64,000 bases of DNA. Source: a virus. This document shows positions 1 through 64,000 of this stretch, piece after piece. Made by a program: the position numbers and the translations under genes. Numbering within the stretch: the stretch's first letter is position 1; each line of letters starts with the position of its first letter. The DNA lies in the IMG/VR virus record IMGVR_UViG_3300037047_000121. The stretch is one strand, 5' to 3'. Below the pieces are notes generated by a model, which was not told where the DNA came from, did not search any database, and saw nothing but the letters and a program-made list of their open reading frames with translations.

Positions 1-1810
1 GGGACTCTGCCTCCTCTCGTTTGGCCTCGTAGAAGGCCACGATGTCCTCGCTGCTCGTCAACCGTGCCACGGGGTGTAGGGCATCGGGATGTCCGTCTCC
101 TGCCACCATCTCCGGAGGCATGACTGCGGCGTCCTGCTCCCTGACAGCGAACAGCAGCTTCGTCACCAGCGGCTCCGGGTAGATGATGAGGTGCTTGTTC
201 CGGTAGCCATACATCTCGAACGAGAGTGCCCACTCTCCGTTACGTACCGTCTCACACAGATCACGCAGGGCCACGTTGTTTTTGAGCAGTTCCTGCCACA
301 TCTGCCGGAACGACCCGAAACGGCTGTCGGACAGGATGGGCACAAGGCGCGTTTTGAACGTGACGAACCGCGTCCCCTGGGCGTTGGCGTAGCTGTACGC
401 GCAGATGTTCGAGTTGTGTGCCAACAGATCGCCCGCGAAATAGCACGATGTATTGGCTACCGTTAGATCATAGACGTAACTATCCGTGAGTTGAGACCCG
501 GACGGCGTATAAGGTTCAACCGAAACAATTTCTACTGTCCGATAACCGAGTTCTTCTCCAAAAGGCTCCATCTGTTCCAGGTAAGACAGGGGTACCCGGT
601 AAGACTCTGGAACCTTGTATTGCAAGCATGGGGGGATATAGGGAGCCACCAAGCCAAAAAGGATCTCCGATGCATCCGCAGTCATTTCCAGTTGTGGACC
701 CTTGCCATAGTCATGTACTCGTCCGGTCAATCCGTAAGTCCTGTTTAGACTTTCCAGAAGCCTTTCTACGTCTGAAAAAGTAAAAGACTGGGTATGGAAA
801 GTCGCTTTCGGACGATGAGACTCCCCGACCGAAATGCTCCCGTCGTCTAAATACCAAATGGCTAATGCCAGCGGGGAGATCCTGATTTCCGTCGGGATTC
901 TTTTGACCCCCTCGGAAATGAAAGATTCATATAGATCGAGGAGCGCCGGATGACTTTTGGTGGAAAACACCCATTTCAGGGTGTTCGCATAGCCCCCTTG
1001 TCTGGACTCTGGCGCCTCGCGGGCGTAGTGTTGCAGTAAACGATATTTGAGAAACAGATAATCCTTTTGTGCCTCCCCATGTCCAAACCCTACATTTGGG
1101 TTGCCTACCTGATGGCCTTCCTTGTCCCGGGATGGAACCCAGATCGAAGCGTCACCAAGCAATGCGCCCACCATAAAATCGTGCATCTGGCTTGGGAGAT
1201 GGGGGCAAAATCTTAGCACCTTGGATCCGGGAAGGAGCGAGGATGCTTCAGACCACCCTTCCGGAGTTAGGAGACGATGATCAGCGGTGCAGACTAGAAC
1301 GGATGGGCCTCGCTGCCATCTGACTTTTTTGTAGCTGATACGGACACGCGCTTTGGTAGCCGGATACTTGTGTACTGCTGTTACCTGTTGGGGTACTACC
1401 TCCCCCGTATTTTCATCGTAGGACCAAACCACGGGTCGGAGGTCTTGGTTCACAATTTGTCCAATAGGCTTCTTCGTACCATCCGACAGACGAATTGGCG
1501 TGTGGTAGGCAAAACATCCGTCGAGCTTCTCGTACACCAGCAGCGCCTGCACCTTGGGGAACTTGTACTTGCGCCCCGACCGTTCCTCTGTGCGATCGAA
1601 CGGGTAGTGGAGCTTCGGCGTCGCAAAGATCACCTGGGGGGTCACGTCCTCCCCGGCGACCCGCGTGATCACGAGCGCCCCGTAGCGGTGATCGCTCTGC
1701 TGCGAGATGAATCCCGCAATCTCCTGCCCCCCGTTGAACGCGTCGGGGAGAGCGAATGGGCTCAGGGTGGACTCCGAAACCCCGAGCAGTTCTGCCGCAC
1801 GCTGGATCAT
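1..1810 (-). CDS. ATP-dependent RNA/DNA ligase-like nucleotidyltransferase interrupted by an intein (partial; C-terminus lies beyond window start)
   Basis: My own translation of the minus strand from ATG at about 1808-1810 (GAAGGAG 6 nt upstream) stays open to position 1 (>600 codons). It is not in the ORF track, presumably because it has no in-window stop. The N-extein ends ...LLVYEKLDG (KxDG adenylation motif I), followed directly by the intein Cys. The C-extein resumes SNICAYSYANAQGTRF... Confidence 0.5.
   Translation of the reverse strand, partial: MIQRAAELLGVSESTLSPFALPDAFNGGQEIAGFISQQSDHRYGALVITRVAGEDVTPQVIFATPKLHYPFDRTEERSGRKYKFPKVQALLVYEKLDGCFAYHTPIRLSDGTKKPIGQIVNQDLRPVVWSYDENTGEVVPQQVTAVHKYPATKARVRISYKKVRWQRGPSVLVCTADHRLLTPEGWSEASSLLPGSKVLRFCPHLPSQMHDFMVGALLGDASIWVPSRDKEGHQVGNPNVGFGHGEAQKDYLFLKYRLLQHYAREAPESRQGGYANTLKWVFSTKSHPALLDLYESFISEGVKRIPTEIRISPLALAIWYLDDGSISVGESHRPKATFHTQSFTFSDVERLLESLNRTYGLTGRVHDYGKGPQLEMTADASEILFGLVAPYIPPCLQYKVPESYRVPLSYLEQMEPFGEELGYRTVEIVSVEPYTPSGSQLTDSYVYDLTVANTSCYFAGDLLAHNSNICAYSYANAQGTRFVTFKTRLVPILSDSRFGSFRQMWQELLKNNVALRDLCETVRNGEWALSFEMYGYRNKHLIIYPEPLVTKLLFAVREQDAAVMPPEMVAGDGHPDALHPVARLTSSEDIVAFYEAKREEAES
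404..1516 (-). other. intein with LAGLIDADG homing-endonuclease domain (approximate bounds)
   Basis: Block A CFAYHTPIRLSDGT directly follows KLDG. Block B is TADHRLLT (TxxH). Two LAGLIDADG-like motifs are MVGALLGDASI and LALAIWYLDDGSIS. Blocks F/G are SYVYDLTVANTSCYFAGDLLAHN, followed by Ser as the +1 extein residue. Confidence 0.6.
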
Positions 1811-2070
1811 GGATGCTCCTTCTGTTTCACGAAACTGACGAGGCACGCTCTTTTCATGAAATTCAGTCGAGCCTCGTATTCCTCCGATACGTTGAGGTCG
1901 TCCCCAAGGCACAGGCTTCGGTGGATCCGATCCTGACGATCGGTGCTCCTCATGATGGCCCTGATCTCCGCCCTTAGTACGTCCCTCGTTTCCCTGTGCA
2001 GTTCACCCGGGAACAGGCTCGTCACGTAGGAGTCGAAAATCGTGGCCGGTTGTCGGTGCCACCGAACCAT
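1807..2070 (-). CDS. hypothetical protein (87 aa)
   Basis: ORF-track ORF immediately upstream of and co-directional with the ligase-like gene. It is divergent from the plus-strand block that starts at 2241. RBS is weak. Confidence 0.3.
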   Translation of the reverse strand: MVRWHRQPATIFDSYVTSLFPGELHRETRDVLRAEIRAIMRSTDRQDRIHRSLCLGDDLNVSEEYEARLNFMKRACLVSFVKQKEHP

Positions 2071-2180
2071 GTTAGCCCTGTGGGATCTCCTTTCCCACCT
2101 GGACTACTCGGGTCGGCGTCGGAATCATCCCACGTTTCATCCGCCAGGGAAAGAAACCTCGGATCTCTACTCCTTTCCAC

Positions 2181-2208
2181 GGGATCATTCCCCGGACGAT
2201 CCGAGTAG
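2181..2208 (+). promoter_or_regulatory. GGGATCAT-N14-GAGTAG promoter-like motif
   Basis: Motif copy; ATG of downstream gene at 2241. Confidence 0.45.
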
Positions 2209-2240
2209 TCCCCACAAGGGACACCCAAGAGAGGGGAGAA

Positions 2241-2654
2241 ATGAGCAAGCGAAAACATGGAAGGCCCAGCCCGAGACTCGCAGATTTGCGGGCTCTCCTG
2301 GTGGAGCAGCGGAACGTCCGGCACGCACAGCGGGGGCTGATGGGGTCGCTCGTGCAGGTTCAGCGGTTCATGGTCGACCCCGATCTGGCGGCGCTGCACA
2401 AGCTGATGCAGAGCAAGGTGGGTCAGACCACGGTGTGGGCTCGGAGCGCCAGTCTGGCTTACGCCTTCATGCGCAACAGGACGCTGGACGAGGCCGTCTC
2501 GCCGCGGACGAGGATCCCGCTGTTCGCGGGAACGATCCACGTGGTCATGACGCACTGCGGGGTCGAGGGCATCACCCTGCGGCACGTGGACACGTGGCTC
2601 AAGGAGCGCACCCTGCGGCGCCGGGACATCGTGCATCAGGAGGTGGTGGAATGA
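2241..2654 (+). CDS. hypothetical protein
   Basis: ORF track; RBS GAGAGGGGAG before ATG; promoter-like motif upstream. Confidence 0.6.
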   Translation: MSKRKHGRPSPRLADLRALLVEQRNVRHAQRGLMGSLVQVQRFMVDPDLAALHKLMQSKVGQTTVWARSASLAYAFMRNRTLDEAVSPRTRIPLFAGTIHVVMTHCGVEGITLRHVDTWLKERTLRRRDIVHQEVVE

Positions 2655-2914
2655 GCCAGAAGCAGACCGCCTGGGCGGAAGCGAAAGGCACCGTGGGGCT
2701 GGCATTCGACCTCAGAAAGGTGGAACCTCGGGCCTTCGAGGTTTCGCTGGGGCTGGACTACATCTGCCTCATTTCCAAGCATCCGGACAAGCCACTCTGG
2801 GCCGCCACGCACAACTGCGTGCCCGACCCGAAGCACGACGCAGACCGCTACGAGTACCCCACCCCGATCCGCGCCGTTCAGGCGTACCGGAAGATACGCG
2901 CCGCACGGGGCTAA
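2651..2914 (+). CDS. hypothetical protein
   Basis: In-frame ATG at 2651 overlaps the upstream stop (ATGA); product MSQKQTAWAEAKG...; part of longer track ORF 2042..2914. Confidence 0.5.
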   Translation: MSQKQTAWAEAKGTVGLAFDLRKVEPRAFEVSLGLDYICLISKHPDKPLWAATHNCVPDPKHDADRYEYPTPIRAVQAYRKIRAARG

Positions 2915-2960
2915 AAACGGGTAGAGCATGTGTGGGATCCCCAAAGGGAGGAGTTTGCAC

Positions 2961-3281
2961 ATGCTTTTCGAGTTGCCCGACGGAAATGTCCTGTCCCTTA
3001 CGGACTTTTACTTTGAGGTCGCGGACGAGTTAGACCACGATGATAACGTGAGTTATTTCGTGCGCATTGTATGTCTGCCCCGCAGCCTCGCTTTTCGGCT
3101 GACCCCATTTTTCCCAACCATGAAAGAGGCACGCGAGGCCATGGTGGCTATTGGTCAGTTCATCTTGAATGGTGGGAGTTCTGATGTCCGGCCAGTTGAG
3201 ATTCTCCGCCTCATGAGGGATCTGGTACAGGAGACAATGGCATGCTGCGTGTCGGAATCACAGCTACCCAAACTGGACTGA
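2961..3281 (+). CDS. hypothetical protein
   Basis: ATG 2961 preceded by AAAGGGAGGAG; track ORF 2928..3281. Confidence 0.5.
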   Translation: MLFELPDGNVLSLTDFYFEVADELDHDDNVSYFVRIVCLPRSLAFRLTPFFPTMKEAREAMVAIGQFILNGGSSDVRPVEILRLMRDLVQETMACCVSESQLPKLD

Positions 3282-3685
3282 CTCCAGTTCAGAGGGGCAA
3301 CCTTGAACGAACCCTGTTGGCTTTTGCCAAACGGGGGCCGTTGGAACTCCACCACGGGGACTGTATCGGAGGGGATGCAGCGGCGGACGAGATCGCCCGT
3401 CAGTATGGGATCCGGAGGGTCATCCATCCTCCGGAGAACCCGAGCAAAAGGGCTCGTTGTGCCGGGGAGGTGATCCTTCCCGAGAAAGCCTATCTCGATC
3501 GGAATCATGATATCGTGGACGTTTCCGACGTGCTGGTGGCATGTCCCAAAGGCATGATGGAAGAACAGCGCTCTGGAACGTGGGCCACGGTTCGATACGC
3601 CCGCAAACTGGGGCGCAAAGTCATGATCCTGTTCCCAGACGGTTCTGTAGTCACCGAGACGAGAGCACATGGCGCGAAAATCTAA
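3242..3685 (+). CDS. SLOG/DUF2493-like Rossmann-fold protein (DprA/LOG superfamily-like)
   Basis: RVGITATQTG...LELHHGDCIGGDAAADEIARQYG follows the phage DUF2493 pattern (V.TGsR...vvHGaCp.GADa.A..wA). Confidence 0.45.
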   Translation: MLRVGITATQTGLTPVQRGNLERTLLAFAKRGPLELHHGDCIGGDAAADEIARQYGIRRVIHPPENPSKRARCAGEVILPEKAYLDRNHDIVDVSDVLVACPKGMMEEQRSGTWATVRYARKLGRKVMILFPDGSVVTETRAHGAKI

Positions 3686-4166
3686 AAAGCAAGAGACTCC
3701 AACTCCGGCTCCCCCGAGGGAATCTTCGAAATACGAGGTGATCTATCGAAGGTCAGCAGAAGGACCGGAACGACCCGCAGGGGGGGATCCCACGGATGTG
3801 GCCCCGGGGGACGTGCTGACATTTTTCCTGGAGGGGCGATTTACATCACGGATCGTAGAATCTGTTTCCTTAAAAGGGGTGAAAACGGCAGCTTCCAGAA
3901 TGGGACGAATGCTGGTAGCGGAATCGGAGACCGTTAACTATGATCAGTTTTATGATGTGATTCGCTGGACGACTCAACCTGACACGACAACTCCGAAAGA
4001 GGTAGACCTTTCGTGTGAACCAGAGCTACCCCCGGAAGATCCGGGGTCCGAAGTACTGGATGTCCCCCCCGAGGATCCGCATCCGGGGGATACCTTATTA
4101 GGTGAATTGCTGAAACCAGCGCCGAAACTCGATGAGATTAGTGCCGAAGATTTTATGTTCAGTTGA
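3669..4166 (+). CDS. hypothetical protein
   Basis: ORF track; Pro/Glu-rich. Confidence 0.5.
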   Translation: MARKSKKQETPTPAPPRESSKYEVIYRRSAEGPERPAGGDPTDVAPGDVLTFFLEGRFTSRIVESVSLKGVKTAASRMGRMLVAESETVNYDQFYDVIRWTTQPDTTTPKEVDLSCEPELPPEDPGSEVLDVPPEDPHPGDTLLGELLKPAPKLDEISAEDFMFS

Positions 4167-4183
4167 TGTGAAAGGGTTATGGA

Positions 4184-5236
4184 ATGCATGTAGCCATTGT
4201 GGGCGGCGGTCCTGCAGGTTGTGCCGCCGCCCAAACCCTCCAGCAGCAAGGAGCCCGCGTTACTTTGGTAGACCCTATGCGGGAGGCCCCCATCTGTGGT
4301 GGTGGGCTGACGCATCAGGCTGTTCAGATGCTTCAGAAACTTGGATTGTGGCACCAAGGGTACACCACTCTGGAGATCCCCTCCTCAGTGTGGGAAACTC
4401 CGTCAGGAAAAACCTATCGGTATGCGCCTACCAGTATGGAAGAACGTCTGCACTCGGTAGACCGACAAAAGTTTGATGCAGCACTACGTGAACAGGTATC
4501 CCAAAAAGGTGTCACGCTAATTTCGGATCGAGTCCTTGCTCTTCAGCATCACCGAAAAACAGTCACTCTCACAGGAGAGCGGGGAAATCAGCTTCAGGCT
4601 GATGTCGTGTTTATGGCCAATGGACACGAGGTGCGTAGGTTTTTCCGAAAAGTGAACCCCATCGGAGGACGTGCGGTAGCTGCCATCCTGGATTTCCCTG
4701 TTCAGTGGCAAAAAGCCTCCTTCTATTTGTCCCCCTGCGTCCTTCCTGGATATGCCTGGATTTTTCCCTGGCCCGGAAATCGAATGTCCATCGGTGCCAA
4801 ACTCACCCCCCATCGTCATGGGCAAGCACTGAGATTTTTGCGGGGCTTGAGTCCGACACCGGATTACCACGTTACCTATAGGCCCCTGTGTTCCAACAGG
4901 GTGCCAAATCATCTTGTGCCGCGGAACATGTTCCTGCTGGGGGATGCCGCGGGACTGGTAGATCCTCTGACGGGGGAGGGGATCTCGTACGCTCTGGAAA
5001 GCGGTTTCCTGGCTGCCAACTGTCTCTCTCATAGCCCGGATCCGACGGAAGCTCGTCAGAGGTATGAAATCCTGCTCCGGTCTCGTTATAGTCTGCTGCG
5101 ACTCGTATCACGTATGGGGTACCAGTTTGCCAAATCAACGGAGTTGACGGAAATTGGATCCCGCATGATGGGATCGGAGATCTGGGCAAGTTTCGCGGCT
5201 CGCTGGTTCGGTCAGGGAACGCCTCTTCCTTTCTAA
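4184..5236 (+). CDS. FAD-dependent oxidoreductase, geranylgeranyl reductase-like family
   Basis: N-terminal dinucleotide-binding VAIVGGGPAGCAAA; LLGDAAGLVDPLTGEGISYALESG motif typical of GGR/FAD-dependent hydroxylases. Confidence 0.75.
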   Translation: MHVAIVGGGPAGCAAAQTLQQQGARVTLVDPMREAPICGGGLTHQAVQMLQKLGLWHQGYTTLEIPSSVWETPSGKTYRYAPTSMEERLHSVDRQKFDAALREQVSQKGVTLISDRVLALQHHRKTVTLTGERGNQLQADVVFMANGHEVRRFFRKVNPIGGRAVAAILDFPVQWQKASFYLSPCVLPGYAWIFPWPGNRMSIGAKLTPHRHGQALRFLRGLSPTPDYHVTYRPLCSNRVPNHLVPRNMFLLGDAAGLVDPLTGEGISYALESGFLAANCLSHSPDPTEARQRYEILLRSRYSLLRLVSRMGYQFAKSTELTEIGSRMMGSEIWASFAARWFGQGTPLPF

Positions 5237-5237
5237 C

Positions 5238-5265
5238 GGGATCATCTCCCCAGAGTTCTGAGTAG
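5238..5265 (+). promoter_or_regulatory. GGGATCAT-N14-GAGTAG promoter-like motif
   Basis: Motif copy; downstream ATG 5288/5295. Confidence 0.45.
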
Positions 5266-5294
5266 GTAACCCAGGATTGCTTGGGGGATGCGTT

Positions 5295-5576
5295 ATGTCC
5301 TGCTACAACTTCATGAAGCGTGCAGATCGGCAGCGGCTCCGTCAGGATCGCGAGGCCGAGATCCAGGCTGTCCGGGATGGCCTCTGGCCTCGCGATATCG
5401 ACGACCGGATGCGCTGGAACTGCAAGGATACGAACCCGTATTTCTCGGCGGCCGAGAACCGTCGGATCATGGCGGAGTACGCCGCGCGCATGTGCCAGCG
5501 AGAAGTCGACTACCTGGACGACCTGGAACGGCGGCTGGCGGCCGACGACCCGGATCTCGTGGGGTGGGAGCGTTGA
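5295..5576 (+). CDS. hypothetical protein
   Basis: Track ORF 5277..5576; start uncertain between 5288 and 5295. Confidence 0.45.
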   Translation: MSCYNFMKRADRQRLRQDREAEIQAVRDGLWPRDIDDRMRWNCKDTNPYFSAAENRRIMAEYAARMCQREVDYLDDLERRLAADDPDLVGWER

Positions 5577-5592
5577 GGAATCGTCCTTCCGA

Positions 5593-5620
5593 GGGATCAT
5601 TCGAGCGGACAGTGGAGTAG
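5593..5620 (+). promoter_or_regulatory. GGGATCAT-N14-GAGTAG promoter-like motif
   Basis: Motif copy; downstream ATG 5661. Confidence 0.45.
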
Positions 5621-5660
5621 TCCTGATGCGGGGGTTAGACCCCATCAGGAAGGATGAACC

Positions 5661-6041
5661 ATGAAGAAGCTCACGGTCCGTGTGAATTACGACACCTACG
5701 ACGCCCTCAACCGCAAGGCCGAGGAACTCAACATGACGGTGGCGGCGCTCATGCGTCGTCTGGCCGAGGATGCCACGGGGACGGGGGAATACATCACCCT
5801 CCCGGTTCGCACGTGCAACCCCAGCAACCGGATGGAGCACGTCATCCGGCGTACGCTCATCTCCGAAACCGTGGCTGTGTTCAACCACGGGTTCACGGAT
5901 CCGCACACGGGGCGTGTCCGCGGGGCCGGACTCATCCCGGCCATCATCTACGTCAGGCAGAACACGGGGCTCGGCCTGCCCGAGGGTAAGGACGTCACGG
6001 AGCAGATCCTGGCCAACGCGGGGCTGTTCCAGTATCGGTAG
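5661..6041 (+). CDS. ribbon-helix-helix (CopG/Arc-like) domain protein
   Basis: N-terminus MKKLTVRVNYDTYDALNRKAEELNMTVAALMRRLA has a beta-strand/helix/helix RHH pattern. Confidence 0.55.
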   Translation: MKKLTVRVNYDTYDALNRKAEELNMTVAALMRRLAEDATGTGEYITLPVRTCNPSNRMEHVIRRTLISETVAVFNHGFTDPHTGRVRGAGLIPAIIYVRQNTGLGLPEGKDVTEQILANAGLFQYR

Positions 6042-6053
6042 GGGAGCCTACGC

Positions 6054-6081
6054 GGGATCATCCGTCCACCAGTTTGAGTAG
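6054..6081 (+). promoter_or_regulatory. GGGATCAT-N14-GAGTAG promoter-like motif
   Basis: Motif copy; downstream ATG 6103. Confidence 0.45.
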
Positions 6082-6102
6082 TACTGGTGGGAGGGAACAA
6101 AA

Positions 6103-6567
6103 ATGAACGAGCTTCAGCACGTGTTTCAGGAACTGCAGTCCGGCAAATGGGCCGAGGTCAATCCCGACCGCTGCCCCTGCCGGGGAGGCGGGTGGCTCTG
6201 TTCCGATCTGGATACGTGGCACAAGTGCCCGATCCATGGTGCGGATGTTCCGCACCCGGAGGACCTGGAAGGCGCTCTAGTGTTCCGCGCGACGGAGCAC
6301 AAGATCCGGATGTACCGCAAAGCATATGCGCTTTTCCGGGCCGAGGCTCGAGCGCTGGGACTCACGGGCAACTTCAAGGCACTCTGTGCCCAACAGGTCG
6401 GGCCGAATCCCGCGCCGTCGGCATGGGTCGCAGCGGCCGAAAACATCGCGGATGCGATCGTCGCCACGACGGAAGAGCGTCGGGCGAAGGTTCTGGGTTT
6501 CGACAGTGCCCTGGAAATGCGGCTGACGGAAATGGCCGCCTATGAGCGGAGAGACTCCGCGCGGTAA
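6103..6567 (+). CDS. hypothetical protein
   Basis: ORF track; RBS GGGAGGGAAC. Confidence 0.55.
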   Translation: MNELQHVFQELQSGKWAEVNPDRCPCRGGGWLCSDLDTWHKCPIHGADVPHPEDLEGALVFRATEHKIRMYRKAYALFRAEARALGLTGNFKALCAQQVGPNPAPSAWVAAAENIADAIVATTEERRAKVLGFDSALEMRLTEMAAYERRDSAR

Positions 6568-6577
6568 GGATCAAAGG

Positions 6578-7303
6578 ATGCGGAAAGTGATCATCAGTCA
6601 TTTCGGCCCCAGCGCTCGCCAGATCCTCGACGCGGCGCTGCATCTTGCCGGGCGTCCCCAGCGGGAACTCATGGTTCAATCCCTCCCGGAGGGCGGGACC
6701 GTCTTCGACGGTGCCCCGTGGGAGGGGCGTCGGAAGAAGGACTACGACCGGGGTCTGTCCTACCTCCACGACCTGACCAAGCGCACGGTGCTCAAGAATC
6801 AGGTGTTCCTAGGCGGGGCCTGTGACCCGACCACGTGGCGGCACGACATCGCGATCCCTGCGCTGGAGACCGCCGGGTGCGCCTACTACAACCCCCAGGT
6901 GCCCGATTGGAGCGAGAAGGACGCCGAGTACAAGGCGGCGGGCATCGCGGGCGGCATCATGGAGGTCGAGGCCAAGGAGAAGACCACGTCCCACGTCCTC
7001 CTGTTCGTCTTCGACCCCCAGACCCGCGCCATCGCCACCCTGAACGAGGCCGTCGAGTTCATGCTCGCGAGCCGTCAGCATGTGGTGCTCGTAGCCTCCT
7101 ACGTCGAGATCGGCCAGGAGATCGCGGGCCAGACCCTGACCGCCGCCGAGGCGATGGACATCAACATCGCCCGCGGAGAACTCTTCGGGGTCGCCAAGTC
7201 GCGTGGGGTGCCGGTGTTCCACACGATCGAGGACGCCGTGCAGGAGTGCATCCGGCTCATCCACGAGGCGGACGAGGACTATACGGTCATCGGGGTACGG
7301 TAA
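6578..7303 (+). CDS. hypothetical Rossmann-like protein (faint nucleoside 2-deoxyribosyltransferase-like pattern)
   Basis: ATG 6578 after AAGGATCAAAGG; VFLGGACDPTTWR motif; track ORF 6542..7303. Confidence 0.45.
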   Translation: MRKVIISHFGPSARQILDAALHLAGRPQRELMVQSLPEGGTVFDGAPWEGRRKKDYDRGLSYLHDLTKRTVLKNQVFLGGACDPTTWRHDIAIPALETAGCAYYNPQVPDWSEKDAEYKAAGIAGGIMEVEAKEKTTSHVLLFVFDPQTRAIATLNEAVEFMLASRQHVVLVASYVEIGQEIAGQTLTAAEAMDINIARGELFGVAKSRGVPVFHTIEDAVQECIRLIHEADEDYTVIGVR

Positions 7304-7309
7304 CCCCTC

Positions 7310-7338
7310 GGGATCAATCCCACCCCGTGCCCGAGTAG
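7310..7338 (+). promoter_or_regulatory. GGGATCAA-N15-GAGTAG promoter-like motif (variant)
   Basis: Motif copy; downstream ATG 7361. Confidence 0.4.
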
Positions 7339-7360
7339 TCCCCCCGGAAAGGTGCCAGCC

Positions 7361-7588
7361 ATGACTGACCAAGAACGAGAGAGCCTTCGTTTCGTGCTTC
7401 TCGCCATGGAGGAGCACGAACACACGGACTGGTGGGCTGATGAGGACCCGGAACTAGCCGCTCCTCGGTGCGCCTCCTGCTCGCGCAGATCCGGAACAAG
7501 ACACGATCCATGGTGCCAGTTCGGTCAGGGGCTCGACCGGCTTCGGCAACTACTCGGGGAGCCGAAAAGAGAAAGTATGGGGACATGA
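7361..7588 (+). CDS. hypothetical protein
   Basis: ATG 7361 with GGAAAGG RBS; track ORF 7352..7588. Confidence 0.45.
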   Translation: MTDQERESLRFVLLAMEEHEHTDWWADEDPELAAPRCASCSRRSGTRHDPWCQFGQGLDRLRQLLGEPKRESMGT

Positions 7589-7995
7589 ACGGATTCATCG
7601 GAATTCAGATTTCCGACCCGACAGAACTGAAAAGGGTCGAAAGTCAGATCCAACGAGAAATCGACCGGCAGTCCCTGTTGGACAAACAGTGGAGCGAGGC
7701 ATACTCCACAGTACTACGCAAAAAGAAAGATCACCTTGATCAGAGGTACCAGGAGGCGAGGACACGACACCGCGCGCTCCCCTGGTACAAACGCTGGTTC
7801 CAGAGGGAACCCGTTCGGGGTAACTTTCCGAGAAGCATGATCTACGATGCTCGGTCCCCCCATGAGGAAGCCCTTCATGACTTGCGAGAACTTTTGACTC
7901 TCGTATGGAGGGTGCGGGGGACCTCCGGACGGGTCCTGGTCGTTTCCGAAAAAATCTATGAGACATACCTCGTCGTCAGTGACCCTGAACGCTGA
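7585..7995 (+). CDS. hypothetical protein
   Basis: Internal Met MNGFIGIQ... of track ORF 7468..7995, overlapping the upstream stop. Confidence 0.4.
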   Translation: MNGFIGIQISDPTELKRVESQIQREIDRQSLLDKQWSEAYSTVLRKKKDHLDQRYQEARTRHRALPWYKRWFQREPVRGNFPRSMIYDARSPHEEALHDLRELLTLVWRVRGTSGRVLVVSEKIYETYLVVSDPER

Positions 7996-8053
7996 CTTGT
8001 GCTCCAAAACTTGTTGGCCTAGGCTTGAGGTAGACGGTAGCCTTCCTATCCAA

Positions 8054-8084
8054 CCCCTCTGATCGAGTGTTTCGATCAGAGGGG
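8054..8084 (+). terminator. perfect 13-bp inverted repeat hairpin (CCCCTCTGATCGA-GTGTT-TCGATCAGAGGGG) followed by CTTT
   Basis: Seen directly in the sequence between the gene ending at 7995 and the ATG at 8091. Could be a terminator or an operator palindrome. Confidence 0.4.
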
Positions 8085-8090
8085 CTTTCA

Positions 8091-9539
8091 ATGACCATCA
8101 CAACCCATCCCCGTTTTTTGAGCCGACAGGCGGGTCGGCAGCAGACACCGGAGAGCAAAAGATATCAACAGGATCTGAAACTCCGTGCGGAATACATCAA
8201 AGGAACACAGCGTGCCTACAAACAGCTTTTAGACACACTAGAGCCCTATGCGGAGCAGGCTCGTGCTTTAGCCCCGGGCAAAAGCCAGGACGATCTGAAA
8301 AAACGTTCCCGTGAATTTGTGAAACTCGTCAAGGATCTCCCAGTAGTACGGGTGTTCCAGGACGAGTGGCTGGGTGGGGTTGAGACTACTCGGGCTCAAG
8401 CGGTACTCCAGGCCAGGAACTACCTACTTTTCCCCAGTAAGTTCCCGATGAAAAAAGCACTGGAGGCTATCGCCCGGGTCGCGGACAAAAACTTTGAGGC
8501 CACCGCCATGGCCGAAAGCCAAGCCCCGATCCGAGACCTTTTGCCTGAGGATCTGAGATCGTTCCTACCCAAGAACATCGTGGTGGAGATCGACCCTGAT
8601 GGCACGATCCATAAGATCACGGATCGGTTTGCCAACGAGCATGAGACACTAGCCGTCAAAATCCAGACGATGCATGACTTGGTGCGCCAGTACAATGACA
8701 TCGTGCAGCAAGTCAAAAAGGATCTGAAATCCGGTGACGAGCGCACTCGGATGGCTGCCCTTGTCACCGCGATCATCATGGAAACCGGCATCCGACCAGG
8801 ACAACCCGGCAACAAAATCAAAGTCAAAGACGGGGACACTGAGACAGAGGTTGAAACTTTCGGTGCTGTAACCCTGGGTCCCAGCCACGTTCATTTCGTG
8901 CGGGACAACTTCGCCCGCCTCGAATTCATGGGTAAGAAAGGCACTACGAACCTCGCGGTGCTGACAGATGCCCAAGTCATCCAGATGCTGAACCAATATG
9001 TTGAGCAGGCCCGGCAAGGTGGGTCGAAGTTCATCTTTGTCACAAAGGATGGTGAGACCCTAGACTACACTGGGCTGAAACGGTATTTCTCCCGCAACTT
9101 CCAGGACTTTTCCCCTACTGATTTCCGTAAGCTGAAAGCTACGGGCACGGTTTTGGCGAACCTCCGGGAACGGCAGCGGACATTGTACGAAAAAATCCGG
9201 GGTTTCGTAGACCAGCAAGTCGAGAACATCAAAGAGATGGTGACCCAGGAGGTCACTGAAACCGTCCGATGGGCTTACGAGCAAGCCCAGCAAGCTTTGT
9301 CCCATGAGGACGTAGACACGACGGTGGGGTCGTATGTTAACCCCGAGGTTGTGCTGCGGTTCCTAAGTCAGGGACGCATCGAGGATACCCTAGAGCAAGC
9401 TCTCCTGTTAGGGAAACCCAGGTTGAGTTTCGACCCCCAGGTTTTCGTGCAGCATGCTCTCCGCATGGCGGGCCAGAGAAGGCAAGGAGCAACCCTGGGG
9501 GACATCCTGCAAGAATTGGAAAAGGTCCTGGAAGTCTGA
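8091..9539 (+). CDS. type IB DNA topoisomerase-like protein
   Basis: AALVTAIIMETGIRPGQPGN matches the (R)xGxE region. FRKLKATGTV matches the RxYxAS motif. GSYVNPEVV matches the catalytic-Tyr motif Y[LV][DN]P[ER][IV]. Confidence 0.6.
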   Translation: MTITTHPRFLSRQAGRQQTPESKRYQQDLKLRAEYIKGTQRAYKQLLDTLEPYAEQARALAPGKSQDDLKKRSREFVKLVKDLPVVRVFQDEWLGGVETTRAQAVLQARNYLLFPSKFPMKKALEAIARVADKNFEATAMAESQAPIRDLLPEDLRSFLPKNIVVEIDPDGTIHKITDRFANEHETLAVKIQTMHDLVRQYNDIVQQVKKDLKSGDERTRMAALVTAIIMETGIRPGQPGNKIKVKDGDTETEVETFGAVTLGPSHVHFVRDNFARLEFMGKKGTTNLAVLTDAQVIQMLNQYVEQARQGGSKFIFVTKDGETLDYTGLKRYFSRNFQDFSPTDFRKLKATGTVLANLRERQRTLYEKIRGFVDQQVENIKEMVTQEVTETVRWAYEQAQQALSHEDVDTTVGSYVNPEVVLRFLSQGRIEDTLEQALLLGKPRLSFDPQVFVQHALRMAGQRRQGATLGDILQELEKVLEV

Positions 9540-9567
9540 GGGATCATTCCGGGGCTTCCCTGAGTAG
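9540..9567 (+). promoter_or_regulatory. GGGATCAT-N14-GAGTAG promoter-like motif
   Basis: Motif copy; downstream ATG 9589. Confidence 0.45.
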
Positions 9568-9588
9568 TCCTACTAAGGGAGGTGAACC

Positions 9589-9810
9589 ATGTACGTCTCG
9601 ATGCGCCGTAGCCTTCGCGAGGAACTCGAACTGGAGCAGCGCGAGATGCGGCTGGCGGAACAGGAAGAGGCCGAGGAACTCGCGCGCCTGGGCCGCGAGA
9701 TGGCCTCGTACCTCGACCCCTACCAGCTGGACGAGGAGCCCAAAGAGCCCGAGTCCGAGTACACGGGCGAGGAGGACTGGTGGTGGCGCCCGTCCGACGA
9801 TCTGGACTAA
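9589..9810 (+). CDS. hypothetical acidic protein
   Basis: ORF track; RBS AAGGGAGG. Confidence 0.5.
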   Translation: MYVSMRRSLREELELEQREMRLAEQEEAEELARLGREMASYLDPYQLDEEPKEPESEYTGEEDWWWRPSDDLD

Positions 9811-9851
9811 CCCCGTTCGGAGTAGATCTCAGGGTAGCAAGCGGAGGTGTC

Positions 9852-11304
9852 CATGTCGCTGATGAGTTTCCATGTCACGGGAGCTTTCCTGACCGAACAC
9901 TACCGCGAAATGGCGCTGGAAGATCACGACTCCGCCGTTCGGGGGCTGGCCGATTCCCTGGCTGGCATCCAGATCACGGATGTCTACGACGTGCTGGCGG
10001 GCAAAACCCGCCTGACCGGGGACTCCCGCGTCGGGGTCGATATCGAACCGGAAACCGACACGGCTCACGCCCAGGAGATGCACGAGCAGTTCGCAGGTCG
10101 ATGCCGCCTGCCCTTCACGGAACTCTGGCATCGTCCGGTGGCCGTCATCCCCATGGACTACAATTTCGCCCACAGGCGCTCCTTTTACTGTCATCACAGC
10201 GGCCGAATCCCGACAGGTGAGGCGACCGGCACCTGGGCACGGAGGCTGGTGCAGGATTTCATCCGCGCCGAGGGGCTCCTCGCTCCGAATGAGGTCACGA
10301 CGTTTCATGGCCCCATCAAGGACGAGGTGCTCCAGTTCCGTTGGTGGGGGGAGGCCGATCCCCGCCCCAACGACGTGAGCCTCATCGTCGTGTGGGAGCC
10401 ATGTTCCGCTCCCCCTCCGTGGATGAAACTCTCCTATCGCGTTCGGGACTACGAAGCGGCATGGGAGGACTTCCGGGACAACAGCGGGTACTACGAGGTG
10501 CGCAGGCTCGACCCCGTGGTGCGGGATCCTGTTTTCCTTGCTCCGGAACTGGAAAACGCTGGTGCCCGTGCCCGGGAGCGGGAAAAACAGGAAGAGAGGA
10601 AAGCGCAAGACCATACGAAGTGGGTCGAGCGTGAGGTCATCCGGATCAGGGAGGAGATTCAGCGGCGGATCGGGGACAATCCCGATGCATGGATGACGAT
10701 CATCTCGAAAAAGGGTCAGGAGTTCGTGGTCCCGAAGGATCCTTTTTACTGCTGGGCCATGTGGCGGGACAAGGACTTTTTCCCCATGATGCCCAAATGG
10801 GATCCCATCTCCCATCAGGGTGTCAAGATGGGAGATGACGACCCTTACCACACGGACTGGTATGTGGGGGCTGGACTCGACCCGCTCAAGGCATACCGGA
10901 CGTTTGGAGTCGATGACGAGGATCTCGACGACATGGAGGCCGCTTTCGACCGTGCCAAAGCTCGGGTGATCCAACAGTTTTCCAAGCTCCGCCCCAAGGG
11001 GGAGTTCAAAGCGATCCCGTACTTCTCGCAGGGGAATGCGAAGGGTGTGGCACTGCGCCCTCGCCCTGGTGATACCGTTCCGCAGGGAAGCATCATCGTG
11101 ATCCCTAACCTCAACACGGTCTGGTACCCCACAGCGGTCAATGCCTCGGTGGTACTGGCCGCCAATGGGGGCGAGATGGCCCATCTCGTGACGGAACTGC
11201 GCCCACTGGGTGTCTCTGTTTTCTACCTGCCCGATGCGCTCGAACGGATCCCTGAGGGAGTCATGGTCGAGGTGCATGAAAACGGGCTGGTCCTGTTGCT
11301 CTAA
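9852..11304 (+). CDS. hypothetical protein (484 aa)
   Basis: Track ORF 9847..11304; ATG 9852 after GGAGG; a partial promoter motif sits upstream. Confidence 0.6.
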
Positions 11305-11306
11305 TC

Positions 11307-11333
11307 GGGATCATTCTCAGCACCCTCAGAGTA
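11307..11333 (+). promoter_or_regulatory. GGGATCAT-N13-GAGTAG promoter-like motif
   Basis: Motif copy; downstream ATG 11355. Confidence 0.45.
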
Positions 11334-11354
11334 GTCCTCCTGAAAGGAGGACGC

Positions 11355-11984
11355 ATGTCCTACTACGATCAGTTCAAGGTCACGGTTCCCGAGGGGATCA
11401 GCGGCGACTGGAAGGTGGAGAAGTACGAGGTCTCCACCCAGGAGGCCAGTTTCGGGATGCTCCGCTCCATGGTGTCGGCCTGTGAGCGGGGGCGCTACGT
11501 TCCCGCGGGAACGTACAAGGGGCTGTGGCGGGGCAACACGATCGTGATGAGTGATACCCCGGACGAGATCCGGGATCACCTGCCTGCCATCCGCGCGGCC
11601 AACGGGCACTGCCTCGTGGGTGGGCTCGGGCTGGGCATGGTGGTCGCCGCAATGGCGCGCAAGCCCGATGTGACCAAGGTCACGGTGATCGAAAAGTCCC
11701 CCGACGTGATCGCTCTGGTCGGACCCCACCTGAAATCCCTGTTCGGGGACAAGGTGGAGATCATCGAGTCAGATCTCCTGACGTGGACGCCGCCGAAGGG
11801 ATCCAAGTACGGCGTCGCGTGGTTCGACATCTGGGACAACATGTGCGGAGACAACCTGCCGCAGATGGCGACCCTGAAGCGCAGGTACGCCCGCAGAACC
11901 TCGTGGAAAGGCTGCTGGGGCGAGTCCCAGACCAAGGCATACGTCCAGCGTTCCAGGAGGAACCGCAGCGGATGGGGGTGGTAA
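11355..11984 (+). CDS. Rossmann-fold protein, possible SAM-dependent methyltransferase
   Basis: HCLVGGLGLGMVVAAMA (GxGxG) followed by VTVIEKSPDV (acidic end of beta-2). Confidence 0.45.
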   Translation: MSYYDQFKVTVPEGISGDWKVEKYEVSTQEASFGMLRSMVSACERGRYVPAGTYKGLWRGNTIVMSDTPDEIRDHLPAIRAANGHCLVGGLGLGMVVAAMARKPDVTKVTVIEKSPDVIALVGPHLKSLFGDKVEIIESDLLTWTPPKGSKYGVAWFDIWDNMCGDNLPQMATLKRRYARRTSWKGCWGESQTKAYVQRSRRNRSGWGW

Positions 11985-11986
11985 GC

Positions 11987-12307
11987 ATGAGCGTGCTGAT
12001 GAGAGTCCGCGTGCGAGGAACGGATCTCTGGGTAGGGAAAAAGTCCCCCAGCTACGCCTTCCGAGATGGTGCAAGGCCGTCCCGTACAGAACCATCCTAC
12101 GACCCGAGTTACCTGGACGAGAACCCCGCGTTCTGGTGGGTGACCGAAAAGTACGCCAAGGTCTGGACGGACATGCGCGCCCTCAAAGCGTGCTCCACCA
12201 TGGGACGCAACGACCCCTGCTCCGGGTTCCCCGATCTGGAGGTCGTGTTCGGAGACGGAACGGTGAAGCCATTCGACGAAATCTGCCCACCCCAGGAGGA
12301 GAAGTGA
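11987..12307 (+). CDS. hypothetical protein
   Basis: ATG 11987 overlaps the upstream stop (TAAGCATG); in frame with track ORF 11783..12307. Confidence 0.4.
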   Translation: MSVLMRVRVRGTDLWVGKKSPSYAFRDGARPSRTEPSYDPSYLDENPAFWWVTEKYAKVWTDMRALKACSTMGRNDPCSGFPDLEVVFGDGTVKPFDEICPPQEEK

Positions 12308-12912
12308 TGGACAGCGTTCTGACCCCCGAAGACCGCGCTTTGATCCTGGCCGAGACCCCAGATTTCCTGCGCCCGGATCAGCAGAAACACTGGGTGCTGC
12401 AGAGCATGGACATCGCGGAGGTTTCCGTCCGAGCTTTCGTCTGTGCTCCGTACCCTGGGGGTACTCCTCCCGTCGTGGGATGGCTGCATCGGGGGCTCCA
12501 GTGCGTGAGCGCGGGGCACTGGAACAGCTACTCCGGGAGAAACCTCCTGACAAGCAGGACGAACCTGCTCGACGATTTCACAGAAACTCTCGAAAGAGAG
12601 ACCAAGGATCACAACCTCTGGTACCAGGAAGACCCGGTAGGATACCTTCGGGCGTACCCGAATGCCGTCATCGAGGACGGCGGGGTGTCGTCCCACCCGT
12701 GGGGTCAGGACGTCATCCGGCGCTGCTACCGATGGCTGTCCGCCACGGACTATCAGGTCTGGGCTATCGCCATGGCGTGCCAGCGTGAGGGGATCCTGTT
12801 CGTGAAGGACCACGTGCTGAGCCTGACGAGCGAGCCGGAGCCTCTCGGGGGGACAATTTCCGAGGCCGTCCGACGCGTGTTCTACAAAGCCATGGAACCC
12901 TGGATGAAGTGA
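12307..12912 (+). CDS. hypothetical protein
   Basis: ATG 12307 (TGATG overlap); in frame with track ORF 12136..12912. Confidence 0.5.
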   Translation: MDSVLTPEDRALILAETPDFLRPDQQKHWVLQSMDIAEVSVRAFVCAPYPGGTPPVVGWLHRGLQCVSAGHWNSYSGRNLLTSRTNLLDDFTETLERETKDHNLWYQEDPVGYLRAYPNAVIEDGGVSSHPWGQDVIRRCYRWLSATDYQVWAIAMACQREGILFVKDHVLSLTSEPEPLGGTISEAVRRVFYKAMEPWMK

Positions 12913-13322
12913 CATGGGTAAAGTACCTCCAGACCCAAACCTGGAGGCTGCGCGTGAAACACCGAAAAAATGCGACTGGTCAAGCCGTCGTCGTCTCGGA
13001 CAAACGACTCGTTGGCATGTGGGGGAATGGGGTCGCTGCCTACCGTGTTCGGCTAGAAGAGCACCCCGAGAACAAACCGCACATTCGTCGTTCTGCTTAC
13101 CTCATCTGCGAGGTTGACCATTTCGGATCCAATGCCGAGATCAAGCTGCCCGTTACCGAGGTGACGGCGGCGGTTTTGGCAGAACTGTTACTTCAGGTCA
13201 GCCAGTTCCTTCGGGGTCAAAAAGAGTACGTGTTTGACCACCCGGAACTGAACGACCTCACCCTCGGGGAACACGTTCAGATCAGCCATCCTCTCCTTGA
13301 CCCGCTAAAAAAGACCGACTAA
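12909..13322 (+). CDS. hypothetical protein
   Basis: ORF track; GTG start overlapping the upstream stop. Confidence 0.45.
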   Translation: MTWVKYLQTQTWRLRVKHRKNATGQAVVVSDKRLVGMWGNGVAAYRVRLEEHPENKPHIRRSAYLICEVDHFGSNAEIKLPVTEVTAAVLAELLLQVSQFLRGQKEYVFDHPELNDLTLGEHVQISHPLLDPLKKTD

Positions 13323-13385
13323 GGCTGAGACCATCCTTGTTAGGGTAGCTCCTAGTAGGAACCACACCTGTCCAGGGGGAGACCC

Positions 13386-13646
13386 ATGAACGACGAGCTA
13401 GCCGCCAACCATCTTTGCAAGCTCCTGCAAAGTAAAAGCGGGGCGGGTATTGCGTATCACAGAGCATTCAACCTAGCGGCGCATCTGTTGAAGTTTCGCT
13501 GGATCGACTCGGAAATCCCAGCGGATGCAATCTGGTGGCATCAGATTGATCCAACCACCCAGCAGGTACTGGAAAACCGGATCGGGCGGTTGGTTGGTGT
13601 GATCCACAAGTACCTGGAAAACCCCGGGAAATACGACGAGTACTGA
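13386..13646 (+). CDS. hypothetical protein
   Basis: ORF track; RBS CAGGGGGAGA. Confidence 0.5.
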   Translation: MNDELAANHLCKLLQSKSGAGIAYHRAFNLAAHLLKFRWIDSEIPADAIWWHQIDPTTQQVLENRIGRLVGVIHKYLENPGKYDEY

Positions 13647-13648
13647 AG

Positions 13649-14293
13649 ATGGGTTACAGTCTATCCACTCCGATGAAATCATCTCGGGTGCGGGATCGAA
13701 TGGCTGCGTTTCTGCATGAGCATACGAGACCGTTCCACCGGATCGTCATCGAGAGTCCCCTCTTCGAGCACCTACAAGAGGTGAGCCGTGTACACTACGC
13801 GCAGATCGATGAGGGAGACCTGCGGGACGACCCAACCCAGTTCATTCATGTCGGGAGTGAGATTGCCTACGGAGACGGACCCAGCAAGATCGGATTCAAC
13901 TACGGCACATCTGGATATTTCGGTCCGTACATGCATGGGGTCTGTGCCTGGATGGCTCTGAAAGGCGGACGGAGGAGACAGTTGAACTGTCTCGTGGCTG
14001 ACGCTGGGTACCTGAAAGCTGTCCCCTACTACACATTAGACCATGAACCGTTCCCGGTCCTCGTGCAGGAAGATCTGACTGATCTCCCGGGGGTGGTGGA
14101 GGAACATTTTCGGAAACACTGGCTCATTGATCCGTGGGGTCTTTGCCCGGATGAACTGATCGTCCCCCGGTGGCATCCGCACCACACCACGGAAAGGTTC
14201 ATGGGGGTTGAGATCTCCAGAACCCGACTCCTCAATCAAATCGCCCGAGCAGAGATCCAACGCCTGGAGTTGCTCTGGTCAGCACAAGGATGA
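13649..14293 (+). CDS. hypothetical protein
   Basis: ORF track. Confidence 0.5.
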   Translation: MGYSLSTPMKSSRVRDRMAAFLHEHTRPFHRIVIESPLFEHLQEVSRVHYAQIDEGDLRDDPTQFIHVGSEIAYGDGPSKIGFNYGTSGYFGPYMHGVCAWMALKGGRRRQLNCLVADAGYLKAVPYYTLDHEPFPVLVQEDLTDLPGVVEEHFRKHWLIDPWGLCPDELIVPRWHPHHTTERFMGVEISRTRLLNQIARAEIQRLELLWSAQG

Positions 14294-14299
14294 GAATGC

Positions 14300-14836
14300 A
14301 TGTGTGAACACGTGATCTGGGATGACCTTGATGAGGATCGGAAACAGGTCGTCTCGGCTTTGATTCAGACCATTCAGTCCGAGAGTTGGGCTCGTGCCCA
14401 GAAATCCCGACACTGGGATTTGGCGATCCACAGCGGCCGAATGCAGCGGATGACGTGGGTCTGTGACTCGGCTTTGGTGGAACTCGGACTCAAAGAACCT
14501 CACGACCATCTCTACTGTATCCCCAAACCGGATGACACGTTGGGTGTGGAGTCTATCCCCGTAACCCCGTGGGCTGAACAGCCGATCGAGCAGCGGGAGT
14601 TTCTCATCGCCGCGCTGCGTCAGTACTTTCAGGACTTCTGTGACACGATCAAGGCAAATCCGGATCTGACGGCCTATGCTACTCGGATGCATAGTGTTCT
14701 GGGTGCCCTCGATGCAGCCGCTCAGAAACTGGGTTTCACCATTCCAGGTTATCTGCGCGTGGCGATGGACATCCTGGAAAGTCATATCGCGGATTTTGAT
14801 CCCGCCAACACATGCTCGACAGGAGAAGAGGAATGA
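14300..14836 (+). CDS. hypothetical protein
   Basis: ORF track. Confidence 0.5.
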   Translation: MCEHVIWDDLDEDRKQVVSALIQTIQSESWARAQKSRHWDLAIHSGRMQRMTWVCDSALVELGLKEPHDHLYCIPKPDDTLGVESIPVTPWAEQPIEQREFLIAALRQYFQDFCDTIKANPDLTAYATRMHSVLGALDAAAQKLGFTIPGYLRVAMDILESHIADFDPANTCSTGEEE

Positions 14837-15255
14837 CCACATGGGAGGATGCACCAAAGGACATGCAGGAGTTCGTGATGAATGAACTCTATCAGCGTGT
14901 CCGGTTCTACAGTCGTGAGGCACGAGCCGCGAAGGACGACGGCCTCCTGCACCTTCAGGACCGGATGATGAAGGCTTTTCAGGCCACTCGGACGGCGATC
15001 TCCACCTTGGGATATCCACAGGTATACTGCTGGGAATTACCAGCCCAGGACTCCACGGAACTGCCCAAATGGAGTGATGTTAACGATTTGTCTCGTGACG
15101 TCCTCTATCATGACATGGAAAGCGTCTGGGACGAGCTACAGGGTCAGTCCGACAAAGCAGTCCGTAGGGGACGTAGTCTCACTGCTGTACGGTTGCGTGA
15201 CGTTTCCGAGGTCCTGAAAAATGCCATCAGGCATCTCCAAGCACACGAGGGCTAG
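14833..15255 (+). CDS. hypothetical protein
   Basis: ATG 14833 (GGAATGA overlap) within track ORF 14812..15255. Confidence 0.45.
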   Translation: MTTWEDAPKDMQEFVMNELYQRVRFYSREARAAKDDGLLHLQDRMMKAFQATRTAISTLGYPQVYCWELPAQDSTELPKWSDVNDLSRDVLYHDMESVWDELQGQSDKAVRRGRSLTAVRLRDVSEVLKNAIRHLQAHEG

Positions 15256-15256
15256 C

Positions 15257-16090
15257 ATGCAGATTTTGACTCTGGGACATGGGGGCGGCGTTCCTGTTCC
15301 CAATCTGGGGAACACCAACTTCGCCCTGATCATCGGTCGGCACCAACCGGGATTGACGACGGAGGAGATCCTCCAGCGGCACAAATTCTGGCTGCTCGAC
15401 TGTGGGCCGGAAACCATCCGCCTGCTGGCTGAAACGGACTCTTTCAAAAATCTGGTGGGGGTCATCATCACCCACGTCCACGCGGATCACTCGGGGGGTC
15501 TGGCCAGCCTCGTGTGGCGGATGCGTTTCGTGGAGAAACGCAAGTTCCATCTGATTTTCTGCTCTGACCTTGCTCCTCTGCTTGAGGCACAAACGATCGA
15601 GCTTCAGTACCTGAACCCGGCACAGGAAAAAGCCTGGGCTGATGAGCTTGTTGCGCATCACAACCTGTGGAACTTTACGATCCCACATTTCATCCCAAGG
15701 GCAGGGGCAGGACCTCTCGGGACATATCTTGCAGGGTTCAAAGACTGGGAGGTGCTCCTGCACCCCGCGAATCACAACTGCGGAGTGTTCCCGGCTTTCA
15801 GTGTGGAATTGATACGGGAAAACCCCAAAACACACATCCTGTTCACTGGGGACACGGCGTTTCCATCGGATGTCTGGCACCAGAGTCTCTATTTGACATA
15901 CCACGACGTTCAGACATATAATTTAGGGGACGGCTTCGAAGTACATTGTCCGTACCAGAAAATAGTCAAAACTATCCCTCGGGAGCATCGGTCAAAAGTA
16001 CTGCTGTGTCATACGGCGAAACCCAAAAATGCCGATGCCGACGGGTTCCGTTGGGCGCACAAAAACCACCTAGAGGTTATCTCAGACTGA
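15257..16090 (+). CDS. metallo-beta-lactamase-fold hydrolase
   Basis: ITHVHADHSGG (HxHxDH motif); ATG 15257 within track ORF 15221..16090. Confidence 0.75.
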   Translation: MQILTLGHGGGVPVPNLGNTNFALIIGRHQPGLTTEEILQRHKFWLLDCGPETIRLLAETDSFKNLVGVIITHVHADHSGGLASLVWRMRFVEKRKFHLIFCSDLAPLLEAQTIELQYLNPAQEKAWADELVAHHNLWNFTIPHFIPRAGAGPLGTYLAGFKDWEVLLHPANHNCGVFPAFSVELIRENPKTHILFTGDTAFPSDVWHQSLYLTYHDVQTYNLGDGFEVHCPYQKIVKTIPREHRSKVLLCHTAKPKNADADGFRWAHKNHLEVISD

Positions 16091-16100
16091 GGAGGTTCCT

Positions 16101-16424
16101 ATGACGGTAGAAGAATTCCAGGTAGAGGTACTCCAGTTTTTCCCGACACTTAAATGGCAGTTCCGGCAAGCAGGGGAGGATCTTTTTGCGGAATCGGAAT
16201 GGACAGTGGGGTTCTCCGTTCAGGGACGTGCAACAACCGTTTTCCGTCATGAGCAGGTTAAATGGGCTGTGACCGTTCTAACCCAGGAGTATGATCCTCG
16301 GGGCTCGGGGTATCTGGTGACGGGGACTCTTCACGGGGAGGGTACAACTTTGCGGTTGGCTTGGCTGGATTTTAACACTACCAAAACGAGGATGGACGGA
16401 TTCCTTCTCCCCCTTGGGGTCTGA
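16101..16424 (+). CDS. hypothetical protein
   Basis: ORF track; RBS GAGGAGG. Confidence 0.5.
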   Translation: MTVEEFQVEVLQFFPTLKWQFRQAGEDLFAESEWTVGFSVQGRATTVFRHEQVKWAVTVLTQEYDPRGSGYLVTGTLHGEGTTLRLAWLDFNTTKTRMDGFLLPLGV

Positions 16425-16427
16425 GAG

Positions 16428-16628
16428 ATGTCTGATCTCTGTCACCAGTGTGCCCTCTCTTTTCTTGGGAAAGACACTCAAGATCTGGCGGGGTTCACTT
16501 CACCAGAAGCATGGTCGGATGGAAAAGCCGCCATCGTAATCTGTGACGGTTGCGGGGCCATCCAGGTTGACCCAGATGGCAAGTGCGTCTCCAAAGACTG
16601 TCTCTATGAGCATGGGTTGGATGACTAG
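16428..16628 (+). CDS. small Cys-rich protein
   Basis: ORF track; CHQC...CDGC...C...C pattern. Confidence 0.4.
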   Translation: MSDLCHQCALSFLGKDTQDLAGFTSPEAWSDGKAAIVICDGCGAIQVDPDGKCVSKDCLYEHGLDD

Positions 16629-16869
16629 CAAACTATGGCCCGAGGGGCGAAGGTTTGATCCTCGGGAGGATCCTCCCGCAGGAATGATCACCTATTGCTG
16701 TACCCGATGTGGACATGAGTTTCATGCCTACCCTGAAGAAGCCATCCTCCCGTGTCAGAAATTCAAGATCCAGGCTCGGGAGACAGGGCCCGGTTGGGAC
16801 TACAAGTACTGCAAAGGACGACACATGCGGGCTGTGGTTAACCTAGATGAGCGTGAGCCTGACGGTTGA
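16621..16869 (+). CDS. small zinc-ribbon protein
   Basis: CCTRCGH...CQKF...C; part of track ORF 16543..16869. Confidence 0.4.
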   Translation: MTSKLWPEGRRFDPREDPPAGMITYCCTRCGHEFHAYPEEAILPCQKFKIQARETGPGWDYKYCKGRHMRAVVNLDEREPDG

Positions 16870-17421
16870 CTGACCCATGACGGGATCGTAAACCCCCCGG
16901 ATGTCACAACTTTTCTCGGGCCACCCACGAAGAAACATCCCCAGTAGACGGTCAGCTTCTTGTTGGGTTCTGTGTGTGGGGATCAGGATCACGATTGTGT
17001 TTGACTCGATGGCGATGGGGTAGAAACCAGACCGCCAGAGCCATTTCAGATACGGTTCCATGTCGGGGCGGGACGTGCTCAGTCCTTGGATCCCTTTCTC
17101 ATAGGGACGGAGGCTGTTCTCTGGGAGTCCGAAAGCAGAGTCCGGGACTGTGACTTCGGTTCCAAGTTTCGTGGCCCATGTCCCCCAATGAGGCTGTACC
17201 GCAACCGTTCGGGGCGCCCCCCGGGCACTCCACAAGTTGGTTAGCGTTTGCTGTTCCTCTGCCTGCTCCTCGGGGGTAAGACGAGCCCACAGGATCCGTT
17301 CTTGGGCGATGAGATGATGATCCTGTTCCAGGTTCCACGGCAATCCAGTAGGGAGTGACCGACCTACAAGCAACATTTTAGCTAGGTCACGGTGCCGTTC
17401 CAGGTCTGTGGTAGGGGTCAT
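16843..17421 (-). CDS. hypothetical protein (minus-strand island)
   Basis: ORF track; co-directional with 17424..17708. Confidence 0.5.
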   Translation of the reverse strand: MTPTTDLERHRDLAKMLLVGRSLPTGLPWNLEQDHHLIAQERILWARLTPEEQAEEQQTLTNLWSARGAPRTVAVQPHWGTWATKLGTEVTVPDSAFGLPENSLRPYEKGIQGLSTSRPDMEPYLKWLWRSGFYPIAIESNTIVILIPTHRTQQEADRLLGMFLRGWPEKSCDIRGVYDPVMGQSTVRLTLI

Positions 17422-17423
17422 AC

Positions 17424-17708
17424 TCAGTACTCAGTCGTTACCCGATTGGGATTGCTCACGAGGAAATCCACAAAATCTTTCCGTTCCCAGTCGTTGTTTT
17501 CCCGCAAATACCAGAATACGCGATAGGTGCCGGAAAAAGCCGTCCGGGGAACCAACAGATTGGTCTGCCAGAGGCCGTCTTTGTGGATGGGGGTACGGTA
17601 GGAGTCCCCAATGACCTCATCCGTTTCCCGGCGTACCAAAGCGTAACTGGGCTCTGGGCCGTCCGGGAATTTTAGATGGATCTTCTCGCCAGGGTAAAAA
17701 ATCTTCAT
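17424..17708 (-). CDS. hypothetical protein (minus-strand island)
   Basis: ORF track; GGAG RBS upstream (reverse complement CAGGAGCAGTAGCATG). Confidence 0.5.
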   Translation of the reverse strand: MKIFYPGEKIHLKFPDGPEPSYALVRRETDEVIGDSYRTPIHKDGLWQTNLLVPRTAFSGTYRVFWYLRENNDWERKDFVDFLVSNPNRVTTEY

Positions 17709-17726
17709 GCTACTGCTCCTGTTTCC

Positions 17727-17754
17727 GGGATCATCCCTCCGGATCTCAGAGTAG
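17727..17754 (+). promoter_or_regulatory. GGGATCAT-N14-GAGTAG promoter-like motif
   Basis: Motif copy; downstream ATG 17780. Confidence 0.45.
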
Positions 17755-17779
17755 GGTTTATAGGGAGGACACCGAAACC

Positions 17780-18178
17780 ATGCGGATCTGGACGGACCCC
17801 AAGAACAAGTACGGCGTGTACGCGATCTGGCTGTTGCACGATCATCCTGACTGCATCGTGCTCCACGGGTCGTTCCACCGCAAGGGGCTGGAGTTCTTCG
17901 CCACGGGTCCGCTGCCGGAACCCTACACCCAGTACGTGGATCAGGAGGGGGGGCGGACGGACGAGGGATGCACGTTCACGTTCGTTCGGGACGGAGAGGA
18001 GTCCTTCACGGATATCTACGTGAGCGTCCCCGGCACTCGGACGCGGAACTGGCACGCGGAAACCTGCGGCGACTCTTTCACGCTCACTGGGGTGGTTCAC
18101 AAGGACCCCGACCCGATCGTGTTCGAGGAGGGGTACAAGGAAGAGGACGTCAAGTACTTCGGGGAGGATCAGCCGTGA
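17780..18178 (+). CDS. hypothetical protein
   Basis: ORF track; RBS TAGGGAGGAC. Confidence 0.55.
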   Translation: MRIWTDPKNKYGVYAIWLLHDHPDCIVLHGSFHRKGLEFFATGPLPEPYTQYVDQEGGRTDEGCTFTFVRDGEESFTDIYVSVPGTRTRNWHAETCGDSFTLTGVVHKDPDPIVFEEGYKEEDVKYFGEDQP

Positions 18179-18432
18179 TCAAGGTCGGAGATCGTGTCCG
18201 CAGTTTCGATTTCCCGGATCGGTGGCGTGATCTGACGGGACCCAACGCCTGCTACGTCGAGGGCACGGTGGTGGGGTTCGCGTCCCAGGACTGCCGCCGG
18301 TACGAGATCAAGGTCGAGCGCCACGTGTTCAGCGGGCGTGAAATGGCAGGACACGCGGAGTTCGTGTTCCCGCCGGTCAATGGGACGGAGTGCCTGTTCG
18401 GGGGCACCACGAACGGAGTCGAGAAGATCTGA
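18175..18432 (+). CDS. hypothetical protein
   Basis: GTG 18175 overlapping the upstream stop; part of track ORF 17968..18432. Confidence 0.4.
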   Translation: MIKVGDRVRSFDFPDRWRDLTGPNACYVEGTVVGFASQDCRRYEIKVERHVFSGREMAGHAEFVFPPVNGTECLFGGTTNGVEKI

Positions 18433-18438
18433 GGTACC

Positions 18439-18651
18439 ATGATCGGGGGTTTCCAGGAGGTCGCCCACGTCTACCCGATTTCCCTCGACCGTTGGGCCAT
18501 CGACATCCAGCAGGACGAGGACCGAGAACACCCCGTCCAGAGCGGAGTCGCGGCCAGTCCGAACATAGTCATCGTGCGTGCTTTCCGGTTCCTGGGGGAG
18601 CGTTACGACGTGGTTCCGCGAGTTGAGCGACATTCGGGAGATGCTGGATAA
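18439..18651 (+). CDS. hypothetical protein
   Basis: ORF track. Confidence 0.35.
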   Translation: MIGGFQEVAHVYPISLDRWAIDIQQDEDREHPVQSGVAASPNIVIVRAFRFLGERYDVVPRVERHSGDAG

Positions 18652-18823
18652 GGTGGAGGGCATCCAGGTCACCATGGATGAACTTCGGGCTCTCTGGTAT
18701 GCCTACTGCCAGCACCTCGTCGAAAAACAGAAACTTCTCGAGAGAGTGTATTATGCCCTCAGGGAAAACGGCGGACTCCGTGAAAAACTCCGCCGAGTCC
18801 GAGACGAACTGGACGACGAGTGA
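18578..18823 (+). CDS. hypothetical protein (start uncertain, possibly 18641)
   Basis: ORF track. Confidence 0.35.
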   Translation: MLSGSWGSVTTWFRELSDIREMLDKVEGIQVTMDELRALWYAYCQHLVEKQKLLERVYYALRENGGLREKLRRVRDELDDE

Positions 18824-18829
18824 CCGGGA

Positions 18830-19843
18830 TCAGTCGCTGCTGTCAACCTCGTCCTCAACGATAACAGTACCGTCGGGGTTTTTTTGGTAGTGTTGCGCTT
18901 GCCCATAGAGCCGTAGTGTATTCTCCCTCCTGAGTGTCTCCATATCAATCTCCTGCCCAGGGAGAGGGGTCAGCGTGTAGGTGTACACGTAGTAACTACG
19001 ACCTGCTTGGGTCGACTTGCTCTGGACATCCGCGACGCCCAGTTCACGAAGTCTCCTGTTATGTCTGATCTCCTGCTCCTGCCGAGTAATGATGCTTTTC
19101 ACATGCTTTTCGAGGGCTTGTGTGTATACCCCCACAGCGGATCCTGTAACCCTCCCAATGTGTTCCACCAATTCGCTCAGAGCCAGAAGCTGTGGGACTT
19201 CCGTTAGAGTGTAGATGGACGGCAGAATGAACGCCCCACGAGCCACCGCTGATCGCACATCGAAACTAATACGGGTCTCTAATTCGATGCCCTTGCTCTT
19301 ACCAACAGCTACCCCAGCTTTGACCCTGTCCACCACGCTCTCATAAAGTTGCTCTATGTCTCTTAGTTTCCGGGAGGCTGCTGCTTCGGAAAAACCGACC
19401 GCCGATGCTGATTGACCCGAAGGTGGCACGGGGCCAACCTTATCCGATGTGTCGAGAAACGCCTTGGTCGCCCAGGACGGCACTCGGGTGACGTTCTCCA
19501 TTCGCGGGTCAGACGCATAGATGATCGGACCCAGTACGGCGACCTGGGCATGCTCTTTGGTGAGCTTCACCACGTAAACATCTGTAACGGGAATCCCGAG
19601 AGGCTGGAGCTTGCTCTTAAGAGTTGCCGCTGCCTCCTGGGCACCGGCTACGGTCCCGTTGTGGTCCATGGCATAGACCATCGGACCCCGGCCCCTGATA
19701 GGCTCCCCCACCCAGAACCTTTTGGGGACCACCGGCGGGCGGCTCGGTGCCGCAGGTCGACGCGGGGGGTAACGCCATCCGGCGCTCTGCATGTAACGGG
19801 CAGCGATTCTCTGGCTGGGACTCATCTGCACCTCCGTCTCCAC
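18830..19843 (-). CDS. hypothetical protein (minus-strand island, 337 aa)
   Basis: ORF track; convergent with the plus-strand genes that end at 18823. Confidence 0.55.
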   Translation of the reverse strand: METEVQMSPSQRIAARYMQSAGWRYPPRRPAAPSRPPVVPKRFWVGEPIRGRGPMVYAMDHNGTVAGAQEAAATLKSKLQPLGIPVTDVYVVKLTKEHAQVAVLGPIIYASDPRMENVTRVPSWATKAFLDTSDKVGPVPPSGQSASAVGFSEAAASRKLRDIEQLYESVVDRVKAGVAVGKSKGIELETRISFDVRSAVARGAFILPSIYTLTEVPQLLALSELVEHIGRVTGSAVGVYTQALEKHVKSIITRQEQEIRHNRRLRELGVADVQSKSTQAGRSYYVYTYTLTPLPGQEIDMETLRRENTLRLYGQAQHYQKNPDGTVIVEDEVDSSD

Positions 19844-19902
19844 AGGGGGCAGGGATATAGATAGAATATGGGAGAGCGTTTAGCCCCTGAAAACACGTGG
19901 CC

Positions 19903-19930
19903 GGGATCACTTTTACCGGGTTCAGAGTAG
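19903..19930 (+). promoter_or_regulatory. GGGATCAC-N14-GAGTAG promoter-like motif
   Basis: Motif copy; downstream ATG 19980. Confidence 0.45.
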
Positions 19931-19979
19931 TCCTCCTGAAGGGGCAGGCTCTCGCCCAAAGAATCCCGGAGATGACCCG

Positions 19980-20255
19980 ATGAACAACGAGATCTGGGAC
20001 CGCGTCCTGATTCAACGCCAGCGGGCGGAACGGCACATGACTGGTTCCATCCGCGGGCTGATCCTGCTGCTCCTGATCACGGCCGTTCTCGCTGCCCTGA
20101 TCATCATCCCTCTCGTGTCGCACAAGGAGGACTGCCAGTCCGCGTGCAAGGAGAGGGGATACCAGGAGGGAAATGCCACCGGGTTCTTCGGATGGAAGGG
20201 CTGTCGGTGCTCACACTGGATATCGGTGGATGAGATCCAGTGTGAGCAGGACTGA
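19980..20255 (+). CDS. small membrane protein with Cys-rich tail
   Basis: LILLLLITAVLAALIIIPLV TM helix, then CQSACK...CRC. Confidence 0.5.
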   Translation: MNNEIWDRVLIQRQRAERHMTGSIRGLILLLLITAVLAALIIIPLVSHKEDCQSACKERGYQEGNATGFFGWKGCRCSHWISVDEIQCEQD

Positions 20256-20265
20256 GGACTCCGAG

Positions 20266-20640
20266 ATGAACCTGAGGCTACCGGGATTCGCTTGCATCCT
20301 GCGGGACCACAAGACGGGTCGGTTCCATCCGGCGCTCATGCAGCAGTGTCCCCTGAACTCCCTGGCGATGCCGTTCCACCTGATGACGACCGTCAGGGTC
20401 AACTCGCATCTCGTGCACGGGACGGGGTACGAGACGTTCGGGGAGGCCGTGGAAGAAACCCGGGCGCTGGCTTTCCGGTTCCACGTGCAGGAGCACGAGG
20501 TTTTCGCGGATGCCGTGTGGGGTGGCCAGTGGTCCGAGGAGAACCTCCCGATCACTTGGGTCGTCCCCAACTGGAGCAAAGTCGGACGGGACGAATTCTG
20601 CACCGAGGCGGGACTGATCAGTCCGGAAATCGGCCTCTGA
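20266..20640 (+). CDS. hypothetical protein
   Basis: ATG 20266 within track ORF 20173..20640. Confidence 0.5.
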   Translation: MNLRLPGFACILRDHKTGRFHPALMQQCPLNSLAMPFHLMTTVRVNSHLVHGTGYETFGEAVEETRALAFRFHVQEHEVFADAVWGGQWSEENLPITWVVPNWSKVGRDEFCTEAGLISPEIGL

Positions 20641-20680
20641 GGGTAGAACGACAAGGGGCAGCGCCGGAAAGGAACCCACG

Positions 20681-20926
20681 ATGAAATCCTTCACGTTCGT
20701 ATACGCCATCAGCCACGGAGACGATGTGGGCCGGGTCACCTGCACGGGCATCGATGCGCTGCTGCGGGAAATCGATCGGGTGGAGGAGGGTGGGTTCTCC
20801 TTTTTTCCGAAAGACTATTTCGGCAACCTCCAGCAGTGGGCGGAGACCGCCGAGTTGGGCGACCTGTTCGAGGTCTCCGACCGCATCTGGGTGTTCTGCA
20901 CGAGCGGCAGAGAGACGACGGTCTGA
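20681..20926 (+). CDS. hypothetical protein
   Basis: ORF track. Confidence 0.45.
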   Translation: MKSFTFVYAISHGDDVGRVTCTGIDALLREIDRVEEGGFSFFPKDYFGNLQQWAETAELGDLFEVSDRIWVFCTSGRETTV

Positions 20927-20941
20927 AACGGGAGGACACCG

Positions 20942-21181
20942 ATGCTGACGTTGACGCAAACCCTGGTTCGGATGGCGGTTCGGATGGCGCGGGGTGGCGT
21001 CATCCGAGAGCGGGCGGAGGGTGTGCTCCAAGCGGTTCTGGAGAGCGATCTGCAGGGCGACGAAAACCGCGCGGAAAGAGAACGGTTGCTGGCCTTCGGC
21101 ATGCGCCGCTACGACGCCGCACTGGTGCCCGTGACCGAGGAAAACATCCAGCGTACGGTCGACATGTTCATCTCCCGCTGA
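20942..21181 (+). CDS. hypothetical protein
   Basis: ORF track. Confidence 0.45.
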   Translation: MLTLTQTLVRMAVRMARGGVIRERAEGVLQAVLESDLQGDENRAERERLLAFGMRRYDAALVPVTEENIQRTVDMFISR

Positions 21182-21192
21182 CGAGACTCCCG

Positions 21193-21675
21193 ATGAAAGT
21201 GACCATCTGCAAACCGCGAACCCTGGCCGAGGTACATGAGCACGAGGGCATCGTACATGCCCTGTGGGACGAGGGTGGTCGTACCCGCGCGTTCCTGTTC
21301 CCTGGAAAAGCGGGGTACCCAAGCACCCGGCTGATGTACCTCAAGGTTCACACCGCATTTTACCTCCGCTACCTCATCCTTTGCAATGGGGAGACGGTGG
21401 GGTTCATGGGGGTGAGTCTCTACCCCATGAACCGGATGGCTTACGTCGGGTACGGCGTGCTCAAGCCCTATCGGGGACGCGGCATCATGACGACCGCCCT
21501 TCGGGAGTTGGTCAAACGGCTGAGCAAGAAAACCTCGCTGGACATGATCAAAGCGAACGTGGAGCCACAGAACAAGGCTTCCATCGCCGTCCTGAAATCC
21601 GCCGGGTTCGTGCTGACCGGATACTCGTACCGCCTCATCCTGTCCCGGGAGCACGCGACGGCTCAGGCAGCCTGA
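21193..21675 (+). CDS. GNAT family N-acetyltransferase
   Basis: VGFMGVSLYP...YVGYGVLKPYRGRGIMTTALRELV...IKANVEPQNKASIAVLKSAGF (GNAT motifs A/B); ATG 21193 within track ORF 20836..21675. Confidence 0.75.
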   Translation: MKVTICKPRTLAEVHEHEGIVHALWDEGGRTRAFLFPGKAGYPSTRLMYLKVHTAFYLRYLILCNGETVGFMGVSLYPMNRMAYVGYGVLKPYRGRGIMTTALRELVKRLSKKTSLDMIKANVEPQNKASIAVLKSAGFVLTGYSYRLILSREHATAQAA

Positions 21676-21749
21676 AAAGTCGAGGCTGATTCCCCCGGAT
21701 CCTGAGTAGGATAGGGTTGTGACGGATCCTATCCGAAAGGGAGACCTGA

Positions 21750-22220
21750 GTGAACGCAGACACGTTTCGCAATTTCCTGGTCAATCATTTGAACATGCTC
21801 CGGGTCGCGGAGCAGCAGGTCGAGATGATGCTGCGTGCTATCAATGCTCCGATCCCATCTCGGGAGGAGATGCAGCCCGGCATGACCATCTCTCCGCTGC
21901 CCACCCCGACACCGGCCGAGGCCCCCAAACCCATGGTCGTGGGGGGTGGGACGAAACTCTGCCCCAAGTGCGGACAGTTGACGCCCTCCTGTACGTGCCC
22001 CAAACCGGCCGCAAATCCGCCACAGGCGGCCGTAACGACCCCTCCAGGCGACCTTCCCCCGGCCGAGGTGATCCGCACGATGGCGGCCCAGCGTGGCTTC
22101 GACGTGACCGATCTCATTCCGCCCGGCAAGAAGCCCACCAAGGAGCAGAAACGGCAGGCATACCAGCGGGTGCTGGACTATGACGCGGCTCAGCCCCAGG
22201 GTGACGAGGTAGGGGACTAA
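21750..22220 (+). CDS. hypothetical Pro-rich protein
   Basis: ORF track (GTG start); CPKCGQLTPSCTCP. Confidence 0.45.
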   Translation: MNADTFRNFLVNHLNMLRVAEQQVEMMLRAINAPIPSREEMQPGMTISPLPTPTPAEAPKPMVVGGGTKLCPKCGQLTPSCTCPKPAANPPQAAVTTPPGDLPPAEVIRTMAAQRGFDVTDLIPPGKKPTKEQKRQAYQRVLDYDAAQPQGDEVGD

Positions 22221-22280
22221 TGGAAATCAAGTATCTCGGGGAACCCGAGTTCGTGGGGGAAAATCCCCGTAAAGACGGAA

Positions 22281-22676
22281 ATGACCGTGCTGGAAGCCGA
22301 CTTGGTTGAGAACGAGCAGCGGAAACTCGGTTGGGTCATCTATGAGACCGAGGGCGCACCCATCTATCCGTTCCCGGAGGGGCACGCCGACACGTTCCGG
22401 GACATCGACGAGTTGGACACGTACACGGTACCGGATCGGCGGCTGACCAGTCCAGAGTCCATCCATCCCGGGATGAAACTGCTCATTCGGGGTTTGGCTG
22501 GTTGGGTGATCGGATACGTGGACCGGCAGGAAGACGGGACTTTCATCGCCCGGGGGCAGACGACTGGGATGATCTATCAGTTGAAGTTCTCCGACAAGCG
22601 ACCGGCGGGACAGCCCCCCTGCTGGATCTGCTGGGGGTCGGTCAACATGCGTGGGCTGAAAAAGCTCACTCTGTAG
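22281..22676 (+). CDS. hypothetical protein
   Basis: ORF track. Confidence 0.5.
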   Translation: MTVLEADLVENEQRKLGWVIYETEGAPIYPFPEGHADTFRDIDELDTYTVPDRRLTSPESIHPGMKLLIRGLAGWVIGYVDRQEDGTFIARGQTTGMIYQLKFSDKRPAGQPPCWICWGSVNMRGLKKLTL

Positions 22677-22686
22677 GAGGTATCCA

Positions 22687-23082
22687 GTGGACTTTCAGAA
22701 ACTATCGTCACTCGGTCGGGATGAACTCAAGGATGTCCTCAAGTTCATCGAGAGCGAGTCTGGAACCCGTGTCACCGAGTTGTTCACGAAAGCACTGGGG
22801 ATGACGGATCAGATTCGGTCGATCTCTGGGGATGACTTTCTGGTTCCCGGTCAGTTGGTGTGTATCAAAGGCACCTGGATGACCATCATCCAGCACGTGG
22901 ATGCTGCCCCGGGATACTACACGGCGTTCCCGGAGAGCAACGATATCTCGGACGTGCACGTCATCCCGACATACGTCGTGTACCATCCCCCGACGGCTGA
23001 GTGGATCAAACGGCTCCGATCGAACCCGAAAGTCGAGTTGGCCAGTCTGATCCGGCGGATCCTTGAGAAGGTAGGTGACTGA
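22687..23082 (+). CDS. hypothetical protein, tandem paralog A
   Basis: Shares FLVPGQ...VYHPPT.EW..R...NP..EL with the next gene. Confidence 0.55.
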   Translation: MDFQKLSSLGRDELKDVLKFIESESGTRVTELFTKALGMTDQIRSISGDDFLVPGQLVCIKGTWMTIIQHVDAAPGYYTAFPESNDISDVHVIPTYVVYHPPTAEWIKRLRSNPKVELASLIRRILEKVGD

Positions 23083-23468
23083 TGAACCTGAGTGGTCTGA
23101 ACGCGGTCGACCCTAAGGAACTGCTGGAATTCCTCGACATGGCCAGTGACGAGGAATTCCAGGAACTCATTGACACTCGGAGGAAGGGGGTTCAGATCGC
23201 GGCGGAGATCTCCAACGGGACGTTCCTCGTTCCGGGACAGAAAATCGTCGTCATGGGTAAGTCGCTGGTGATCTCCCACCAGATCGAAACGACTCCCGGT
23301 CACTATCTCGCGTTCCTCGACTGTACGGGGATGGACGAAACGATCGCGTTCCAGGCACAGATCGTCTACCATCCGCCCACGTATGAGTGGTACCAAAGGA
23401 TCATGGCCAACCCCCGGGAAGAGCTTCGGAAGCTTTACCAGAGCCTGTTGGACAGGATGCAGGGATAA
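23082..23468 (+). CDS. hypothetical protein, tandem paralog B
   Basis: Paralog of 22687..23082; start overlaps the upstream stop. Confidence 0.55.
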   Translation: MNLSGLNAVDPKELLEFLDMASDEEFQELIDTRRKGVQIAAEISNGTFLVPGQKIVVMGKSLVISHQIETTPGHYLAFLDCTGMDETIAFQAQIVYHPPTYEWYQRIMANPREELRKLYQSLLDRMQG

Positions 23469-23476
23469 TTCCGCGT

Positions 23477-23983
23477 ATGACCACATCGGATCCATTAGAC
23501 CTCCGCCGTCTTCGGGACATTGCCGTGAAGTTCCGAAGAATGATCATGACCTATGAGAACACAGATCCGAAACCCAAGTTCCGACTTTCGGCAGAGGTCG
23601 GGATTTCAGATCCCAGTACCCGAAATCTGTGGTTTCGTATGGAGGGGCATGAGGTCTGCCTCTGTATGGAGGATCTCGTGATACTGCTGGATTTTGGGAC
23701 TCAAATGGTGATGAAAGTTCCCGAGGATCAATTGGAAAGTCCGGGATCATCCTCGCCCCCCCAGAGTAGTCTTGCTGGAAACAGGGGGCTACATGGGCAC
23801 CTGGGAGACCAAGGAATTCGGCAAGCGGGTCTGGACGCACGAGGGCTGGAAAATCACGGTCTGGGACCAGGGGACGCCGGACATCGAGGGCCCGAACGGC
23901 GAGGACATCGATGTGGACCTCGAACGGGGCACCCTCAACGTTTACCACTACGTCACCGACGGTGGAAACTACGGCGCGCGTAA
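23477..23983 (+). CDS. hypothetical protein (3' extent doubtful)
   Basis: ATG 23477 within track ORF 23387..23983. The C-terminal about 70 codons are Arg/Gly-rich and overlap 23793..24056 in another frame. Confidence 0.3.
   Translation: MTTSDPLDLRRLRDIAVKFRRMIMTYENTDPKPKFRLSAEVGISDPSTRNLWFRMEGHEVCLCMEDLVILLDFGTQMVMKVPEDQLESPGSSSPPQSSLAGNRGLHGHLGDQGIRQAGLDARGLENHGLGPGDAGHRGPERRGHRCGPRTGHPQRLPLRHRRWKLRRA
23743..23769 (+). promoter_or_regulatory. GGGATCAT-N13-GAGTAG promoter-like motif
   Basis: Motif copy inside the preceding ORF; downstream ATG 23793. Confidence 0.4.
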
Positions 23984-24056
23984 CCGCGACGGCGTGTCCA
24001 TCCCCCTCGCCGTGCTCGTCGAGTACATGAAAATCGTGGGGGTGTCTCATGAGTGA
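23793..24056 (+). CDS. hypothetical protein
   Basis: ATG 23793 after AACAGGGGG; within track ORF 23772..24056. Confidence 0.45.
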   Translation: MGTWETKEFGKRVWTHEGWKITVWDQGTPDIEGPNGEDIDVDLERGTLNVYHYVTDGGNYGARNRDGVSIPLAVLVEYMKIVGVSHE

Positions 24057-24654
24057 TCCCGAGTACTACCCGGATGCCGACCATCTGCACGAACGAGACG
24101 AGTGGCTCGACGATGAGACGTGGCAGCGGGGTTACGAGGCTGGTCTAGCCGCCCGACAGACCGCGGCGGAAAACGCCCTGCGCGAGCGCGACGAGACGTC
24201 TCGCGACGCCACGCGCTTCGGCGCCAGCGGCGCCACGGTCGCCGCCATCCTCGCCGAGCTGGCCGCCGAGCGCGCTGCTGCGCGAGCGGCAGAACGGCGC
24301 TTCGAGTCCTACGCAGAACAGTTGGCTGAGGCAAACTGCAATCTGGCGGACACGCAGGAAACGCTTCTCGCCGTGGAAGCCCGTGAGCGGATGCAGCGGG
24401 AACACATCGAGGCACTGACCGCCAAACTCGCTCTCCTCGATGCGGACTGGAAAGAACAAGCTGACCAGTGGTCCCGAGCAGTTGCACGGATCTCGGAGGA
24501 GCGTGACCGACTGCGGACTGCACTGGAGACGGCACACGATAGTGCCCTCTGTGCCCGACTCCATGCAGAGGGTGCGGCTGCCCACTGGACTCAGGATGTC
24601 TTGCAGACGATTGAAAAAGCCCTCGCCCAGTCCGAAAAAGGAGATGCGGCATGA
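24049..24654 (+). CDS. hypothetical coiled-coil protein
   Basis: ORF track; Ala/Glu/Arg-rich heptad-like sequence. Confidence 0.5.
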   Translation: MSDPEYYPDADHLHERDEWLDDETWQRGYEAGLAARQTAAENALRERDETSRDATRFGASGATVAAILAELAAERAAARAAERRFESYAEQLAEANCNLADTQETLLAVEARERMQREHIEALTAKLALLDADWKEQADQWSRAVARISEERDRLRTALETAHDSALCARLHAEGAAAHWTQDVLQTIEKALAQSEKGDAA

Positions 24655-24995
24655 GTGCGGACATCAAGGACATCAAGAACTGGGATCACGTCAACGTTCA
24701 GGCCATCTACCTCGATGAAGAGCGCCGCATGCACGGGATCACACGTGCGGATCTTGTTACTGCGAACGCCCGAGCCGATTCCGCTGAGCTACAGTTGCGC
24801 AAGGCACTCAATACCGTAACCGAGGTGGTAGCAGAACGGAATGCCCTGCGGGAAGCCATCCTGACCGCTCGGGAACGGCTCTACACAGTTGCCACACGCC
24901 CGGGGTGGTCATCCGACGACGCCATAGACATCGGATTCGCACTCGCAGTGCTTGGCAATGCACTAGCCCCACCCAAAACGGATACCGAGTCATGA
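24651..24995 (+). CDS. hypothetical protein
   Basis: ORF track. Confidence 0.45.
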   Translation: MSADIKDIKNWDHVNVQAIYLDEERRMHGITRADLVTANARADSAELQLRKALNTVTEVVAERNALREAILTARERLYTVATRPGWSSDDAIDIGFALAVLGNALAPPKTDTES

Positions 24996-25210
24996 TCAAA
25001 ATCATCCAGCATTTGTTGCGTTGGTTCCGCGGGGAAATCCGTGAACGAACGGTGCTGCGTGAATGCGGCTCCCTCTGTTACTGTCCCGCATGTGATGACA
25101 TCCTGAATGATCAGGCCGAGTGGGATGAGCTAATGAGTTCCTACACATGTCGCTGTGGTGCAGTGACCTATTGGGACCTGGACACCCCCGTGCCCCTGCT
25201 GCTGGACTGA
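24992..25210 (+). CDS. small Cys-rich protein
   Basis: ATG 24992 overlapping stop; CYCPACDD...CRCG. Confidence 0.4.
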   Translation: MIKIIQHLLRWFRGEIRERTVLRECGSLCYCPACDDILNDQAEWDELMSSYTCRCGAVTYWDLDTPVPLLLD

Positions 25211-25249
25211 GGGGGTGAAAACCCCCGAGGACGAACTCCCGTAACGGTT

Positions 25250-25277
25250 GGGATCATTACCTCCGCCCGCCGAGTAG
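25250..25277 (+). promoter_or_regulatory. GGGATCAT-N14-GAGTAG promoter-like motif
   Basis: Motif copy; downstream ATG 25318. Confidence 0.45.
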
Positions 25278-25317
25278 CTGTAGGAGGAGCCTTACGTCCT
25301 GCACGGAGGTTAAACCT

Positions 25318-25857
25318 ATGGCCAAAATCAAAAACCCCTGGAAAGATGGTCGTGACGCCGACGTCATGGACGAACGGTGCGTCGGGCGTCCCTGTCTCCA
25401 CGTCGGGGAGCACAAGGGTACCTTCGTCCAGGGTCGGGGCTACACGTCGTACTTCAAAGACCCGAAACTTGTTTGTATGCATCGGCATCTCCATGGGTGT
25501 CCACAGCCGATCCCTGACGCTGAGCCCGAGAGGATCCGTTGCTGCCTGAATCCGGATTTCCCAGCGAAGGGCAAGGCCCGGAAACAGCGCTGCCGTTCAT
25601 GCGGGGCATGGGCAGAGGGCTGGGTACTGGAGATCCGCCGGGGTTTACCCGTCTTGCCGCATGTCGAGTGCAAGCATCGGGATGTGCTGACGGAATACGA
25701 CGACCTGTTCCGCAAAAGCATTGTCCGATGCCGAAACTGCGGGCTGCGGTGGTACCACGTGCCCAAGCCGATGGAGCCTGGGCGGACGTTCAAAGAGATG
25801 CTAGACGAGTGGTCTGCCCGGATCCACGCTGTTTTGCGGGGGGACAACGGGGAATGA
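25318..25857 (+). CDS. Cys-rich zinc-finger protein immediately upstream of CRISPR leader 1
   Basis: ORF track; RCRSCGAW and RCRNCGLRW CxxC pairs; RBS GGAGGAG. Confidence 0.55.
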   Translation: MAKIKNPWKDGRDADVMDERCVGRPCLHVGEHKGTFVQGRGYTSYFKDPKLVCMHRHLHGCPQPIPDAEPERIRCCLNPDFPAKGKARKQRCRSCGAWAEGWVLEIRRGLPVLPHVECKHRDVLTEYDDLFRKSIVRCRNCGLRWYHVPKPMEPGRTFKEMLDEWSARIHAVLRGDNGE

Positions 25858-26049
25858 TGCGAGCAGTTCAGTGGTGCCGAAAACCCCAGAGCCGCTCGCA
25901 GAGGGTAAAGTTCTTTGAAAACCCGGACGTTAGACGAGATCGGACTCACCTGAGACCTCGAAAATGGGCACACAGCCAGTGTGAGTCGGCTGGACTGCTC
26001 GAAGTAGGGGTGCTAAGGTGTTGAAATCAGTGGGCGCCTCGATGGTGCC
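25858..26049 (+). promoter_or_regulatory. CRISPR array 1 leader (homologous to array 2 leader)
   Basis: Shares GCGAGC..GCCG.AAAACCCC..CCGCTCGC hairpin-like segment, GTTCTTTGA and CTCGAAAATGGG blocks with 33005..33203. Confidence 0.45.
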
Positions 26050-26603
26050 CTTACAATCCCTGCTGAGCCTCTAAGGTTTGGCAACAGACTCGGACTGGGT
26101 CTCATGCTCACTGAGCGCCACCCTTACAATCCCTGCTGAGCCTCTAAGGTTTGGCAACTGCAAATCCCGGCCGCGAAATCGCGCGCGGGGATCCGGGACG
26201 CTTACAATCCCTGCTGAGCCTCTAAGGTTTGGCAACGAGGCATCCTGCGTGCCCCAGAGCGCCGTGCCGTCACCTTACAATCCCTGCTGAACCTATAAGG
26301 TTTGGCAACGTATGCGCGCTAGGCGGATAGTCAATCTGCTTTCCGTCCTGACAATCCCTGCTGAACCTATAAGGTTTGGCAACAGGCAGTACGAGAAGCG
26401 GTACGCGAAGTGGTGGCCGTCTTACAATCCCTGAAAAAACCTCTAAGGTTTAGCAACACCTGGGGCAGGATGCGCTCGGCCATCTGCTGTCCGACTTACA
26501 ATCCCTGAAGAACCTCTAAGGTTTGGCAACTGGGAGGACGGCCGCCGTGTCCGCTTGCTGCGAAACGCTTACCATCCCTGCCGAACCCAGGGGGTTTGGC
26601 AAA
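26050..26603 (+). CRISPR. CRISPR array 1: 8 repeats, consensus CTTACAATCCCTGCTGAGCCTCTAAGGTTTGGCAAC (36 bp), spacers 36-37 bp
   Basis: Repeats at about 26050, 26123, 26201, 26274, 26348, 26421, 26495, 26568; the last four are progressively degenerate (likely leader-distal end). Confidence 0.9.
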
Positions 26604-26654
26604 GTGCCCGGCTGACCCGCCAGAGGATCCGCGGAACGACGATCCCTTACCCGT

Positions 26655-26690
26655 CCCCAGCTAAATCGCTGGGGTCTTCAGATTTTTCTT
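26655..26690 (+). terminator. hairpin CCCCAGC-TAAATC-GCTGGGG followed by TCTTCAGATTTTTCTT
   Basis: Stem-loop plus T-rich tract directly after the last repeat; candidate terminator for the pre-crRNA. Confidence 0.4.
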
Positions 26691-26718
26691 GACCCCAGCG
26701 GTTTGTCCGCTGTATCCT
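26689..26718 (+). promoter_or_regulatory. sigma70-like candidate promoter TTGACC-N18-TATCCT for the cas operon
   Basis: Seen in sequence about 45 nt upstream of cas6 ATG; the fragment ACAATCCCTG of the repeat recurs just before the cas6 RBS. Confidence 0.3.
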
Positions 26719-26762
26719 ACCCCTCGACTAAGTGGTACAACAATCCCTGTGGAGAGGTTCCA

Positions 26763-27344
26763 ATGCGAAGTTTCGATTTCCCACTCAGCGGGGTGATTCC
26801 CCAGGATCATGGCTACTACCTGTTCGCCGGGCTCTGCTCCCTGTTGCCCGAGTTGCATGGGCGACGGGGGTTCCAGGTCGCTCCCGTCCGGGGTACCCGG
26901 CGGCGGGATGGGAATCTCCTGCTGGATCACAAGTCGATCCTCAACGTCCGGGGGATTACCGCAGAGGAAGCTCTGCGGATCCAGCACACGGCTTTCGAGA
27001 TCCCGACGGGAACTGTCCTCATCGGAGCAGCCTCCATCCGTGAGCATCGGGGAGGTTCGGTCCTGGCCTCCCGTCAGGTGGTGCTTCGCGGCATCCTCGA
27101 CAAGGAAACCTTCGAGAAGGCTCTCCTGGAGGCACTTCCCTCGGGGGTCGAAAGCTCCGTCGGCCGGGAGCACGTCACGATTCTGCCTGAGCGCAGCGGC
27201 AAGCCCCGTCAGGTGATGCGGGGCTGGTCCGTACGTCTTTCGGGACTGACCGAAGAGCAGTCCCTCGACATCCAGAGCCGGGGGATCGGCTGGGAGCGTC
27301 AGATGGGCTGCGGCGTGTTCTACAGCCCCCGGTACACACGATGA
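26763..27344 (+). CDS. cas6: Cas6 endoribonuclease (Cas6e-like)
   Basis: ATG 26763 after GGAGAGG. The C-terminal glycine-rich loop GIGWERQMGCG (GhGxxxxxGhG) resembles the GIGPAKSMGCG loop of CasE. About 194 aa. Lies next to a CRISPR array. Confidence 0.7.
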   Translation: MRSFDFPLSGVIPQDHGYYLFAGLCSLLPELHGRRGFQVAPVRGTRRRDGNLLLDHKSILNVRGITAEEALRIQHTAFEIPTGTVLIGAASIREHRGGSVLASRQVVLRGILDKETFEKALLEALPSGVESSVGREHVTILPERSGKPRQVMRGWSVRLSGLTEEQSLDIQSRGIGWERQMGCGVFYSPRYTR

Positions 27345-29662
27345 TTTTCTACGCCAAAGGCAAAGAGCGGAGGAACGGACGGGAGTTCTACCCCCGGGGT
27401 TTCACGCTGGAAGGACACACACGAGAGTGTGCCGAAATGGCACTGTTCCTGCTGACGAAGGTTCCGTTCGGGCGTCTCCTTCACCAGAAAATGGCACTTC
27501 AGATCCCGTACGAGGATTTCGTCCGTGTCTGCCTGCTGGCAGTGATCCTGCACGACATCGGCAAATCCGGCCCGGAGTTCTTTGGCATGATCGAGTCTCA
27601 GATCCTGGGGCTGGACCGAAGGAAGCAGAACTACCGACATGAGATCCTCTCCGCCATCATCCTTTTCCGTTTGTGGAAGTGGCTTGTCAAGGCAGCAGGA
27701 AACAAAAGATATGCCAAGTACGTGTTGTCCGCTGTCCGAGGGCACCACATCAAAACGGAAAAGGAACTGAACGACTCTTCCGAGAAAATACGGGAATGGC
27801 GTGCTGTCGACGTCATCCAGATCTACAATGATATCTTGGCTCAGTACGGGTTTCCACACATCACGGATGCCCCCTGGAAAAACAACGCGGTAAAACTTTC
27901 CTCCCGACAGGTTGCTCTGGCCAATCGTATTTTCCGGGAGGACGAGCATTTCAGCGAAGATCAAATGGCGGAAACGCCGGAGTCACTCGCTGTCAAATTC
28001 GTACTGGTGCTCTCGGACACGTTGGGGTCGCTCTCCTGGAAAAGCCCTGAACAGCAGCCCGGGTTCAACGACACGATCAAGGATTTCGTGCGACAGATCT
28101 ATGCCCCACGAAACATCGACTACAAGTCCCGCATCCAGGGGTGGGATACGATCCAGCACACATTGCGGGATTTTCAGAAGGACATCCAGACCGTGGAGGG
28201 GGATGCCATCCTGCAAGCATTCTGCGGGGGAGGAAAAACGGCAGCGGTACTTTTGTGGGCATCAAGGTGTCCCCAGATTCCGCTTGTCATCACGACTCCC
28301 ACTACGGGAACAAGTTCCCAGCTTTTCCAGGACTACGGCCGGATCGATCAGGACTTCAATCGGCACTCCCGTGCAAGTGTGGACTCCCTGATCCGGTGGC
28401 TGGCAAAACAGAACACAAACGTCCCTGACTTTCTGAACCCGTACAATGAAGCGAAGGAGGTGGGGGAAAAAGAGACCCCGGAGAAAGCGTGGGAAAAGGA
28501 AGAGCAAGAGGCTGCGGAAGAGTCTCTCGCGGTGGCGGACACGTTCGCGTCTTGTCTCAAAGACGTCACGTTTGCCACGGTGGATCAGGTGCTGGGGGTC
28601 ATGAGCTACTCCCGTAAATCGATCCTCTGGCTGCTCTACCTCGTAATGGCGCAGATGGCTTTCGACGAGTTCCACGCCTATGACGAGGAACTGACCCGCT
28701 GGCATCAGCAATTTCTGCGGTTTTTCCCGGGAATCCGCACTCTGAATCTGAGTGCCACGATTGCGGAACAGCAGCGCCGACGGGTACTGGATGTTCGACC
28801 TCACGCCCAGTTCATAACCACCAAGGAGTCGGACGGAGACAAACCGAGGTACCAGCTTCACCTTCTGGGCAGTGAACAGGAAGCCCTCACCCATTTCCGG
28901 GATGCCCGCAAGGTACTCTGGATTTCCAACAAGGTGGCTGACTGCCAGCGAGTGGCAGCGTTGTTTGACGACGCCTTGTGCTACCATGCTCGGTTCCGAT
29001 ACTACGACCGAGTGGCCATCCACGCAGAGATGGTGGCAGCATTCCGAGACAAGCAGGAACTCCGGGAAATCCGGGCTGTTACCACCCAGGTTGCGGAGAT
29101 GTCTTTGGACATTTCCGCCATGCTTGGGATCTTCGCGCTGTGTCCGTTTGTCTCATTGATCCAGCGACTCGGCCGAATCAACCGGATGCTGGAATACGGC
29201 GTGGCGGATGTTTACATCTACCGCCCGGAACGTCCGTCCCCTTACGTCATGGTACGAACGGACAAAGCGGTTGAGGAGGTCTTCCGTTCGTGGGAGGACG
29301 CTATCCGTCCGCTGCTCGGTCGCCCCGTTTCTCAGCGGGAACTGATGGAGCACGCGGCGTCCCTCCCCGCGGGAGTGCCCCCGGATCTGAACGTGTATCA
29401 ACCGATGATCGCAACAGCCCGAAGATCGCTGCGGGACGGGGGTACCTACAGCATCGTGTTGCAGCAGGATTGGGAGAAAAACCCCAAGAGATTCGAGGAC
29501 TCCCGAATTGTGAGTGCCTACGAGATTCCGACCAATGAGTACGATCTGGAGGAAGCTCTGAAGGCCAAACGGGAAGGACGGGAAGTTCACCACCGGCTGG
29601 TACTGCCCCGTGAATATGATGCGCGTCTGGGGCTTTTTCCTAAAAAGGGGATCATCCGCTGA
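27341..29662 (+). CDS. cas3: Cas3 HD nuclease-helicase
   Basis: HD domain (GHTRE, ILHDIGK, YRHEI). Helicase motifs are Walker A CGGGKTAA, DExH DEFH, SAT (LSATIAE) and motif VI QRLGRINR. ATGA overlap with cas6. Confidence 0.9.
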   Translation: MIFYAKGKERRNGREFYPRGFTLEGHTRECAEMALFLLTKVPFGRLLHQKMALQIPYEDFVRVCLLAVILHDIGKSGPEFFGMIESQILGLDRRKQNYRHEILSAIILFRLWKWLVKAAGNKRYAKYVLSAVRGHHIKTEKELNDSSEKIREWRAVDVIQIYNDILAQYGFPHITDAPWKNNAVKLSSRQVALANRIFREDEHFSEDQMAETPESLAVKFVLVLSDTLGSLSWKSPEQQPGFNDTIKDFVRQIYAPRNIDYKSRIQGWDTIQHTLRDFQKDIQTVEGDAILQAFCGGGKTAAVLLWASRCPQIPLVITTPTTGTSSQLFQDYGRIDQDFNRHSRASVDSLIRWLAKQNTNVPDFLNPYNEAKEVGEKETPEKAWEKEEQEAAEESLAVADTFASCLKDVTFATVDQVLGVMSYSRKSILWLLYLVMAQMAFDEFHAYDEELTRWHQQFLRFFPGIRTLNLSATIAEQQRRRVLDVRPHAQFITTKESDGDKPRYQLHLLGSEQEALTHFRDARKVLWISNKVADCQRVAALFDDALCYHARFRYYDRVAIHAEMVAAFRDKQELREIRAVTTQVAEMSLDISAMLGIFALCPFVSLIQRLGRINRMLEYGVADVYIYRPERPSPYVMVRTDKAVEEVFRSWEDAIRPLLGRPVSQRELMEHAASLPAGVPPDLNVYQPMIATARRSLRDGGTYSIVLQQDWEKNPKRFEDSRIVSAYEIPTNEYDLEEALKAKREGREVHHRLVLPREYDARLGLFPKKGIIR

Positions 29663-29675
29663 CCTACCTGAGTAG
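29648..29675 (+). promoter_or_regulatory. GGGATCAT-N14-GAGTAG promoter-like motif inside the 3' end of cas3
   Basis: Motif copy immediately upstream of the large-subunit gene. Confidence 0.4.
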
Positions 29676-29701
29676 GTAGCCCGATGTGTTTTGGAGGATT
29701 G

Positions 29702-31465
29702 ATGGAAACCTGGGTCTACGATCTGAACACGGAATTCGACCCGGTCATTCGAGCCGGGATTCACGGGCTGGCTCTGGTGCTCGGGCATGCGGAAGGCAAC
29801 CCGCTTTTCCCGGCAGTGCACCAGGAGCCCGGGGTTCTGGAGTGGGAACTGACGGACACCACGCTCACCGTCCGTTTCCGGGACGAGGAGCCGCTCAACA
29901 GGATGATGCAGGGCATGTTCGGAACATGCCCCAATGGAGCCCTTCTGCATCCCGCCCGTGAAGTGACCCCCGGAAAGAACGGTTACTATGCCACAGCGCA
30001 GTGCCACCGTGGCATCATCCAGGTTTTCTCCGGGGGTATGAGTTCCACCAAGCGGACCAAATCTCTGGGTGAAGCCTCCCTGCCTGATGCCCTGAAAAGC
30101 TACAGGGCAAACATAACGGTCGGGAAGGCTTCCGGAGTAGTTCGGAAACGTGAGGGGAAAGAGCCCCTTCGCTACGACATCGAGATCACCCCGCACTACC
30201 CGCTGCCTCGTATCGAGGTCGACGGGAAAAGCGAACTGGTCATCAAGAACCACTTCGCTTTCCAGCAGAAGGGCAAGAAGAAGGTTTCTGAGGACAAGGG
30301 TGGCATGACGGGAGGGTTTCACCCGGCATACAACGAATGGAACAAGCGAAGCATCGATGCACCGAACCGCATCCGTTTCGCAGTGGCGTTCAGCCCTCTC
30401 TCCTATGTCTTTACCAGATGGCGCAAGGGTGCCGTTCAGGGGAAGGCAGGAGACAAGCAGAAGGGATGTGTCGGAGTCAGCCTCGATTTCGAGACATTTT
30501 CCCGGGCTTGGGGTTTCCACCGTCGGTACGGACTGAGTATGCACCCCAACCGCACGGAAGAGGTTTTTCAGAACCTCTTCCGCGTGGATGCAGACTACCC
30601 GGTGGCTGCGGTGGCACTCCTGACGCTACTGGAGGCTGATGTCGGGCGTTCCTATCACGTAGTGCAGTGTCCGGATAACGGCAAACCGTCTGCGCATGAG
30701 ATCCCCTTCGAGGGCGTGGACGGTTTGCTGCTCAAGTTCCGACAGGCTCTGCGTCAGGAAATGGTCGAAGGCGGAGTTGAGTTCCTACACCGCATCAAGA
30801 GCCCCTGGCTCTTCCCCCAGGGCAAGGCTCAGCGAGAGTCTCTGTTTGACGTACTCTGGAACAACGTCGGTTTCGGGCAGCCCTGGTACCGCGGACTTTT
30901 CGTCCGCAAGGGCATGCCCAGCAGCAATCTGCGTCGCGTGATGAGGGGCATCGTGAACATTTTCGGTACGGAACAGCACAAGCGGCTTCATCAGGAACTG
31001 CGGAACATGCGGAACCTTCTGGTTCACGCCAAGGCGGAGACCCGGGCACGTCGAGGGGACGCGCCCCCGATTCAGAGGGACTGGGAGCAGGTGGATCAGG
31101 ACATGGTCTCCGTCCACTTCCGCACGGCCCACGTTTTCGGAGACGTGATGGGGGCGCTGGCTCACGCCAACGACCAGATCATCCGCCGCGGAAAGCGCCC
31201 GCCCCTGTCTGCGGACTCCGTCATGCTCGTTCGCGAAATGGCGCAGAGCGATCCGCGCGGAACGGCGGACCTGCTGTCCATCCTGTTTGCGACCGAGACC
31301 CCGGCCGACATGGAACGCCGCGTCGCCAACAGGGCAAAGAAGAACGGTGCGGGGGTGCCCACCCCCGTGCCCACGGAAAACACCGAGGAGCCGAGCGATT
31401 TCGGTTTCTCGGAACTGGATCCGAACGTCATGGAAGAAGAGGAAGAGGAAGAGATCAATGCGTGA
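29702..31465 (+). CDS. cas8: Cas8-like large subunit (possibly with C-terminal Cas11-like region)
   Basis: 587-593 aa ORF between cas3 and cas7 in the Cascade position. ATG 29702 has a GGAGGA RBS; the alternative ATG is at 29684 (track). No separate small-subunit gene is present. Confidence 0.55.
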   Translation: METWVYDLNTEFDPVIRAGIHGLALVLGHAEGNPLFPAVHQEPGVLEWELTDTTLTVRFRDEEPLNRMMQGMFGTCPNGALLHPAREVTPGKNGYYATAQCHRGIIQVFSGGMSSTKRTKSLGEASLPDALKSYRANITVGKASGVVRKREGKEPLRYDIEITPHYPLPRIEVDGKSELVIKNHFAFQQKGKKKVSEDKGGMTGGFHPAYNEWNKRSIDAPNRIRFAVAFSPLSYVFTRWRKGAVQGKAGDKQKGCVGVSLDFETFSRAWGFHRRYGLSMHPNRTEEVFQNLFRVDADYPVAAVALLTLLEADVGRSYHVVQCPDNGKPSAHEIPFEGVDGLLLKFRQALRQEMVEGGVEFLHRIKSPWLFPQGKAQRESLFDVLWNNVGFGQPWYRGLFVRKGMPSSNLRRVMRGIVNIFGTEQHKRLHQELRNMRNLLVHAKAETRARRGDAPPIQRDWEQVDQDMVSVHFRTAHVFGDVMGALAHANDQIIRRGKRPPLSADSVMLVREMAQSDPRGTADLLSILFATETPADMERRVANRAKKNGAGVPTPVPTENTEEPSDFGFSELDPNVMEEEEEEEINA

Positions 31466-32348
31466 CAACTACCTGTCGATCGTCATCGTGACCAAGCCGT
31501 TCCTGGCCGCCAACGCGCGTGGGGAACTGGTCGGGGGGCACACCTCCGGACTCCAGTTGATCACGGTCGGGAACAAGGTCTACACCGTGATCAACGGCTA
31601 CTCCCTGGCCTACGCTCTCCGGCAGGCGCTGGAGGACCAGGGGGCCACGGTGTGGCGCCGGGTCGATCGGGACACCGTGACCGGGTTCGACTACAACGGC
31701 AGCCCCGTCCCCCTGTCCTACCCGGGCGACCGTTTCGAGTTCCACGACACCGCCCTGCGCGGTTTCATGGACACCCAGGGTGAGGCGGGCAAGAAATGCT
31801 CCCTGATGGAGATCTCCTGCGCGGTCTCGACCGAGCCGTACCACGGCGACGAGGGGTTCTCGATCGGGCACAAGAACAAGATCGCGGCTGCCACGACCAA
31901 CGCCCCGGTCACGGCCCCGGACACGGCCAACACCGCAGACGACACCGACCGTAGCGCGAAGAACCCGTTCCAGTACCAGCGCAGCTACACCCGGACGACC
32001 TTCGTCCTGACCTTCGACCTGCGGGCGCTCTCCTGTGACGTCGCACGGGAGTCGATCCACATGGTGACGACGGCGCTGGCGGAACTCCAGGTGGGCGGCA
32101 GTCAGGCGGCCAACAAGTCCACGCTGATCGCGGAGTGGGTGGCCTGGAACACCCACCCCACGGCGGGAACGGCGGGTCTGGCCTTCTCGGTCGCGGACAC
32201 GAAGGGCTGGCCGCTGGACGCCCCCCTGACCGAGGCCCAGATCCGGGCCGGGCTGAATCGGGCGAAGCGGGGGTACCGGCTGAGCCAGAACGTCGACGAT
32301 CTCGTGGACGACCTGCTGACCCGCGGGATCGCCAAGGAGATGGTGTGA
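31458..32348 (+). CDS. cas7: Cas7 backbone subunit
   Basis: ATG 31458 overlapping the cas8 stop. N-terminus LSIVIVTKPFLAANARGEL and GYSLAYALRQ resemble Cas7e (LISHSPSCLNRDD...SSQSLKRAVR). About 297 aa. Confidence 0.7.
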   Translation: MRDNYLSIVIVTKPFLAANARGELVGGHTSGLQLITVGNKVYTVINGYSLAYALRQALEDQGATVWRRVDRDTVTGFDYNGSPVPLSYPGDRFEFHDTALRGFMDTQGEAGKKCSLMEISCAVSTEPYHGDEGFSIGHKNKIAAATTNAPVTAPDTANTADDTDRSAKNPFQYQRSYTRTTFVLTFDLRALSCDVARESIHMVTTALAELQVGGSQAANKSTLIAEWVAWNTHPTAGTAGLAFSVADTKGWPLDAPLTEAQIRAGLNRAKRGYRLSQNVDDLVDDLLTRGIAKEMV

Positions 32349-33004
32349 TGGAGCCGATCGTGTCCCTCGGAGTCTGGGTGGCCTCGGGACACTACCCGGC
32401 ACCTGGGTCGAAGCAGTTGATGGCACAGGTGCCGAGTTTCCCGGTCGCTCCCCCGTCGACGGTCGTGGGGTTTCTGGGCAGTCTCTGCGGGCAGTTCCCG
32501 AAGGACATGCACAAGGCGGTGGGTGCGTCGGAGTTTGCCTATGGCTGGCTCCGACGACCCGCTGGTCGGGGCATCGTCATGTTCAAGGACCATGTGAACG
32601 CCTCGTTCCAGGGCCCCTTGAAAGAGGCGATGGCCCGGCTCACCAAAAAGAAGAACGGCGAGTCGACCCGGCCGGTCTTGCGGGAAATCTTCTACGACAT
32701 GGACTACCGGATCGTCGTGCGGGGCCCCTACGCGGAGCGCGTTCAGCAGGCACTGGAGCACGACGAGCGCCGGGGGATTCTCTACCTGGGTGGTTCTACC
32801 GACATCGTTCACACGGTGGACGCCGAGTGCGACGGCTCCAGCGAGTGGGTCGTCCCGGTGGATGGGCTGATCGGGTTCCGCCTTCCCGTGAACACGGGAC
32901 GTGGGGCATCGACGATCAGCGCGCAGTACCGGGTGTTCCGGTTCAACCCCGCAACGCCAGAGATCCCGGACAAGGCATGGATGTCCCTGTCCGCTGCCTT
33001 CTAA
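32348..33004 (+). CDS. cas5: Cas5 subunit
   Basis: ATG 32348 (TGATG overlap). VPSFPVAPPSTVVGFLGSLCGQ matches the Cas5 N-terminal glycine-rich motif (PTRSGLLGLLGACLG in CasD). About 219 aa. Confidence 0.7.
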   Translation: MEPIVSLGVWVASGHYPAPGSKQLMAQVPSFPVAPPSTVVGFLGSLCGQFPKDMHKAVGASEFAYGWLRRPAGRGIVMFKDHVNASFQGPLKEAMARLTKKKNGESTRPVLREIFYDMDYRIVVRGPYAERVQQALEHDERRGILYLGGSTDIVHTVDAECDGSSEWVVPVDGLIGFRLPVNTGRGASTISAQYRVFRFNPATPEIPDKAWMSLSAAF

Positions 33005-33007
33005 CAT

Positions 33008-33059
33008 CGGGTTTGCGAGCGGTGCCATGACCCCCTAAAACCCCGTCACCGCTCGCAAA
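33008..33059 (+). terminator. 16-bp stem hairpin GGGTTTGCGAGCGGTG...CACCGCTCGCAAACCC right after cas5 stop
   Basis: Seen in sequence; part of the array 2 leader and homologous to a weaker hairpin in leader 1. Confidence 0.4.
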
Positions 33060-33060
33060 C

Positions 33061-33203
33061 CCGCAAGAGGAGGAGTTCTTTGACAATCCGAGAGCTAATG
33101 AAAACCAGAAGCAACAAAACCACCCCACTGACAGTGTGGAAACCGCCACCGCTCGAAAATGGGGTACTAACCCCCGGAAATGAGTGGGCTTTTAGAGGGT
33201 GGG
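33061..33203 (+). promoter_or_regulatory. CRISPR array 2 leader (A-rich; shares GTTCTTTGA and CTCGAAAATGGG blocks with leader 1)
   Basis: Sequence comparison of the two pre-array regions. Confidence 0.45.
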
Positions 33204-35812
33204 GTAACAATCCCTTCTGACCCCAAAAGGTTTAGCCACGAGAAGCTCGTCGAGCCGTCCGACAACCGGGTACTCGTAACAATCCCTTCTGACCCCAAAA
33301 GGTTTAGCCACAAAACCACTGTGCGGTACACCGCAGAGCAACTGCCCATGGTAACAATCCCTTCTGACCCCAAAAGGTTTAGCCACACGCAGGCGCAGGT
33401 CGAGGAGGTGATCGCAGGGCTGGTAACAATCCCTTCTGACCCCAAAAGGTTTAGCCACGGGGCAGAAGTGGTTGACCCTGGAAGACGCCGTGTGTAACAA
33501 TCCCTTCTGACCCCAAAAGGTTTAGCCACAGGGTCATCGGCACTCGCCCCCGTCGCTGCCCCGAGTGTAACAATCCCTTCTGACCCCAAAAGGTTTAGCC
33601 ACTAGATGTTGCGCAGCCGAATGTCTGACAATCCCGGGGTAACAATCCCTTCTGACCCCAAAAGGTTTAGCCACATGGTCGGTTCCGAATGGGACGTTCC
33701 GGCCGAAACCCGTAACAATCCCTTCTGACCCCAAAAGGTTTAGCCACGAGGGAGAGCCGATGGGCGCGGCCGCCAGGGAGCGCGGTAACAATCCCTTCTG
33801 ACCCCAAAAGGTTTAGCCACTGCCTGGGGGGACAACATGGCCTGGGGTGACCCGAAGTAACAATCCCTTCTGACCCCAAAAGGTTTAGCCACTGGCTACC
33901 GGCGAGTACAGATTGTCCATGGTGTCGTGTAACAATCCCTTCTGACCCCAAAAGGTTTAGCCACGCGACGCTGCGGGGCTCCCTGTCATCCGGCACGGAG
34001 GTGTAACAATCCCTTCTGACCCCAAAAGGTTTAGCCACCTCCCTCGCGGCCGCGGCATGGCTCCACGGTCGGTGGTAACAATCCCTTCTGACCCCAAAAG
34101 GTTTAGCCACCTCGACGAACTCATGGATGCCGTCGGTACCTGACCACGTTCCAATCCCTTCTGACCCTAGAGGTTTAGCCACACTATGCTGAATCGGTGC
34201 AGTGGAAGCACGCCGCGGCTGGCAACAATCCCTTCTGACCCCAAAAGGTTTAGCCACGACGGGAGGGGCAAGAGGATCCGCTACGGGTGCATCTGGTAAC
34301 AATCCCTTTTTACCTCTAACGGTTTGGCAACAGTAGCCCCGCGGGACGTGCCGGTCCCAGGCCGCCTTCGTAACAATCCCTTCTTACCTCCGATGGTTTA
34401 GCCACCCTATCAGCGGGCATGTTGCTCGCGGTGACAGTGACATAACAATCCCTTCTGACCTCTGATGGTTTAGCCACAGGCAGGCGGCGCCGCAAGCCGT
34501 CCAGTACTCCTGGTAACAATCCCTTCTGACCTCAAAAGGTTTAGCCACGAGCAGTACAGGGGCTGGGAGTGCGAGGAGGACGAGTCGTTACAATCCCTTC
34601 CGTCCTCTGATGGTTTAGCCACAACCTCCTGGCGAACCGCAGCGACCCCAAGCCGCTGGTAACAGTCCCTTCTGACCTCAAAAGGTTTGGCAACACGCAC
34701 ACCCCGTTCGCGTGCCTCCCGTTCGGCCAGTGACAAATCCCTTCTGACCCTCTAATGGTTTAGCCACCCATCGACGACCTCCACTTCGTCAGTCCCGTAG
34801 GTCTCGGAACAATCCCTTCTGACCAGCAACGGTTTAGCAACGGCCCACAGGGTGCTGGGAATTCGACTGCATTCTGGATGACAATCCCTTCTGACCTCTG
34901 ACGGTTTAGCCACCCATGTCGTTTCCCCCAGCGGCGCACCAGCGCCATGTTCGTAACAATCCCTTCTGATCCCAAAAGGTTTAGCCACTCCTTCGGGTGA
35001 TTTCGCCTTCTCCGCGGACGGTGGGTAACCGTCCCTTCTTACCTCAAATGGTTTAGCCACGTCTGCGCCTGTGTGACGCGCGCCTCGATGACGCGGTAAC
35101 AATTCCTTCTTACCTCTGAGGGTTTAGCCACGAACGTTCGGTTGATCTCCGGCGCGAGTTAGAAATCGTAGCAATCCCTTCTGACCTCTGATGGTTTAGC
35201 CACGGAATAACGGCGGCGCTGTCGGAGCACATGTCTGTGTAACAATCCCTTTTTCCCAAAGGGTTTAGCCACACCGGGTCGTTCGGTCGGTTTGTCGGTA
35301 CGTTTAACAATCCCTCTGACCATCCGAGGTTTAGCCACCCGTAGTACGGGGACACGCCTCCGGCCTTGATCTGGTAACAATCCCTTCTGACCTCTGATGG
35401 TTTAGCCACTCCTCATCCACGTACCAGACGTGCGTGGGAGGCCATAACAATCCCTTCTAGCTCATTGCGTTTAGCTACAACCACAGCCACAGCGTGCATC
35501 GGAGCACGAGACGTAATACGTCCGCAGCACTTTCCCGTCTCATCCCCAGAGGTTTGGTAACGTACCGCAAGTACTCGATCAGTGGATTTGTGCCGGGCTA
35601 CAATCCCGTTTTGCCTCAAGGTTTGGTAACGGTTCACAGACGGGTTTTACCATCCCGACTTTCCTACAAGGTTTGGCAACTGCGCGAGCCGGACCAGAAC
35701 TTGGCTCATGTCGCGAGGTTCAATCCCTGCTGACCATTTCGTGGTTTGGCAATAGTCGGGGGGTTGGAAAACCCAAGGACACAATCCCTGCTTAAACTCT
35801 AAACCAAAGGAA
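33204..35812 (+). CRISPR. CRISPR array 2: about 34 repeat units, 36-bp repeat GTAACAATCCCTTCTGACCCCAAAAGGTTTAGCCAC, spacers 36-39 bp
   Basis: About 15 near-identical units run from 33204 to about 34260. The next about 20 units carry a second sub-consensus (...CTGACCTCTGATGGTTTAGCCAC) and many point variants, some ending GTTTGGCAAC as in array 1. The final units (35530-35812) are highly degenerate. Confidence 0.9.
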
Positions 35813-35816
35813 AACC

Positions 35817-36257
35817 ATGCGCATCTGGTCCCTACACCCTTCAGTTCTCGACCGTCAGGGACTTGCCCGCTACTGGACGGAGGGCTGGCTTGCATTCCGG
35901 GTCCTCTTGGGTCAGACCAAAGGCTACCGGAATCACCCCCAGCTTGACCGTTGGCGCCGTTTCCCCAACCCACCCGCAGCCTTGGCTGCCTACCTCGCCC
36001 CCGTGTTGGCCGAGGCCCACGGGCGTGGATACGCCGTAGACGGCAAGTACGACCCCTCCGTCCTCACCATCTCCCCGGACAAGACCGTGCGGTTGGAAGT
36101 CACCGAGGGTCAGCTTGCCTTCGAGTGGCGCTGGCTTCGGGAGAAACTTCGCCGCAGCCCTACCACGTGGGCCGAAATGCCCGCGAAACCAATTCCACAC
36201 CCAATGGTTGATCTCGTGCCCGGATCCGTTGAGCCGTGGGAGCGATCTTCCCTCTGA
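35817..36257 (+). CDS. pyrimidine-dimer DNA glycosylase-like protein (tentative)
   Basis: N-terminus MRIWSLHPSVLDRQGLARYWTEGWLAFRVLLGQTKGYRNHPQLDRW resembles the MRLWSLHP.YLD...GY.NHPQL pattern of bacterial Pyr_excise-family proteins; recalled from memory. Confidence 0.4.
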   Translation: MRIWSLHPSVLDRQGLARYWTEGWLAFRVLLGQTKGYRNHPQLDRWRRFPNPPAALAAYLAPVLAEAHGRGYAVDGKYDPSVLTISPDKTVRLEVTEGQLAFEWRWLREKLRRSPTTWAEMPAKPIPHPMVDLVPGSVEPWERSSL

Positions 36258-36534
36258 TCGGGGTAGGATGATCATGCCGTGGGGTCCCGTCGGGAACCGC
36301 CGCGACCGTAACCGAGAGCGCCTTCCATTGCCATGAGGAGCGTGTGGGGCACCGCTGGCGTTCTCGGGGATCTTCTTCGCTGCCGGGGGTAGTGGGGTCG
36401 GCATGGTCCTGCCCCTGGTGGAAACGCGGTGCCATCTCCGAGGGCTCGGCTGCCGGAGCCCTTCAAAGCAACGCTCCACTGGCGCCATCTGCGTACAGGG
36501 GACGGTAATGGTGCCGTCCCCTGTACGGGGTGGA

Positions 36535-36572
36535 TTTACAATCCCTGACAACTCGTTTGAGTTTGGCAATCA
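36535..36572 (+). repeat. orphan degenerate CRISPR-like repeat TTTACAATCCCTGACAACTCGTTTGAGTTTGGCAATCAC
   Basis: Resembles the array 1 repeat (ACAATCCCTG...GTTTGGCAA); about 700 bp beyond the end of array 2 in a 400-bp non-coding gap. Confidence 0.45.
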
Positions 36573-36663
36573 CTGGCGCTTCCAATCGTCTTGGGTCCCC
36601 CGGTAACAGGTCCAGCCCCTCCAGTCAGCTTTTCTGGTAGAACTCGTGAGGAGGGGAACTCTG

Positions 36664-36846
36664 ATGACCAGACAACGCTACCTGCTCGGCACGGCTCTCG
36701 GTGCCGTCCTCGGTGCTGGAATCATCATCGCTGCCCCGGTACTCCTCGGTGGATCCCGAGATCACTTCCTGACTGCTATCGGGATCGCCTGGGGTGCCGC
36801 CATGGGCGCCGTAACAGCCAACCATGTGATGAGCAACCATGCGTAA
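36664..36846 (+). CDS. small membrane protein
   Basis: ATG 36664 after AGGAGGGGAAC; Gly/Ala-rich TM segments; within track ORF 36646..36846. Confidence 0.4.
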   Translation: MTRQRYLLGTALGAVLGAGIIIAAPVLLGGSRDHFLTAIGIAWGAAMGAVTANHVMSNHA

Positions 36847-37081
36847 ACGAAACTGGTGCAACATCTGGGAGTACTTCGGGATCACCCTGATTGTTTTGAC
36901 CTTGCTCATGGGGCCGGTGTTCTTTGGCGGGACACTCCGCATGAACATCCGGTACAAGGAACGGTGCATCGTTGCCTGTCTCGTACGGGGGCAGGGAACC
37001 GGCGAGGCTGTCTCCCGTCCCTTCCGCTGGGAAGGTTGCCAGTGCAAGGGTGCATGGCTGCCCAAGGACAAACTGGAATGA
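36839..37081 (+). CDS. small membrane protein with Cys motif
   Basis: ORF track; ITLIVLTLLMGPVFFGG TM helix. Confidence 0.4.
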   Translation: MRKRNWCNIWEYFGITLIVLTLLMGPVFFGGTLRMNIRYKERCIVACLVRGQGTGEAVSRPFRWEGCQCKGAWLPKDKLE

Positions 37082-37314
37082 ACGTTAAAAACCTCAAGGC
37101 GCTACTGGACACGCTGCCCGATGACACCGAGGTGTGTATCCGAGGTGGCGGGGGCGGTCGGGACGAAGCCTGGATGGATCTCCGTCCCCGGCTGTTCCAG
37201 GAACACAACACGACCGTTCTCTACCTGCAACCCGTCGGGGGACACCGGAATTTCCCCGAGGGCTACCGGAACGTCCAGGAGATCCCAATCCCCGGAGTCC
37301 GATCTGACGGGTAG
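37078..37314 (+). CDS. hypothetical protein
   Basis: ATG 37078 overlapping the upstream stop; in frame with track ORF 36856..37314. Confidence 0.35.
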   Translation: MNVKNLKALLDTLPDDTEVCIRGGGGGRDEAWMDLRPRLFQEHNTTVLYLQPVGGHRNFPEGYRNVQEIPIPGVRSDG

Positions 37315-37350
37315 GGTGAGACGGACAAGGTACTCAGAAAAGGTCTGACC

Positions 37351-38121
37351 ATGAAAAAAGGTGAGCCCCTCCACCAAGAATATCACGATCTCCATCTGCC
37401 TTATGATCAGTTTGTGGCTATGCTCAAACTGGCGGTGGGGTTCAAGCTGTGTGATCGAAGCAACGTGTCAGTTACCCCAGATCCGGAGAAATCCAGTTGG
37501 GATTCCTATTGGAGTGACCGCTTCTCGGTCGAGATCTTGGCCTGGGATCTTCGGATCTGGATTCTACGAAGGGAAATGACTGCATTTTGGATGTCTTCCA
37601 CGCCAGAGTTTTTGGCCATGCAGCAGAACAAACTGCTGACGGAGGACCCAGTAGGTCTGTTTGATGAGTTCATTCAGATGCTTCCGCCTGCGGAGACGAC
37701 CCCGCAGGTCGAGCCCTTGGAGAAACTGTGGAGCACGTCTCCTCCAGAGGAGCCCTTGCCGCCGGAGTCCGGTCTTCCGAGACCCGCCCCCCGAACCCCG
37801 GAGGAGATCGTGGCCAGCATCCCCGCGGAACATCTGAAAGGGACTGCTGGGACCGGAATCATCCAGGACTTGTATGCCAAACGTCCCTTGACCCTGTCCC
37901 ATATCAGTGACTTGTTCGCCGTGTTGGAGAAACGGGAGGAGCGGGTCGAGACCCTCAGATTCTCGGAGTCCGACTGGCAGGAGTTGATGGCTGATCCGGA
38001 CACGGAAAAGCAGATGATCGGTGATGCCCTCTGGGCTGCTCAGGTCGAGAAAACGGGCTCCCCAGGGGTTGTGACTGCCCTATCCCGTAGCTGGACGGCA
38101 CATCTCAATCTGGACGAGTAA
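37351..38121 (+). CDS. hypothetical protein
   Basis: ORF track. Confidence 0.5.
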   Translation: MKKGEPLHQEYHDLHLPYDQFVAMLKLAVGFKLCDRSNVSVTPDPEKSSWDSYWSDRFSVEILAWDLRIWILRREMTAFWMSSTPEFLAMQQNKLLTEDPVGLFDEFIQMLPPAETTPQVEPLEKLWSTSPPEEPLPPESGLPRPAPRTPEEIVASIPAEHLKGTAGTGIIQDLYAKRPLTLSHISDLFAVLEKREERVETLRFSESDWQELMADPDTEKQMIGDALWAAQVEKTGSPGVVTALSRSWTAHLNLDE

Positions 38122-38125
38122 AATC

Positions 38126-38347
38126 ATGACTGCCACAGATCGCAAACATCTCCTCGATCATGTCCTGGCCGTTCACCGCTCGCATTTGGATGGACTCCCA
38201 AGATGCGCCTGTGAGTTACCACGCTCTCGGAACATGGGACAAGCAGTCGTGTGCAGTTCATGCTGGGGTGTCGTCCGGGTCAGCTACCCCGTGGACGTTG
38301 CCGCCAAAATGAAAGAAACCACATCCGCGGGAACCTCACCGGCCTAA
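38126..38347 (+). CDS. hypothetical protein
   Basis: ORF track. Confidence 0.4.
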   Translation: MTATDRKHLLDHVLAVHRSHLDGLPRCACELPRSRNMGQAVVCSSCWGVVRVSYPVDVAAKMKETTSAGTSPA

Positions 38348-38482
38348 GTCAAAACTTTGGATAGCGAGTCTCACTAACAAAAGTTCGGTGCCGATCTTTG
38401 GATAGCATACCCACCCCCCTTTAGAGTAGACTCCATTAGAGACACCAGCCGCACCCATGGTTGGAGCGTGAGGGACATGCGC

Positions 38483-38523
38483 GGCAGCATCCCGGTGCGG
38501 CTCTGTTCATTGGGGATGCTGCC
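38483..38523 (+). terminator. hairpin GGCAGCATCCC-N19-GGGATGCTGCC between convergent genes
   Basis: 11-bp perfect stem in the lower-GC gap 38350-38580; candidate bidirectional terminator. Confidence 0.4.
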
Positions 38524-38584
38524 CCTTTCCGGGCCCGTCCCGAAGCAAACCGTTCTCATCCTACCCTTTCAGAGACGCTTGTGA

Positions 38585-39610
38585 TCAGGCGGCGGTCTCT
38601 TCGTCTTCCATGATGGCGCCCAGGACTTTCATGAATTCGGCGGGGGACATCCCCTTCATACGCTCTTTGGTCTCGGGCTTGGCATTCGCGAGGAACTCTT
38701 TCATCAACTGAGCGTCGGTCTTCTTGACACCACCCTTCGCAGGCTTTTTCTTGCGGTAGGCACGTACCTCATCGGCATCGTCATCCGTCAGCTTGTGCTT
38801 GTCCATGACCTCAGTCACAGCCTTCGGGTACTTCTTCTGGTAGGACTTGGCCGGAGCTTTGGGTTTGCTAGGTTTCCGCTCTGGCTTCGGAGCCTCTTTG
38901 GGCTCGTTCTGGGCATGCTTGGTCAATTCGCTTTTTAGCTTATTGCTCTCGGAGCGTGCCTTCTGTTTGGCCGCAGCGTGAAAATCTATCGTTTGCGCGC
39001 TGTACTCTAAGTCTCGTGCAAGTTCTCGGAATTCCCCACCTAAATTCTCCAGCCCATAACTTTTTCCTGCTACAGTGCCAACGGCTAACAGGGGGCGATA
39101 AGAACTCGGCTGGGAGATCACGGATACCTTTGCTTGGTTAAACCCGATAGGCAGATGTGCCTTGTAGATCTTTTCCGCCGTAACCTTGGAGAGCGTCTCC
39201 TGCAGGTTTTTTTGTCTTGTGTCATAAGACTTAGTAGCCTTGTCGAAATTTGTCTCCGCCCGTTTCAGCTTTTGGTCTTCGAGTTCTTTCTGTTTTTTCA
39301 GAGCCTCGCCCTTCGACTTCCACTCGGCGTGGGCCTTTTCAAACTTCTTGCCCCTCAAACCGGAGTCCTGAGGCGCTTTCTCCCCCTGCTGCGGTGCGCC
39401 GGGTTTCTCAGGGGTACCGGGTTTATCCGTAGTGGATGGAGCCACGTGGTGCTTTTTCGGATCAGCTTTCGGATGCTCCTTCAGGTATTTTTGGAGTGCC
39501 TCCTCTGTATAGAACTCAATCGCCGTTTTCTGGAGGATCGGGACGAGGTGTTTCCGAAGCTCGGGGACTTCATGAGCGAGCCGGATCAGTTTATCGCGCA
39601 AGTTGTCCAT
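38585..39610 (-). CDS. Lys-rich hypothetical protein (minus-strand island, 341 aa)
   Basis: ORF track; KPxAPAK / PEKPG low-complexity basic stretches. Confidence 0.55.
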   Translation of the reverse strand: MDNLRDKLIRLAHEVPELRKHLVPILQKTAIEFYTEEALQKYLKEHPKADPKKHHVAPSTTDKPGTPEKPGAPQQGEKAPQDSGLRGKKFEKAHAEWKSKGEALKKQKELEDQKLKRAETNFDKATKSYDTRQKNLQETLSKVTAEKIYKAHLPIGFNQAKVSVISQPSSYRPLLAVGTVAGKSYGLENLGGEFRELARDLEYSAQTIDFHAAAKQKARSESNKLKSELTKHAQNEPKEAPKPERKPSKPKAPAKSYQKKYPKAVTEVMDKHKLTDDDADEVRAYRKKKPAKGGVKKTDAQLMKEFLANAKPETKERMKGMSPAEFMKVLGAIMEDEETAA

Positions 39611-39663
39611 CTGGATGTCCTTTCATCGGGTCCTGACCAAAGCGTCCTCATAAATGAAAAAAC

Positions 39664-39691
39664 GGGATCATTTCCGGCGTCCCCTGAGTAG
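39664..39691 (+). promoter_or_regulatory. GGGATCAT-N14-GAGTAG promoter-like motif
   Basis: Motif copy; downstream ATG 39735. Confidence 0.45.
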
Positions 39692-39734
39692 TCAGTACGT
39701 AAGGGGCAGCGCCCCTCGGGAAAAGGAACTTAGG

Positions 39735-39974
39735 ATGAGCCGCCACACGCACTTCCCGGTTTCGATCAGCCTGCGGGGCAAGACCGACTCGGTCGACATC
39801 GAGTGCCAGTGCGGCGCGCTCGAAGCATTCGCCGTCTGGCACACGGAGATGCCGAAGGGCTGGTCGAAGCGGGTCTGGTGGCCGACGATGCAGGCGGCAC
39901 GGGCACTCCTGAACGCCCGGCAGGAGTTCAACAGGGTGCCGAGGATCGAGCGTTACTTCACGCACCGGCCGTAA
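39735..39974 (+). CDS. hypothetical protein
   Basis: ATG 39735 after AAAGGAACTTAGG; within track ORF 39654..39974. Confidence 0.4.
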   Translation: MSRHTHFPVSISLRGKTDSVDIECQCGALEAFAVWHTEMPKGWSKRVWWPTMQAARALLNARQEFNRVPRIERYFTHRP

Positions 39975-40161
39975 CGGAGCAGGGGGATGGACATCGTCAG
40001 GGACATCAGGTGCGTGGTCGCAGTGATGTCCCTGAGGGTATTCAGTTCCCTGACTTCGAGGATTGTGCGAAACCTGTGGGAAACGTCGAACTGGTGCCTG
40101 AACCACCGGAGCCCAAAGACGATCCGGCGGCTGCGCGAGGAGTGACTTCGTAGCCTGTGAT

Positions 40162-40189
40162 GGGATCATTCTCTGCCAGGACTGAGTAG
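40162..40189 (+). promoter_or_regulatory. GGGATCAT-N14-GAGTAG promoter-like motif
   Basis: Motif copy; downstream ATG 40215. Confidence 0.45.
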
Positions 40190-40214
40190 TCAAGGTACAA
40201 GGAGGACCTTTCAG

Positions 40215-40394
40215 ATGTTTTACTACGACGACCCAGCACCGATGTCGCCCGAAAACCGCTACTGGTTCGAGCAGGAGGCCGAACGAAAGCGTGAGGAGCG
40301 CCGGGAGCGTCGTCGCAAGGCGCTGCCCTGGGTTCTCCTGGGTGTGGTGGTCGTTTCCCTGGGCGCCTATCTGGGCACCGTGCTCGCGGGGTGA
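40215..40394 (+). CDS. small membrane protein (59 aa; below track size cutoff)
   Basis: AAGGAGGACC RBS 7 nt before ATG; product MFYYDDPAPMSPENRYWFEQEAERKREERRERRRKALPWVLLGVVVVSLGAYLGTVLAG. Confidence 0.4.
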   Translation: MFYYDDPAPMSPENRYWFEQEAERKREERRERRRKALPWVLLGVVVVSLGAYLGTVLAG

Positions 40395-40398
40395 AATC

Positions 40399-40689
40399 AT
40401 GAAGCACTACGCCTTCAAGTGGCACGGGGAACGGCGCCTGGACGCCCACAAGGCGCTCCGGAAGGTGTACCCGCACCTGGGGCTGCGGGACGCCTTCGAG
40501 ACCGTTCAGACGGGGTTCCTCACAATCGAGGCGGGGGACGAGCAGCGCCTCGTGGAAGCGGGGTTCGGCCTCCGCGAAGTGTTCGGGTACAAGGTTCACA
40601 GCCGTCCCATCGTGGACGGGTTCGGTGAGGAACGAGGAGCCATCGTCTGGGGCGAAGAGGTTCTCCACACCTTCGGAAAGGGTGCCTGA
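40399..40689 (+). CDS. hypothetical protein
   Basis: ATG 40399 within track ORF 40291..40689. Confidence 0.45.
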   Translation: MKHYAFKWHGERRLDAHKALRKVYPHLGLRDAFETVQTGFLTIEAGDEQRLVEAGFGLREVFGYKVHSRPIVDGFGEERGAIVWGEEVLHTFGKGA

Positions 40690-40913
40690 TGATTCTCAAG
40701 ATGACAACGATCAGGGTCGAGGACATTCAGCCTCCGACCTACTTCAACATCGCCCAGTCGAATCTCAAGGGCAAGCGGCGCAAGCACTTCAGCGCCCGGG
40801 TCGGGCAGGCGATGTTCCGGGTGACCGAGGAGTTCTCGGACGGCAACGTGCGGGTCGTGCACGACGGATCCAACGCCGAGGACGCCGTCGCCGCCTACAA
40901 CGCGCTGGTCTAG
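40689..40913 (+). CDS. hypothetical protein
   Basis: ORF track. Confidence 0.4.
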   Translation: MILKMTTIRVEDIQPPTYFNIAQSNLKGKRRKHFSARVGQAMFRVTEEFSDGNVRVVHDGSNAEDAVAAYNALV

Positions 40914-40951
40914 CGGACACGGGCGCATCGTCCCCCAGGAAAGGTTGAGCT

Positions 40952-41338
40952 ATGAGTAAGTACGCAAACGAGCAGGCCCAGCTTCGTACCCCCGAGTGCG
41001 CCTGCTGGTCATGGATCATTCTGGATCAGGCGGTACCACTGGCGCTCAAGGCGGCAGCAGAGGGGGACACGAGCCACCAGTTCTACCCGGAACACGCCCC
41101 GACCGTCGTGCTCGCCCTGCTGACGGACGGGCCCGACTGGGTACTGAAGCTCCGCGAGCAGCGGCTCCGGTGGTTCCGCTTCAACTTCGACCGCGACAAG
41201 CGCAGCGGCAGGGACTTCGGCCTCGGGAACATGCCGCAGTACGTCAAAGACGCCGTCATGGCGACGGTCGTCCCCGAGGACTGGGATTTCGACGCTTACT
41301 GGCAGAGCCGTGTGCAGGCAGCCCTCAGCAACGGATAG
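40952..41338 (+). CDS. hypothetical protein
   Basis: ORF track. Confidence 0.5.
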   Translation: MSKYANEQAQLRTPECACWSWIILDQAVPLALKAAAEGDTSHQFYPEHAPTVVLALLTDGPDWVLKLREQRLRWFRFNFDRDKRSGRDFGLGNMPQYVKDAVMATVVPEDWDFDAYWQSRVQAALSNG

Positions 41339-41505
41339 GGGACGAGAATGGAGCTACTCTCCCAGTTGTGCTCATGGTTCCTGGTGCTGGGCGTCGCGGT
41401 CACGTTGGGCGGTGTCCTCTGGGACGCCACTTCGGATCTCCTGACAGAGAGAAAACAGCGGCGGCGGACGGCGAGAAACTCGTCCCAATGCGGAAACGGA
41501 GCAAA

Positions 41506-41892
41506 ATGATGACCCAGGACTTCGTGGCCAATGAGTCGACCCGCCTCGAACAGGGCGGGATGGGGTATCTCCAGTTCCACGCCGCTGTCGCCTGGATCCG
41601 TTCCTGGCTGACAGACATCGGCGTGACTTTCAAGGAGCAGGGAGACCTGGGCTGGGTCGCCCCCGTGCTCTGGGAAATCTCGGACGAGGAGGGGCTCCCG
41701 TTCTGGATCTCGTTCGACCTCAAATCGGTCGGACACCTGCTGTACTCGATCGACAAGGACGCGTGGAACGGGATGGACGTGACGTTCTACCCGCCCACCA
41801 AGGAAACGCGGTGGGACATGCTGCTCCGGCGCATTCGAAAAATGCGGGAGTACGGGCCGAACAAGCCCATCCGACGGCTGAACGGGAGATAG
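41506..41892 (+). CDS. hypothetical protein
   Basis: Internal ATG of track ORF 40996..41892 (MMTQDFVANEST...); the upstream part of that ORF is an Arg/Gly-rich off-frame read. Confidence 0.45.
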   Translation: MMTQDFVANESTRLEQGGMGYLQFHAAVAWIRSWLTDIGVTFKEQGDLGWVAPVLWEISDEEGLPFWISFDLKSVGHLLYSIDKDAWNGMDVTFYPPTKETRWDMLLRRIRKMREYGPNKPIRRLNGR

Positions 41893-41896
41893 GTCA

Positions 41897-42229
41897 ATGA
41901 CCCCGGAATTCCGAGAACTCGAACAGCGGGCGCGAGACCTGAAATCCCAGTTCGAATCCGCGGTGGCCGTGCTCACCCGGAAGCGTCGGGAGTGCCGCCA
42001 CGTATGGGACGACCCGAACGGGAAGTACACGCCCGAAGTGCGTGAAGCCTACACCCTCCCGGGAGATCCGCCTGGGACAATGGGTGTCGACTGGCGGGGG
42101 CCCTGTTACGTACCCCGCCAGTCGACACCCAGGTGGTCGAGGACGTGCAAAACCTGCGGGTTCGTCGAACAGACGGCTCAGACCCGCGAACAGGTCATCA
42201 AGCACCCGGTGTTCGGAGGTGGGCGGTAA
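41897..42229 (+). CDS. hypothetical protein
   Basis: ORF track. Confidence 0.45.
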   Translation: MTPEFRELEQRARDLKSQFESAVAVLTRKRRECRHVWDDPNGKYTPEVREAYTLPGDPPGTMGVDWRGPCYVPRQSTPRWSRTCKTCGFVEQTAQTREQVIKHPVFGGGR

Positions 42230-42522
42230 TGGACACCACCGAGTTCCTGCTCCGTCTGTCCGGCACAACCCCGACGGAGTTCAATCCGCATCCCGGGCTG
42301 ACCCCCATGGCCATGCTGGCTGGGCTTGACTATTTCAGGGGGTTCGTGCCCCGGACGCAGGCGGAACAGCGGCTGGTGTTCTGTATTCCGGCCATGCTGG
42401 AGCAGGAATTTACGGACGAGCAGTACCGGGCGTTCCGTGAGGCACTCTACGAGGTGCATCTGGAGCAGGGATTCAAATCCGAGGACCTGCTGGACTACTT
42501 CCCGGACATCATGAGGCACTAA
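42229..42522 (+). CDS. hypothetical protein
   Basis: ATG 42229 overlapping stop (TAATG); within track ORF 42133..42522. Confidence 0.45.
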   Translation: MDTTEFLLRLSGTTPTEFNPHPGLTPMAMLAGLDYFRGFVPRTQAEQRLVFCIPAMLEQEFTDEQYRAFREALYEVHLEQGFKSEDLLDYFPDIMRH

Positions 42523-42716
42523 TGAGCCACATCAGCCTGCCGGTTTCGTACCCCACGTCGGGACCAAGCACGCCGAACTCCCGGGAACGCCGATACCTCA
42601 AAAGACGGCTCGCCCGCGCGATGCGGCGCTGGTCAAAACAGGATCCCGAGAACGTCCCCCGTCGTCGGGTCAACTACGGGTACTGGTGATCCAGTCCGAC
42701 ATTTGCTAGCCATGCT

Positions 42717-42744
42717 GGGATCATTTCCCCCCGTCCCCGAGTAG
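42717..42744 (+). promoter_or_regulatory. GGGATCAT-N14-GAGTAG promoter-like motif
   Basis: Motif copy; downstream ATG 42768. Confidence 0.45.
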
Positions 42745-42767
42745 TTCTGTTGTAAGGGGAGGAACCA

Positions 42768-42971
42768 ATGGTCACCGTCACGCTCAAGCTGAACCGCGAC
42801 CCGCTGAAAAAGATCGGTGGTGGAGCCGCCGAGGCTCCGATCGGGAACGTGACGGAGATGATCACGCTGGAAATCCCGACCGAGGACGCCGTGCGCCACG
42901 GGCTCATCGAGGAGGAGTCGCGCGAGGACCTGTACGCCCGGCTGTTCGGGTCGGAGGAGGTGACGAGATGA
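42768..42971 (+). CDS. hypothetical protein
   Basis: ORF track; RBS AAGGGGAGGAAC. Confidence 0.45.
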   Translation: MVTVTLKLNRDPLKKIGGGAAEAPIGNVTEMITLEIPTEDAVRHGLIEEESREDLYARLFGSEEVTR

Positions 42972-43201
42972 ACGCCAAGTTCAAGTTCGAGAACAAGGGC
43001 TTCTCCGGCCGCGGAGAGGGACGTCGCCTGTACCTCGTGTTCTCGTGGGGGATCGCGAAAACCCTGGGCTACGTCGAGGGGGGCAAGGGTGTGTGGCGCT
43101 GGGAAACGTTCGGCGCCGGGGCGACCCGTTCCAAGGAAGCGTTCGCAACCAGAACGCTGGCGGCTGAAGAACTGGAGCGGATCGTCAAAGCGGGATCGTA
43201 A
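42968..43201 (+). CDS. hypothetical protein
   Basis: ORF track. Confidence 0.45.
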   Translation: MNAKFKFENKGFSGRGEGRRLYLVFSWGIAKTLGYVEGGKGVWRWETFGAGATRSKEAFATRTLAAEELERIVKAGS

Positions 43202-43214
43202 ACCGACGTCCGCT

Positions 43215-43242
43215 GGGATCATTTCGGCCTGACCCAGAGTAG
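43215..43242 (+). promoter_or_regulatory. GGGATCAT-N14-GAGTAG promoter-like motif
   Basis: Motif copy; downstream ATG 43267. Confidence 0.45.
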
Positions 43243-43266
43243 TCCTCATGTAAGGAGGACAGGATC

Positions 43267-43830
43267 ATGACGAAGATCACGTTCAAGCGCGCGAAGGAGA
43301 TCGGGGGCTACAAGGTGTTCATGCACTTCGCCCCCGTCAGTTCCGACCCGGTGCAGATCGGGTTCGTGTTCCACAACCCGGAGGGCAAGGGCTGGGTCTC
43401 GGTCGGCCTGATGGGCACGTTCGAGACCCGGTACGAGGTCGGCCGGGCGCTCGTGGCCACCTACTTCGCTCCGCTCATCAAGCAGGCCCAGGCCGGGTGC
43501 CGCAAGCGGGGGGACCTCCGCCGCCCGAAGCGCACCCTGCTGCCGAACGTGGCCGAGGACATCTACGACATGCTGGTGAACGTCCTCCAGGCGCCCAACG
43601 GTTACGGCGACCACGCGAGTTTCCGTCACGACCAGACCAGCAAGGACCCGGCCTATGAGTGGCGGTTCCAGGGCTGCCTGGGTTTCGGGGGCAAGTTCTA
43701 CAACGAGGAGGACGGGTTCCGGGTTACGTGCTACCCCGAAGACGAGACCCCGGAGAACCAGTGGCTGATGGCCCTCGCCCAGCAGCAGCTCGACCGAATC
43801 TTCATCTCCCTGACCAACGCGGGACAGTAA
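43267..43830 (+). CDS. hypothetical protein
   Basis: ORF track; RBS TAAGGAGGAC. Confidence 0.55.
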   Translation: MTKITFKRAKEIGGYKVFMHFAPVSSDPVQIGFVFHNPEGKGWVSVGLMGTFETRYEVGRALVATYFAPLIKQAQAGCRKRGDLRRPKRTLLPNVAEDIYDMLVNVLQAPNGYGDHASFRHDQTSKDPAYEWRFQGCLGFGGKFYNEEDGFRVTCYPEDETPENQWLMALAQQQLDRIFISLTNAGQ

Positions 43831-43865
43831 AGTCCGGGTGTAACCAGAGGGAAAGGATCACACCG

Positions 43866-44078
43866 ATGCAGGTTTCGCAGCCCGGTAACGCGACGCAGAT
43901 CGACCTGTCCGCCCCCGAGTGCGAACGGCTCACCCGCGCGCTCACCCTGGCAATGCGGAGCGAGGACTCGACGGACGAGGATCACCTCTTCTGCGGACTG
44001 CTCCGCGCCAAGCTGAACGTTCACCTCGACACGCTGTGCCGGGAGACCTGCTACGTACGGCAGCTTCCGGAACTGTAG
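43866..44078 (+). CDS. hypothetical protein
   Basis: Internal ATG of track ORF 43659..44078. Confidence 0.35.
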   Translation: MQVSQPGNATQIDLSAPECERLTRALTLAMRSEDSTDEDHLFCGLLRAKLNVHLDTLCRETCYVRQLPEL

Positions 44079-44144
44079 GGGGTCAATTCGGCCACGGCAT
44101 CCTGATACTCGACTCCTTTCTCGTTTTCTGCTACCCTGCGGTGT

Positions 44145-44447
44145 ATGAGAGAAAACGAGACCCCCACATCAGACGACGAAACCCGGTGGGCGGAGGAATC
44201 CGCCAAACAGAGTGAGATCCAGGCACAACACGACCCGATCTGTTTCCTCCAGTCAGAAGACCTTGACACGCTCCCCGAATTCTACACACAATGTACAGAT
44301 GACGACGTGATCAGGTGGTTTTGGTCTCGGAAGGGTAAAGATGAGTCGGAGCTTCAAAAAAGTCGCCGTAAAAGCACAATGTTTCGGTTCCGACCCAAAA
44401 ACCGGAAAACTCGTCACGTCCCGTCAGATCCGCCGACGGATCTCTAA
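44145..44447 (+). CDS. hypothetical protein (lower-GC region; 3' end overlaps next ORF)
   Basis: ORF track. Confidence 0.3.
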   Translation: MRENETPTSDDETRWAEESAKQSEIQAQHDPICFLQSEDLDTLPEFYTQCTDDDVIRWFWSRKGKDESELQKSRRKSTMFRFRPKNRKTRHVPSDPPTDL

Positions 44448-44631
44448 CTGGGAGCACCAAGCCGTTTCTGACCCCGAGATGGAACCCCCTGGACACGTTC
44501 AAGACGTCAACCGAGGCAACAAAGGATCCAAAGACCCGGACTACGGCTGGGTCTATTGGGGGGACGGGTACATCCGGTCTTATCGTACCCGCTGGCTGAC
44601 TCATTTCCGGGAAAAAGATTTCCGAAAATAG
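44341..44631 (+). CDS. hypothetical basic protein (lower-GC region)
   Basis: ORF track. Confidence 0.3.
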   Translation: MSRSFKKVAVKAQCFGSDPKTGKLVTSRQIRRRISNWEHQAVSDPEMEPPGHVQDVNRGNKGSKDPDYGWVYWGDGYIRSYRTRWLTHFREKDFRK

Positions 44632-44664
44632 GTGTGAACGAGTAGGACATGCCGGAGGGTCCCA

Positions 44665-45231
44665 ATGTCCCGACGGCAGGCTACGCAGACTCAGATCTCG
44701 TCTGAAGTCAATACGACGGAGGACGCTGTCGCGGTTAACTCTGCTGCAACGCTAGCTCATCTGTTCGGATTCATCCAACCGAGCGCTACGCTGCCCGAGA
44801 CGCTACGCTTGCTCCGGGACATGGGACCCTCTTTGGAGATCCTGCTGCGGGTCAAAAACAGCATCCCCATGGCATGGCGGTTCCACCACGAGGAGATCGC
44901 CACCCAGGCCGTATACATTCGGATGATAGGGGAACGTGATCTGGAACAGATCATGCTGACGTTCACTATCACTCTGCAGCCCAATCGGCTGATTTGCCCT
45001 ACGATCAGCGCCTCCTTGTACCAGTCGAATGGCAAGAACCGGATGAAACGGATAGGTCCAAGGTTCCACCTTGATCCATCCGAGGAAACGGATCTGACGG
45101 GGTGGATCTCTTGGGCATCCTCCGTTCTGGACGGGAATCAACCTGAGAAACGGCCTACGATGATCTCCATCAAACAGGAGATTGACGATCCGACCCCTAC
45201 GGAGAGCTTGTCTGATATCTGGAGGTTCTAG
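44665..45231 (+). CDS. hypothetical protein
   Basis: ORF track. Confidence 0.5.
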   Translation: MSRRQATQTQISSEVNTTEDAVAVNSAATLAHLFGFIQPSATLPETLRLLRDMGPSLEILLRVKNSIPMAWRFHHEEIATQAVYIRMIGERDLEQIMLTFTITLQPNRLICPTISASLYQSNGKNRMKRIGPRFHLDPSEETDLTGWISWASSVLDGNQPEKRPTMISIKQEIDDPTPTESLSDIWRF

Positions 45232-45560
45232 TGGAACGGGATATGGTTCGGTGGCAATGCTGGGAGACGGTGGGCTATAGCCCTATCAACATCCTAATTG
45301 CACATGCCAACTGCTCAGGGTGTCAGCATCCGTTCAACGTTCCCGTGTGGGATGTCATTTACCGCGGGTGGCGGGGTGACCCCGTGTATCTCCACCAGTA
45401 CGATCTGGAGGCGCTGCAATTTCATCTGAATCCGGAACAATGCCCCAGATGCTCCGGCGTCCAGTTGCCCCCGGCTCCGGGAAAAATCTCGCGCACCGAG
45501 ACGGGTGACCTGATCGTCACCCCCGCGGAGGAATCCTGGATCATTCGCACCGTCTCCTGA
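45231..45560 (+). CDS. hypothetical protein
   Basis: ORF track. Confidence 0.45.
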   Translation: MERDMVRWQCWETVGYSPINILIAHANCSGCQHPFNVPVWDVIYRGWRGDPVYLHQYDLEALQFHLNPEQCPRCSGVQLPPAPGKISRTETGDLIVTPAEESWIIRTVS

Positions 45561-45564
45561 GTAG
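45537..45564 (+). promoter_or_regulatory. TGGATCAT-N14-GAGTAG promoter-like motif (variant)
   Basis: Motif copy within the 3' end of the preceding ORF; downstream ATG 45581. Confidence 0.4.
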
Positions 45565-45580
45565 TCCTTACAGGGAGGGT

Positions 45581-45901
45581 ATGAGAATGAATGCAAACAT
45601 CGCCAGACTGCGCGCCATCGTGCCACAGATCACCAAACTGATGCCCGAGTGGGACTGGACCGTCCTGACCCGTGCCGAGGTCGCTGAGAACGGTCGGTTC
45701 GACCCGCCCTGCGCCGTGCTGGTCGGTCGGCTGGGACCGTTCAGCATCGAGGTCTGTGGGGACGGGGAGACCTACCTGTGCGCGGTCACGGACATCTCTA
45801 ACATCCCGAGTGAGATGGTCCTCACGGTGGACATGGCCGTGCCCCCAGCGCAGATCGCCAAGAACATCCTGGACGCGATCCGGAAAAGCGCCGCGGAATG
45901 A
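45581..45901 (+). CDS. hypothetical protein
   Basis: ORF track; RBS CAGGGAGGG. Confidence 0.5.
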   Translation: MRMNANIARLRAIVPQITKLMPEWDWTVLTRAEVAENGRFDPPCAVLVGRLGPFSIEVCGDGETYLCAVTDISNIPSEMVLTVDMAVPPAQIAKNILDAIRKSAAE

Positions 45902-46182
45902 CCAAACAGGAAACCGCCCAGCAGCTTACGGATCTCAGTGGCGGAGCGGTCACGTGGACGCCTTGTGCCCCGTGTCATGCCTTTGACGCCGAGGCCGGGA
46001 TACCGGACGGTACAGGCCGTAGTATGATCATCGTGGCACGCCACTGGGAGGGTGGCATGTTCACTTTCGACCTACCGGGCAGCATCATCGCAACAGGGGC
46101 AGGGCCTGTCAGTTCTTTGCAGGGACTCCAGGAACGTGCCCTCGCCCTAGCCATATGGTGCGATCTGGCACAGGGCCGCTAA
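45898..46182 (+). CDS. hypothetical protein
   Basis: ORF track. Confidence 0.4.
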   Translation: MTKQETAQQLTDLSGGAVTWTPCAPCHAFDAEAGIPDGTGRSMIIVARHWEGGMFTFDLPGSIIATGAGPVSSLQGLQERALALAIWCDLAQGR

Positions 46183-46211
46183 CCCCGTTCACAGGAACGA
46201 GTGGAGCCACC

Positions 46212-46745
46212 ATGGCCGTTTTCTTGCGGCGTTGTCGCACTCATAAGGATCTGGCCTCCTACCATCAGATTCTCCGCTCGATCTGGGACGAGGGTGGTAT
46301 CACCCGTCGGCACATGTACTCAAATTGGACCGCGTGTCCGGCCCCTGATCGTACTGACTCCATGTTCGGGGCCGTGTTTTTGGTATTCAGTGACGGGGAA
46401 CCCGTTGGGTTTTTCGATGCCGAACTTCCTTACTTGAATGAGGCCGTTATCATCTCCTACGGGCTCGTAGCCGGAGCACGAGGCAAGGGGATCGGGCGCA
46501 TCGCCCTTCGTCGGGTGCTGATACGGCTCTCGGAATTCCCGCTGGTCGAGGCCCACATCCACAGTGCCAACCGGGCCTCCCGGGCTCTTGTAGAGAGCGC
46601 CGGTTTCCGGCATACGGGGTACTCCGACGAGTTGCTCGTTTTCCTTCTGGATCGTGAAGAACTGGCCGCCCGGCAGGGATTTCGGGCGTCGGTTTCGAGT
46701 AGATCCGATCAGAGTTTGGAAACCAGGATTGCTCATGTGCCCTGA
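46212..46745 (+). CDS. GNAT family N-acetyltransferase
   Basis: PVGFFDAE...GLVAGARGKGIGRIALRRVL...AHIHSANRASRALVESAGF; ATG 46212 within track ORF 46155..46745. Confidence 0.7.
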   Translation: MAVFLRRCRTHKDLASYHQILRSIWDEGGITRRHMYSNWTACPAPDRTDSMFGAVFLVFSDGEPVGFFDAELPYLNEAVIISYGLVAGARGKGIGRIALRRVLIRLSEFPLVEAHIHSANRASRALVESAGFRHTGYSDELLVFLLDREELAARQGFRASVSSRSDQSLETRIAHVP

Positions 46746-47022
46746 ACTCAATGATCTGCGTGCGGACTTCCTTTATGTCCGCACGGTCCGACATCTGATC
46801 GAGTGGTGTGACAAGGCTCTGTTTTCCGAGCGCTGGGAGCACCCGCCTTTCGTGACGATGACAGATGACGGGTTTGCTCGCGAAGCGCTCAGAAGGAACT
46901 GGATCACTCTGGTGGAACAGGGTTCCGGGATTCTATCAGCTAGGATCACTGAGAAAGGGATACGCAAAGCGATCCAGTGTGCCAAACATCAGGCGGGCAT
47001 CGTGGATCACACAGAGGTTTAA
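46738..47022 (+). CDS. hypothetical protein
   Basis: ATG 46738 within track ORF 46654..47022. Confidence 0.4.
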   Translation, partial: CPELNDLRADFLYVRTVRHLIEWCDKALFSERWEHPPFVTMTDDGFAREALRRNWITLVEQGSGILSARITEKGIRKAIQCAKHQAGIVDHTEV

Positions 47023-47025
47023 AGG

Positions 47026-47379
47026 ATGCGGCGTAACCATAACATCTGGCGGATGCGGGCTGCGTGGATGATCCGAAATCGGGGGGAGTACCGAGTGGTG
47101 TCCCGAGGATCGGACAACGGGCTCGTGATCAGGTGTTCGGGGGACTTCCCAAAAGTGACGCTCTCCCGTTCTCCAGCAGAAAACCGCACCCGCAGGTTCA
47201 TCCGCAGGGTCAACCTGATCCTGAATGGGATCGACCGGGTGACGTTCAAGGACGGCACGTCGGTCGGTTATCCCAGGGTTTTCCGGTTTCAGCCTTTGGC
47301 ATGGCGCCCCGTTCGGGGGATGACCCAGCACGCAATGACCTTTGATGTGGCCTGGGAAAGCAAGAGGTTTCCTGGATGA
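47026..47379 (+). CDS. hypothetical protein
   Basis: ORF track. Confidence 0.4.
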   Translation: MRRNHNIWRMRAAWMIRNRGEYRVVSRGSDNGLVIRCSGDFPKVTLSRSPAENRTRRFIRRVNLILNGIDRVTFKDGTSVGYPRVFRFQPLAWRPVRGMTQHAMTFDVAWESKRFPG

Positions 47380-48509
47380 GTCTGATCAAGGATACCGAGA
47401 CGACCAAGACGGCTCGGGGTGACGGATACAATTTCTGTTTCGACAAGCGGGATGGGTGGTTTGCCCGCTGCGGGACGTGCAACGCGACCCCGGAGCAGTT
47501 CCGCGAGGAGTCCGAGACCGCGGTCTGTATCCATGGGGGAGATGGAGATCCCCAGTGGTCTCCGGACGGGCCGGAACTGCTGGATTTGGAGATCAGCGTC
47601 AACGGTTGCCCGAATAACTGCAAATTTTGCTATAAGGGCAACAACAACTCGGCGCCCACGAACATGACGCTGGATACCTTCAAAGCGATCATGGATCGGA
47701 TGCCCCCGTCAGTCACACAAATTGCGTTTGGTATCACCGGGGTACAGACGAATCCCGATTTCATCCCAATGCTGATCGAGTGCCGTCGTCGGGGGGTGAT
47801 CCCCAACTTCACCTTGTCCGGTATCGACCTGACGCCCGAGCTTGCGGAGGAGATCGCCAAACACGTCGGTGCGCTGGCCGTCAGTCTCTACGAGAACGAC
47901 CTGGACACGGGGCTGAAAGCCATCCAGATGTTCAAAGACCTCGGGATGGAACAAGTAAACGTCCATCTTCTTGTCGCCACGGAGCGGATGCCGTTTATCC
48001 TTCGGCTGTTCGAGGAGTGGATTCGCGTTCCGACGAGCGTCCTGCGGCGCGTCAATGCGTTCGTCCTGCTGGGTGTCAAGCCCAAAGGGCGTGCTGCGAA
48101 AGGTAATTTCAACCCCCTCCCGATGAACATGTTTCGGGCACTGGTGGAGATGTGCCTCCGGATCGGCATCCCGATCGGGTTTGATTCCTGCTCCGCTCCG
48201 AAGTTCGAGGCTGCGGTCAAACAGATGAGAGGGCTGACGCCCGAGCAGATGGAGAGCATGCTCCGCAACAGCGAAAGCTGCGAGAGCGGCCTGTTCAGTT
48301 CCTACATTGACGTGAACGGCGTGTTCCACGTCTGCTCTTTCGCAGAGGGGGTAGACTGGACTCCCAGTATCCCAGTGCTGGATCACGAATCCTTCCTGGA
48401 GGGCATCTGGCTGCACCCGGAGGTGGTAGCATGGAGAGAGAAACTCCTGGCGACCGCCGCAGCAGATGGCTGTAGGCGTTGCCCGATCTATCAGGAGATT
48501 CACGGGTGA
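47376..48509 (+). CDS. radical SAM enzyme with C-terminal auxiliary Cys cluster (SPASM/twitch-like)
   Basis: CPNNCKFCY (Cx3Cx2C) with an about 80-aa Cys-containing N-terminal extension. The C-terminal cysteines are CESG...CSFAEG...CRRC. 377 aa. Confidence 0.85.
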   Translation: MSLIKDTETTKTARGDGYNFCFDKRDGWFARCGTCNATPEQFREESETAVCIHGGDGDPQWSPDGPELLDLEISVNGCPNNCKFCYKGNNNSAPTNMTLDTFKAIMDRMPPSVTQIAFGITGVQTNPDFIPMLIECRRRGVIPNFTLSGIDLTPELAEEIAKHVGALAVSLYENDLDTGLKAIQMFKDLGMEQVNVHLLVATERMPFILRLFEEWIRVPTSVLRRVNAFVLLGVKPKGRAAKGNFNPLPMNMFRALVEMCLRIGIPIGFDSCSAPKFEAAVKQMRGLTPEQMESMLRNSESCESGLFSSYIDVNGVFHVCSFAEGVDWTPSIPVLDHESFLEGIWLHPEVVAWREKLLATAAADGCRRCPIYQEIHG

Positions 48510-48754
48510 CCCAAAAAATCTGGTGCCCATCACATGGAAAAACTGAAGGACTCGACCCAGACGCTGAGGGAGTCCGATTTTGTGCCCGTTGTGTACAAGA
48601 GAACTGGTATGAGATTCTGCAGCGGGTGAGGGAAAATCCGAGAGCACAAAAAATCGGACTTCGGCATCTACTAAAACGGATCATGCGTCTGAAACGGTTA
48701 GAGCTAGAGGAACGAACACTCGTGGAAACCGACGAGGAAGACATTGATGAGTGA
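48506..48754 (+). CDS. small zinc-ribbon protein
   Basis: GTG 48506 overlapping rSAM stop; WCPSHG...FCARCVQ; track ORF 48479..48754. Confidence 0.35.
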   Translation: MTQKIWCPSHGKTEGLDPDAEGVRFCARCVQENWYEILQRVRENPRAQKIGLRHLLKRIMRLKRLELEERTLVETDEEDIDE

Positions 48755-49106
48755 TCTGCAGTTCCTAGAATTCAAACCTGAAACTCAGATTATTCTCGAC
48801 GGTTGTCTTGTGCCCCACATCACCGCGTCCAAGACGGAGGACGAGAAATTCATACACCTCTCACTAGATCATCGGTTCGGCATTAATGTGTCAACCGATC
48901 ATGTGTACGAGGTGGTGTGGTTTTTAGCAAATGCTATGGCATTTGCCGCAGGGTTTTCATGCTTTGGGGAGAACTGTCAAAAAGTGAACCCGTTCAACCG
49001 CCAGATCCTGGCAGTCACGGGTGTCTCCCACGAGGAACATCCAGCACCCCCCAAGCTGGAACTGGTGCGTGGTACAAATGAAACCGAAAATGAGAAGTCC
49101 GAATGA
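48744..49106 (+). CDS. hypothetical protein
   Basis: ORF track. Confidence 0.45.
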   Translation: MMSDLQFLEFKPETQIILDGCLVPHITASKTEDEKFIHLSLDHRFGINVSTDHVYEVVWFLANAMAFAAGFSCFGENCQKVNPFNRQILAVTGVSHEEHPAPPKLELVRGTNETENEKSE

Positions 49107-49474
49107 AAACCCGACATGGATTCATATCCAATAGCAGTTCGACTAGTTTCACGATTGCCGTCAAGGGCACTCTCCATGACTCGATACTTCGAAAGGTTTT
49201 TGGAGTGCCCGAAACATCTCCGCTCGGGTACTTCGCTTGGGATCTGGCGAAAGTCATGGCTGAGCGTGCCGAGCTGCTTGACGGGGAAGAGCTTCGTCTG
49301 ACGATTGAGTGCGACGGAAATCGCTTCTACCAGGAACTGGCCGATCAGGGGTTCACGATCTACCGAGGAAGTGTTTCAGACCAAGCGTGCGATCCCATCG
49401 AACGAGCCCTATGTGCCATGACTTTCAACTACCGGACGGATGACCTTCTGATCGTCAAAAATGAAACTCTGTAG
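49103..49474 (+). CDS. MKTRxGFVSNSS-family protein, paralog 1 of 9
   Basis: N-terminus MKTRHGFISNSSSTSFTIAVKG; ORF track. Confidence 0.6.
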   Translation: MKTRHGFISNSSSTSFTIAVKGTLHDSILRKVFGVPETSPLGYFAWDLAKVMAERAELLDGEELRLTIECDGNRFYQELADQGFTIYRGSVSDQACDPIERALCAMTFNYRTDDLLIVKNETL

Positions 49475-49482
49475 GAGGTTTC

Positions 49483-49986
49483 ATGAAAGTGAGAGCAGGT
49501 TTCGTATCCAATAGCTCATCCTCCAGCTTCGTGGTCGGATTCCCCTACAAACCAAAAACGGTGGAGGAACTGAGGTACCGGCTGTTCGGGGACAAAGAGT
49601 TGTTCCCGGGATATTATGATGACGTCGAGTTTCCGACCAGTCAGATCGCAGAGGTCGTGTTCCGGGACTTGAATCAGCAGGAACCGATGAACCAGCAGGA
49701 GGTGCTCGAAGAGATCCGGTCCGGATATTTCGACGGGCATCCGGAGTTCAGTTACCACTACGATCCGAAAGAAACGGATGAGCAGATGCGGGAGCGCTGG
49801 GACGAGGAGTCTCGTCAAACCGATGCCGCTGCGGAGGCGCTCTTCCAGCGGGAGATTGCACCCCGGTGGGAGAAACTAGAGTTCTACAGGTTCACGTACA
49901 GTGACAACGACGGACCGCTCCAGACCACCATGGAGCACGGCGGAATTTTCGACGCCCTGACGCATCTGCGCATTTCCCACCACTGA
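49483..49986 (+). CDS. MKTRxGFVSNSS-family protein, paralog 2 of 9
   Basis: N-terminus MKVRAGFVSNSSSSSFVVGF; RBS GTAGGAGG. Confidence 0.6.
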   Translation: MKVRAGFVSNSSSSSFVVGFPYKPKTVEELRYRLFGDKELFPGYYDDVEFPTSQIAEVVFRDLNQQEPMNQQEVLEEIRSGYFDGHPEFSYHYDPKETDEQMRERWDEESRQTDAAAEALFQREIAPRWEKLEFYRFTYSDNDGPLQTTMEHGGIFDALTHLRISHH

Positions 49987-50034
49987 GTCGCCCAAAAAAG
50001 AGTAGAGACCCCTGCAAGCAGCAGGAGGCTCATC

Positions 50035-50391
50035 ATGACCGTTTCCGAATTGATCCGTGTGTTGCGGGAGTTCCCCCAGGACGCTTACGTGGTGGACTGG
50101 TATCAGGATTGCGACCAGAGTTCCCTGGAACACGTCAAGGGGATCCACCTGGGGAGGGCTAGAATGCGCCCCGACGGTCTTCTGAACCCTGATGAGGTCT
50201 GGGGGGAAGAGGGAGTTTGTGAGGCTGAAGGGGTGCCGGTCAAAACGGTCTCTTTCATCCTCTCGCACGAGCGGTCGGATGAGTACGACCGGGTAGTGAA
50301 AGAGGCGTGGCAAGCGGAACGCGCGGCAGCCCTTGAGGCGCTGTATCAGACAAGCATCGACCTGGACGAGGTGCTGCGTGACCAAGACTGA
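50035..50391 (+). CDS. hypothetical protein
   Basis: ORF track. Confidence 0.45.
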   Translation: MTVSELIRVLREFPQDAYVVDWYQDCDQSSLEHVKGIHLGRARMRPDGLLNPDEVWGEEGVCEAEGVPVKTVSFILSHERSDEYDRVVKEAWQAERAAALEALYQTSIDLDEVLRDQD

Positions 50392-50430
50392 GGTGGCCAA
50401 ACTGGCACGAATCCCGAGCGTCAAACGGAT

Positions 50431-50614
50431 GATCGAGGCTCAGGGTGACAAGCAGTACCAGCACCTGACGTGGGAACTGGTACTCCCGGACGATCCGAGA
50501 TTCGAAACGAAACGCCCGGTGGTGGTACTCCGCCGCCAGGATCGGATCGTGGACTTCGTAGCCATCTCCGTGGTCGAGGCTGAGTCCCTCCTGGAGCAGG
50601 AAAAAGCGGCATGA
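50431..50614 (+). CDS. hypothetical small protein (start uncertain)
   Basis: Part of track ORF 50333..50614. Confidence 0.3.
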
Positions 50615-51075
50615 AGGTACGGTCGGGTTTCGTATCCAACAGCAGCACCACCAGTTTCGCGCTGATCGGGTGGAAACTGCCTCTGCCGAAAACCCCCGCG
50701 GGGCTTTGGGAACTCCTTCATAAATTGGGGTATACGCCAAAACCACCCCTGCCGGACACTTGGTGCCTGGACGATTCCGCGGAGGACTATTCGGATCTCG
50801 AAGAGAACTCCCGGATTTTCGAGATCATCAATCATTTCAGGTTCAGTAATCGAAAAGGTTGGTCCGTTCGGGTCGGGATCCAGACCTGGGATGGGGGCCC
50901 TGGGGTTGATGACGGGAAGATGCTGATTGGAGTGGAGTCCTGCGAGGATTGCGATGGCCGCCCCCTAGAGGAAGTGGCCGAGCAGATCAATGCGCTGCGG
51001 GAAAAACTCGGCAAGTCGGACAAAGAGATGGGCGGACTGCGTGTTTTCGTTGACCGAGCCGAACAAGGCACCTGA
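50611..51075 (+). CDS. MKTRxGFVSNSS-family protein, paralog 3 of 9
   Basis: N-terminus MKVRSGFVSNSSTTSFALIG. Confidence 0.6.
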   Translation: MKVRSGFVSNSSTTSFALIGWKLPLPKTPAGLWELLHKLGYTPKPPLPDTWCLDDSAEDYSDLEENSRIFEIINHFRFSNRKGWSVRVGIQTWDGGPGVDDGKMLIGVESCEDCDGRPLEEVAEQINALREKLGKSDKEMGGLRVFVDRAEQGT

Positions 51076-51090
51076 GATCGGAGACTGTCA

Positions 51091-51795
51091 ATGGACTGGG
51101 AGTGGCTTGGGATCTGGTACAACTGGCCGTTTCTGATCCCGTTCATGTTCGCTATCATTTACATCCTCGTAATTGACTTGCTGATCGGTGGGATTGGCCA
51201 TCTTTTCGGGGGTGACACCGACGTTGATGTTTCCGCTGACCACGATGCGGATGTTTCTGTCGATCACGACGTTGACGTAGGACATGCCGATAACATTTGG
51301 GTGGCGAGCCTACACTGGATTGGTGTGGGAAAAGTCCCCGTGTTGATCCTTCTGGAGAGTTTTCTCCTCCTGTTCGGAGGCACGGGCCTGATCATCAACT
51401 GCATTTGGCACGACGTAGCACCAAAAAGCATGGGACCGCTGTCCCTCATTGTAGCCCTTCCTGTGGCCTTCATTGTTAGCGTGCCTGCGACACGGTGGCT
51501 GGCTCAGGTATTGGCTTGGCTGCTTCCCTCTGATGCCACGATTACCCGCGTAGCTGGAGGATTCACGGGTGAATGGGGCACAGTCATCTCGACGGTCACA
51601 ACCGAGTCCGGTCAAGTTTTGATTCCCGGCACGGGAACGATTCCAGATACGGTATTGAATTGCACACGGGATCCGCTCAACACAGCGGAGGATATCCCCT
51701 GTGAGACGAAAATTGTAGTGGTGGATTACCTAGCTGGTACGAACAGTTACACAGTGGCCCCTATGGACATCCCCAGGCTAGGAGGTGATGAATGA
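51091..51795 (+). CDS. NfeD-like membrane protein
   Basis: N-terminal TM helices (WPFLIPFMFAIIYILVIDLLIGGIG; VLILLESFLLLFGGTGLII) and a C-terminal beta-rich domain; directly precedes an SPFH/flotillin gene with an ATGA overlap, the canonical NfeD-SPFH operon arrangement. Confidence 0.6.
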   Translation: MDWEWLGIWYNWPFLIPFMFAIIYILVIDLLIGGIGHLFGGDTDVDVSADHDADVSVDHDVDVGHADNIWVASLHWIGVGKVPVLILLESFLLLFGGTGLIINCIWHDVAPKSMGPLSLIVALPVAFIVSVPATRWLAQVLAWLLPSDATITRVAGGFTGEWGTVISTVTTESGQVLIPGTGTIPDTVLNCTRDPLNTAEDIPCETKIVVVDYLAGTNSYTVAPMDIPRLGGDE

Positions 51796-53930
51796 CAGAT
51801 CTACTGACGCTGGGAACTGTAGCTGAACGGATGGAGGAAGGTAGCGGAATGAACGGACTGATCATGGCGGGTATCGTGGCAGGAGGGATTGTCGTCCTGT
51901 TGGTCGGCATTATCCTGGCAATCAAAACTTTCAGGAAGGTGCCCAAGGCGGACGAGGCGCTCGTCAAAACGGGTACAGGCAAAGCGCCTACGGTCAGTAC
52001 CGGCGGTGGGCTCTGGGTCATCCCGATGTTCCATCAGGTAGCTCGTGTCACCCTTCAGGCGATTCGTATTCCTATCGATCGTATGGGGGCGGACTCGGTT
52101 CCCTCGAAGGACATGATCCCCTCCGAGATCAAGGGGGAGATGTTCGTTCAGGTCAATCCGCAGGATCCCAAGGCGATCGTCCTCGCCGTGCAGAGCCTCG
52201 GTGTTAGCAATGACCCAGGGCAGATGGCTAAGACGGTTCAGGAGAAGATCAAGTCCCAGATCACGGATGCCCTCCGAACGGCGGCGTTCAAAAAGACTTT
52301 CATCGAACTCAACTCGCAGAAAAAAGAGTTCGGTGAGGAGGTACAGAAACTCCTCCAGGTCGACCTGGGCAAAATGGGTCTTACCCTGACCACGGTCGCC
52401 ATCACACACGTAACCCAGGGTCAGTTCAACAAGGACGCCGGGGATGTGTTGAGTGCAGAGGGTCGTCGCAACGTTGCCGAGACCGTCAAACGCAACGAGC
52501 AGCAGACGAACGAGATCACGAAAAAGGCTGAGATCCAGATCCAGCAGCAGAACGTCGACGCCCGGGAACAGGCACTCACCCTCGACCTGCGCCAGCGGCA
52601 GCGTGAAGCCGACCAGAAACGACAGGTAGCCGAGTACGAGGCTACGCAGGCGGCGGAACAGAAGAAGCAGGTCTTGCTCCAGGAGCAGGCACAGGCAGAG
52701 GCTGCTGCAGCCCAGTCGCGTGCTATCGCAGAGGCCAATGCTAAAGAGGCGGAGAAAGCGTCCAAAGCGCAGATCGCGCAGGAAGAGCAGGTCGCCATCC
52801 GCACGTCACAGGCAGGGGCAGCCAAGAAAGCCGCCGCTGAGACCGCGCAGATCACGATTGCGGAAGCCGAGGCACTGCGTAAGGTGGCTGAGGAAGAGGC
52901 CGCCCGGAAGAAGCTGGAGGCCGAGATTGCCAAGGCTAAGTCGGTCGAAACCGCAGAGATCGAAAAACGGAAAGTGATCGAGGCAGCCCAGATCGAAAAG
53001 GACCAGACGATTAAGGTCGCGGACGAGCAGCGCCAGCAGGCCGTAACCGAGGCCGCCGTCGCCCGTGAGCAGGCGGTCGCCCTGAAGCGTGCCGAGGAAG
53101 CAGCCGCCCGTGCCACGCAGGCCGCCGCCGAGGCCAAGCAGAAGTCCGCAGAGGAGTCCATCATCACGGTCAAGGCAACGGCTGAGGCCAACCGCCGCAA
53201 AGACATCGTGACAATTCAGGCGGAAGAGGACGCGTCCAAGGATCGGATTCAGGCCGACAAGCTGGCTTACGTCATGGCCAAAAAGGCAGAGGGAGAGCGC
53301 GACGCTGCGCAGAAGATGGCCGAGGCAACCAAGGCGGAAGCCGAGGGTCGTGCCGAGGCTCAAAAGGCCCAGGCCGATGGTGCCGCGCAGGCGCTCAAGA
53401 CCGAGGCCGAAGCCTATGCCGCGAACCTGACGACCCGTGCGTCGGCAGAATTTGAGGCAGCCGAGAAGCAGGCCGAGGCACGCAAGAAGCTGGCCGAAGC
53501 TGCCCTGAGGGAGGGTGAGGCGCAGGCCGAGGCACGACGTAAGATGGTCGAGGCCGAGAACTCGGTGTCGGCCTCGATCATGATCAAAGATGCGGTCATC
53601 GAGGCGATCAAGGTCGCCCCATCCATCCTCCACGAACTGATGGCGCCAGTCGCCAACGTCGCCCACGACGTCAAGATCCTTCAGGTCAACGGGCTCAACG
53701 GTGAGGGTAACGGCCAGGGCCAGTCGATCCCGGGCACCATCCTGGGCACGGGCATGGCGCTTTCCGGAGCCCTTCCGGTCGTTCGGGAGATGGCCGAGAG
53801 CCTCAGAAACAACTCGGACGTGCAGGCCCTCACGGGCGAACTGACGGGGCTCATCAAGGGAGCCCTCAAGACGGTCGCGTCCGGGGTCACTGAGGGCGCC
53901 AAGGCCGGTCTCACCGGGGGCAACGCCTGA
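51792..53930 (+). CDS. flotillin-like SPFH (band 7) domain protein
   Basis: N-terminal TM (IMAGIVAGGIVVLLVGIILAI), SPFH-like ALVKTGTGKAPTVSTGGGLWVIPMFHQV..., then >400 aa of Ala/Glu/Lys/Gln-rich coiled coil and a C-terminal Gly-rich tail, as in FloT/YqiK. Confidence 0.75.
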   Translation: MTDLLTLGTVAERMEEGSGMNGLIMAGIVAGGIVVLLVGIILAIKTFRKVPKADEALVKTGTGKAPTVSTGGGLWVIPMFHQVARVTLQAIRIPIDRMGADSVPSKDMIPSEIKGEMFVQVNPQDPKAIVLAVQSLGVSNDPGQMAKTVQEKIKSQITDALRTAAFKKTFIELNSQKKEFGEEVQKLLQVDLGKMGLTLTTVAITHVTQGQFNKDAGDVLSAEGRRNVAETVKRNEQQTNEITKKAEIQIQQQNVDAREQALTLDLRQRQREADQKRQVAEYEATQAAEQKKQVLLQEQAQAEAAAAQSRAIAEANAKEAEKASKAQIAQEEQVAIRTSQAGAAKKAAAETAQITIAEAEALRKVAEEEAARKKLEAEIAKAKSVETAEIEKRKVIEAAQIEKDQTIKVADEQRQQAVTEAAVAREQAVALKRAEEAAARATQAAAEAKQKSAEESIITVKATAEANRRKDIVTIQAEEDASKDRIQADKLAYVMAKKAEGERDAAQKMAEATKAEAEGRAEAQKAQADGAAQALKTEAEAYAANLTTRASAEFEAAEKQAEARKKLAEAALREGEAQAEARRKMVEAENSVSASIMIKDAVIEAIKVAPSILHELMAPVANVAHDVKILQVNGLNGEGNGQGQSIPGTILGTGMALSGALPVVREMAESLRNNSDVQALTGELTGLIKGALKTVASGVTEGAKAGLTGGNA

Positions 53931-54784
53931 TGAACAGACGGGTTCCTGCGGGTTCCAAGGGCACGAGACGGGGCTCCCCCAAAACCCGCAGGAACCCGTC
54001 TCGACGAAGGACGCGCCAAATGAAAAGTCAGCTTCCCGCGGGTGACCAGATCCATCCGGTCACCCGTGAGGAGGCCGCCTCGTTATCGAGCGGTCTCCTC
54101 ACGATGATAGAAAAGAACCCGGGGTTGGGGGAACAGCCCCTCATGGTACTCCTCACCCGGCTCCTGTTGGGGGTCACGGGTCAGCGTACCCTTGCAGTCA
54201 TCCCCCAAATTGCCTCTCAGGAGATGCCCGACAAACAGCCGTTGACCGAGTTGACCGAAGCGAACGAGAAACTTCGGTCCAAGGTCAAGGAACTGGAAGA
54301 TCGGGTAGAGGATCTCCAAGGGGAACTGGACGACGCCAACATGGCCATCATGTCCAAACCGGACGAGCAGGAGATGCTGCGGCTGACGGCCGAGGCCGAA
54401 CGCCTGGGGGGGAAACTCCGGGACGCCGAGGGACTCGTCCGTACCTGTGAGGATCAGATCGCAAGGTTGGGCCGGGATCTCAAAGCTGCGTCAGATCGTG
54501 AGACCCTCCTGAAAACCCAGCTTAAAGGTGCCGAGACGAAACAGGAGGCACTCTGGCGGGATTTTGAGGCCGCCACCGCGAAGGCGAACACCCAGGACGC
54601 ACTGGTCAAAAAGATCAAAGAGATCGAGTGGAGTTCCAAGCACCCATCGTTCACGTGGTCTCGGACGGGCGCCAAAATCGCCTGCTGCCCCGTGTGCCAG
54701 GGACTGGAGCCCAACGCCTCGCCTCACCGGGAAACGGGACACCGCAACGGGTGCGCCCTACAGAAAGTCATCAAACTTATCTAG
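53930..54784 (+). CDS. hypothetical coiled-coil protein with C-terminal CCPVCQG...C motif (start uncertain)
   Basis: ORF track. Confidence 0.45.
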   Translation: MNRRVPAGSKGTRRGSPKTRRNPSRRRTRQMKSQLPAGDQIHPVTREEAASLSSGLLTMIEKNPGLGEQPLMVLLTRLLLGVTGQRTLAVIPQIASQEMPDKQPLTELTEANEKLRSKVKELEDRVEDLQGELDDANMAIMSKPDEQEMLRLTAEAERLGGKLRDAEGLVRTCEDQIARLGRDLKAASDRETLLKTQLKGAETKQEALWRDFEAATAKANTQDALVKKIKEIEWSSKHPSFTWSRTGAKIACCPVCQGLEPNASPHRETGHRNGCALQKVIKLI

Positions 54785-54871
54785 TTTCGTCCTCAAATCC
54801 TATGGAATAGAGTAGAGAGCTATGTCGGTTCCTGTCGTCATGGCTCTATTCAGCAACCGAAGGAATGAAGC

Positions 54872-55072
54872 ATGAAGAATCTCGAAGAGGGAACTCGGGT
54901 TACGGTTCGCGGTTTGATGGGGTTGGACGGTATGTCGGGCTGTGTCCGCGGGATCGCCATGGACGAGCCCGGGGTTACCGTCTACCTCGTGCAGTTCGAC
55001 AACATCCTCGACCCCAAAATCTATCCCTACACGGTCGTAGCTATCCCGGAGATGAACCTTCAAGTGGGGTGA
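54872..55072 (+). CDS. hypothetical small protein
   Basis: ORF track. Confidence 0.4.
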   Translation: MKNLEEGTRVTVRGLMGLDGMSGCVRGIAMDEPGVTVYLVQFDNILDPKIYPYTVVAIPEMNLQVG

Positions 55073-55076
55073 TCCC

Positions 55077-55313
55077 ATGTGCAAATTGGCGCGAGTCTTG
55101 TTTTACGCCCCTGGGGCCATCCTCATTCTCGCTTTTGCAGCACACTCCGAGTGGCGTTACCGCCGTTGGGTGAAAGTCCTGGAAGAGATGAAACGGGATG
55201 AGGATGGGGACCTGATCGGGATCGAGCAGGTGCCCATCCACGTCTTGTGGCGGCGCACGAACGAGGCTCTTTCAGAATACACCGATAACCTTACTGCCGA
55301 AATCCAGTCCTAA
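55077..55313 (+). CDS. hypothetical small protein
   Basis: ORF track. Confidence 0.4.
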   Translation: MCKLARVLFYAPGAILILAFAAHSEWRYRRWVKVLEEMKRDEDGDLIGIEQVPIHVLWRRTNEALSEYTDNLTAEIQS

Positions 55314-55330
55314 CTCGGAGATGACCCCTC

Positions 55331-55582
55331 ATGTATGACGAGTACTGGACTAAGCGAGATGGTACGCAGATCCTCGTCGGACACATGGAGGAGGGACATC
55401 TTCGGAACACCCTCCGGTTGCTGGAACGCAAAGGACTCCTGAAAAACGCGTCGCATTTGCCAGAAGAAGCCGCCAGACAATCTCTCCGAGAATATATTCA
55501 GTTCCAACGCGAAGCTGCGCTGGACGACGAACTGGGGGAACTAGCCATGTCCGGTATGGACTATTATGGAAGTCTAGAGTGA
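55331..55582 (+). CDS. hypothetical small protein
   Basis: ORF track. Confidence 0.4.
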   Translation: MYDEYWTKRDGTQILVGHMEEGHLRNTLRLLERKGLLKNASHLPEEAARQSLREYIQFQREAALDDELGELAMSGMDYYGSLE

Positions 55583-55980
55583 AAACACGAGCCGGTTTTG
55601 TATCCAACAGTTCATCGTCGTCTTTCGCCATTGACAGGATGCTCCTGACTCCAGAGCAGGTTGAAAAGGTCCGGCATTACTACCTGACAATGCTGGAGAT
55701 GACGGCCCCTCAGACCGAAGCTCCGGGATACCCCAAAGAGGAGCTTCGGGATTCCTATGAATACAAAGACCCGAGATACTACCGAGTCTGGCGAGATGCC
55801 CAGGGAAACCCCACTGACGAGATGGTCTACGTGGATGACGGCTGGAACGTCACAGTGGGCGAGGGTGTCATCTGGTTCGATACGTCGATGGACAACTTTG
55901 ACATGAAGGGGTTTCTCCGACGCTTGGGTGTAGACCCCCGAGCTTTTCAGGACTTCTCGACCCGGAGCAGGAAAACCTGA
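55579..55980 (+). CDS. MKTRxGFVSNSS-family protein, paralog 4 of 9
   Basis: N-terminus (GTG start) MKTRAGFVSNSSSSSFAIDR. Confidence 0.55.
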   Translation: MKTRAGFVSNSSSSSFAIDRMLLTPEQVEKVRHYYLTMLEMTAPQTEAPGYPKEELRDSYEYKDPRYYRVWRDAQGNPTDEMVYVDDGWNVTVGEGVIWFDTSMDNFDMKGFLRRLGVDPRAFQDFSTRSRKT

Positions 55981-56016
55981 AAGACATGGCGGACTAGGCG
56001 CCCCGGAGGTAACCCC

Positions 56017-56274
56017 ATGGCAAATGTAACTGACTGGACAGCCCAGGCTCGTGCAAACGTGGCAGCAGCGTTGGCCGATCTTGAGCGGCTCGTGTTAGAG
56101 CACGGCCAAGATGAAGTGCCGCCCCTTCAGTTTGACGATCATCTCGTCGAGAGTCTCTCCTACAAACTGAGCAACCTCGGTCATGCCTCCAGGTTAGCCC
56201 TGGTGTACGCCCGCGATGCCCTACAGGTAGCTCAGAGGACTCACCAGCCGGAGCACGCTCATGAAAATCCGTGA
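56017..56274 (+). CDS. hypothetical protein
   Basis: ORF track. Confidence 0.4.
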   Translation: MANVTDWTAQARANVAAALADLERLVLEHGQDEVPPLQFDDHLVESLSYKLSNLGHASRLALVYARDALQVAQRTHQPEHAHENP

Positions 56275-56683
56275 CGGGTTCGTATCCAACAGCAGCACGA
56301 CATCTTTCACATGTCGGGTATGTGGTCAGACCGAGGCATTCTCGGACTGCGTCAGCTACTCCGAGATGGATCTGTACCGCTGCGAAAAGGGCCACAAGTT
56401 CTGTGGTGAGCACATTCTCCCGATCCCGCCCGGTTGTGAGAAGGAACACAAGAATTCCGAGGCCGACTGGGAGGATGAGGATGAGACCCCATCTTACAAA
56501 AACCACTATGCCATGTCGGCTGAACGGTGCCCCGTTTGCCAGATGACAACGATGGATATGGATCTCGTTGAGCCGTTTCTGCTCAAGATGCTGGGTTGGG
56601 ATCGGCAGAAAATGTTCAACGAAACCTGCAAGGTTAGCGGCGGATCCTATGAGAAGCTGCTAGATTTTCTATCGAAAAAATAG
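56261..56683 (+). CDS. MKTRxGFVSNSS-family protein, paralog 5 of 9 (zinc-ribbon subtype)
   Basis: MKIRDGFVSNSSTTSFTCRVCG...C..GHKFCGEH...CPVCQ. Confidence 0.6.
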   Translation: MKIRDGFVSNSSTTSFTCRVCGQTEAFSDCVSYSEMDLYRCEKGHKFCGEHILPIPPGCEKEHKNSEADWEDEDETPSYKNHYAMSAERCPVCQMTTMDMDLVEPFLLKMLGWDRQKMFNETCKVSGGSYEKLLDFLSKK

Positions 56684-56693
56684 GGGTCTAGAC

Positions 56694-57113
56694 ATGAAAA
56701 CAAGAAACGGGTTCGTCTCCAACAGTAGCACCACCTCGTTCACCTGTGACGTGTGCGGTCACGTCGAGGGTTACCACGACAGCCTGGGTTACTCGGATAT
56801 CGGAGCCTATGGCTGTGAAAACGGGCATAGTTTTTGTGATAAGCACCTCCTGCCCAAACCAAAAAACCTAGAACCCCAGCACCAGGAACTGGACGAGGAC
56901 GACGAGTGCAAGATCGACAGCCATTATGAGTTGTCGGCTATCCGTTGTCCCCTCTGCCAGTTGACAACGATGAACCAGTCCCTGATGGAGGATTTCCTCC
57001 TCAAAGCGCTGGGCTGGACGAAAAAGCAGGCACTCGAGGAGGCCAAAATCCGTGGCGGCGGAACCTACGCTGGACTCCTGGCCTATCTCGGGAAAAGGAA
57101 ACCCCGGAGATGA
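56694..57113 (+). CDS. MKTRxGFVSNSS-family protein, paralog 6 of 9 (zinc-ribbon subtype)
   Basis: MKTRNGFVSNSSTTSFTCDVCG...C.NGHSFCDKH...CPLCQ; clear paralog of 56261. Confidence 0.6.
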   Translation: MKTRNGFVSNSSTTSFTCDVCGHVEGYHDSLGYSDIGAYGCENGHSFCDKHLLPKPKNLEPQHQELDEDDECKIDSHYELSAIRCPLCQLTTMNQSLMEDFLLKALGWTKKQALEEAKIRGGGTYAGLLAYLGKRKPRR

Positions 57114-57364
57114 CACCTGAGGATCGGGCTGAGTTAGCCCAAAACCTGACCGAGCGCATCCTCGTGTGGAAAACGCTCTCGTTGCCTGTATGCTGGTACG
57201 AACTGGAGGATATCCTCCGGGGGATCGTCACCCTTGCCTCGGAGGCCCCCAAAACGCCCCACCAGTGCCCCATCTGCAATGGGACGGGGAGCGTAAGGGC
57301 TGATGGAATCGTAGCGACCAAGCCGTGTCCCGTGTGTTTGGGGGCGCGAATCCTGTGGGGATAG
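57110..57364 (+). CDS. small protein with DnaJ-type CxxCxGxG zinc finger
   Basis: CPICNGTGS...CPVCLG; ATG 57110 within track ORF 56945..57364. Confidence 0.4.
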   Translation: MTPEDRAELAQNLTERILVWKTLSLPVCWYELEDILRGIVTLASEAPKTPHQCPICNGTGSVRADGIVATKPCPVCLGARILWG

Positions 57365-57395
57365 AGTAGATCCATTCGTCCAAGGAGGAGTCTAC

Positions 57396-57680
57396 ATGAA
57401 AACGCGGTCCGGTTTCGTCAGCAACAGTTCCAGTAGCTCATTTGCCATCCGCCTGTCCGACCTGAGTCCCCAGCAGATCGAGGATATCCACAATCATCTG
57501 GAACTGGCCCGGACTTCCTATAAAACTTATGACCTCGGGAGCACTCAGGATGAAGCCATGTGGTCGATTGTTGAGACCGACCGCGTGATCTCAGGGAACA
57601 CGTACATGGATAACTTCGACATGCACGAGTTCCTGATCCTGATCGGAGTTCACTCTAGCTTGATTACGTGGGAGGAATGA
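57396..57680 (+). CDS. MKTRxGFVSNSS-family protein, paralog 7 of 9
   Basis: MKTRSGFVSNSSSSSFAIRLSD; RBS CAAGGAGGAG. Confidence 0.6.
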   Translation: MKTRSGFVSNSSSSSFAIRLSDLSPQQIEDIHNHLELARTSYKTYDLGSTQDEAMWSIVETDRVISGNTYMDNFDMHEFLILIGVHSSLITWEE

Positions 57681-57681
57681 C

Positions 57682-58095
57682 ATGAAAACCCGGACTGGGT
57701 TTGTCAGTAATAGCTCAACGTCATCCTTTATGTGCGAGATCTGTCTGTCCGTCGAGGCAGGCATGGATGTCAGTCACCGGGACGTTGGGATGATGCGGTG
57801 TCACGCAGATCACACGTTCTGCGAGGGTCATGCAACCTTGGAGATGACCGACGAGGAACGGGATGCCTCCGAGGATGGTTACGAGGTTCCGGAGCGCATT
57901 TGCCCCATCTGTTCCCTCCAGAGGCTCTCGGTAGAGGATGAGCTTGCTTTCCTGCGTCGGGTGGCGGGGACGAACACTGCCGAAGGTTCCGCTGCCAAGG
58001 CGCGGGATATGTTCGGCACCTTCGCGGCGCTCCAGGAGAATTTCGGCAAAGTCCAGACCGTGTACGGTCGTTGGGTAGCGAAAAAGGACAAGTAA
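57682..58095 (+). CDS. MKTRxGFVSNSS-family protein, paralog 8 of 9 (zinc-ribbon subtype)
   Basis: MKTRTGFVSNSSTSSFMCEICL...CHADHTFCEGH...CPICS. Confidence 0.6.
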   Translation: MKTRTGFVSNSSTSSFMCEICLSVEAGMDVSHRDVGMMRCHADHTFCEGHATLEMTDEERDASEDGYEVPERICPICSLQRLSVEDELAFLRRVAGTNTAEGSAAKARDMFGTFAALQENFGKVQTVYGRWVAKKDK

Positions 58096-58097
58096 CC

Positions 58098-58523
58098 ATG
58101 AAAACCAGAAACGGGTTCGTCTCCAACAGCAGCACCACCAGCTTCTCCGCTGTCGGGGTCGTTTTCAAGGGACTGAGCGACCTGGAACGCAAACAGATGA
58201 TCGCCCGGCTCATCCAGGAGGACGGCCTGGAGATCCCGGATCCCGCCTCCGAGGACGAGAATGACCAGGACTGGTGGGGCTGGGAGTACCGCGACGTCCT
58301 CGAAATGGATGGTTACTACGCAGCGGAAAACACCGACGATGGCCTAGAAGAGGGCGAGTTTTTCCTGGGAGTTCTGCTCGCAAGGTGGAATGACGACGGG
58401 AACGAGACGACCAGGACAAATCTCCGCGACGTCATCAAAGTCCTCGACAGGATGCGGAACAAGCTGAATCTGCCCGAGGTGACACACCCGACTATCGTCC
58501 TAACCGGAACCAAATGCTCCTGA
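58098..58523 (+). CDS. MKTRxGFVSNSS-family protein, paralog 9 of 9
   Basis: MKTRNGFVSNSSTTSFSAVGV; internal Met of track ORF 58071..58523. Confidence 0.55.
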   Translation: MKTRNGFVSNSSTTSFSAVGVVFKGLSDLERKQMIARLIQEDGLEIPDPASEDENDQDWWGWEYRDVLEMDGYYAAENTDDGLEEGEFFLGVLLARWNDDGNETTRTNLRDVIKVLDRMRNKLNLPEVTHPTIVLTGTKCS

Positions 58524-58543
58524 GTCGTAGGATAGGAGGGGCA

Positions 58544-58744
58544 ATGGCGGAGTTTCTGATTCGGCACGGGAAAACCCTGGTCATCTGCATCATGCTTGTT
58601 CTGCTGTTTTGTCTCTACATGGTGGCGGATGCGGGGCGCGTTTCCCGCATGACAGAGTGCAAAACCCAATGCCTCTCTTCATGCGCGGGGAATGCAGAGT
58701 GCATCAAAGAGTGTCCAGGTGTATGTTCACTCCCCCGATTTTAA
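58544..58744 (+). CDS. small membrane protein with Cys-rich tail
   Basis: Part of track ORF 58514..58744. Confidence 0.35.
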   Translation: MAEFLIRHGKTLVICIMLVLLFCLYMVADAGRVSRMTECKTQCLSSCAGNAECIKECPGVCSLPRF

Positions 58745-58756
58745 ATAGGCGCTCCC

Positions 58757-59422
58757 ATGTCCACCGGATACTACAAATGGATCCGTCCGGATGGGTCCAC
58801 CGTCTGTGCCCCCAACAATAGCGAGTCCGGTGCCCCCCATTTCTGGCCTCTTCCACAAGGGGAGGAACCCGGGGATTGGTGTCCTCCCATCGAGGGTGAA
58901 CTGAAACCGGGAAACCGAGGGTATCACGTTTGCCGCGTTTCAGATCTCTGCGGATGGTGCCTTGCAGAAACTGACCTCTACGAGGTTGAACTTCGGGGAG
59001 ACACGGCAGAGGATGAGTACCGGGTCGTTGGCCGGGAAGCCCGTCTCTTTCGGAAAATCCCCGGTTGGGAGACGGAAACCAAACTTTGGTTCGCCGTTCA
59101 CTGTGCCTCGGAAGCCGTGCTGGGTGCCTTCGGGGACAAACCCCCACAAGAAGCCGTCCTCTTGCTGGAACTGACGTGGGGCCGAGGGCTACACACGCCG
59201 GTAGCACATTTCTGTCGGGGGGTGCTGGAGTCCCGTCCCTTCGGGAACCCCATTGAACACGCCGCCATTGCGGCTGTTTTGGCAGCATCCCGACCGAGTG
59301 GCCCTCACACCCTGGCGGCAGCGTCTTACACGTGGTGCCACGTAACGCCTCCGGAGTGGCGGCGATTTATGCGCGGTGTCCTGTCCCAACGGCTGGCTAC
59401 TCAATTGGGCATCGAACTCTGA
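58757..59422 (+). CDS. hypothetical protein
   Basis: ORF track. Confidence 0.5.
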   Translation: MSTGYYKWIRPDGSTVCAPNNSESGAPHFWPLPQGEEPGDWCPPIEGELKPGNRGYHVCRVSDLCGWCLAETDLYEVELRGDTAEDEYRVVGREARLFRKIPGWETETKLWFAVHCASEAVLGAFGDKPPQEAVLLLELTWGRGLHTPVAHFCRGVLESRPFGNPIEHAAIAAVLAASRPSGPHTLAAASYTWCHVTPPEWRRFMRGVLSQRLATQLGIEL

Positions 59423-59462
59423 CCAAGCATCCGGGTAAGGTGTCCTCAAAGGAGGTGCAGAC

Positions 59463-59804
59463 ATGAGTGATGAACCAGAGATCACGAATTCGGAGCCCCT
59501 GGAGGACATGGTCGAGGTACTGACGTGTGCAGGACCCTTCGCTTACGGGTCGGATCAGAAACTCTGCGACTGTGCCCGGGAATGGCTGGACGCAGGTTTT
59601 GCACCGGAGATGGCAGATCAGTGGCTTGCCGTGAGGTGCTTTGAGCCTACGGTCGCCCGTCAGTTTGAGGACGAGGGGTTGGAGCCCGAGGATGTCGACT
59701 TCACGACCCCGAAACCTTACGTGGACACCATAGCCTACAAAGCTTGTGACGGTGTCATGAGTGTGGATGCGGCCGTTCGTGTGGCTCGGAGCCGCAGGGG
59801 ATAA
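59463..59804 (+). CDS. hypothetical protein
   Basis: ORF track; RBS AAAGGAGGTG. Confidence 0.45.
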   Translation: MSDEPEITNSEPLEDMVEVLTCAGPFAYGSDQKLCDCAREWLDAGFAPEMADQWLAVRCFEPTVARQFEDEGLEPEDVDFTTPKPYVDTIAYKACDGVMSVDAAVRVARSRRG

Positions 59805-59807
59805 GGC

Positions 59808-60236
59808 ATGACTCCGCACACCCAGCTAATCCTGGGTGGCGACGGGAAGGATGGCAAACCCCCAGGGGATTGCATCCGAACTTCCGTTGCCTGTTTGTTT
59901 GACCTGGATCCAACTACTGTCCCGCATTTCCTAGAGAATGGCCCCGATTTCTGCTGGCGCAACATGGCGAACTGGAGTCGGGAGCGCGGGTTTGCTCCTC
60001 TCCAACTCGTCAACCAACCCGGCAAACTTTTGTTGGACTACTACGCAGCGGTATATCTCCGGGGTGTCTATCATCTCATCCATGGGATGGGACCCCGAGG
60101 GTGGCGACATTGCGTGGTAGGCTTCGGCGGGGACATCGTTCATGACCCGCATCCCAGCAGAGCGGGACTGACCGAGATCGAGGCATACACCCTCTTTGTG
60201 GCTGTCGACCCGGCAAAAACCAGCGTGTTCGAGTAG
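59808..60236 (+). CDS. hypothetical protein (possible Cys/His peptidase-like)
   Basis: ORF track; conserved-looking Cys (DCIRTSVAC) and His (YHLIHG, HDPHP) clusters; weak. Confidence 0.45.
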   Translation: MTPHTQLILGGDGKDGKPPGDCIRTSVACLFDLDPTTVPHFLENGPDFCWRNMANWSRERGFAPLQLVNQPGKLLLDYYAAVYLRGVYHLIHGMGPRGWRHCVVGFGGDIVHDPHPSRAGLTEIEAYTLFVAVDPAKTSVFE

Positions 60237-60258
60237 AAAGATCCAAGGAGGAAACTTC

Positions 60259-60747
60259 ATGGTACATGACCCCTTCGGCCGATTTGAACAGGCCACAATC
60301 ACCGACGTTTTGGCAAACCATCCGGAACTGACCCAGGAGGACCTGAAAAACGTCATCCAGGATCTGGTGTCCTTCTCCGCTCAGAATAACCGTATCTGCA
60401 CCGCGAACGTCCTAGAAGCTTTGGTTGCTACCGGACTGCGAGATTTGGTACAGGCCAGACAGGAAGAACTCTCGCAGGAACGGGAGCGGGTCCGGCAGGA
60501 AACGTTCGAGCGGACGAAAGAGCTACTCCCCAAGCCCAACCAGCTTGTGAAGCCCTGGGGGAGCAAAATTGCCCACATCGTATCCTCGGACCCACCAACG
60601 ACATACGGAAGTGATGGGACGGCCGTAACAAACACCGTGTGCGGCGGCCACATGCTGGCACCCCCACGAGGGGAGGCCGACTGGGTAATCGTGTCTAACG
60701 TAGACACACACGTCTGCAAGATGTGCAAGGCCAAGAAAAAGTCCTGA
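60259..60747 (+). CDS. hypothetical protein
   Basis: ATG 60259 after AAGGAGGAAAC; within track ORF 60196..60747. Confidence 0.5.
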   Translation: MVHDPFGRFEQATITDVLANHPELTQEDLKNVIQDLVSFSAQNNRICTANVLEALVATGLRDLVQARQEELSQERERVRQETFERTKELLPKPNQLVKPWGSKIAHIVSSDPPTTYGSDGTAVTNTVCGGHMLAPPRGEADWVIVSNVDTHVCKMCKAKKKS

Positions 60748-60763
60748 CCCCCAAATTTCCGTT

Positions 60764-60791
60764 GGGATCATCTCCTCCTGCCCCAGAGTAG
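60764..60791 (+). promoter_or_regulatory. GGGATCAT-N14-GAGTAG promoter-like motif
   Basis: Motif copy; downstream ATG 60812. Confidence 0.45.
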
Positions 60792-60811
60792 AGGGACTGA
60801 AGGAGGCTCCC

Positions 60812-61132
60812 ATGTTCCGTAACGATGATCTCGTCAGCTACCTCGAAGAGATGGCCAGCCTGCGGCACGGTCGGGGCACCGAGTGCCCCGACTGCGGTCG
60901 GTCGGACTGCAACGGGCACCCGGAGTTCTACCAGGACGCGGCACCATGGGCAGAGGTCGAGCTCTACGAGGACGGGATCCTCGTGGGGATCTGCACCGTG
61001 CAGGAACTGCGGGACGCCAACGCCGAGGACACGGAACTGCTGGGGCACCTGGATACGCTCGGGGCGCAGCGCGTCATTCGCTGGGGTGGCGGTTCCCAGC
61101 CCGAGTACAAGATCCGCCTCAAGGGGGAGTGA
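60812..61132 (+). CDS. hypothetical protein
   Basis: ORF track; RBS GAAGGAGG. Confidence 0.5.
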   Translation: MFRNDDLVSYLEEMASLRHGRGTECPDCGRSDCNGHPEFYQDAAPWAEVELYEDGILVGICTVQELRDANAEDTELLGHLDTLGAQRVIRWGGGSQPEYKIRLKGE

Positions 61133-61134
61133 CA

Positions 61135-61619
61135 TGGAGGACCACGAAATCGAGGATCTCCGGCGGCAGATCGGCCAGCTTCAGGAGGAGCGGGATCGTC
61201 TCGATGGCGCTCTGACGGAGGCCGCCAGGATGCTCCGTTCCGCTCAGGAGTCCGTCGGTTCCCGGACGGCACAGCGCGACGCGGCGACGGACGTCCTGCG
61301 GGCACTGCACGGGGTCGCCCTGGGTCTGATGCCGCATGACTTCAAGGGGCTCTGCCCGGACGACGTCGAGGGGGTGGATGTTCGGGATCCGGAGTGCCCC
61401 GCGTGTCAGATCCTGATCCGGGTCGACAATCTGATGGAGTCTATCTTCCACGGCGAACCCGCAGAGCGGAACCCGCGAGTCTCCCTGCGGGATCAGGTGA
61501 GGATCCTCACCGAAGCGCTGGACGACTGCCGTCAGATGGCCGCGGGGGAACATCCGGACGTGCACGTCATCGGGATGCGTGCCGGTGCCGCCCTCTCCCA
61601 GGTCTCGGAGGAACGGTAG
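61135..61619 (+). CDS. hypothetical protein
   Basis: ATG 61135 overlapping the upstream stop; in frame with track ORF 60825..61619. Confidence 0.5.
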
Positions 61620-61621
61620 GC

Positions 61622-62083
61622 ATGGAAAAGCCGCTGGTCATCGAATACCCGGACGGGACGGAGACGCGAGCCGTGTACCGCCGGGAACGGCATCTCGACG
61701 AGATCCTCAGCGAGGTCCTGATCGACGTTCTCGACGGCGGGGGTCGGCTTCTGATCGGGAGAGCCCTGGTCGACGGCGGAGGGAATTTCGTCGACGCCGA
61801 GTGGGAGGAGGATGTCACCCGATCCGTACCGGCGGACACCCTGCGGCAGATCCGGATCCAGGCAGCCCAGTACTCCGTCCCACAGCCGGACGAGCGGGGG
61901 TGGCGAAAGTTCAACCTCGACAACTACACCTACAAGGTCAAAAGGGACGGGGTCGGGATGCTGTTCGAGACCATTCGCGAGGGGCGATGGGTACCCTGCA
62001 CGTCGTCCGCGGGACGGCTGAAACGATTGTTTGCTCTCGTTACAATCGGGGAGCCCTCCGAGTCCTTCCGCTGGGTCGCCTGA
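61622..62083 (+). CDS. hypothetical protein
   Basis: ATG 61622; in frame with track ORF 61394..62083. Confidence 0.5.
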   Translation: MEKPLVIEYPDGTETRAVYRRERHLDEILSEVLIDVLDGGGRLLIGRALVDGGGNFVDAEWEEDVTRSVPADTLRQIRIQAAQYSVPQPDERGWRKFNLDNYTYKVKRDGVGMLFETIREGRWVPCTSSAGRLKRLFALVTIGEPSESFRWVA

Positions 62084-62087
62084 TTCT

Positions 62088-62115
62088 GGGATCATTCCCG
62101 CCCGGGTCTGAGTAG
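62088..62115 (+). promoter_or_regulatory. GGGATCAT-N14-GAGTAG promoter-like motif
   Basis: Motif copy; downstream ATG 62164. Confidence 0.45.
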
Positions 62116-62163
62116 AGCCAATAAGGGGATCCTGGATTCAAACCCGACGAAAAGGGACTGAAC

Positions 62164-62556
62164 ATGTCGACCTGGGAATACAAGGAAGGCCCGTTCGTTT
62201 GCACCGTCACCGAGGTGCAGTGGGCGGATGTCGAAACGGTCGGCTGGTGGGTGTTCAAGCGAGAGCGCCGGAACAAGAGATACCGTTTCGACTGGCAGGT
62301 TCGGTACCGTGCCAGCGACCGAGTCCTGAAGTCCGGTTCGGCACTGACGCGCTATGGCGCCGACAAGGGCTGCGACGACGCCATGGCCGAGGTACGGGAG
62401 AAGACCCCCTACTTCGTGACGGTCATCGGAACCTGCTCCAAGTGCGGGGATCTGATGTACGGGGGTGAGGGTTACGAAAGCAGTTCCGTGAACGGCAACC
62501 GAGTTCTTGTCTGCCTCCTGAACGGATGTGACACAGATGCTCCTGTTTCTCGATGA
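62164..62556 (+). CDS. hypothetical protein
   Basis: ORF track. Confidence 0.5.
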   Translation: MSTWEYKEGPFVCTVTEVQWADVETVGWWVFKRERRNKRYRFDWQVRYRASDRVLKSGSALTRYGADKGCDDAMAEVREKTPYFVTVIGTCSKCGDLMYGGEGYESSSVNGNRVLVCLLNGCDTDAPVSR

Positions 62557-63184
62557 CACGCGCCAACCCCCGCCGGGGTTCAGCCTCGTCCGATGGCCTG
62601 ATGAGGCCATCGAGGCGCTGAAAACTGGACGGGTGGAGCATCTCAGCCTCGACCACGATCTGGGGGATGACACTCGGGGCACGGGCTACGACGTGATCCT
62701 CTGGATCGAGGAGCAAGTGGCAACACGTGGCTGGAACCCGCCCGGGATCATCGAGGTGCATTCCTCCAACTCCAGCGCCCGGGTCAAGATGGAGAACGGA
62801 ATCGAGTCCATTCGTCGGCTCCAGTTCCGGAATGCTCTGGATGCGTACATATCCCTGCGGGCAAACCTCCAAGGCATCCGGAAAGCCTACGCGGGGGGAC
62901 TCACGCCAGAGGCGACCCCAGAACACGTGATGAATCTTCTGGGGGCGGTGTACACGCTCGACTGTTACCTGACGGGCAAAACGTCGGGACGCTGTTCCCA
63001 AGACCTTGAGTGTGCCCGGAAACTCTGGGGTCTTGAGGACTGGACTGTATACCTCTCGGATGGGGGATACTCTCGGATCGTCCTGAGTTTCGATCCCCCC
63101 TGGCTCTGGATTGTTCGGTTGGGGATCTCAACCCCCACCGTCATCTCCAGATGGGAAATGATTGAAGAAGCCTTGGCGGAGTGA
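62537..63184 (+). CDS. hypothetical protein with receiver-like N-terminus
   Basis: MLLFLDDTRQPP...LSLDHDLGDD resembles a REC / cyclic-phosphate-processing receiver-like fold; tentative. Confidence 0.4.
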   Translation: MLLFLDDTRQPPPGFSLVRWPDEAIEALKTGRVEHLSLDHDLGDDTRGTGYDVILWIEEQVATRGWNPPGIIEVHSSNSSARVKMENGIESIRRLQFRNALDAYISLRANLQGIRKAYAGGLTPEATPEHVMNLLGAVYTLDCYLTGKTSGRCSQDLECARKLWGLEDWTVYLSDGGYSRIVLSFDPPWLWIVRLGISTPTVISRWEMIEEALAE

Positions 63185-63187
63185 GCC

Positions 63188-63598
63188 ATGCGCAGGGTCT
63201 ATCTGGTCGACACGCACCCGATCCATCAGATGTGCGAGTTCGACCAACTCGTATCCTCGGGGTTCATGGTCGAGAGCCCGTCAACGGAAAGGGAATTCCT
63301 GGTGCGCAGCATCGAGGCGATCCGCCAGAGTCCTGAGGACTGGGTTCTGGTGATTGACCCGCGGGTGCGCGGAACGTTGTCGCGGGATTTCCTGCGGGCG
63401 GCGTTGACCTGCGGGGCGGTGGTCGTGGCGATTTCCACGTACACCCCGAGGCAGTTCGACGACCTGTGCAAGGAAGAGGGACTGGCCCCCAGCGCGGGCT
63501 ATCTGGAGAAGCCATTCCGGATTGCGGAACTGGCCCGGAGTATCAAGTCATGCCTCAGCAGTCCGAACAGCAGGTATGTTCGAGGGGTGGCGTTTTGA
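63188..63598 (+). CDS. hypothetical protein
   Basis: ORF track. Confidence 0.45.
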   Translation: MRRVYLVDTHPIHQMCEFDQLVSSGFMVESPSTEREFLVRSIEAIRQSPEDWVLVIDPRVRGTLSRDFLRAALTCGAVVVAISTYTPRQFDDLCKEEGLAPSAGYLEKPFRIAELARSIKSCLSSPNSRYVRGVAF

Positions 63599-63761
63599 TT
63601 TCATACCAGGGCACCGCGACTAGTCGTCCATTCGGGATAGTCTGGAACGCCCTCCGCAAATCCTCGACCGCTTTGTCGTAAACGTCCTGGGGCATCTGAT
63701 ATCCCGGGCTAACGATGACGACGACCGTGTCCGCGATCTGAATCTGTGCATAGTCCAACAT
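63555..63761 (-). CDS. hypothetical small protein (minus strand)
   Basis: ORF track; convergent with 63188..63598 and overlapping its 3' end. Confidence 0.3.
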   Translation of the reverse strand: MLDYAQIQIADTVVVIVSPGYQMPQDVYDKAVEDLRRAFQTIPNGRLVAVPWYEIKTPPLEHTCCSDC

Positions 63762-63805
63762 GAGAAACCTCCAGGTTTGTTCGGAGTACTTTACCCAGGA
63801 TCATG

Positions 63806-63833
63806 GGATCATCTTCGCCTCTCCCAGAGTAGA
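63806..63833 (+). promoter_or_regulatory. GGGATCAT-N14-GAGTAG promoter-like motif
   Basis: Motif copy; downstream ATG 63854. Confidence 0.45.
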
Positions 63834-63853
63834 TCAGGCAAGGAGGTGCAAAA

Positions 63854-64000
63854 TGATCGGACTGCTCGTGGCGCTGTTTCTGGGGCTCGTGATGGGGTGG
63901 GTCGCGTACGACGTGGACCTGTTCCGGCTGCAGTCGAAGTTCCGGAAATTCCAGAACAAGAGGGTGGTCGCGGGCATCGCGCTGCCGCCTCATGACGGGG
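63854..64000 (+). CDS. small membrane protein (partial; runs off window end)
   Basis: AAGGAGGTGCAAA before ATG; MIGLLVALFLGLVMGWVAYDV... TM helix. Confidence 0.4.

What the first reader, a model, noticed from the sequence alone, without database searches (positions are those of the whole stretch)
2181..63833. About 20 copies of a bipartite motif GGGATCAT-N14-GAGTAG(TCC), all on the plus strand, 30-50 nt upstream of start codons
Copies sit at 2181, 5238, 5593, 6054, 7310, 9540, 11307, 17727, 19903, 23743, 25250, 29648, 39664, 40162, 42717, 43215, 45537, 60764, 62088 and 63806. Gapless variants GGATCC/GGGGAT-GAGTAG are at 21694 and about 57360. The spacing is essentially fixed (13-15 nt) while the spacer sequence varies. 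The second box often extends to GAGTAGTCC. Each copy is followed by an AGGAGG-like RBS and ATG, and several copies lie inside the 3' end of the preceding gene. This looks like a family of promoters for one sigma factor or phage RNA polymerase (for example one temporal class). It could instead be a transcription-factor operator or an RNA processing site. The motif does not resemble the sigma70 consensus.
Basis: seen in the sequence. Interest (0 to 1): 0.7.

Follow-up and report, generated by a model that had tools for sequence, protein, structure and literature searches.

The report
Phage promoter family GGGATCAT-N14-GAGTAG
A two-box DNA signal that sits in front of about twenty gene groups in this piece of an uncultivated large phage is almost certainly a family of phage-specific promoters, probably read by an unusual sigma factor that related phages encode.

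Summary
There are 20 plus-strand copies of GGATCA-N12-18-GAGTAG (0.03 expected) and one good minus-strand copy in front of minus-strand genes. All are intergenic or overlap only the last codons of the upstream gene. All point at the next gene, and GAGTAG ends 20-49 nt before its start codon. The signal is all-or-none: PWM scores are 27-40 bits, with nothing between 8 and 27. It has no RNA structure and does not resemble sigma-70. The same motif is dense in about a dozen large IMG/VR phage contigs from other samples that share almost no genes with the window. Across 112 copies, unselected positions are also conserved (Y9, Y10, C21, T35, R36), which places a likely start site 8 nt after GAGTAG, right at the ribosome-binding site. 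The window encodes no sigma factor or RNA polymerase. Motif-bearing relatives encode a divergent two-domain, ECF-like sigma in operons headed by the motif. More distant sigma paralogs co-occur with a sister motif, TGCTTAG-N14-SAGTAG. Verdict: a phage-specific sigma-type promoter family, a new member of a known kind. The sigma assignment is correlative and no transcript 5' end was mapped.

The parts
2181..2208 (+). motif copy (N14); next gene 2241-2654
   Evidence: 34.5 bits
2104..2131 (-). motif copy with one mismatch (GGGATGAT); drives minus-strand ORF 2070-1807 and the intein-containing ligase gene 1810-2; back to back with the copy at 2181
   Evidence: (27.6 bits)
5238..5265 (+). motif copy; next gene 5295-5576
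5593..5620 (+). motif copy; next gene 5661-6041; leader can form a hairpin that includes the Shine-Dalgarno sequence
6054..6081 (+). motif copy; next gene 6103-6567
7310..7338 (+). variant copy (GGGATCAA, N15 spacer); next ATG at 7361
9540..9567 (+). motif copy starting 1 nt after the topoisomerase IB stop codon; next gene 9589-9810
11307..11334 (+). motif copy; heads a gene string from 11355 to about 16869 with no further copy
17727..17754 (+). motif copy; next gene 17780-18178
19903..19930 (+). motif copy (GGGATCAC); next gene 19980-20255
23743..23769 (+). variant copy (N13 spacer); next gene 23793-24056
25250..25277 (+). motif copy; next gene 25318-25857, followed by CRISPR array 1, cas6 and cas3
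29648..29675 (+). motif copy overlapping the last codons of cas3; next gene is the cas8-like ORF. Its position favours the ATG at 29702 over 29684, which would lie upstream of the predicted start site.
39664..39691 (+). motif copy (best score, 39.7 bits); next gene 39735-39974
40162..40189 (+). motif copy; followed by a Shine-Dalgarno sequence and an ATG at 40216 (short ORF)
42717..42744 (+). motif copy; next gene 42768-42971
43215..43242 (+). motif copy; next gene 43267-43830
45537..45564 (+). motif copy (TGGATCAT) overlapping the end of gene 45231-45560; heads a string of about 35 genes up to 60747 with no further full copy
60764..60791 (+). motif copy; next gene 60812-61132
62088..62115 (+). 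motif copy; next gene 62164-62556
63805..63832 (+). motif copy; next gene starts at 63853
9820..9825 (+). GAGTAG box without a full upstream box (ACGATCTG at about N15); next gene 9853-11304
21704..21709 (+).
44640..44645 (+). GAGTAG-only box; next gene 44665-45231
46697..46702 (+). GAGTAG-only box in the last codons of gene 46212-46745; next gene 46735
50000..50005 (+). GAGTAG-only box; next gene 50035-50391
54810..54815 (+). GAGTAG-only box (AATCCTATGGAATAGAGTAGA); next gene 54872
57364..57369 (+).
60231..60236 (+). GAGTAG-only box at the stop codon of gene 59808-60236; next gene 60259-60747

Best explanation
The motif is a family of phage-specific promoters of the bacterial sigma type.

**Proposed mechanism**
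- GGGATCAT(YY) acts as the -35-like box. Its invariant core is GATCAT.
- C-N-GAGTAG acts as the -10-like box.
- The two boxes are 14 +/-1 nt apart, which puts their centres about two helical turns apart on one face of the DNA.
- Transcription would start at the conserved T35/R36 step, 8 nt after GAGTAG. The mRNA would then begin at or just before the Shine-Dalgarno sequence, with a leader of roughly 13-40 nt.

**Proposed reader**
- The most likely reader is host core RNA polymerase carrying a phage-encoded, highly divergent two-domain (sigma2 + sigma4, ECF-like) sigma factor.
- This protein family is represented here by P0001. It is found in relatives that carry the same motif.
- In those relatives the sigma gene lies in an operon headed by the motif, after a ligase gene, so it would reinforce its own expression.
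- By synteny, the window's own copy may lie beyond the left end of the window, downstream of the ligase gene at 1810-2.

**Gene organisation in the window**
- The promoters head units that range from one gene to about 35 genes of non-structural and accessory genes.
- These units include the phage's CRISPR-Cas genes.

**Shown versus inferred**
- Shown: the motif, its placement, its conservation, the sigma homology, and the co-occurrence of sigma and motif.
- Inferred: promoter activity, the start site, and which protein reads the motif.
For: **Motif reality and placement**
- 20 plus-strand copies were found against 0.03 expected.
- PWM scores are bimodal, 27-40 bits versus 8 or less.
- No copy lies inside a gene. 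All are co-oriented with the next gene, and GAGTAG ends 20-49 nt before its start codon.
- A back-to-back divergent pair occupies the 170-bp gap at 2071-2240. Similar pairs occur in relatives.

**Family conservation**
- The motif occurs at 0.14-0.49 copies per kb in about a dozen IMG/VR contigs from other samples.
- Only 6 window proteins have homologues in those contigs.
- Across 112 copies, positions not required by the search are conserved: G1 88%, T8 99%, Y9 97%, Y10 94%, C21 82%, T35 71%, R36 86%.
- Of 122 exact GGGATCAT sites, 100 are followed by an exact GAGTAG. Variants of the upstream box keep the GATCAT core.
- Orthologous genes at 59% protein identity keep both boxes while the spacers differ.
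- In relatives, 87 of 97 copies lie outside called genes, and the median distance to the next start codon is 38 nt.

**Not an RNA structure**
- RNAalifold finds no consensus structure and folding z-scores are about 0.

**Sigma candidate**
- Pfam gives weak hits: Sigma70_r4_2 at 8e-4 and Sigma70_ECF at 0.013.
- A profile of 7 homologues searched against the PDB gives sigma-H (3mzy_A) as the top hit, E = 0.0025, across both domains. Most of the top 27 hits are sigma factors.
- hhalign against E. coli sigma-E gives 90.7% probability, E = 1.3e-6, over 141 columns.

**Link between sigma and motif**
- L150: motif at 7494, then ligase, then an ORF, then the sigma gene at 10001-10651, then another motif at 10654.
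- L137 (46% GC; sigma 40% identical): AGATCAT-N14-GAGTAG lies directly upstream of the sigma gene.
- L138-L141 (sigma paralogs 28-32% identical) lack GATCAT-N14-GAGTAG.
- L139 instead has 7 copies of TGCTTAG-N14-SAGTAG against 0.02 expected. In L138 and L139 these copies head the ligase-sigma operons.
- In the sigma alignment, 10 of the 11 invariant residues lie in the N-terminal (sigma2) half. This matches a conserved -10 box and a changeable -35 box.

**Not a common cellular promoter**
- The 17-base consensus gives only 12 scattered, non-promoter-like hits in 185,579 species genomes.
- Sigma-70-like sites in the window are at or below chance.
Against: - No transcript 5' ends are available, so promoter activity and the start site are inferred.
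- The window encodes no sigma factor and no homologue of P0001.
- Several other motif-bearing contigs, all incomplete, also show no P0001 homologue.
- The sigma-motif link therefore rests on two lineages with the same motif and one lineage with a sister motif.
- More distant sigma homologues (L143, L145) show no SAGTAG-type motif.
- The genome scan needed an exact 17-base consensus, so it would miss a host that uses degenerate versions.
- The host is unknown.
- Some minus-strand genes (for example 38585-39610) and long plus-strand gene strings have no full copy, so other promoter types must exist.
Confidence: 0.6

Rival explanations
1. The motif is a promoter, but a host-encoded sigma factor reads it. 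This could be an alternative sigma or the primary sigma of an uncharacterised host lineage. Unrelated phages of the same host would then have converged on the host's consensus.
For: - Contigs that share almost no genes share the identical motif, as expected for a host-determined signal.
- No sigma gene is found in the window or in most motif-bearing fragments.
- The box geometry (8-nt box, N14, 6-nt box ending GTA-) resembles group-3 sigma promoters such as B. subtilis sigma-B, GTTTAA-N12-15-GGGTAT (my own knowledge).
Against: - None of the 185,579 species genomes has a credible copy of the consensus.
- The all-or-none score distribution, with 14 invariant positions, is unlike graded host promoters.
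- The motif is kept in a 46% GC relative directly upstream of a phage sigma gene.
- The upstream box changes together with the phage sigma paralog.
Confidence: 0.2
2. The motif is the promoter of a phage-encoded RNA polymerase. This could be a single-subunit T7-like or N4-like enzyme, or a multisubunit enzyme that may be delivered with the virion and is encoded outside the window.
For: - The near-invariant, all-or-none motif resembles the promoter families of phage polymerases.
- The genes served look like early or middle genes (DNA metabolism, defence and counter-defence).
- Relatives lie on contigs of 418-528 kb, a size class in which phage-encoded multisubunit polymerases are known (PMC7598289).
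Against: - Two boxes separated by a sequence-free spacer that tolerates +/-1 nt is the signature of sigma-type recognition. It does not fit the contiguous promoters of T7-like enzymes or the short start-site motifs of phiKZ and AR9 enzymes (my own knowledge; PMC5449584).
- No polymerase catalytic signatures were found in about 1.1 Mb of fetched sequence.
- No RNA polymerase families appeared in the Pfam scans.
Confidence: 0.08
3. The motif is an operator or activator site. A phage DNA-binding protein would bind GGGATCAT and/or GAGTAG to switch on or off a core promoter that lies elsewhere or overlaps it. The paradigm is the T4 MotA box combined with a -10 element.
For: - The family encodes many helix-turn-helix proteins and a widely shared DUF2924 protein.
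- About nine GAGTAG boxes occur without the upstream box, so the two boxes can be separated.
Against: - No other conserved promoter-like element is evident in these short gaps. Sigma-70-like sites are at chance.
- The two boxes are unlike each other and not symmetric, which is unusual for a dimeric regulator.
- The conserved T35/R36 step and the fixed position of the Shine-Dalgarno sequence fit a core promoter.
Confidence: 0.06
4. The motif works at the RNA level. It could be a processing site for a sequence-specific endoribonuclease, or a translation-linked signal like the start-associated sequences of Cluster K mycobacteriophages.
For: - The motif is strand-specific, intergenic and shortly upstream of ribosome-binding sites.
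- In a subset of copies, the TCC(TCC) that follows GAGTAG can pair with the Shine-Dalgarno sequence.
- Relatives carry a conserved leader hairpin just downstream.
Against: - There is no consensus structure and no excess folding energy.
- The box-to-box distance is fixed while the distance to the start codon varies from 20 to 49 nt or more. This is the opposite of start-associated sequences.
- Back-to-back copies in divergent gaps mean transcripts in both directions must start there.
- The upstream box co-varies with a DNA-binding sigma4 domain.
Confidence: 0.04

Closest known systems
ECF (group 4) sigma factor promoters, e.g. E. coli sigma-E GGAACTT-N16-TCTGA, M. tuberculosis SigH/SigE GGAAC-N16-17-(C)GTT
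   Same: - Two short boxes separated by a rigid spacer.
- Very high information content.
- A two-domain sigma (sigma2 + sigma4).
- The sigma gene is transcribed from its own cognate promoter.
- The upstream box GGATC differs from GGAAC at one position.
- The candidate sigma aligns with sigma-E across both domains.
   Different: - The boxes are GGGATCAT and GAGTAG, not GGAAC and CGT.
- The sigma scores below the Pfam thresholds.
- No anti-sigma factor was identified.
- The element is phage-borne and serves dozens of unrelated genes rather than a stress regulon.
Group 3 sigma promoters of the sigma-B/sigma-F type (B. subtilis sigma-B GTTTAA-N12-15-GGGTAT; from my own knowledge)
   Same: - The geometry matches: an upstream box, a spacer of about 14 nt, and a downstream hexamer of the GnGTA type (GAGTAG versus GGGTAT).
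   Different: - The upstream box is unrelated.
- The candidate sigma has no region 3.
- phmmer with SigF found nothing in the fetched sequence.
Promoters of phage-encoded sigma factors (phiEco32 gp36 and phage 7-11: TAATGTATA / TGATGT; SPO1 gp28 and gp33/34; T4 gp55 TATAAATA)
   Same: - A phage-specific, highly conserved motif upstream of many genes that is unlike the host consensus.
- The sigma gene itself lies downstream of such promoters (PMC4331800).
- These families were also found by searching for over-represented intergenic motifs.
   Different: - The phiEco32/7-11 promoters (PMC4331800) and T4 gp55 late promoters (my own knowledge) are single -10-region boxes, whereas this one is bipartite.
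- The sequence is different.
- No sequence relationship of P0001 to gp36, gp28 or gp55 was shown.
T7-like single-subunit RNA polymerase promoters
   Same: - About 20 near-identical, co-oriented copies per genome in front of gene groups.
- All-or-none conservation.
   Different: - T7-type promoters are contiguous, about 23 bp, and include the start site.
- Here a 14-nt spacer is free in sequence and varies by +/-1 nt.
- No such polymerase was found.
Start-associated sequences (SAS/ESAS) of Cluster K mycobacteriophages (from my own knowledge)
   Same: - A conserved, strand-specific motif repeated just upstream of many start codons in a phage genome.
   Different: - SAS lies 3-8 bp from the start codon and includes the ribosome-binding site.
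- Here the ribosome-binding site is a separate element.
- The distance to the start codon varies while the distance between the boxes is fixed.

Membership tests
Bacterial sigma-type (-35/-10) promoter | Two distinct boxes at a fixed distance (+/-1 nt) with a spacer free in sequence | tested here: met
   - Window: N14 in 18 copies, N13 and N15 in one each.
- Family: N14 in 94 of 97 copies.
- Spacer information content is about 0 except at C21.
Bacterial sigma-type (-35/-10) promoter | Located upstream of genes and co-oriented with them; absent from coding sequence and from the antisense strand | tested here: met
   - No window copy (0 of 21) lies inside a gene.
- 27 of 30 plus-strand GAGTAG boxes are intergenic.
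- Minus-strand GAGTAG occurs at about chance, 12 against about 14 expected from my hand calculation.
- In relatives, 87 of 97 copies lie outside called genes.
Bacterial sigma-type (-35/-10) promoter | Transcripts start 6-9 nt downstream of the -10 box | not testable with these tools
   Indirect evidence only: T35 (71%) and R36 (86%) are conserved 7-8 nt after GAGTAG in 112 copies.
Primary sigma-70 promoter (TTGACA-N17-TATAAT) | Boxes resemble TTGACA and TAnnnT | tested here: not met
   - GATCAT and GAGTAG share no more than A at the second position of the -10 box (by inspection).
- Sigma-70-like sites in the window are at or below chance.
ECF sigma regulon | A cognate two-domain sigma (sigma2 + sigma4, no region 3) is encoded by the element | tested here: inconclusive
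   - Not found in the window.
- Found in relatives that carry the same motif (L069, L098/L150).
- Pfam hits are below the gathering scores.
ECF sigma regulon | The sigma gene is transcribed from its own cognate promoter | tested here: met
   Met in relatives only.
- L150: motif 7494, then ligase, then an ORF, then sigma.
- L137: motif directly upstream of the sigma gene.
- L138 and L139: the sister motif heads the operons that contain sigma.
ECF sigma regulon | -35 box GGAAC-like and -10 box CGT-like | tested here: not met
   - The consensus is GGGATCAT / GAGTAG.
- GGATC differs from GGAAC at one position.
- The -10 box is unrelated.
ECF sigma regulon | A co-transcribed anti-sigma factor | not tested
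   A 208-aa ORF overlaps the start of the sigma gene in L150. Its function was not examined.
T7-like single-subunit RNAP promoter | A contiguous conserved block of about 20 bp spanning the start site, plus a cognate polymerase gene | tested here: not met
   - The spacer is variable.
- No polymerase motifs were found in the window or in 1.1 Mb of related loci.
- The genomes are incomplete.
Sigma-54 promoter | GG-N10-GC (-24/-12) spacing | tested here: not met
   The centres of the two boxes are about 21 bp apart.
Start-associated sequence (Cluster K mycobacteriophages) | A fixed short distance (3-8 bp) to the start codon, with the ribosome-binding site inside the motif | tested here: not met
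   - The distance from GAGTAG to the start codon is 20-49 nt.
- The Shine-Dalgarno sequence is a separate element.
Structured RNA element | A conserved secondary structure with covariation | tested here: not met
   - RNAalifold finds no structure.
- Mean folding z-score is -0.13.
- There is no Rfam hit.

The most novel reading that the evidence does not exclude
The motif and the P0001 protein family together form a previously undescribed sigma/promoter system of very large phages from stratified lakes. In this reading:
- A divergent, Pfam-invisible two-domain sigma reads a shared -10 code (SAGTAG).
- The -35 code is lineage-specific: GGGATCAT in this clade and TGCTTAG in a sister clade.
- The sigma amplifies itself from a ligase-sigma operon.
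- It drives most non-structural genes, including the phage's own CRISPR-Cas system.

If so, the system would be a ready-made set of orthogonal sigma/promoter pairs. It would also allow operon maps to be read directly from the sequence of uncultivated huge phages.
Probability: 0.5. Interest if true: 0.6.

Novelty: new member of a known kind. Interest (0 to 1): 0.5.

Why it matters
- **Transcription map without cultivation.** The motif gives a map of transcription units for an uncultivated large phage. It marks which genes head units, corrects start codons (for example 29702 rather than 29684 for the cas8-like gene), and shows that the phage's CRISPR-Cas genes sit behind phage-specific promoters.
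- **A clade marker.** The motif marks a clade of large lake phages that share almost no genes, so it can be used to recruit and bin their fragments.
- **A testable specificity pair.** If the sigma assignment holds, the pairing of P0001 with GGGATCAT-N14-GAGTAG and its paralogs with TGCTTAG-N14-SAGTAG offers a natural, testable case of sigma4/-35 co-evolution.
- **Candidate synthetic-biology parts.** The same pairs would be candidate orthogonal expression parts.
- **Limits.** This is not a new principle. Phage-encoded sigma factors with private promoters are well known.

Tried and rejected
- **Close phage relatives:** a megablast of window 1-20000 against cultured phages found nothing. Protein searches found only distant relatives.
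- **tRNA and Rfam:** nothing was found.
- **Literature:** a search for the two boxes returned only unrelated primer and sequence hits.
- **Sigma-70-type promoters and intrinsic terminators:** both are at chance in 1-20000. Across the whole window there are 2 sites with up to 2 mismatches against 4.5 in shuffles.
- **GATC in the upstream box:** GATC looked 2.4-fold enriched. Trinucleotide and codon composition explains this (observed/expected 1.03, mostly xxG-ATC). A Dam-methylation link, prompted by the D12 methylase in relatives, was not pursued and has no support.
- **Sigma search by phmmer:** RpoE, SigF and RpoD queries against all six-frame ORFs gave no hits. This shows how divergent the candidate is.
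- **Polymerase signature search:** only an irrelevant DFDGD turned up, in a 263-aa ORF.
- **Single-sequence AlphaFold2 model of P0001:** unusable, pLDDT 38.
- **Extending the window leftwards to look for its sigma gene:** the Logan contig stops inside the window, and the first 40 nt of the window have no exact match in JGI metagenomes.
- **Related-loci searches:** The P0001+P0002 alignment recovered only the two known contigs. P0004 and P0007 found nothing in IMG/VR.
- **Distant sigma homologues (L143, L145):** they show no SAGTAG-type motif.
- **The ATG in the relatives' leader hairpin loop as a real start codon:** rejected. Its frame and ORF length relative to the main gene are inconsistent.
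- **Minus-strand hit at 17710-17737:** rejected as a copy. It comes from the near-palindromic box, and its CAGTAG lies between a Shine-Dalgarno sequence and an ATG.

Full report
**1. The observation**

- GGATCA-N12-18-GAGTAG occurs 20 times, all on the plus strand, against 0.03 expected.
- The full 28-mer with up to two mismatches occurs 21 times against 0.37 expected.
- Eighteen copies have a 14-nt spacer. The copy at 23743 has 13 nt. The copy at 7310 has 15 nt and reads GGGATCAA.
- A weight matrix built from the N14 copies scores them at 27-40 bits. Nothing else in the window scores between 8 and 27 bits, so the signal is all-or-none.
- One additional good copy (GGGATGAT...GAGTAG, 27.6 bits) lies on the minus strand at 2104-2131. 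It is 33 nt upstream of a minus-strand ORF and the ligase gene, and back to back with the plus-strand copy at 2181.
- A second minus-strand hit at 17710 is an artefact of the near-palindromic box.

**2. Placement**

- With a rough gene call, no copy lies inside a gene.
- Two copies overlap the last codons of the upstream gene. Most of the others start 1-40 nt after its stop codon, and four sit in wider gaps (up to 207 nt).
- GAGTAG ends 20-49 nt before a start codon that has a Shine-Dalgarno sequence.
- GAGTAG alone is informative. Of its 30 plus-strand occurrences, 27 are intergenic although only about 13% of the window is intergenic. The 12 minus-strand occurrences are close to my hand estimate of about 14 per strand.

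**3. What the window is**

- The window has 57-63% GC and nearly all genes are on one strand.
- Most ORFs have no family assignment.
- Assigned genes include a type I-B-like CRISPR-Cas system without Cas1/2/4 flanked by two arrays, topoisomerase IB, an intein-containing NAD-dependent ligase, flotillin, a radical SAM enzyme and a DenV-like glycosylase.
- There is no sigma factor, no RNA polymerase, no tRNA and no Rfam hit.
- This profile fits the huge phages described in PMC7162821, which carry CRISPR systems lacking the adaptation genes and sometimes their own sigma factors.
- No cultured phage is close.

**4. The motif elsewhere**

- Scans of IMG/VR with the exact pattern found the motif at 0.14-0.49 copies per kb in about a dozen contigs of up to 217 kb, from several other samples.
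- One of those samples is Ace Lake, Antarctica.
- Only six window proteins have homologues in about 420 kb of these contigs.
- In 112 copies with the N14 spacer, positions the search did not require are conserved: G1 88%, T8 99%, Y9 97%, Y10 94%, C21 82%, T35 71% and R36 86%. The spacer otherwise carries no information.
- Of 122 exact GGGATCAT sites, 100 are followed by an exact GAGTAG. Weaker upstream boxes keep the core GATCAT.
- Two orthologous genes at 59% identity both keep the boxes, while the spacers and flanks have diverged beyond alignment.
- Back-to-back divergent pairs recur in relatives.
- A scan of 185,579 bacterial and archaeal species genomes with the 17-base consensus returned 12 scattered hits. 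None has the pyrimidine-rich spacer or a ribosome-binding site.

**5. RNA-level alternatives**

- RNAalifold finds no consensus structure over the motif, and folding energies equal those of shuffles.
- The box-to-box distance is fixed while the distance to the start codon varies. This argues against a translation-linked signal.
- In a subset of window copies, the TCC(TCC) after GAGTAG can pair with the Shine-Dalgarno sequence. If transcription starts at position 36, that pairing could only form in read-through RNA. Its meaning is open.

**6. Who reads it**

The architecture (two unlike boxes, 14 +/-1 nt apart, and a Y-R step 7-8 nt after the second box) is that of a sigma-dependent promoter, but not a sigma-70 one. 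Sigma-70-like sites are at or below chance.

A candidate sigma was found as follows:
- Pfam scans of 149 further representative proteins (of 140 aa or more) from the related contigs flagged a 203/216-aa protein. It occurs on L069 and on the 188-kb contig and is called P0001 here. Its sigma region 4 and ECF hits are weak.
- An exhaustive HMMER search found six full-length homologues at 25-40% identity.
- A profile of the seven sequences hits sigma-H (3mzy_A) first in the PDB, E = 0.0025, across both domains. Most of the top 27 hits are sigma factors.
- The profile aligns with E. coli sigma-E at 90.7% probability over 141 columns.
- I therefore regard the protein as a divergent two-domain member of the sigma-70 family. 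It fails Pfam's own thresholds.

**7. The link between sigma and motif**

- On the 188-kb contig, which is part of a 528-kb JGI contig, the order is motif, ligase, ORF, sigma, motif.
- In a 46% GC contig, the 40%-identical homologue P0002 is directly preceded by AGATCAT-N14-GAGTAG, a Shine-Dalgarno sequence and an ATG.
- Contigs with the 28-32%-identical paralogs P0003 and P0004 lack GATCAT-N14-GAGTAG.
- L139 instead carries seven copies of TGCTTAG-N14-(C/G)AGTAG in 20.6 kb, against 0.02 expected. In L138 and L139 these copies head the ligase-sigma and ORF-sigma operons.
- So the -10 box and the spacing stay the same while the -35 box changes with the sigma.
- Ten of the eleven invariant residues of the family lie in the sigma2 half.
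- A ligase gene lies near the sigma gene in the other contigs examined as well.
- In the window, the ligase gene runs off the left end. The cognate sigma may therefore lie just outside the window, but I could not extend the sequence.
- The most distant homologues show no such motif.

**8. Verdict**

- The finding is a real family of phage-specific promoters. I put this at about 0.85.
- It is most likely served by a phage-encoded divergent ECF-like sigma. I put this at about 0.55-0.6, because the sigma assignment is correlative.
- It is a new member of a known kind rather than a new principle.
- The main gaps are the lack of 5' end data, the unknown host, and the absence of the sigma gene from the window itself.

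Noticed in passing
window 26048-35700: A type I-B-like CRISPR-Cas locus with no Cas1/2/4 in the window. It comprises an array of 8 repeats (26048-26603), cas6 (26763-27344), cas3 (27341-29662), a DevT_N/cas8-like gene (29702-31465), two more genes (31458-33004), and a second array of at least 32 repeats (33204 to about 35700) whose distal repeats are degenerate. The repeat is GTAACAATCCCTTCTGACCCCAAAAGGTTTAGCCAC. Two motif copies (25250, 29648) sit in front of its parts.
   Followed up: partly
window 2-1810 (-): An NAD-dependent DNA-ligase-like gene is interrupted right after the KLDG motif by an intein that carries a LAGLIDADG_2 homing endonuclease. The gene runs off the left end of the window.
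   Followed up: no
window 49483-58523: A family of at least seven paralogous small genes shares the N-terminus MK(T/V/I)R(N/S/T/D/A)GFVSNSS(T/S)(T/S)SF. Several also have CxxC pairs. They have no Pfam assignment.
   Followed up: no
window 15893-15922 (+): A perfect sigma-70 consensus, TTGACA-N18-TATAAT (12 of 12), lies inside the metallo-beta-lactamase-fold gene 15257-16090. It is the only strong sigma-70-like site in the window. It could be chance or a host-polymerase promoter.
   Followed up: partly
L003, L016, L020, L021, L036, L058, L061, L100, L112, L150 and others (not in the window): In relatives, many motif copies are followed by a conserved leader element, GTGAGGGGCAAATGACCCC(T). It begins about 8 nt after GAGTAG and forms a GGGG/CCCC stem with the loop CAAATGA, ahead of the real Shine-Dalgarno sequence. 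The ATG in the loop has no consistent reading frame. It could be a 5' stabiliser or a protein-binding hairpin.
   Followed up: partly
L138-L141 (ENA ALNE18-1 scaffold_82 and related contigs): A sister motif, TGCTTAG-N14-(C/G)AGTAG, occurs 7 times in 20.6 kb of L139 (0.02 expected), all on the gene strand. The TAG of the upstream box often serves as the stop codon of the preceding gene. L139 carries two paralogs of the sigma-like protein.
   Followed up: yes
L150 / Ga0222640_1000001; L145: The 188-kb IMG/VR 'virus' 3300023257_000008 is a segment of a 528-kb JGI contig, and a sigma homologue sits on a 418-kb scaffold. The clade may therefore have genomes of 400-500 kb, or the elements may be embedded in larger replicons. 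The flanks were not examined.
   Followed up: no
window copies at 2182, 5594, 11308, 19904, 43216, 45538: The TCC(TCC) directly after GAGTAG is complementary to the downstream Shine-Dalgarno sequence, for example GTCCTCC-TGAAA-GGAGGAC at 11308. If transcription starts 8 nt after GAGTAG, this hairpin could only form in read-through transcripts from upstream units.
   Followed up: partly
related loci L016, L036, L048, L066, L100, L117, L118, L121: A DUF2924-domain protein is the most widely shared protein among the motif-bearing contigs (7 contigs, three length variants). A D12-class (Dam-like) adenine methylase is also shared, and the upstream box contains GATC.
   Followed up: no
window 51091-53930: A YqiJ_N-domain membrane protein and a 712-aa flotillin (SPFH) gene are adjacent, which is unusual cargo for a phage. 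Topoisomerase IB (8091-9539) and a DenV-like pyrimidine-dimer glycosylase (35817-36257) are also present.
   Followed up: no

Follow-up and report, generated by a model that had tools for sequence, protein, structure and literature searches.

Type I-B CRISPR-Cas systems of the I-MYXAN form are found in Synechococcus elongatus UTEX 3055 (plasmid NZ_CP033063), in Myxococcus xanthus (dev/CRISPR2-3) and in Synechocystis as an I-B Cascade (PDB 8h67, 8ip0). The order annotated by PGAP in NZ_CP033063 is cas6(Cmx6)-cas3-cas8a1(Cmx1)-cas7(DevR)-cas5(Cmx5/DevS)-cas1-cas2-array. In I-B systems, Cas11 is made by internal translation of cas8 (10.1101/2020.04.18.045682; PMC11899642). CRISPR-Cas systems without adaptation genes were already published in 2020 for huge phages, where nearly all systems lack Cas1, Cas2 and Cas4 (PMC7162821). 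Spacer acquisition in trans has been described for type IV-A3 (PMC11656645).

The window, a 64-kb stretch of DNA, contains two CRISPR arrays that enclose five cas genes, as a sequence-only reading had described; the arrays have 8 and ∼36 repeats, and the genes lie on the plus strand. Quite probably, the locus is a subtype I-B CRISPR-Cas system of the I-MYXAN form that lacks adaptation genes but is competent for interference, and its carrier is a mobile element of large size, either a phage or phage-like. This rests on the arrays themselves, the identity and order of the genes, their intact catalytic motifs and the fact that related elements carry the cassette as well. The reading frames of neighbouring cas genes overlap, their starts and stops are coupled, and all five open reading frames are intact.

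The first gene, cas6 (26763..27344, +; 193 aa), encodes a Cmx6-type pre-crRNA endonuclease (Pfam PF09559, 5.8e-29). The protein passes the I-MYXAN model TIGR02807 cas6_cmx6 (99.0 bits; curated cut-off, 98.85), and its sole match in a PDB sequence search is the I-B Cas6 8fcj_B (4.3e-13). It displays the motif GIGWERQMGCG at residue 174 of 193; it had been placed closest to Cas6e, but has no match to that family (PF08798). The next gene, cas3 (27341..29662, +; 773 aa), encodes a fused HD nuclease and SF2 helicase (PADLOC Cas3b, 2.3e-100; Pfam Cas3_HD and Cas3-like_C_2). The HD motifs (GHTRE at residue 25, ILHDIGK at 69) and helicase motifs I, II, III and VI (CGGGKTAA at 295, DEFH at 442, SAT at 471, QRLGRINR at 608) are intact.

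The large subunit is encoded by cas8 (29702..31465, +; 587 aa), with an ATG at 29702 that follows GGAGGA; the open reading frame itself opens at 29684, which gives the 593-aa numbering used below. The protein is a homologue of the Cas8a1/Cmx1/DevT family. A profile search against PDB finds one sequence match, an I-B Cascade subunit, and in structure comparison the protein is most similar to the Cas8 of an I-B CAST. No NCBIfam model is hit, TIGR03485 and TIGR03486 included, and in the Cas8 clade TIGR03485 is reached by only 4 of 49 members (best E 2.8e-5). As Cas8 fails these curated models, it represents a divergent sub-family and not an equivalog. Structure prediction of the Cas8 and Cas11 regions had been proposed as a check, and structure comparison shows a Cas11 fold in the helical C-terminal domain of Cas8 (30914..31465, +). 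A separate Cas11 may be produced from an in-frame start at M411, M420, V424 or M442. The absence of a separate cas11 gene, recorded in the sequence-only reading, stands but is no anomaly: it is normal in I-B and, as in I-MYXAN, Cas11 is supplied by the C-terminal region of Cas8.

The backbone subunit gene, cas7 (31458..32348, +; 296 aa), has its best matches in the DevR/Cst2 family (TIGR01875, 1.3e-9; PADLOC Cas7, 2.7e-11, and Cas7b, 4.1e-11). Its product carries NARGEL at residue 19 and GYSLAYALRQ at 47, shares 36% identity with the Cas7 of a related locus (L005), and in the PDB sequence search matches only the I-B Cas7 8h67_E (0.006). These are I-B matches, not the Cas7e likeness that had been proposed. 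The last gene, cas5 (32348..33004, +; 218 aa; PADLOC Cas5, 1.4e-8, and Cas5b, 1.6e-8), has a start ATG that shares bases with the cas7 stop (TGATG), with AAGGAG upstream. Its product displays the motif PPSTVVGFLGSLCG at residue 35, and its sole PDB sequence match is the I-B Cas5 8fcj_A (1e-4). Cas7, Cas5 and Cas8 all score below the curated family cut-offs: 37.5 bits vs 67.3 for Cas7, whose best hits are to DevR/Cst2, and 24.0 vs 96.7 and 18.7 vs 111.5 for Cas5, whose best hits are to Cmx5/DevS or Cas5b. The generic Cas5 N-terminal domain TIGR02593 is passed (18.7 bits vs 17.8).

Profile, profile-profile and structure searches assign all five proteins to subtype I-B in the I-MYXAN form and not to I-E. 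The type I assignments of the sequence-only reading were thus upheld, together with every motif that it quoted for Cas3, Cas6, Cas7 and Cas5, but its I-E affinity gave way to I-B. The gene order, which had been thought to fit no canonical layout, is identical to the I-MYXAN order in NZ_CP033063. Where the canonical operon continues with cas1-cas2, cas5 is followed directly by array B. The operon is the canonical one minus cas(4)1-cas2 and with a second array added upstream. Scans of the 127 non-cas open reading frames of the window found no Cas1, Cas2 or Cas4 (PADLOC E≤0.01; Pfam E≤1e-5), in agreement with the earlier description of a type I effector and Cas3 locus for which the 64 kb hold no adaptation genes.

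The two leaders (A, 25858..26049, +; B, 33005..33203, +) are homologous over ∼200 nt, with conserved blocks AAAACCCC..CCGCTCGCA, GTTCTTTGA, CAGTGTG, GCTCGAA and AGTGGGC. Array A (26050..26603, +) consists of 8 repeats of 36-37 nt with the consensus CTTACAATCCCTGCTGAGCCTCTAAGGTTTGGCAAC, separated by 7 spacers that are 37-42 nt long. Array B (33204..35812, +) has 36 repeats (33204-35753) with the consensus GTAACAATCCCTTCTGACCCCAAAAGGTTTAGCCAC, ∼35 spacers and a remnant repeat at ∼35781-35812. Like those of the S. elongatus array, the repeats measure 36 nt and have the GT...CAC format. Both arrays show the same polarity. In array A the first three repeats do not differ from one another, and degeneration is strongest in the last; in array B repeats 1-13 are identical and divergence grows toward the 3′ end (repeat index vs distance from consensus, Spearman rho 0.86, p 2e-11). 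This polarity is that expected of leader-end acquisition. In array B some two thirds of the repeats have degenerated, among them most of the distal ones, which may have ceased to be processed.

Together the arrays hold 42 spacers, 40 of them 25-50 nt in length. The spacers are higher in GC than the presumed phage that carries them. A search of the spacers against candidate targets had also been suggested; it was carried out on GenBank phages and plasmids, with two spacers also run against IMG/VR, and yielded no target. No protospacers were found in the window or in related loci either.

The element also has what is putatively its own promoter. The motif GGATCAT-N13-GAGTAG is present in 18 copies in the window, all on the plus strand, against 0 expected from 100 shuffles, and this element-specific sequence presumably acts in transcription initiation. 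One copy (25251..25277, +) lies upstream of an open reading frame (25318-25857) and array A, and is possibly the start of a transcription unit that comprises this frame, array A, cas6 and cas3. Another (29649..29675, +) is situated at the junction between the cas3 end and the cas8 start. A sigma-70-like site is found by cas6 at 26689-26718.

From homology with described systems we infer how crRNA processing, complex formation and DNA degradation would proceed. Both arrays would be transcribed on the plus strand from the homologous leaders and/or the promoter-like motifs, and each 36-nt repeat would be cut by the Cmx6-type Cas6. The crRNA would then be assembled into a Cascade with Cas8 (Cmx1/DevT-like), Cas7 multimers, Cas5 and, probably, an internally translated Cas11. 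Binding of this complex to a PAM-flanked DNA target would recruit the HD-helicase Cas3, which would degrade the target. The system likely serves to attack rival mobile elements or the DNA of the host in the course of infection. As cas(4)1-cas2 is missing, the spacers would come from Cas1-Cas2 acting in trans, from a module beyond the 64 kb or from acquisition before the module was lost.

The carrier appears to be phage-like. Just 24 Pfam families are matched by the 127 open reading frames, and these include no housekeeping, plasmid, partition, replication, conjugation or Tn7/Mu family. The flanks consist mostly of ORFans, with matches to 12 PHROG families, and the phage-like context noted previously is thus borne out. 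A radical-SAM gene has 36-37% identity to genes in 172 phage records (131-178 kb among the matches listed), and for a second window protein, homologues occur in Caulobacter phages of ∼223 kb and in Vibrio phages of 79 kb. No virion hallmark genes (capsid, terminase, portal, tail) were detected by PHROG in the window, so that a non-viral carrier is conceivable. GenBank phages gave no Cas3, Cas8 or DNA match, IMG/VR gave no relative by Cas8 peptide patterns or by repeat, and a host of the element was looked for and not found.

The five-gene cassette and the repeat family recur on four or more further metagenomic elements, all distinct, whose contigs reach 375 kb. The Cas proteins of this clade share just 25-42% identity with one another, and retention of the cassette across such divergent elements points to long purifying selection. 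In three of the related loci (L010, L012 and L014) the array comes after cas5 and no adaptation genes occur within ±10 kb. L014, whose repeat ends in ...GGAAAC, sits on contigs of 102 kb and 375 kb that also carry Phage_endo_I. Within the same Cas8/Cas7/Cas5/Cas3 clade, a sister lineage (L006-L008) has Cas6e, I-E-type repeats and Cas1-Cas2. The repeat family was not found in 185,579 species-representative genomes.

It is doubtful, though conceivable, that the clade is a phage-restricted I-B-like lineage with ongoing leader-end acquisition through adaptation machinery borrowed from the host, its spacers directed at the host chromosome or host-resident elements. Such a host would have a different repeat in its own arrays, because the repeat family is absent from the reference genomes. 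If this were so, the system would be an offensive, self-renewing phage weapon and the lineage would be modular, the sister branch having swapped in Cas6e, I-E-type repeats and I-E-like Cas1-Cas2.

An ordinary chromosomal or plasmid I-B/I-MYXAN system of a bacterium, with its adaptation module beyond the 64 kb or elsewhere in the replicon, is unlikely. A record exists of the identical Cas3 on a 137,889-bp contig, so that the source contig measures 138 kb or more, and the remaining 74 kb or more could hold cas1, cas2 and cas4; cyanobacterial plasmids do carry canonical I-MYXAN systems, the window is without virion genes, and the polarised decay of the repeats implies that acquisition did take place. 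However, canonical cas1-cas2 directly follows cas5, and here, as in the three related loci, an array takes that place. Nothing else cas-like lies within 25-30 kb in the window or within the ±10 kb surveyed around those loci. The lack of housekeeping, partition, replication and conjugation families and the absence of the repeat family from the species-representative genomes also argue against a bacterial replicon.

That the locus is instead a decaying, non-functional remnant of a captured host system, with fossil arrays and drifting Cas proteins, is quite improbable. The missing adaptation module, the degenerate array B repeats and the failure to find spacer targets in the sets searched are in line with decay, as is the L012 array, which has shortened 24-27-nt spacers and one spacer duplicated. 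Against this, none of the five genes is disrupted and their starts and stops are coupled, Cas3 retains its catalytic motifs, the 13 leader-proximal array B repeats are identical, the operon contains a copy of the promoter-like motif specific to the element, and the cassette has persisted under apparent purifying selection. A repurposed, non-destructive Cascade, whether a transcriptional regulator like DevTRS of Myxococcus, which represses its own operon (PMC6061681), or a transposition guide like that of I-B CAST, would agree with the DevT/Cmx1 family of the large subunit and its best structural match, but is very improbable given a full-length Cas3 with intact HD nuclease and helicase inside the operon (Cas3 is gone from most type I CASTs; PMC11656645), the absence of Tn7/Mu transposition families from the 127 open reading frames and ∼42 distinct spacers of which none matches the window.

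Taken as an interference-only I-B system on a phage-like element, the locus can be compared with several known systems. With type I-E it shares a class 1 Cascade and Cas3; assignment to I-E was rejected, as Cas6 falls in PF09559 rather than PF08798, a cse2 open reading frame is lacking, the repeats measure 36 nt and not ∼29 nt, and the families matched by Cas7 and Cas5 are those of I-B, not of I-E. The I-B2 CAST (PmcCAST, PDB 8fcj) resides, like other type I CASTs, within a Tn7-like transposon, mostly without Cas3 (PMC11656645); membership was likewise rejected, since the window has an intact Cas3 and no transposase, TnsC or TniQ family. Vibrio phage ICP1, with its type I-F system, is similar in having a CRISPR-Cas on a mobile element, Cas3-type interference and presumed offensive use. 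It had been named with huge phages as a precedent for interference-only systems; huge-phage systems do nearly all lack adaptation genes, but ICP1 has its own adaptation module (PMC11656645).

The huge-phage systems (Al-Shayeb et al., 2020; PMC7162821) resemble the locus in their large ORFan-rich carriers, in having effectors and arrays without Cas1, Cas2 and Cas4 (here, in the window), in an effector nuclease with conserved catalytic motifs and in the proposed attack on competing phages or the host. The type I example described in detail there, however, is an I-C variant without Cas6 and with another helicase in place of Cas3, whereas the present locus has both Cas6 and a genuine Cas3. Array B, with 36 repeats, also exceeds the median of 6 in phage arrays (PMC7162821), and the phage carrier is here a presumed one.

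The closest likeness is to I-MYXAN: the same five genes in the same order, Cmx6-type Cas6, Cmx1/DevT-type Cas8 with a Cas11-like C-terminus, a putatively DevR-type Cas7, and GT...CAC repeats of 36 nt with spacers of ∼36 nt. The locus differs in having an array in place of cas(4)1-cas2, a second array with a homologous leader upstream of cas6, no upstream WYL regulator, proteins only ∼26-28% identical over partial lengths, with Cas8 missed by TIGR03485, and a phage-like carrier rather than a bacterial replicon. The possibility of an undescribed variant, raised in the sequence-only reading, thus holds for a poorly described lineage at the sequence level but not for the gene order. The locus represents a new and very divergent lineage of the known I-B MYXAN system with its usual gene order, and not a new kind of system.

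Five cas genes are packed tightly on the + strand between two CRISPR arrays, array A and array B: cas6 (26763-27344, 193 amino acids), cas3 (27341-29662, 773 amino acids), cas8 (29702-31465, 587 amino acids), cas7 (31458-32348, 296 amino acids) and cas5 (32348-33004, 218 amino acids). The system appears to be a divergent, phage-associated I-B/I-MYXAN-like lineage in which Cas3 is kept and adaptation is lost. A total of 127 further ORFs, alternative frames included, were called in the 64-kb window and each was scanned; no Cas1, Cas2 or Cas4 was found among them at PADLOC E<=0.01 and Pfam E<=1e-5, which bears out the absence of cas1, cas2 and cas4 proposed in a sequence-only reading. An identical Cas3 is recorded on a contig of 137,889 bp, and therefore at least 74 kb of the replicon lies outside the scanned range. 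An ordinary chromosomal locus is considered unlikely.

The motifs quoted in the same reading are all present, each at the expected place in the window proteins. The I-E affinity that had been proposed finds no support in profile searches and is rejected, as Cas6, Cas3, Cas7 and Cas5 instead match families of I-B and of its I-MYXAN form. Cas6 is of the Cmx6 type, with matches to PF09559 (5.8e-29) and to TIGR02807, 'type I-MYXAN Cas6/Cmx6' (99.0 bits, curated cut-off 98.85). Cas3 matches the PADLOC Cas3b model (2.3e-100), Cas7 the DevR/Cst2 I-B models (1e-9 to 3e-11) and Cas5 the Cas5b and Cmx5/DevS models (~1e-8). When Cas7, Cas5, Cas6 and the Cas8 profile were compared with PDB sequences, the match in each case was only to a I-B Cascade subunit. 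A reading of the locus as a CAST was considered and then rejected.

The 593-amino-acid ORF of the large subunit has no match in the local Pfam, NCBIfam and PADLOC libraries, a word-indexed protein search returned Cas8 itself and nothing else, and a single-protein search with Cas8 for related loci in IMG/VR returned nothing. Among 1.84 billion cluster representatives, exhaustive searching with HMMER yielded only 53 relatives, the best of them 36% identical, setting aside Cas8 itself and three short or repetitive matches. Several lines nonetheless tie this ORF to the I-B large subunit. There is a weak precomputed Pfam match to DevT_N, and a 49-sequence Cas8 alignment compared with canonical Cmx1 by hhalign gives 97.6% probability (E 3e-12, 444 columns). 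A single-sequence AF2 model was unusable (pLDDT 38), and the AlphaFold model built with the 49-sequence alignment, which is confident (pLDDT 84.8, pTM 0.86), was used; its only significant Foldseek matches in the PDB are to two type I-B Cascade structures, in both cases to the Cas8 chain. There is indeed no separate cas11 gene, as had been noticed, but this is no anomaly: in I-B, I-C and I-D systems Cas11 is translated from a start inside the gene for the large subunit (10.1101/2020.04.18.045682; PMC11899642). Candidate in-frame starts M411, M420, V424 and M442 precede the Cas11-like domain of Cas8.

The gene order, which had been taken to match no canonical layout, is also accounted for. In a tblastn search of plasmids with Cas3, cyanobacterial plasmids score best, at 27-29% identity. 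One of these, NZ_CP033063 of Synechococcus elongatus UTEX 3055, is annotated by NCBI as WYL, cas6 (I-MYXAN Cmx6), cas3, cas8a1 (I-MYXAN Cmx1), cas7 (DevR), cas5 (Cmx5/DevS), cas1 (I-MYXAN), cas2 and an array with a 36-nt repeat, GTGTAATTACCCTTGATGCCATTAGGCGTTGATCAC. The order in the window is therefore the canonical order of the I-MYXAN form of I-B, and the earlier argument for novelty from odd gene order and I-E-like proteins was wrong on both counts. The window differs from this plasmid in having no cas1-cas2 and in carrying a second array ahead of cas6, and its Cas proteins are 26-28% identical to the canonical S. elongatus proteins over partial lengths.

Both arrays lie on the + strand of the window, whose GC content is 58.6%. 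Array A (26050-26603) has eight repeats of 36-37 nt and seven spacers; array B (33204-35753, with a remnant repeat to ~35812) has 36 repeats and ~35 spacers. Their leaders are homologous over ~200 nt. Transcription of both arrays is fixed on the + strand by their leaders, the orientation of the cas genes, the polarity of decay and the resemblance to the canonical repeat when that is read in operon orientation. RNA folding of the repeats does not settle orientation, the fold being on the + strand for array A and on the - strand for array B. Repeats 1-13 of array B are identical, and repeats diverge more the further they lie from the leader (Spearman rho 0.86, p 2e-11); array A decays with the same polarity. 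The pattern in array B is read as the signature of repeated acquisition at the leader end and not of uniform decay. Polarised repeat decay thus points to long-lasting spacer addition, by machinery that is not encoded beside the locus. Neither tRNA genes nor Rfam families, CRISPR-DR families included, were found in the window.

The carrier is most probably a large phage, and in any case a mobile element, although the window has no virion gene. Just 24 Pfam families were matched by the 127 ORFs, and housekeeping, plasmid-maintenance, integrase and Tn7 functions are absent from them. The families represented are a type IB topoisomerase, GNAT acetyltransferases, a radical-SAM protein, an FAD oxidoreductase, an SPFH/flotillin pair, a LAGLIDADG intein, a pyrimidine-dimer glycosylase, an MBL-fold hydrolase, a nucleoside deoxyribosyltransferase-like protein and cREC_REC. 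Twelve PHROG families were matched in the window, none of them a virion protein. The radical-SAM protein (47376-48509, + strand; phrog_7293, 5.5e-60) is 36-37% identical to genes of 172 phage records, mostly Klebsiella, Enterobacter, Cronobacter and Citrobacter phages of ~175 kb, and homologues of a 485-amino-acid protein (9847-11304) occur in Caulobacter phages of ~223 kb and Vibrio phages of 79 kb. The phage-like context described from sequence is supported. GenBank phages gave no match to the locus by megablast, nor to Cas3 or Cas8 by tblastn.

A bipartite motif, GGATCAT-N12-14-GAGTAG, ties the cassette to this element. It occurs 18 times in the window against zero expected, always on the + strand, at sites that include 2182, 5594, 9541, 11308, 25251, 29649, 43216 and 62089, and the copies inspected lie just 5′ of a ribosome-binding site and start codon. 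The motif, which was not found in the related loci, probably serves as a promoter or processing signal specific to the element. The copy at 25251 lies 5′ of the gene ahead of array A, and that at 29649 falls precisely between the stop codon of cas3 and the start codon of cas8. The cassette is thus integrated with the regulatory signal of the element itself, an argument against its having been captured very recently.

Several other genes of the element were recorded. Directly past array B, ORF 35817-36257 (+ strand) encodes a T4-endonuclease-V-like pyrimidine-dimer DNA glycosylase (Pfam Pyr_excise 8.8e-19, the match being assigned to this ORF from a reading of its sequence). The MBL-fold hydrolase at 15221-16090 (+ strand) matches phrog_392 and has a sub-threshold match to Apyc1 (anti-Pycsar; 4.3e-5; 23.6 bits, cut-off 50); it could act in counter-defence, as a nuclease degrading cyclic-nucleotide signals. 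At 2-1912 (- strand), running off the window start, a gene weakly similar to a phage DNA helicase is interrupted by an intein with a LAGLIDADG homing endonuclease (2.1e-30). A eukaryotic-type topoisomerase IB (8067-9539, + strand; Pfam Topoisom_I 2.8e-14) has no tblastn match among 50,697 GenBank phage records. At 51091-53930 (+ strand) the gene for a YqiJ/NfeD-like membrane protein precedes one for a 712-amino-acid SPFH/flotillin protein, and the pair is also present on a Logan contig, L009. A cREC_REC 'cyclic-phosphate processing receiver' domain (2.8e-26) is carried by one ORF, and a second ORF has a nucleoside 2-deoxyribosyltransferase-like domain (8.5e-16). This second ORF is probably 6542-7303, given that the homologue of 6542-7303 in the related locus L007, at 57% identity, faintly matches the same family.

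Metagenomic contigs with relatives of Cas8 and Cas3 carry the same cassette, cas6-cas3-cas8-cas7-cas5, and the proteins of these loci are 25-42% identical to those of the window. L005 (6.3 kb) stops just past cas5, and the flanks of P0055 end at cas3. A downstream array accompanies the cassette in L010 (53 kb), L012 (22 kb), L013 (6 kb, cut inside cas7), L015 (19 kb) and L014 (102 kb and 375 kb), and no adaptation genes occur within ±10 kb in L010, L012 and L014. These three are surrounded by closely packed genes, few or none of which match Pfam; L014 is flanked by TnpB, sigma-like proteins, a DNA methyltransferase and a T7-type endonuclease I. The repeats of L012 (CTCACAATCCCTGAGAGACCGTGAAGGAATGGCAAC), L010 (CTTCAACCTTCTGATCTCCTTTAAGGGGATTGGCAAC) and L014 (CTTACATCCCTTCTAACCTTGCGAAAGGTTGGAAAC) form one family with those of the window. 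L012 and L015 are 100% identical and so give no view of array turnover. The array they share (L012:15214-16892) has several truncated spacers of 24-27 nt, and its spacers 8 and 17 are the same, which suggests internal recombination or decay.

Non-cas genes are also held in common. Window genes 6542-7303 and 16843-17421 are 57% and 45% identical, respectively, to two genes of L006/L007, and 9847-11304 is 30% identical to the L014 gene that adjoins cas6; the carriers are accordingly distant relatives. L006 (6967-14759), L007 and L008 (3687-12411) form a sister branch, on a related element, whose Cas3, Cas8, Cas7 and Cas5 are 28-34% identical to those of the window. The locus of this branch ends instead with a Cas6e (PF08798), a full Cas1 (301 amino acids), a Cas2 (111 amino acids) and I-E-type repeats, GTTATCCCCGCGCGAGCGGGGTTGATCG, and resembles a modular chimera in which I-B-like effector genes are combined with an I-E-like processing and adaptation module.

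The spacers of the window have no match in the window itself, in the 15 loci L001-L015, in GenBank phages or in PLSDB plasmids, and two leader-proximal spacers tried against IMG/VR gave nothing. Their GC content is 65%, compared with 58.6% for the element. In every member of the clade (the window, L010, L012, L014 and L015) spacer GC, at 60-65%, exceeds carrier GC, at 50-58%; in L014 the values are 62% and 50%. The spacers thus seem to come from DNA with a higher GC content than the carriers, which is only a hint that the targets are GC-richer than the phage, for example host DNA or host-like elements. Strict and broad patterns of the repeat family found no match in 185,579 GTDB species-representative genomes or in IMG/VR, and no host can be named on the basis of matching arrays; the one metagenome contig recovered by the pattern search has the same sequence as L012.

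By homology with characterised I-B systems, Cas6 would cut the pre-crRNAs of both arrays, and Cas8, Cas7 multimers, Cas5, Cas6 and probably Cas11 would assemble on the crRNA as Cascade. PAM-dependent R-loop formation would then recruit Cas3, which would nick the target and degrade it processively by means of its HD site (H25, HD 71-72) together with helicase motifs I, II, III and VI, all of them intact. Spacers might be supplied by Cas1-Cas2 acting in trans or else come from another part of the genome; acquisition in trans has a precedent in type IV-A3 plasmid systems (PMC11656645).

Phage-borne CRISPR-Cas systems represent host immunity turned by viruses on competitors or on the host, and very few have been studied experimentally. 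The window locus defines a small clade that is barely visible to current profiles. With I-B-type cassettes, a genuine Cas3, an unusually long array, clear signs that spacer uptake was polarised in the past and no nearby adaptation genes, the clade therefore offers a concrete system for the replenishment and the targets of adaptation-less arrays on mobile elements. As an example the locus is solid, recurrent and amenable to experiment; it holds no surprise for specialists, and the question that it raises is the origin of the spacers.

Among known systems, nearly all those of huge phages are without Cas1, Cas2 and Cas4, and the type I case detailed for such phages is a I-C variant without Cas6 or Cas3 (PMC7162821). 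Huge-phage arrays have a median of six repeats (PMC7162821), and array B, with 36, is far longer. In the searched text of the 2025 classification a phage-borne I-B variant is not mentioned, and I-B2 is the Tn7-associated form (PMC12669027). The picture of type I mechanism is unchanged, and the gene order is a headline oddity that proves to be none; the known phage CRISPR repertoire is extended to the I-B/I-MYXAN branch.

Follow-up and report, generated by a model that had tools for sequence, protein, structure and literature searches.

How one CRISPR-Cas module comes to lie between two arrays with related but distinct repeats, and how a single Cas6 might process both, is the question raised by a locus in a 64-kb window (the whole stretch of DNA analyzed, 64,000 nucleotides). 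Two arrays on the same strand, array 1 with 8 units (26050-26603) and array 2 with 37 (33204-35815), flank cas6-cas3-cas8-cas7-cas5. A CRISPR array was taken to consist of direct repeats of 23-50 nt, regularly spaced, with unique spacers of similar length; here the repeats are 36 nt, the period is 71-78 nt and the spacers are 35-42 nt, every one of them unique. Polarity is clear, with a homologous leader upstream of each array and decay that rises with distance from the leader in both. The genes between the arrays are as follows.

26763..27344, plus strand: cas6, 193 aa, Cmx6 type (Pfam Cas6, E 4e-29; NCBIfam cas6_cmx6, TIGR02807, 99.3 bits vs cut-off 98.85)
27341..29662, plus strand: cas3, 773 aa, HD nuclease-helicase fusion (Pfam Cas3_HD and Cas3-like_C_2, E 4e-19)
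29684..31465, plus strand: large subunit, 593 aa, cas8/DevT-like, very divergent (weak precomputed DevT_N match)
31458..32348, plus strand: cas7, 296 aa, DevR-like (TIGR01875 DevR family, E 1.3e-9, and Cst2/DevR, E 3e-7, both under cut-offs)
32348..33004, plus strand: cas5, 218 aa (CRISPR_cas5 N-terminal domain, 18.7 vs cut-off 17.8)

This module is type I-B/"MYXAN"-like and interference-only. The MYXAN type I-B system (Cmx6/Cas6, Cas3, Cmx8/DevT, DevR/Cas7 and DevS/Cas5) is that of Myxococcus and Planctomycetes, with Novipirellula aureliae (L022) as an example. The likeness extends to a Cmx6-family Cas6 that scores just over the NCBIfam equivalog cut-off, a Cas3 joining an HD nuclease to an SF2 helicase (NCBIfam cas3_HD 53.2, cut-off 43.45; cas3_core 95.9, slightly under its cut-off of 102.45), Cas7 and Cas5 proteins with some resemblance to DevR and DevS, 36-nt repeats in which a hairpin directly precedes a 3' tail of ..GCAAC or ..GCAC, and spacer lengths near 36 nt. 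The Cas7 scores 37.5 bits against a DevR family cut-off of 67.3; the Cas5 matches Cas5b under its cut-off and Cmx5/DevS at 18.7 against 111.5, and is 28% identical (E 2e-7) to its positional counterpart in Novipirellula. Unlike in MYXAN systems, the large subunit is recognizably DevT-like at its N-terminus only: no Pfam or NCBIfam profile matches it, while BLASTP aligns it with Novipirellula DevT (28% identity over 114 aa, E 4e-6) and with the protein at the equivalent position in the relative L006 (26% over 436 aa, E 4e-29). The gene order, with an array on each side, also departs from MYXAN, as does a carrier that is a phage- or plasmid-like element rather than a chromosome. Whereas the cellular relative L022 has both a cas4-cas1 fusion and cas2, Pfam and PADLOC found no cas1, cas2 or cas4 among the 82 other ORFs of the window, and array 2 follows directly after cas5.

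The carrier is a poorly annotated mobile element, likely a large phage infecting a Planctomycete-like host, and is treated here as a candidate. The window contains no match to capsid, portal or terminase families and no structural hallmark gene; a radical SAM protein and one further ORF have homologues in phages of 175-220 kb, and a NikA-like match would fit a plasmid instead. The gene neighborhood looks phage-like. Huge phages encode CRISPR-Cas systems without Cas1, Cas2 or Cas4 (Al-Shayeb et al. 2020, PMC7162821), and the present locus resembles them in combining an interference module and arrays with that absence and such a neighborhood. Unlike their compact arrays, with a median of six repeats, array 2 reaches 37 units, and the carrier here is a candidate phage.

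The leaders are homologous, each array having its own copy of one ancestral leader.

25858..26049, plus strand: leader 1, homologous to leader 2
33005..33203, plus strand: leader 2, with a 15-bp distal hairpin (33010-33061) holding AAAACCCC in its loop

Leader 1 opens with a distal hairpin, TGCGAGC...GCTCGCA (25858-25900), again with AAAACCCC in the loop, and continues with GTTCTTTGA (25910-25918), CTCGAA at 25957 and 25998, and GAAATCAGTGGGC at 26023-26035; leader 2 carries GTTCTTTGA (33075-33083), CTCGAAAATGGG (33152-33163) and GAAATGAGTGGGC (33177-33189). Across the 64 kb, GTTCTTTGA occurs in only two places (25910, 33075), as does CTCGAAAATGGG (25957, 33152), and GAAAT[CG]AGTGGGC is found solely at 26023 and 33177. 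Local alignment of the two leaders scores 26, against 9.0 +/- 1.3 and a maximum of 15 in 1,590 controls (1000 shuffles and 590 control windows). This bears out the original prediction of shared leader blocks and a GCGAGC...GCTCGC hairpin, which folds in both: in leader 1 the energy is -20.6 kcal/mol (z -2.2), in leader 2 it is -28.0 kcal/mol (z -8.2). The boxes recur in the leaders of relatives (L005, L006, L011, L016, L018, L020, L024). Neither leader yielded a sigma-70 consensus promoter.

The repeats fall into the arrays and two isolated copies.

26050..26603, plus strand: array 1, 8 units (36-37 nt each; spacers 37-42 nt)
26735..26764, plus strand: repeat-like remnant GTACAACAATCCCTGTGGAGAGGTTCCAAT, overlapping the ribosome-binding site and start codon of cas6
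33204..34110, plus strand: leader-proximal block of array 2, 13 identical units GTAACAATCCCTTCTGACCCCAAAAGGTTTAGCCAC with unique spacers of 35-39 nt
34148..35409, plus strand: mosaic tail of array 2, units 14-31, three recurring variants, interleaved
35444..35815, plus strand: decayed oldest units of array 2, 32-37, strongly decayed, with truncated or irregular spacers of 15-45 nt
36535..36570, plus strand: solitary degenerate array-1-type repeat TTTACAATCCCTGACAACTCGTTTGAGTTTGGCAAT, with 12 mismatches to the array 1 repeat and 16 to the array 2 repeat

In array 1, units 1-3 are identical (CTTACAATCCCTGCTGAGCCTCTAAGGTTTGGCAAC) and units 4-8 are progressively older variants with A18 in place of G18, the eighth being decayed. 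The remnant at the start of cas6 was paired by repeat search (family D7) with the solitary repeat at 36518-36547, and a pyrimidine-dimer glycosylase gene (35817-36257; Pyr_excise, E 9e-19) separates array 2 from the solitary repeat.

Aligned without gaps, the two consensus repeats are identical at 27 of 36 positions and differ at 1, 3, 13, 18, 21, 22, 23, 31 and 34. The claim that the repeats are related thus stands, whereas its companion, that they differ mainly in a central stem-loop, does not hold in the sense of mere loop variation: four of the nine differences break hairpin pairs, one turns U.G into U-A, two lie in the loop and two in the 5' tail. The repeats of this Cas6 clade form hairpins, measure 36-37 nt and end in UUGG[C/A]AAC. 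Computed on 15 repeat variants from 8 loci, the family hairpin has 10 bp (positions 12-21/25-34) with 91.3% of cells paired; both sides have changed in 5 of the 10 pairs, and covariation is 0.437 versus 0.173, a value reached by 0/500 shuffles. The array 1 repeat forms this hairpin (10 bp, -11.7 kcal/mol, z -3.0), while array 2 lacks both the hairpin and the family 3' end, terminating instead in UUAGCCAC. Its modern repeat folds at -3.4 kcal/mol (z -0.3), with no stable hairpin and no better than shuffles, and its variants at -3.4 to -3.5 kcal/mol (z about 0). When these variants are added to the family set, pairing falls to 83.6% because each of them breaks four pairs, 12-34, 13-33, 18-28 and 21-25. 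Compensatory changes that keep a hairpin, which the original prediction had proposed to look for, are therefore not what separates the repeats: array 2 breaks 4/10 pairs.

Array 2 is truly composite and not randomly decayed. It had been described as about 15 uniform units followed by about 20 with a second sub-consensus; the pattern is right and the exact split is 13 + 24, unit 15 being one base off GTAACAATCCCTTCTGACCCCAAAAGGTTTAGCCAC. The tail variants are B (..ACCTCTGATGG..), C (..ACCTCAAAAGG..) and A (..ACCCCAAAAGG..), with intermediate forms in units 16, 22, 23 and 26. Units 18, 28 and 31 carry the sub-consensus CTGACCTCTGATGGTTTAGCCAC unaltered, unit 20 has all four of its substitutions, and a single step separates the sub-consensus from units 17, 24 and 27. 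Among the 15 standard-length tail units, and relative to the modern repeat, C20T recurs in 11, A22T and A23G in 7 each, and A25T in 6. Such recurrence was matched by 0/20,000 simulations of independent decay, so that the sub-consensus is genuine. Sporadic tail units do end like array 1, as had been noticed: units 16, 21 and 35 end in GGTTTGGCAAC, the first two being chimeras with array-1-type 3' ends, while in units 33, 34 and 36 the last bases are GGTTTGGTAAC or GGCAAT. The strong decay reported for the last few units is likewise real and covers units 32-37, which carry the array-1-type states CCCTGCT and GGTTTGGYAAY.

Degenerate trailer repeats are a well-known feature of CRISPR arrays, and array 2, mostly or at least in its 24-unit tail, might be a nonfunctional relic whose variants are neutral decay recognized by nothing. 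The decay and irregular spacers of units 32-37 invite this explanation, as do the tail variants without a stable hairpin and a search for protospacers that found none. We nevertheless consider it doubtful. Independent decay is rejected by the simulations; hairpin loss is not confined to old units, the modern repeat of the 13 uniform units being itself hairpin-poor; and in units 14-31 variation is limited to the center, with ACAATCCCT and GGTTT on either flank still intact and spacers steady at 35-39 nt, which suggests continued constraint. Usual trailer decay affects one or two terminal repeats, unlike the unusually long tail here, which takes up 24/37 units and presents discrete recurring variants and every intermediate between two repeat types. 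Uniformity near the leader, decay far from it and a mosaic structure beyond serial acquisition alone are features shared with trailer degeneration and array recombination as described by Kupczok et al. 2015 (PMC4524480).

A single repeat type, close to the present array 1 repeat and carrying the 10-bp hairpin that covaries across the Cas6 family, is the ancestor of both arrays. Because the oldest array 2 units are array-1-like, the array 2 repeat is the derived form, and the course of its drift is preserved, fossil-like, along array 2. Stepwise intermediates within it run GAGCCTCTAAGG -> GACCCTCTAATGG -> GACCTCTAATGG -> GACCTCTGATGG (variant B), with an alternative path -> GACCTCAAATGG -> GACCTCAAAAGG -> GACCCCAAAAGG, the modern form being that of the 13 leader-proximal units. 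Along the way the register of the stem's 5' strand shifted and G13, G31 and A34 changed, and therefore 4/10 pairs were lost in the modern repeat.

Drift did not act alone. In a four-gamete test on array 2, 10/36 informative site pairs show all four allele combinations, and since these pairs are incompatible with a tree, recombination or recurrent mutation acted alongside serial drift, a signal that consists of incompatibilities inside one array. The original prediction of an ancestral single array that was duplicated or recombined therefore survives in part: repeats and leaders attest to shared ancestry and the site pairs point to recombination or recurrent mutation, but recent duplication finds no support, as arrays 1 and 2 have no spacer in common. 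The split is old, because the two-array layout already exists in a distant relative whose Cas6 and Cas8 are 42% and 26% identical. The relative L005/L006 has the equivalent order, array1-cas6-cas3-cas8-cas7-cas5-array2, with distinct repeats in the two arrays and an array 2 built in blocks, whose order in L006, c-b-a, cannot be linear descent. In two samples its array 1 comes in versions at least 3 leader-proximal units apart; the extra L006 units could equally mean a deletion in the L005 lineage. New repeat variants would spread as each spacer integration copies the leader-proximal repeat, with adaptation enzymes presumably supplied in trans, from elsewhere on the element or by the host. Interleaving in the tail and the chimeric units would derive from exchange, by recombination or gene conversion, among arrays that bear the variants in related genomes.

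It is also conceivable that array 2 belongs to a host or co-resident system, whose Cas6, Cascade and Cas1-Cas2 process, load and extend it, leaving array 1 to serve the element's own Cascade. This would suit an array with 13 identical, presumably recent units in 64 kb devoid of cas1/2/4, and a repeat that departs from the family hairpin and from the 3' end UUGG[C/A]AAC; moreover, for huge phages whose repeats are host-like, a reliance on Cas proteins of the host has been proposed (PMC7162821). Yet neither 185,579 species genomes nor viral and metagenome collections yielded an array with matching repeats, only single chance matches within genes. Homology ties the array 2 leader to that of array 1 and to those of the whole family, the invariant 5' segment and the GGTTT core are common to both arrays, and the oldest units document an evolution of the repeat, in place, out of the type native to the element, all of which makes foreign machinery distinctly unlikely. 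That a metagenome assembler merged strain variants of a repetitive array into one mosaic is highly improbable, even with a metagenome as the source: an independent 11,344-bp JGI contig with both arrays (L003) matches the locus at 100% identity, as a Logan contig (L004) does for array 1, every spacer is unique, unit spacing is regular, and an independent relative from other samples has a similarly composite array.

The best explanation of the whole, to which we assign a probability of roughly 0.65, is thus an interference-only I-B module whose arrays share a common ancestor, with array 2 having drifted and one Cas6 serving both. Several repeat variants do face one processing enzyme, as originally proposed, there being one Cas6 gene in the locus and no second among the 82 other ORFs. 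This recalls Thermus thermophilus Cas6A/B acting on R1 and R3 (PMC3902920) and Synechocystis Cas6-1 and Cas6-2a, which are promiscuous in vitro (PMC5741207). In those systems the alternative repeats keep a similar stable hairpin, whereas here most of the hairpin is gone from the larger and apparently younger array. Cleavage by the Synechocystis enzymes needed a stable repeat hairpin (PMC5741207), and the hairpin-poor array 2 repeat could therefore be a poor substrate.

Processing of array 2 by Cas6, the cleavage position and an 8-nt handle are assumed from other Cas6 systems. The presumed crRNA 5' handles, UUAGCCAC in array 2 and UUGGCAAC in array 1, differ at -6 and -3. In the Haloarcula type I-B system, priming suffered most from the handle mutations A-3C and U-6G (PMC6582329). 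As the two handles differ at exactly these positions, acceptance of both by one Cascade is not a given. The single Cas6 would nonetheless still cut both repeat types. Certain repeat parts never vary, namely the 5' segment ACAATCCCT, A17, C19, G26-G27-U28-U29-U30, G32-C33 and A35, and these could serve two-site recognition of the kind described for Thermus Cas6, in which a hairpin and a single-stranded 5' segment are both read (PMC3902920); the conserved single-stranded 5' segment and hairpin here fit that model. Relaxed Cas6 specificity or crRNA subpopulations may be one reading of such repeat diversity, in what is largely a tidy, ordinary case of CRISPR array evolution.

The two arrays that flank the cas genes carry related but distinct repeats, and the second is composite; both points of the original prediction are borne out by a unit table built from Hamming scans and a hand-anchored MAFFT alignment. 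Spacers are 35–42 nt long and every one is unique, with irregular lengths of 15–45 nt among the last, decayed units of array 2. The first three units of array 1 are identical (CTTACAATCCCTGCTGAGCCTCTAAGGTTTGGCAAC), as are the first thirteen of array 2 (GTAACAATCCCTTCTGACCCCAAAAGGTTTAGCCAC), and the two repeats match at 27 of 36 positions. The same substitutions recur through the 15 standard-length units of the array 2 tail (C20T in 11 of 15, A22T in 7, A23G in 7 and A25T in 6), and independent decay, simulated 20,000 times, never approached this recurrence, which rules out random decay and makes the composite nature of array 2 statistically solid. The locus is 100% identical in a separate JGI contig, as is array 1 in a Logan contig, and Rfam gave no CRISPR-DR or other family match at E <= 0.1. 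Both arrays lie on the + strand, one either side of five cas genes, with 200 nt from the cas5 stop codon to the start of array 2.

Features of the locus
26050-26603, + strand: array 1, 8 units
26763-27344, + strand: cas6, 193 aa; Pfam Cas6 E 4e-29; NCBIfam cas6_cmx6 99.3 bits against a cut-off of 98.85
27341-29662, + strand: cas3, HD and helicase parts
29684-31465, + strand: large subunit, very divergent
31458-32348, + strand: cas7, DevR-like
32348-33004, + strand: cas5
33204-35815, + strand: array 2, 37 units

Profiles from Pfam and PADLOC detected no cas4, cas1 or cas2 at the locus or among 82 further ORFs in the 64 kb of the window; the locus belongs with type I-B/MYXAN-like interference modules, lacks adaptation genes and is carried on a mobile element. 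The majority of Cas6 relatives are annotated as type I-MYXAN Cas6 and come from Planctomycetes. One cellular example, Novipirellula aureliae, has cas3, cas6, devT, devR, cas5, a cas4-cas1 fusion, cas2 and a single array. No relatives of Cas6 were found in IMG/VR by single-sequence or profile search, and phage records gave no megablast match to the locus. The remainder of the window consists of short, densely packed ORFs without known families, together with a few that resemble accessory genes of mobile elements: a type IB topoisomerase, a radical SAM protein, a metallo-beta-lactamase and a NikA-like match. Two ORFs have homologues in phages of 175–220 kb, and no capsid, portal or terminase families were seen across the 64 kb. 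From this gene content the carrier is taken to be phage- or plasmid-like, probably a large phage.

Across the window as a whole, family matches include the catalytic core of a eukaryotic-type topoisomerase IB, a cREC_REC domain, a nucleoside 2-deoxyribosyltransferase-like protein, a Band 7/flotillin protein next to a YqiJ-like one as its partner, and two GNAT acetyltransferases. A 289-aa metallo-beta-lactamase-fold protein (15221-16090; PHROG metal-dependent hydrolase, E 1e-11) is probably the source of a weak Pfam match to Anti-Pycsar Apyc1 (4e-5), in which case it may be an anti-defence nuclease acting on cyclic nucleotides. Immediately upstream of leader 1 lies a 179-aa cysteine-rich ORF (25318-25857) with several CxxC pairs, zinc-ribbon-like, which matches no family.

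The array 2 repeat is the derived one. With units numbered from the leader, the six most leader-distal copies (units 33–37 and a solitary copy at 36535-36570) carry array-1 states where readable, namely CCCTGCT at positions 9–15 and the 3' end GGTTTGGYAAY. Towards the leader, the repeat centre shows every step from the array-1 form to the modern array-2 form, and the 3' end passes from GGCAAC through AGCAAC (unit 23) to AGCCAC. Array-1-like oldest units and graded intermediates together show that array 1 retains the ancestral type.

Repeat centres from the array-1 type to the modern array-2 type
Array-1 type: GAGCCTCTAAGG
Unit 22: GACCCTCTAATGG
Tail consensus: GACCTCTAATGG
Variant B (units 18, 20, 28, 31): GACCTCTGATGG
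Other branch, unit 26: GACCTCAAATGG
Other branch, units 19 and 21: GACCTCAAAAGG
Modern (units 1–13 and 15; unit 25 with one extra change, C18T): GACCCCAAAAGG

Spacer integration duplicates the leader-proximal repeat, and a mutation in that repeat would pass to all later units; such inheritance would lay uniform young blocks over older variants and, acting alone, should leave those blocks in order. As a full explanation of the tail, serial sweeps by themselves are ruled out by the four-gamete test, in which 10 of 36 informative site pairs of array 2 hold all four allele combinations. Between units 31 and 15 the three recurring tail variants (B, C and A) are intermixed, and units 16 and 21 join array-2-type 5' halves to array-1-type 3' ends. 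The composite array 2 of a distant relative, L006, runs from old ‘c’ through middle ‘b’ to new ‘a’; since ‘a’ lies 3 changes from ‘c’ and 7 from ‘b’, this order is no line of descent. Taken together, interleaving, chimeras, incompatible site pairs and the order in L006 call for recombination or gene conversion between variant-bearing arrays, or for recurrent mutation. Array recombination is a known process, usually a minor one (PMC4524480).

The leaders tell of the same common ancestry. Leader 1 (25858-26049) and leader 2 (33005-33203) align locally with a score of 26, where 1000 shuffles and 590 control windows gave 9.0 +/- 1.3 and never more than 15, so the proposed homology is upheld; the shared blocks noticed earlier are real and, within the window, unique to both leaders. 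The same boxes occur in the same order in the leaders of at least seven loci.

Leader boxes in order
i: distal hairpin, AAAACC(CC) in the loop and a CGCTCG box in the 3' arm
ii: TCTTTGAC
iii: second GCTCG(C)AA box
iv: GAAAT..GTGGG block, about 25 nt ahead of the first repeat

The distal hairpin directly follows the upstream stop codon and is without a U-tract (25858-25900 and 33010-33061 in the window; 10580-10630 and 13396-13449 in two related loci, L018 and L020). It reaches -28 kcal/mol (z -8.2) in leader 2, is likewise strong in L018 and L020 and weaker in leader 1, and may act like a terminator or bind a protein. A promoter scan found no sigma-70 consensus promoter in either leader; the sole promoter-like site, TTGACC-18-TATCCT (26689-26718), lies between array 1 and cas6. 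Repeat-like remnants occupy the same interval at 26640-26675 and 26735-26764. The latter, GTACAACAATCCCTGTGGAGAGGTTCCAAT, overlaps the ribosome-binding site and start codon of cas6, whose translation signals thus seem derived from a decayed repeat unit. Beyond array 2, a Pyr_excise gene (pyrimidine-dimer DNA glycosylase, E 9e-19; 35817-36257) sits between the decayed end and the solitary array-1-type repeat at 36535-36570, and looks as if it had been inserted into, or captured by, an ancient array tail. The distant relative, in its other sample L005, also has a Pyr_excise gene 5 kb upstream of its array 1.

That relative shares the window's layout in full (array 1, cas6, cas3, cas8, cas7, cas5, array 2), with Cas6 42% and Cas8 26% identical. 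Its arrays also have distinct repeats, G13 in array 1 and T13 in array 2 being common to both loci. Given this layout in so distant a relative, and no spacer common to the window's two arrays, the two-array split is old. An ancestral single array, duplicated or recombined, had been proposed: common ancestry stands, as does recombination (or recurrent mutation), and a recent duplication does not. A further related locus (L020 10001-13397, and L021) runs in the order cas6, 454-aa large subunit, cas7, cas5, and no cas3 adjoins it; its surroundings are phage-like (numerous short ORFs along with a RecA-like ATPase and an M78 peptidase), and its repeat, GTTACAATCCCGGCTGACAGCGTTAGCTGTTGGCAAC, keeps the window's flanks with the inner stem fully swapped. 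Downstream of array 2 of L006, at 1.5 kb, is a peptide chain release factor (10668-11363; PCRF/RF-1 domains), a gene unusual on a mobile element, though reported in large phages.

The two repeats part company most clearly in their predicted structure. Array 1 forms a 10-bp hairpin (12–21 with 25–34; -11.7 kcal/mol, z -3.0), and its older form, in which A18 replaces G18, is just as stable. For the modern array 2 repeat, as for variants B and C, the energy is -3.4 to -3.5 kcal/mol and does not improve on that of shuffled sequence. Among relatives the hairpin is conserved while the stem sequences differ (inner stems ACAGC/GCUGU in L020, ACCCU/AGGGU in L011, AUCUC/GAGAU in L024 and AGCCY/RGGCU in L006). 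Across 15 repeat variants from 8 loci, 91.3% of cells are paired, with changes on both sides in 5 of 10 pairs; covariation is 0.437 against 0.173 in shuffles (0 of 500 reach it), for a structure taken from one of these sequences and for sequences that are related. The pairing collapses once partner columns are slid, and it falls to 83.6% when the three array 2 variants are added, because each breaks pairs 12-34, 13-33, 18-28 and 21-25. The two repeats differ at nine positions: four changes disrupt pairs, one replaces U.G by U-A, two fall in the loop and two in the 5' tail, so the differences are not compensatory. The original prediction had proposed a search for compensatory changes that keep a hairpin; for the two repeats the idea is rejected, since the array 2 changes break the hairpin. 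A register shift in the repeat centre destroyed the inner stem. In L006, unlike the window, the inner stem of the composite array 2 has been kept, with U-A pairs exchanged for C-G by way of U.G intermediates.

In other Cas6 systems the enzyme cuts 8 nt from the repeat 3' end. A cut at that point here would leave crRNAs with the 5' handles UUGGCAAC and UUAGCCAC, which differ at -6 and -3. In the type I-B system of Haloarcula hispanica, priming suffered most from the handle mutations A-3C and U-6G (PMC6582329).

That several repeat variants face only one Cas6, as originally proposed, holds. Across all distinct standard-length units, positions 10–11, 19, 26–30, 32–33 and 35 are invariant and 4–12 nearly so, with variation clustered at 20–25, 1, 3, 13, 18, 31 and 34. 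Thermus Cas6 enzymes recognize two sites, a hairpin and a single-stranded 5' segment (PMC3902920), and the pattern of constant and variable positions fits recognition of that kind. A residual 4-bp helix (G16-C19/G26-U29) is still possible in array 2. From the invariant segments and this helix we infer that a single Cas6 plausibly serves both arrays; against this, Synechocystis Cas6 enzymes required a stably formed hairpin (PMC5741207).

Leader-proximal units are uniform in both window arrays. Between its two samples, array 1 of the distant relative (L005 7393-7853; L006 1-663) differs by at least three leader-proximal units, and the first repeat of L005 is a chimera of the young and fourth repeats of L006. 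Polarised acquisition and deletion between repeats in the L005 lineage fit the unit difference equally well; since such a deletion explains both the difference and the chimeric repeat, we have downgraded the comparison as proof of ongoing acquisition. Spacers gave no self-target in the window, no match in the fetched relatives and none at E <= 0.1 in 50,697 phage records, and three 24-nt spacer cores had no exact match in IMG/VR. Exact-pattern scans of viral, species-genome and metagenome collections found no array, host or sister, with either repeat; the only two matches (L001 and L002) are single-copy, chance occurrences inside genes.

Every element of the original observation is thus confirmed, and its interpretation is half right: the derived array 2 repeat lost the family hairpin and altered its presumed handle, rather than compensating. 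One reading is that a single cas operon supplies two functionally distinct guide pools. Array 1 would yield classical hairpin crRNAs that keep Cas6 bound, and array 2 hairpin-poor crRNAs with another 5' handle, which might be made, loaded or extended by other machinery (for example host Cas6, Cascade and Cas1-Cas2) or placed in a differently composed effector. We consider this improbable, at roughly one chance in eight; if true, the distinct repeats of the distant relative would reflect selection for two pools and not drift. If a single Cas6 does serve both arrays, the locus is a neat illustration of known principles, with no new mechanism. Array evolution here is ordinary in kind, though unusually well preserved, and offers a concrete case of growth and recombination of arrays on mobile elements that lack adaptation genes.

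The locus is also a natural experiment in how far a CRISPR repeat can change with the same Cas6 and Cascade: it holds an active-looking array of 13 identical units without the hairpin that covaries across the family, and array 2 has changed handle positions -3 and -6, the most important in the sole type I-B system with mutagenised handles. Its main value lies in the preserved intermediates, a ready substrate panel for recognition by Cmx6-type Cas6 and type I-B Cascade.
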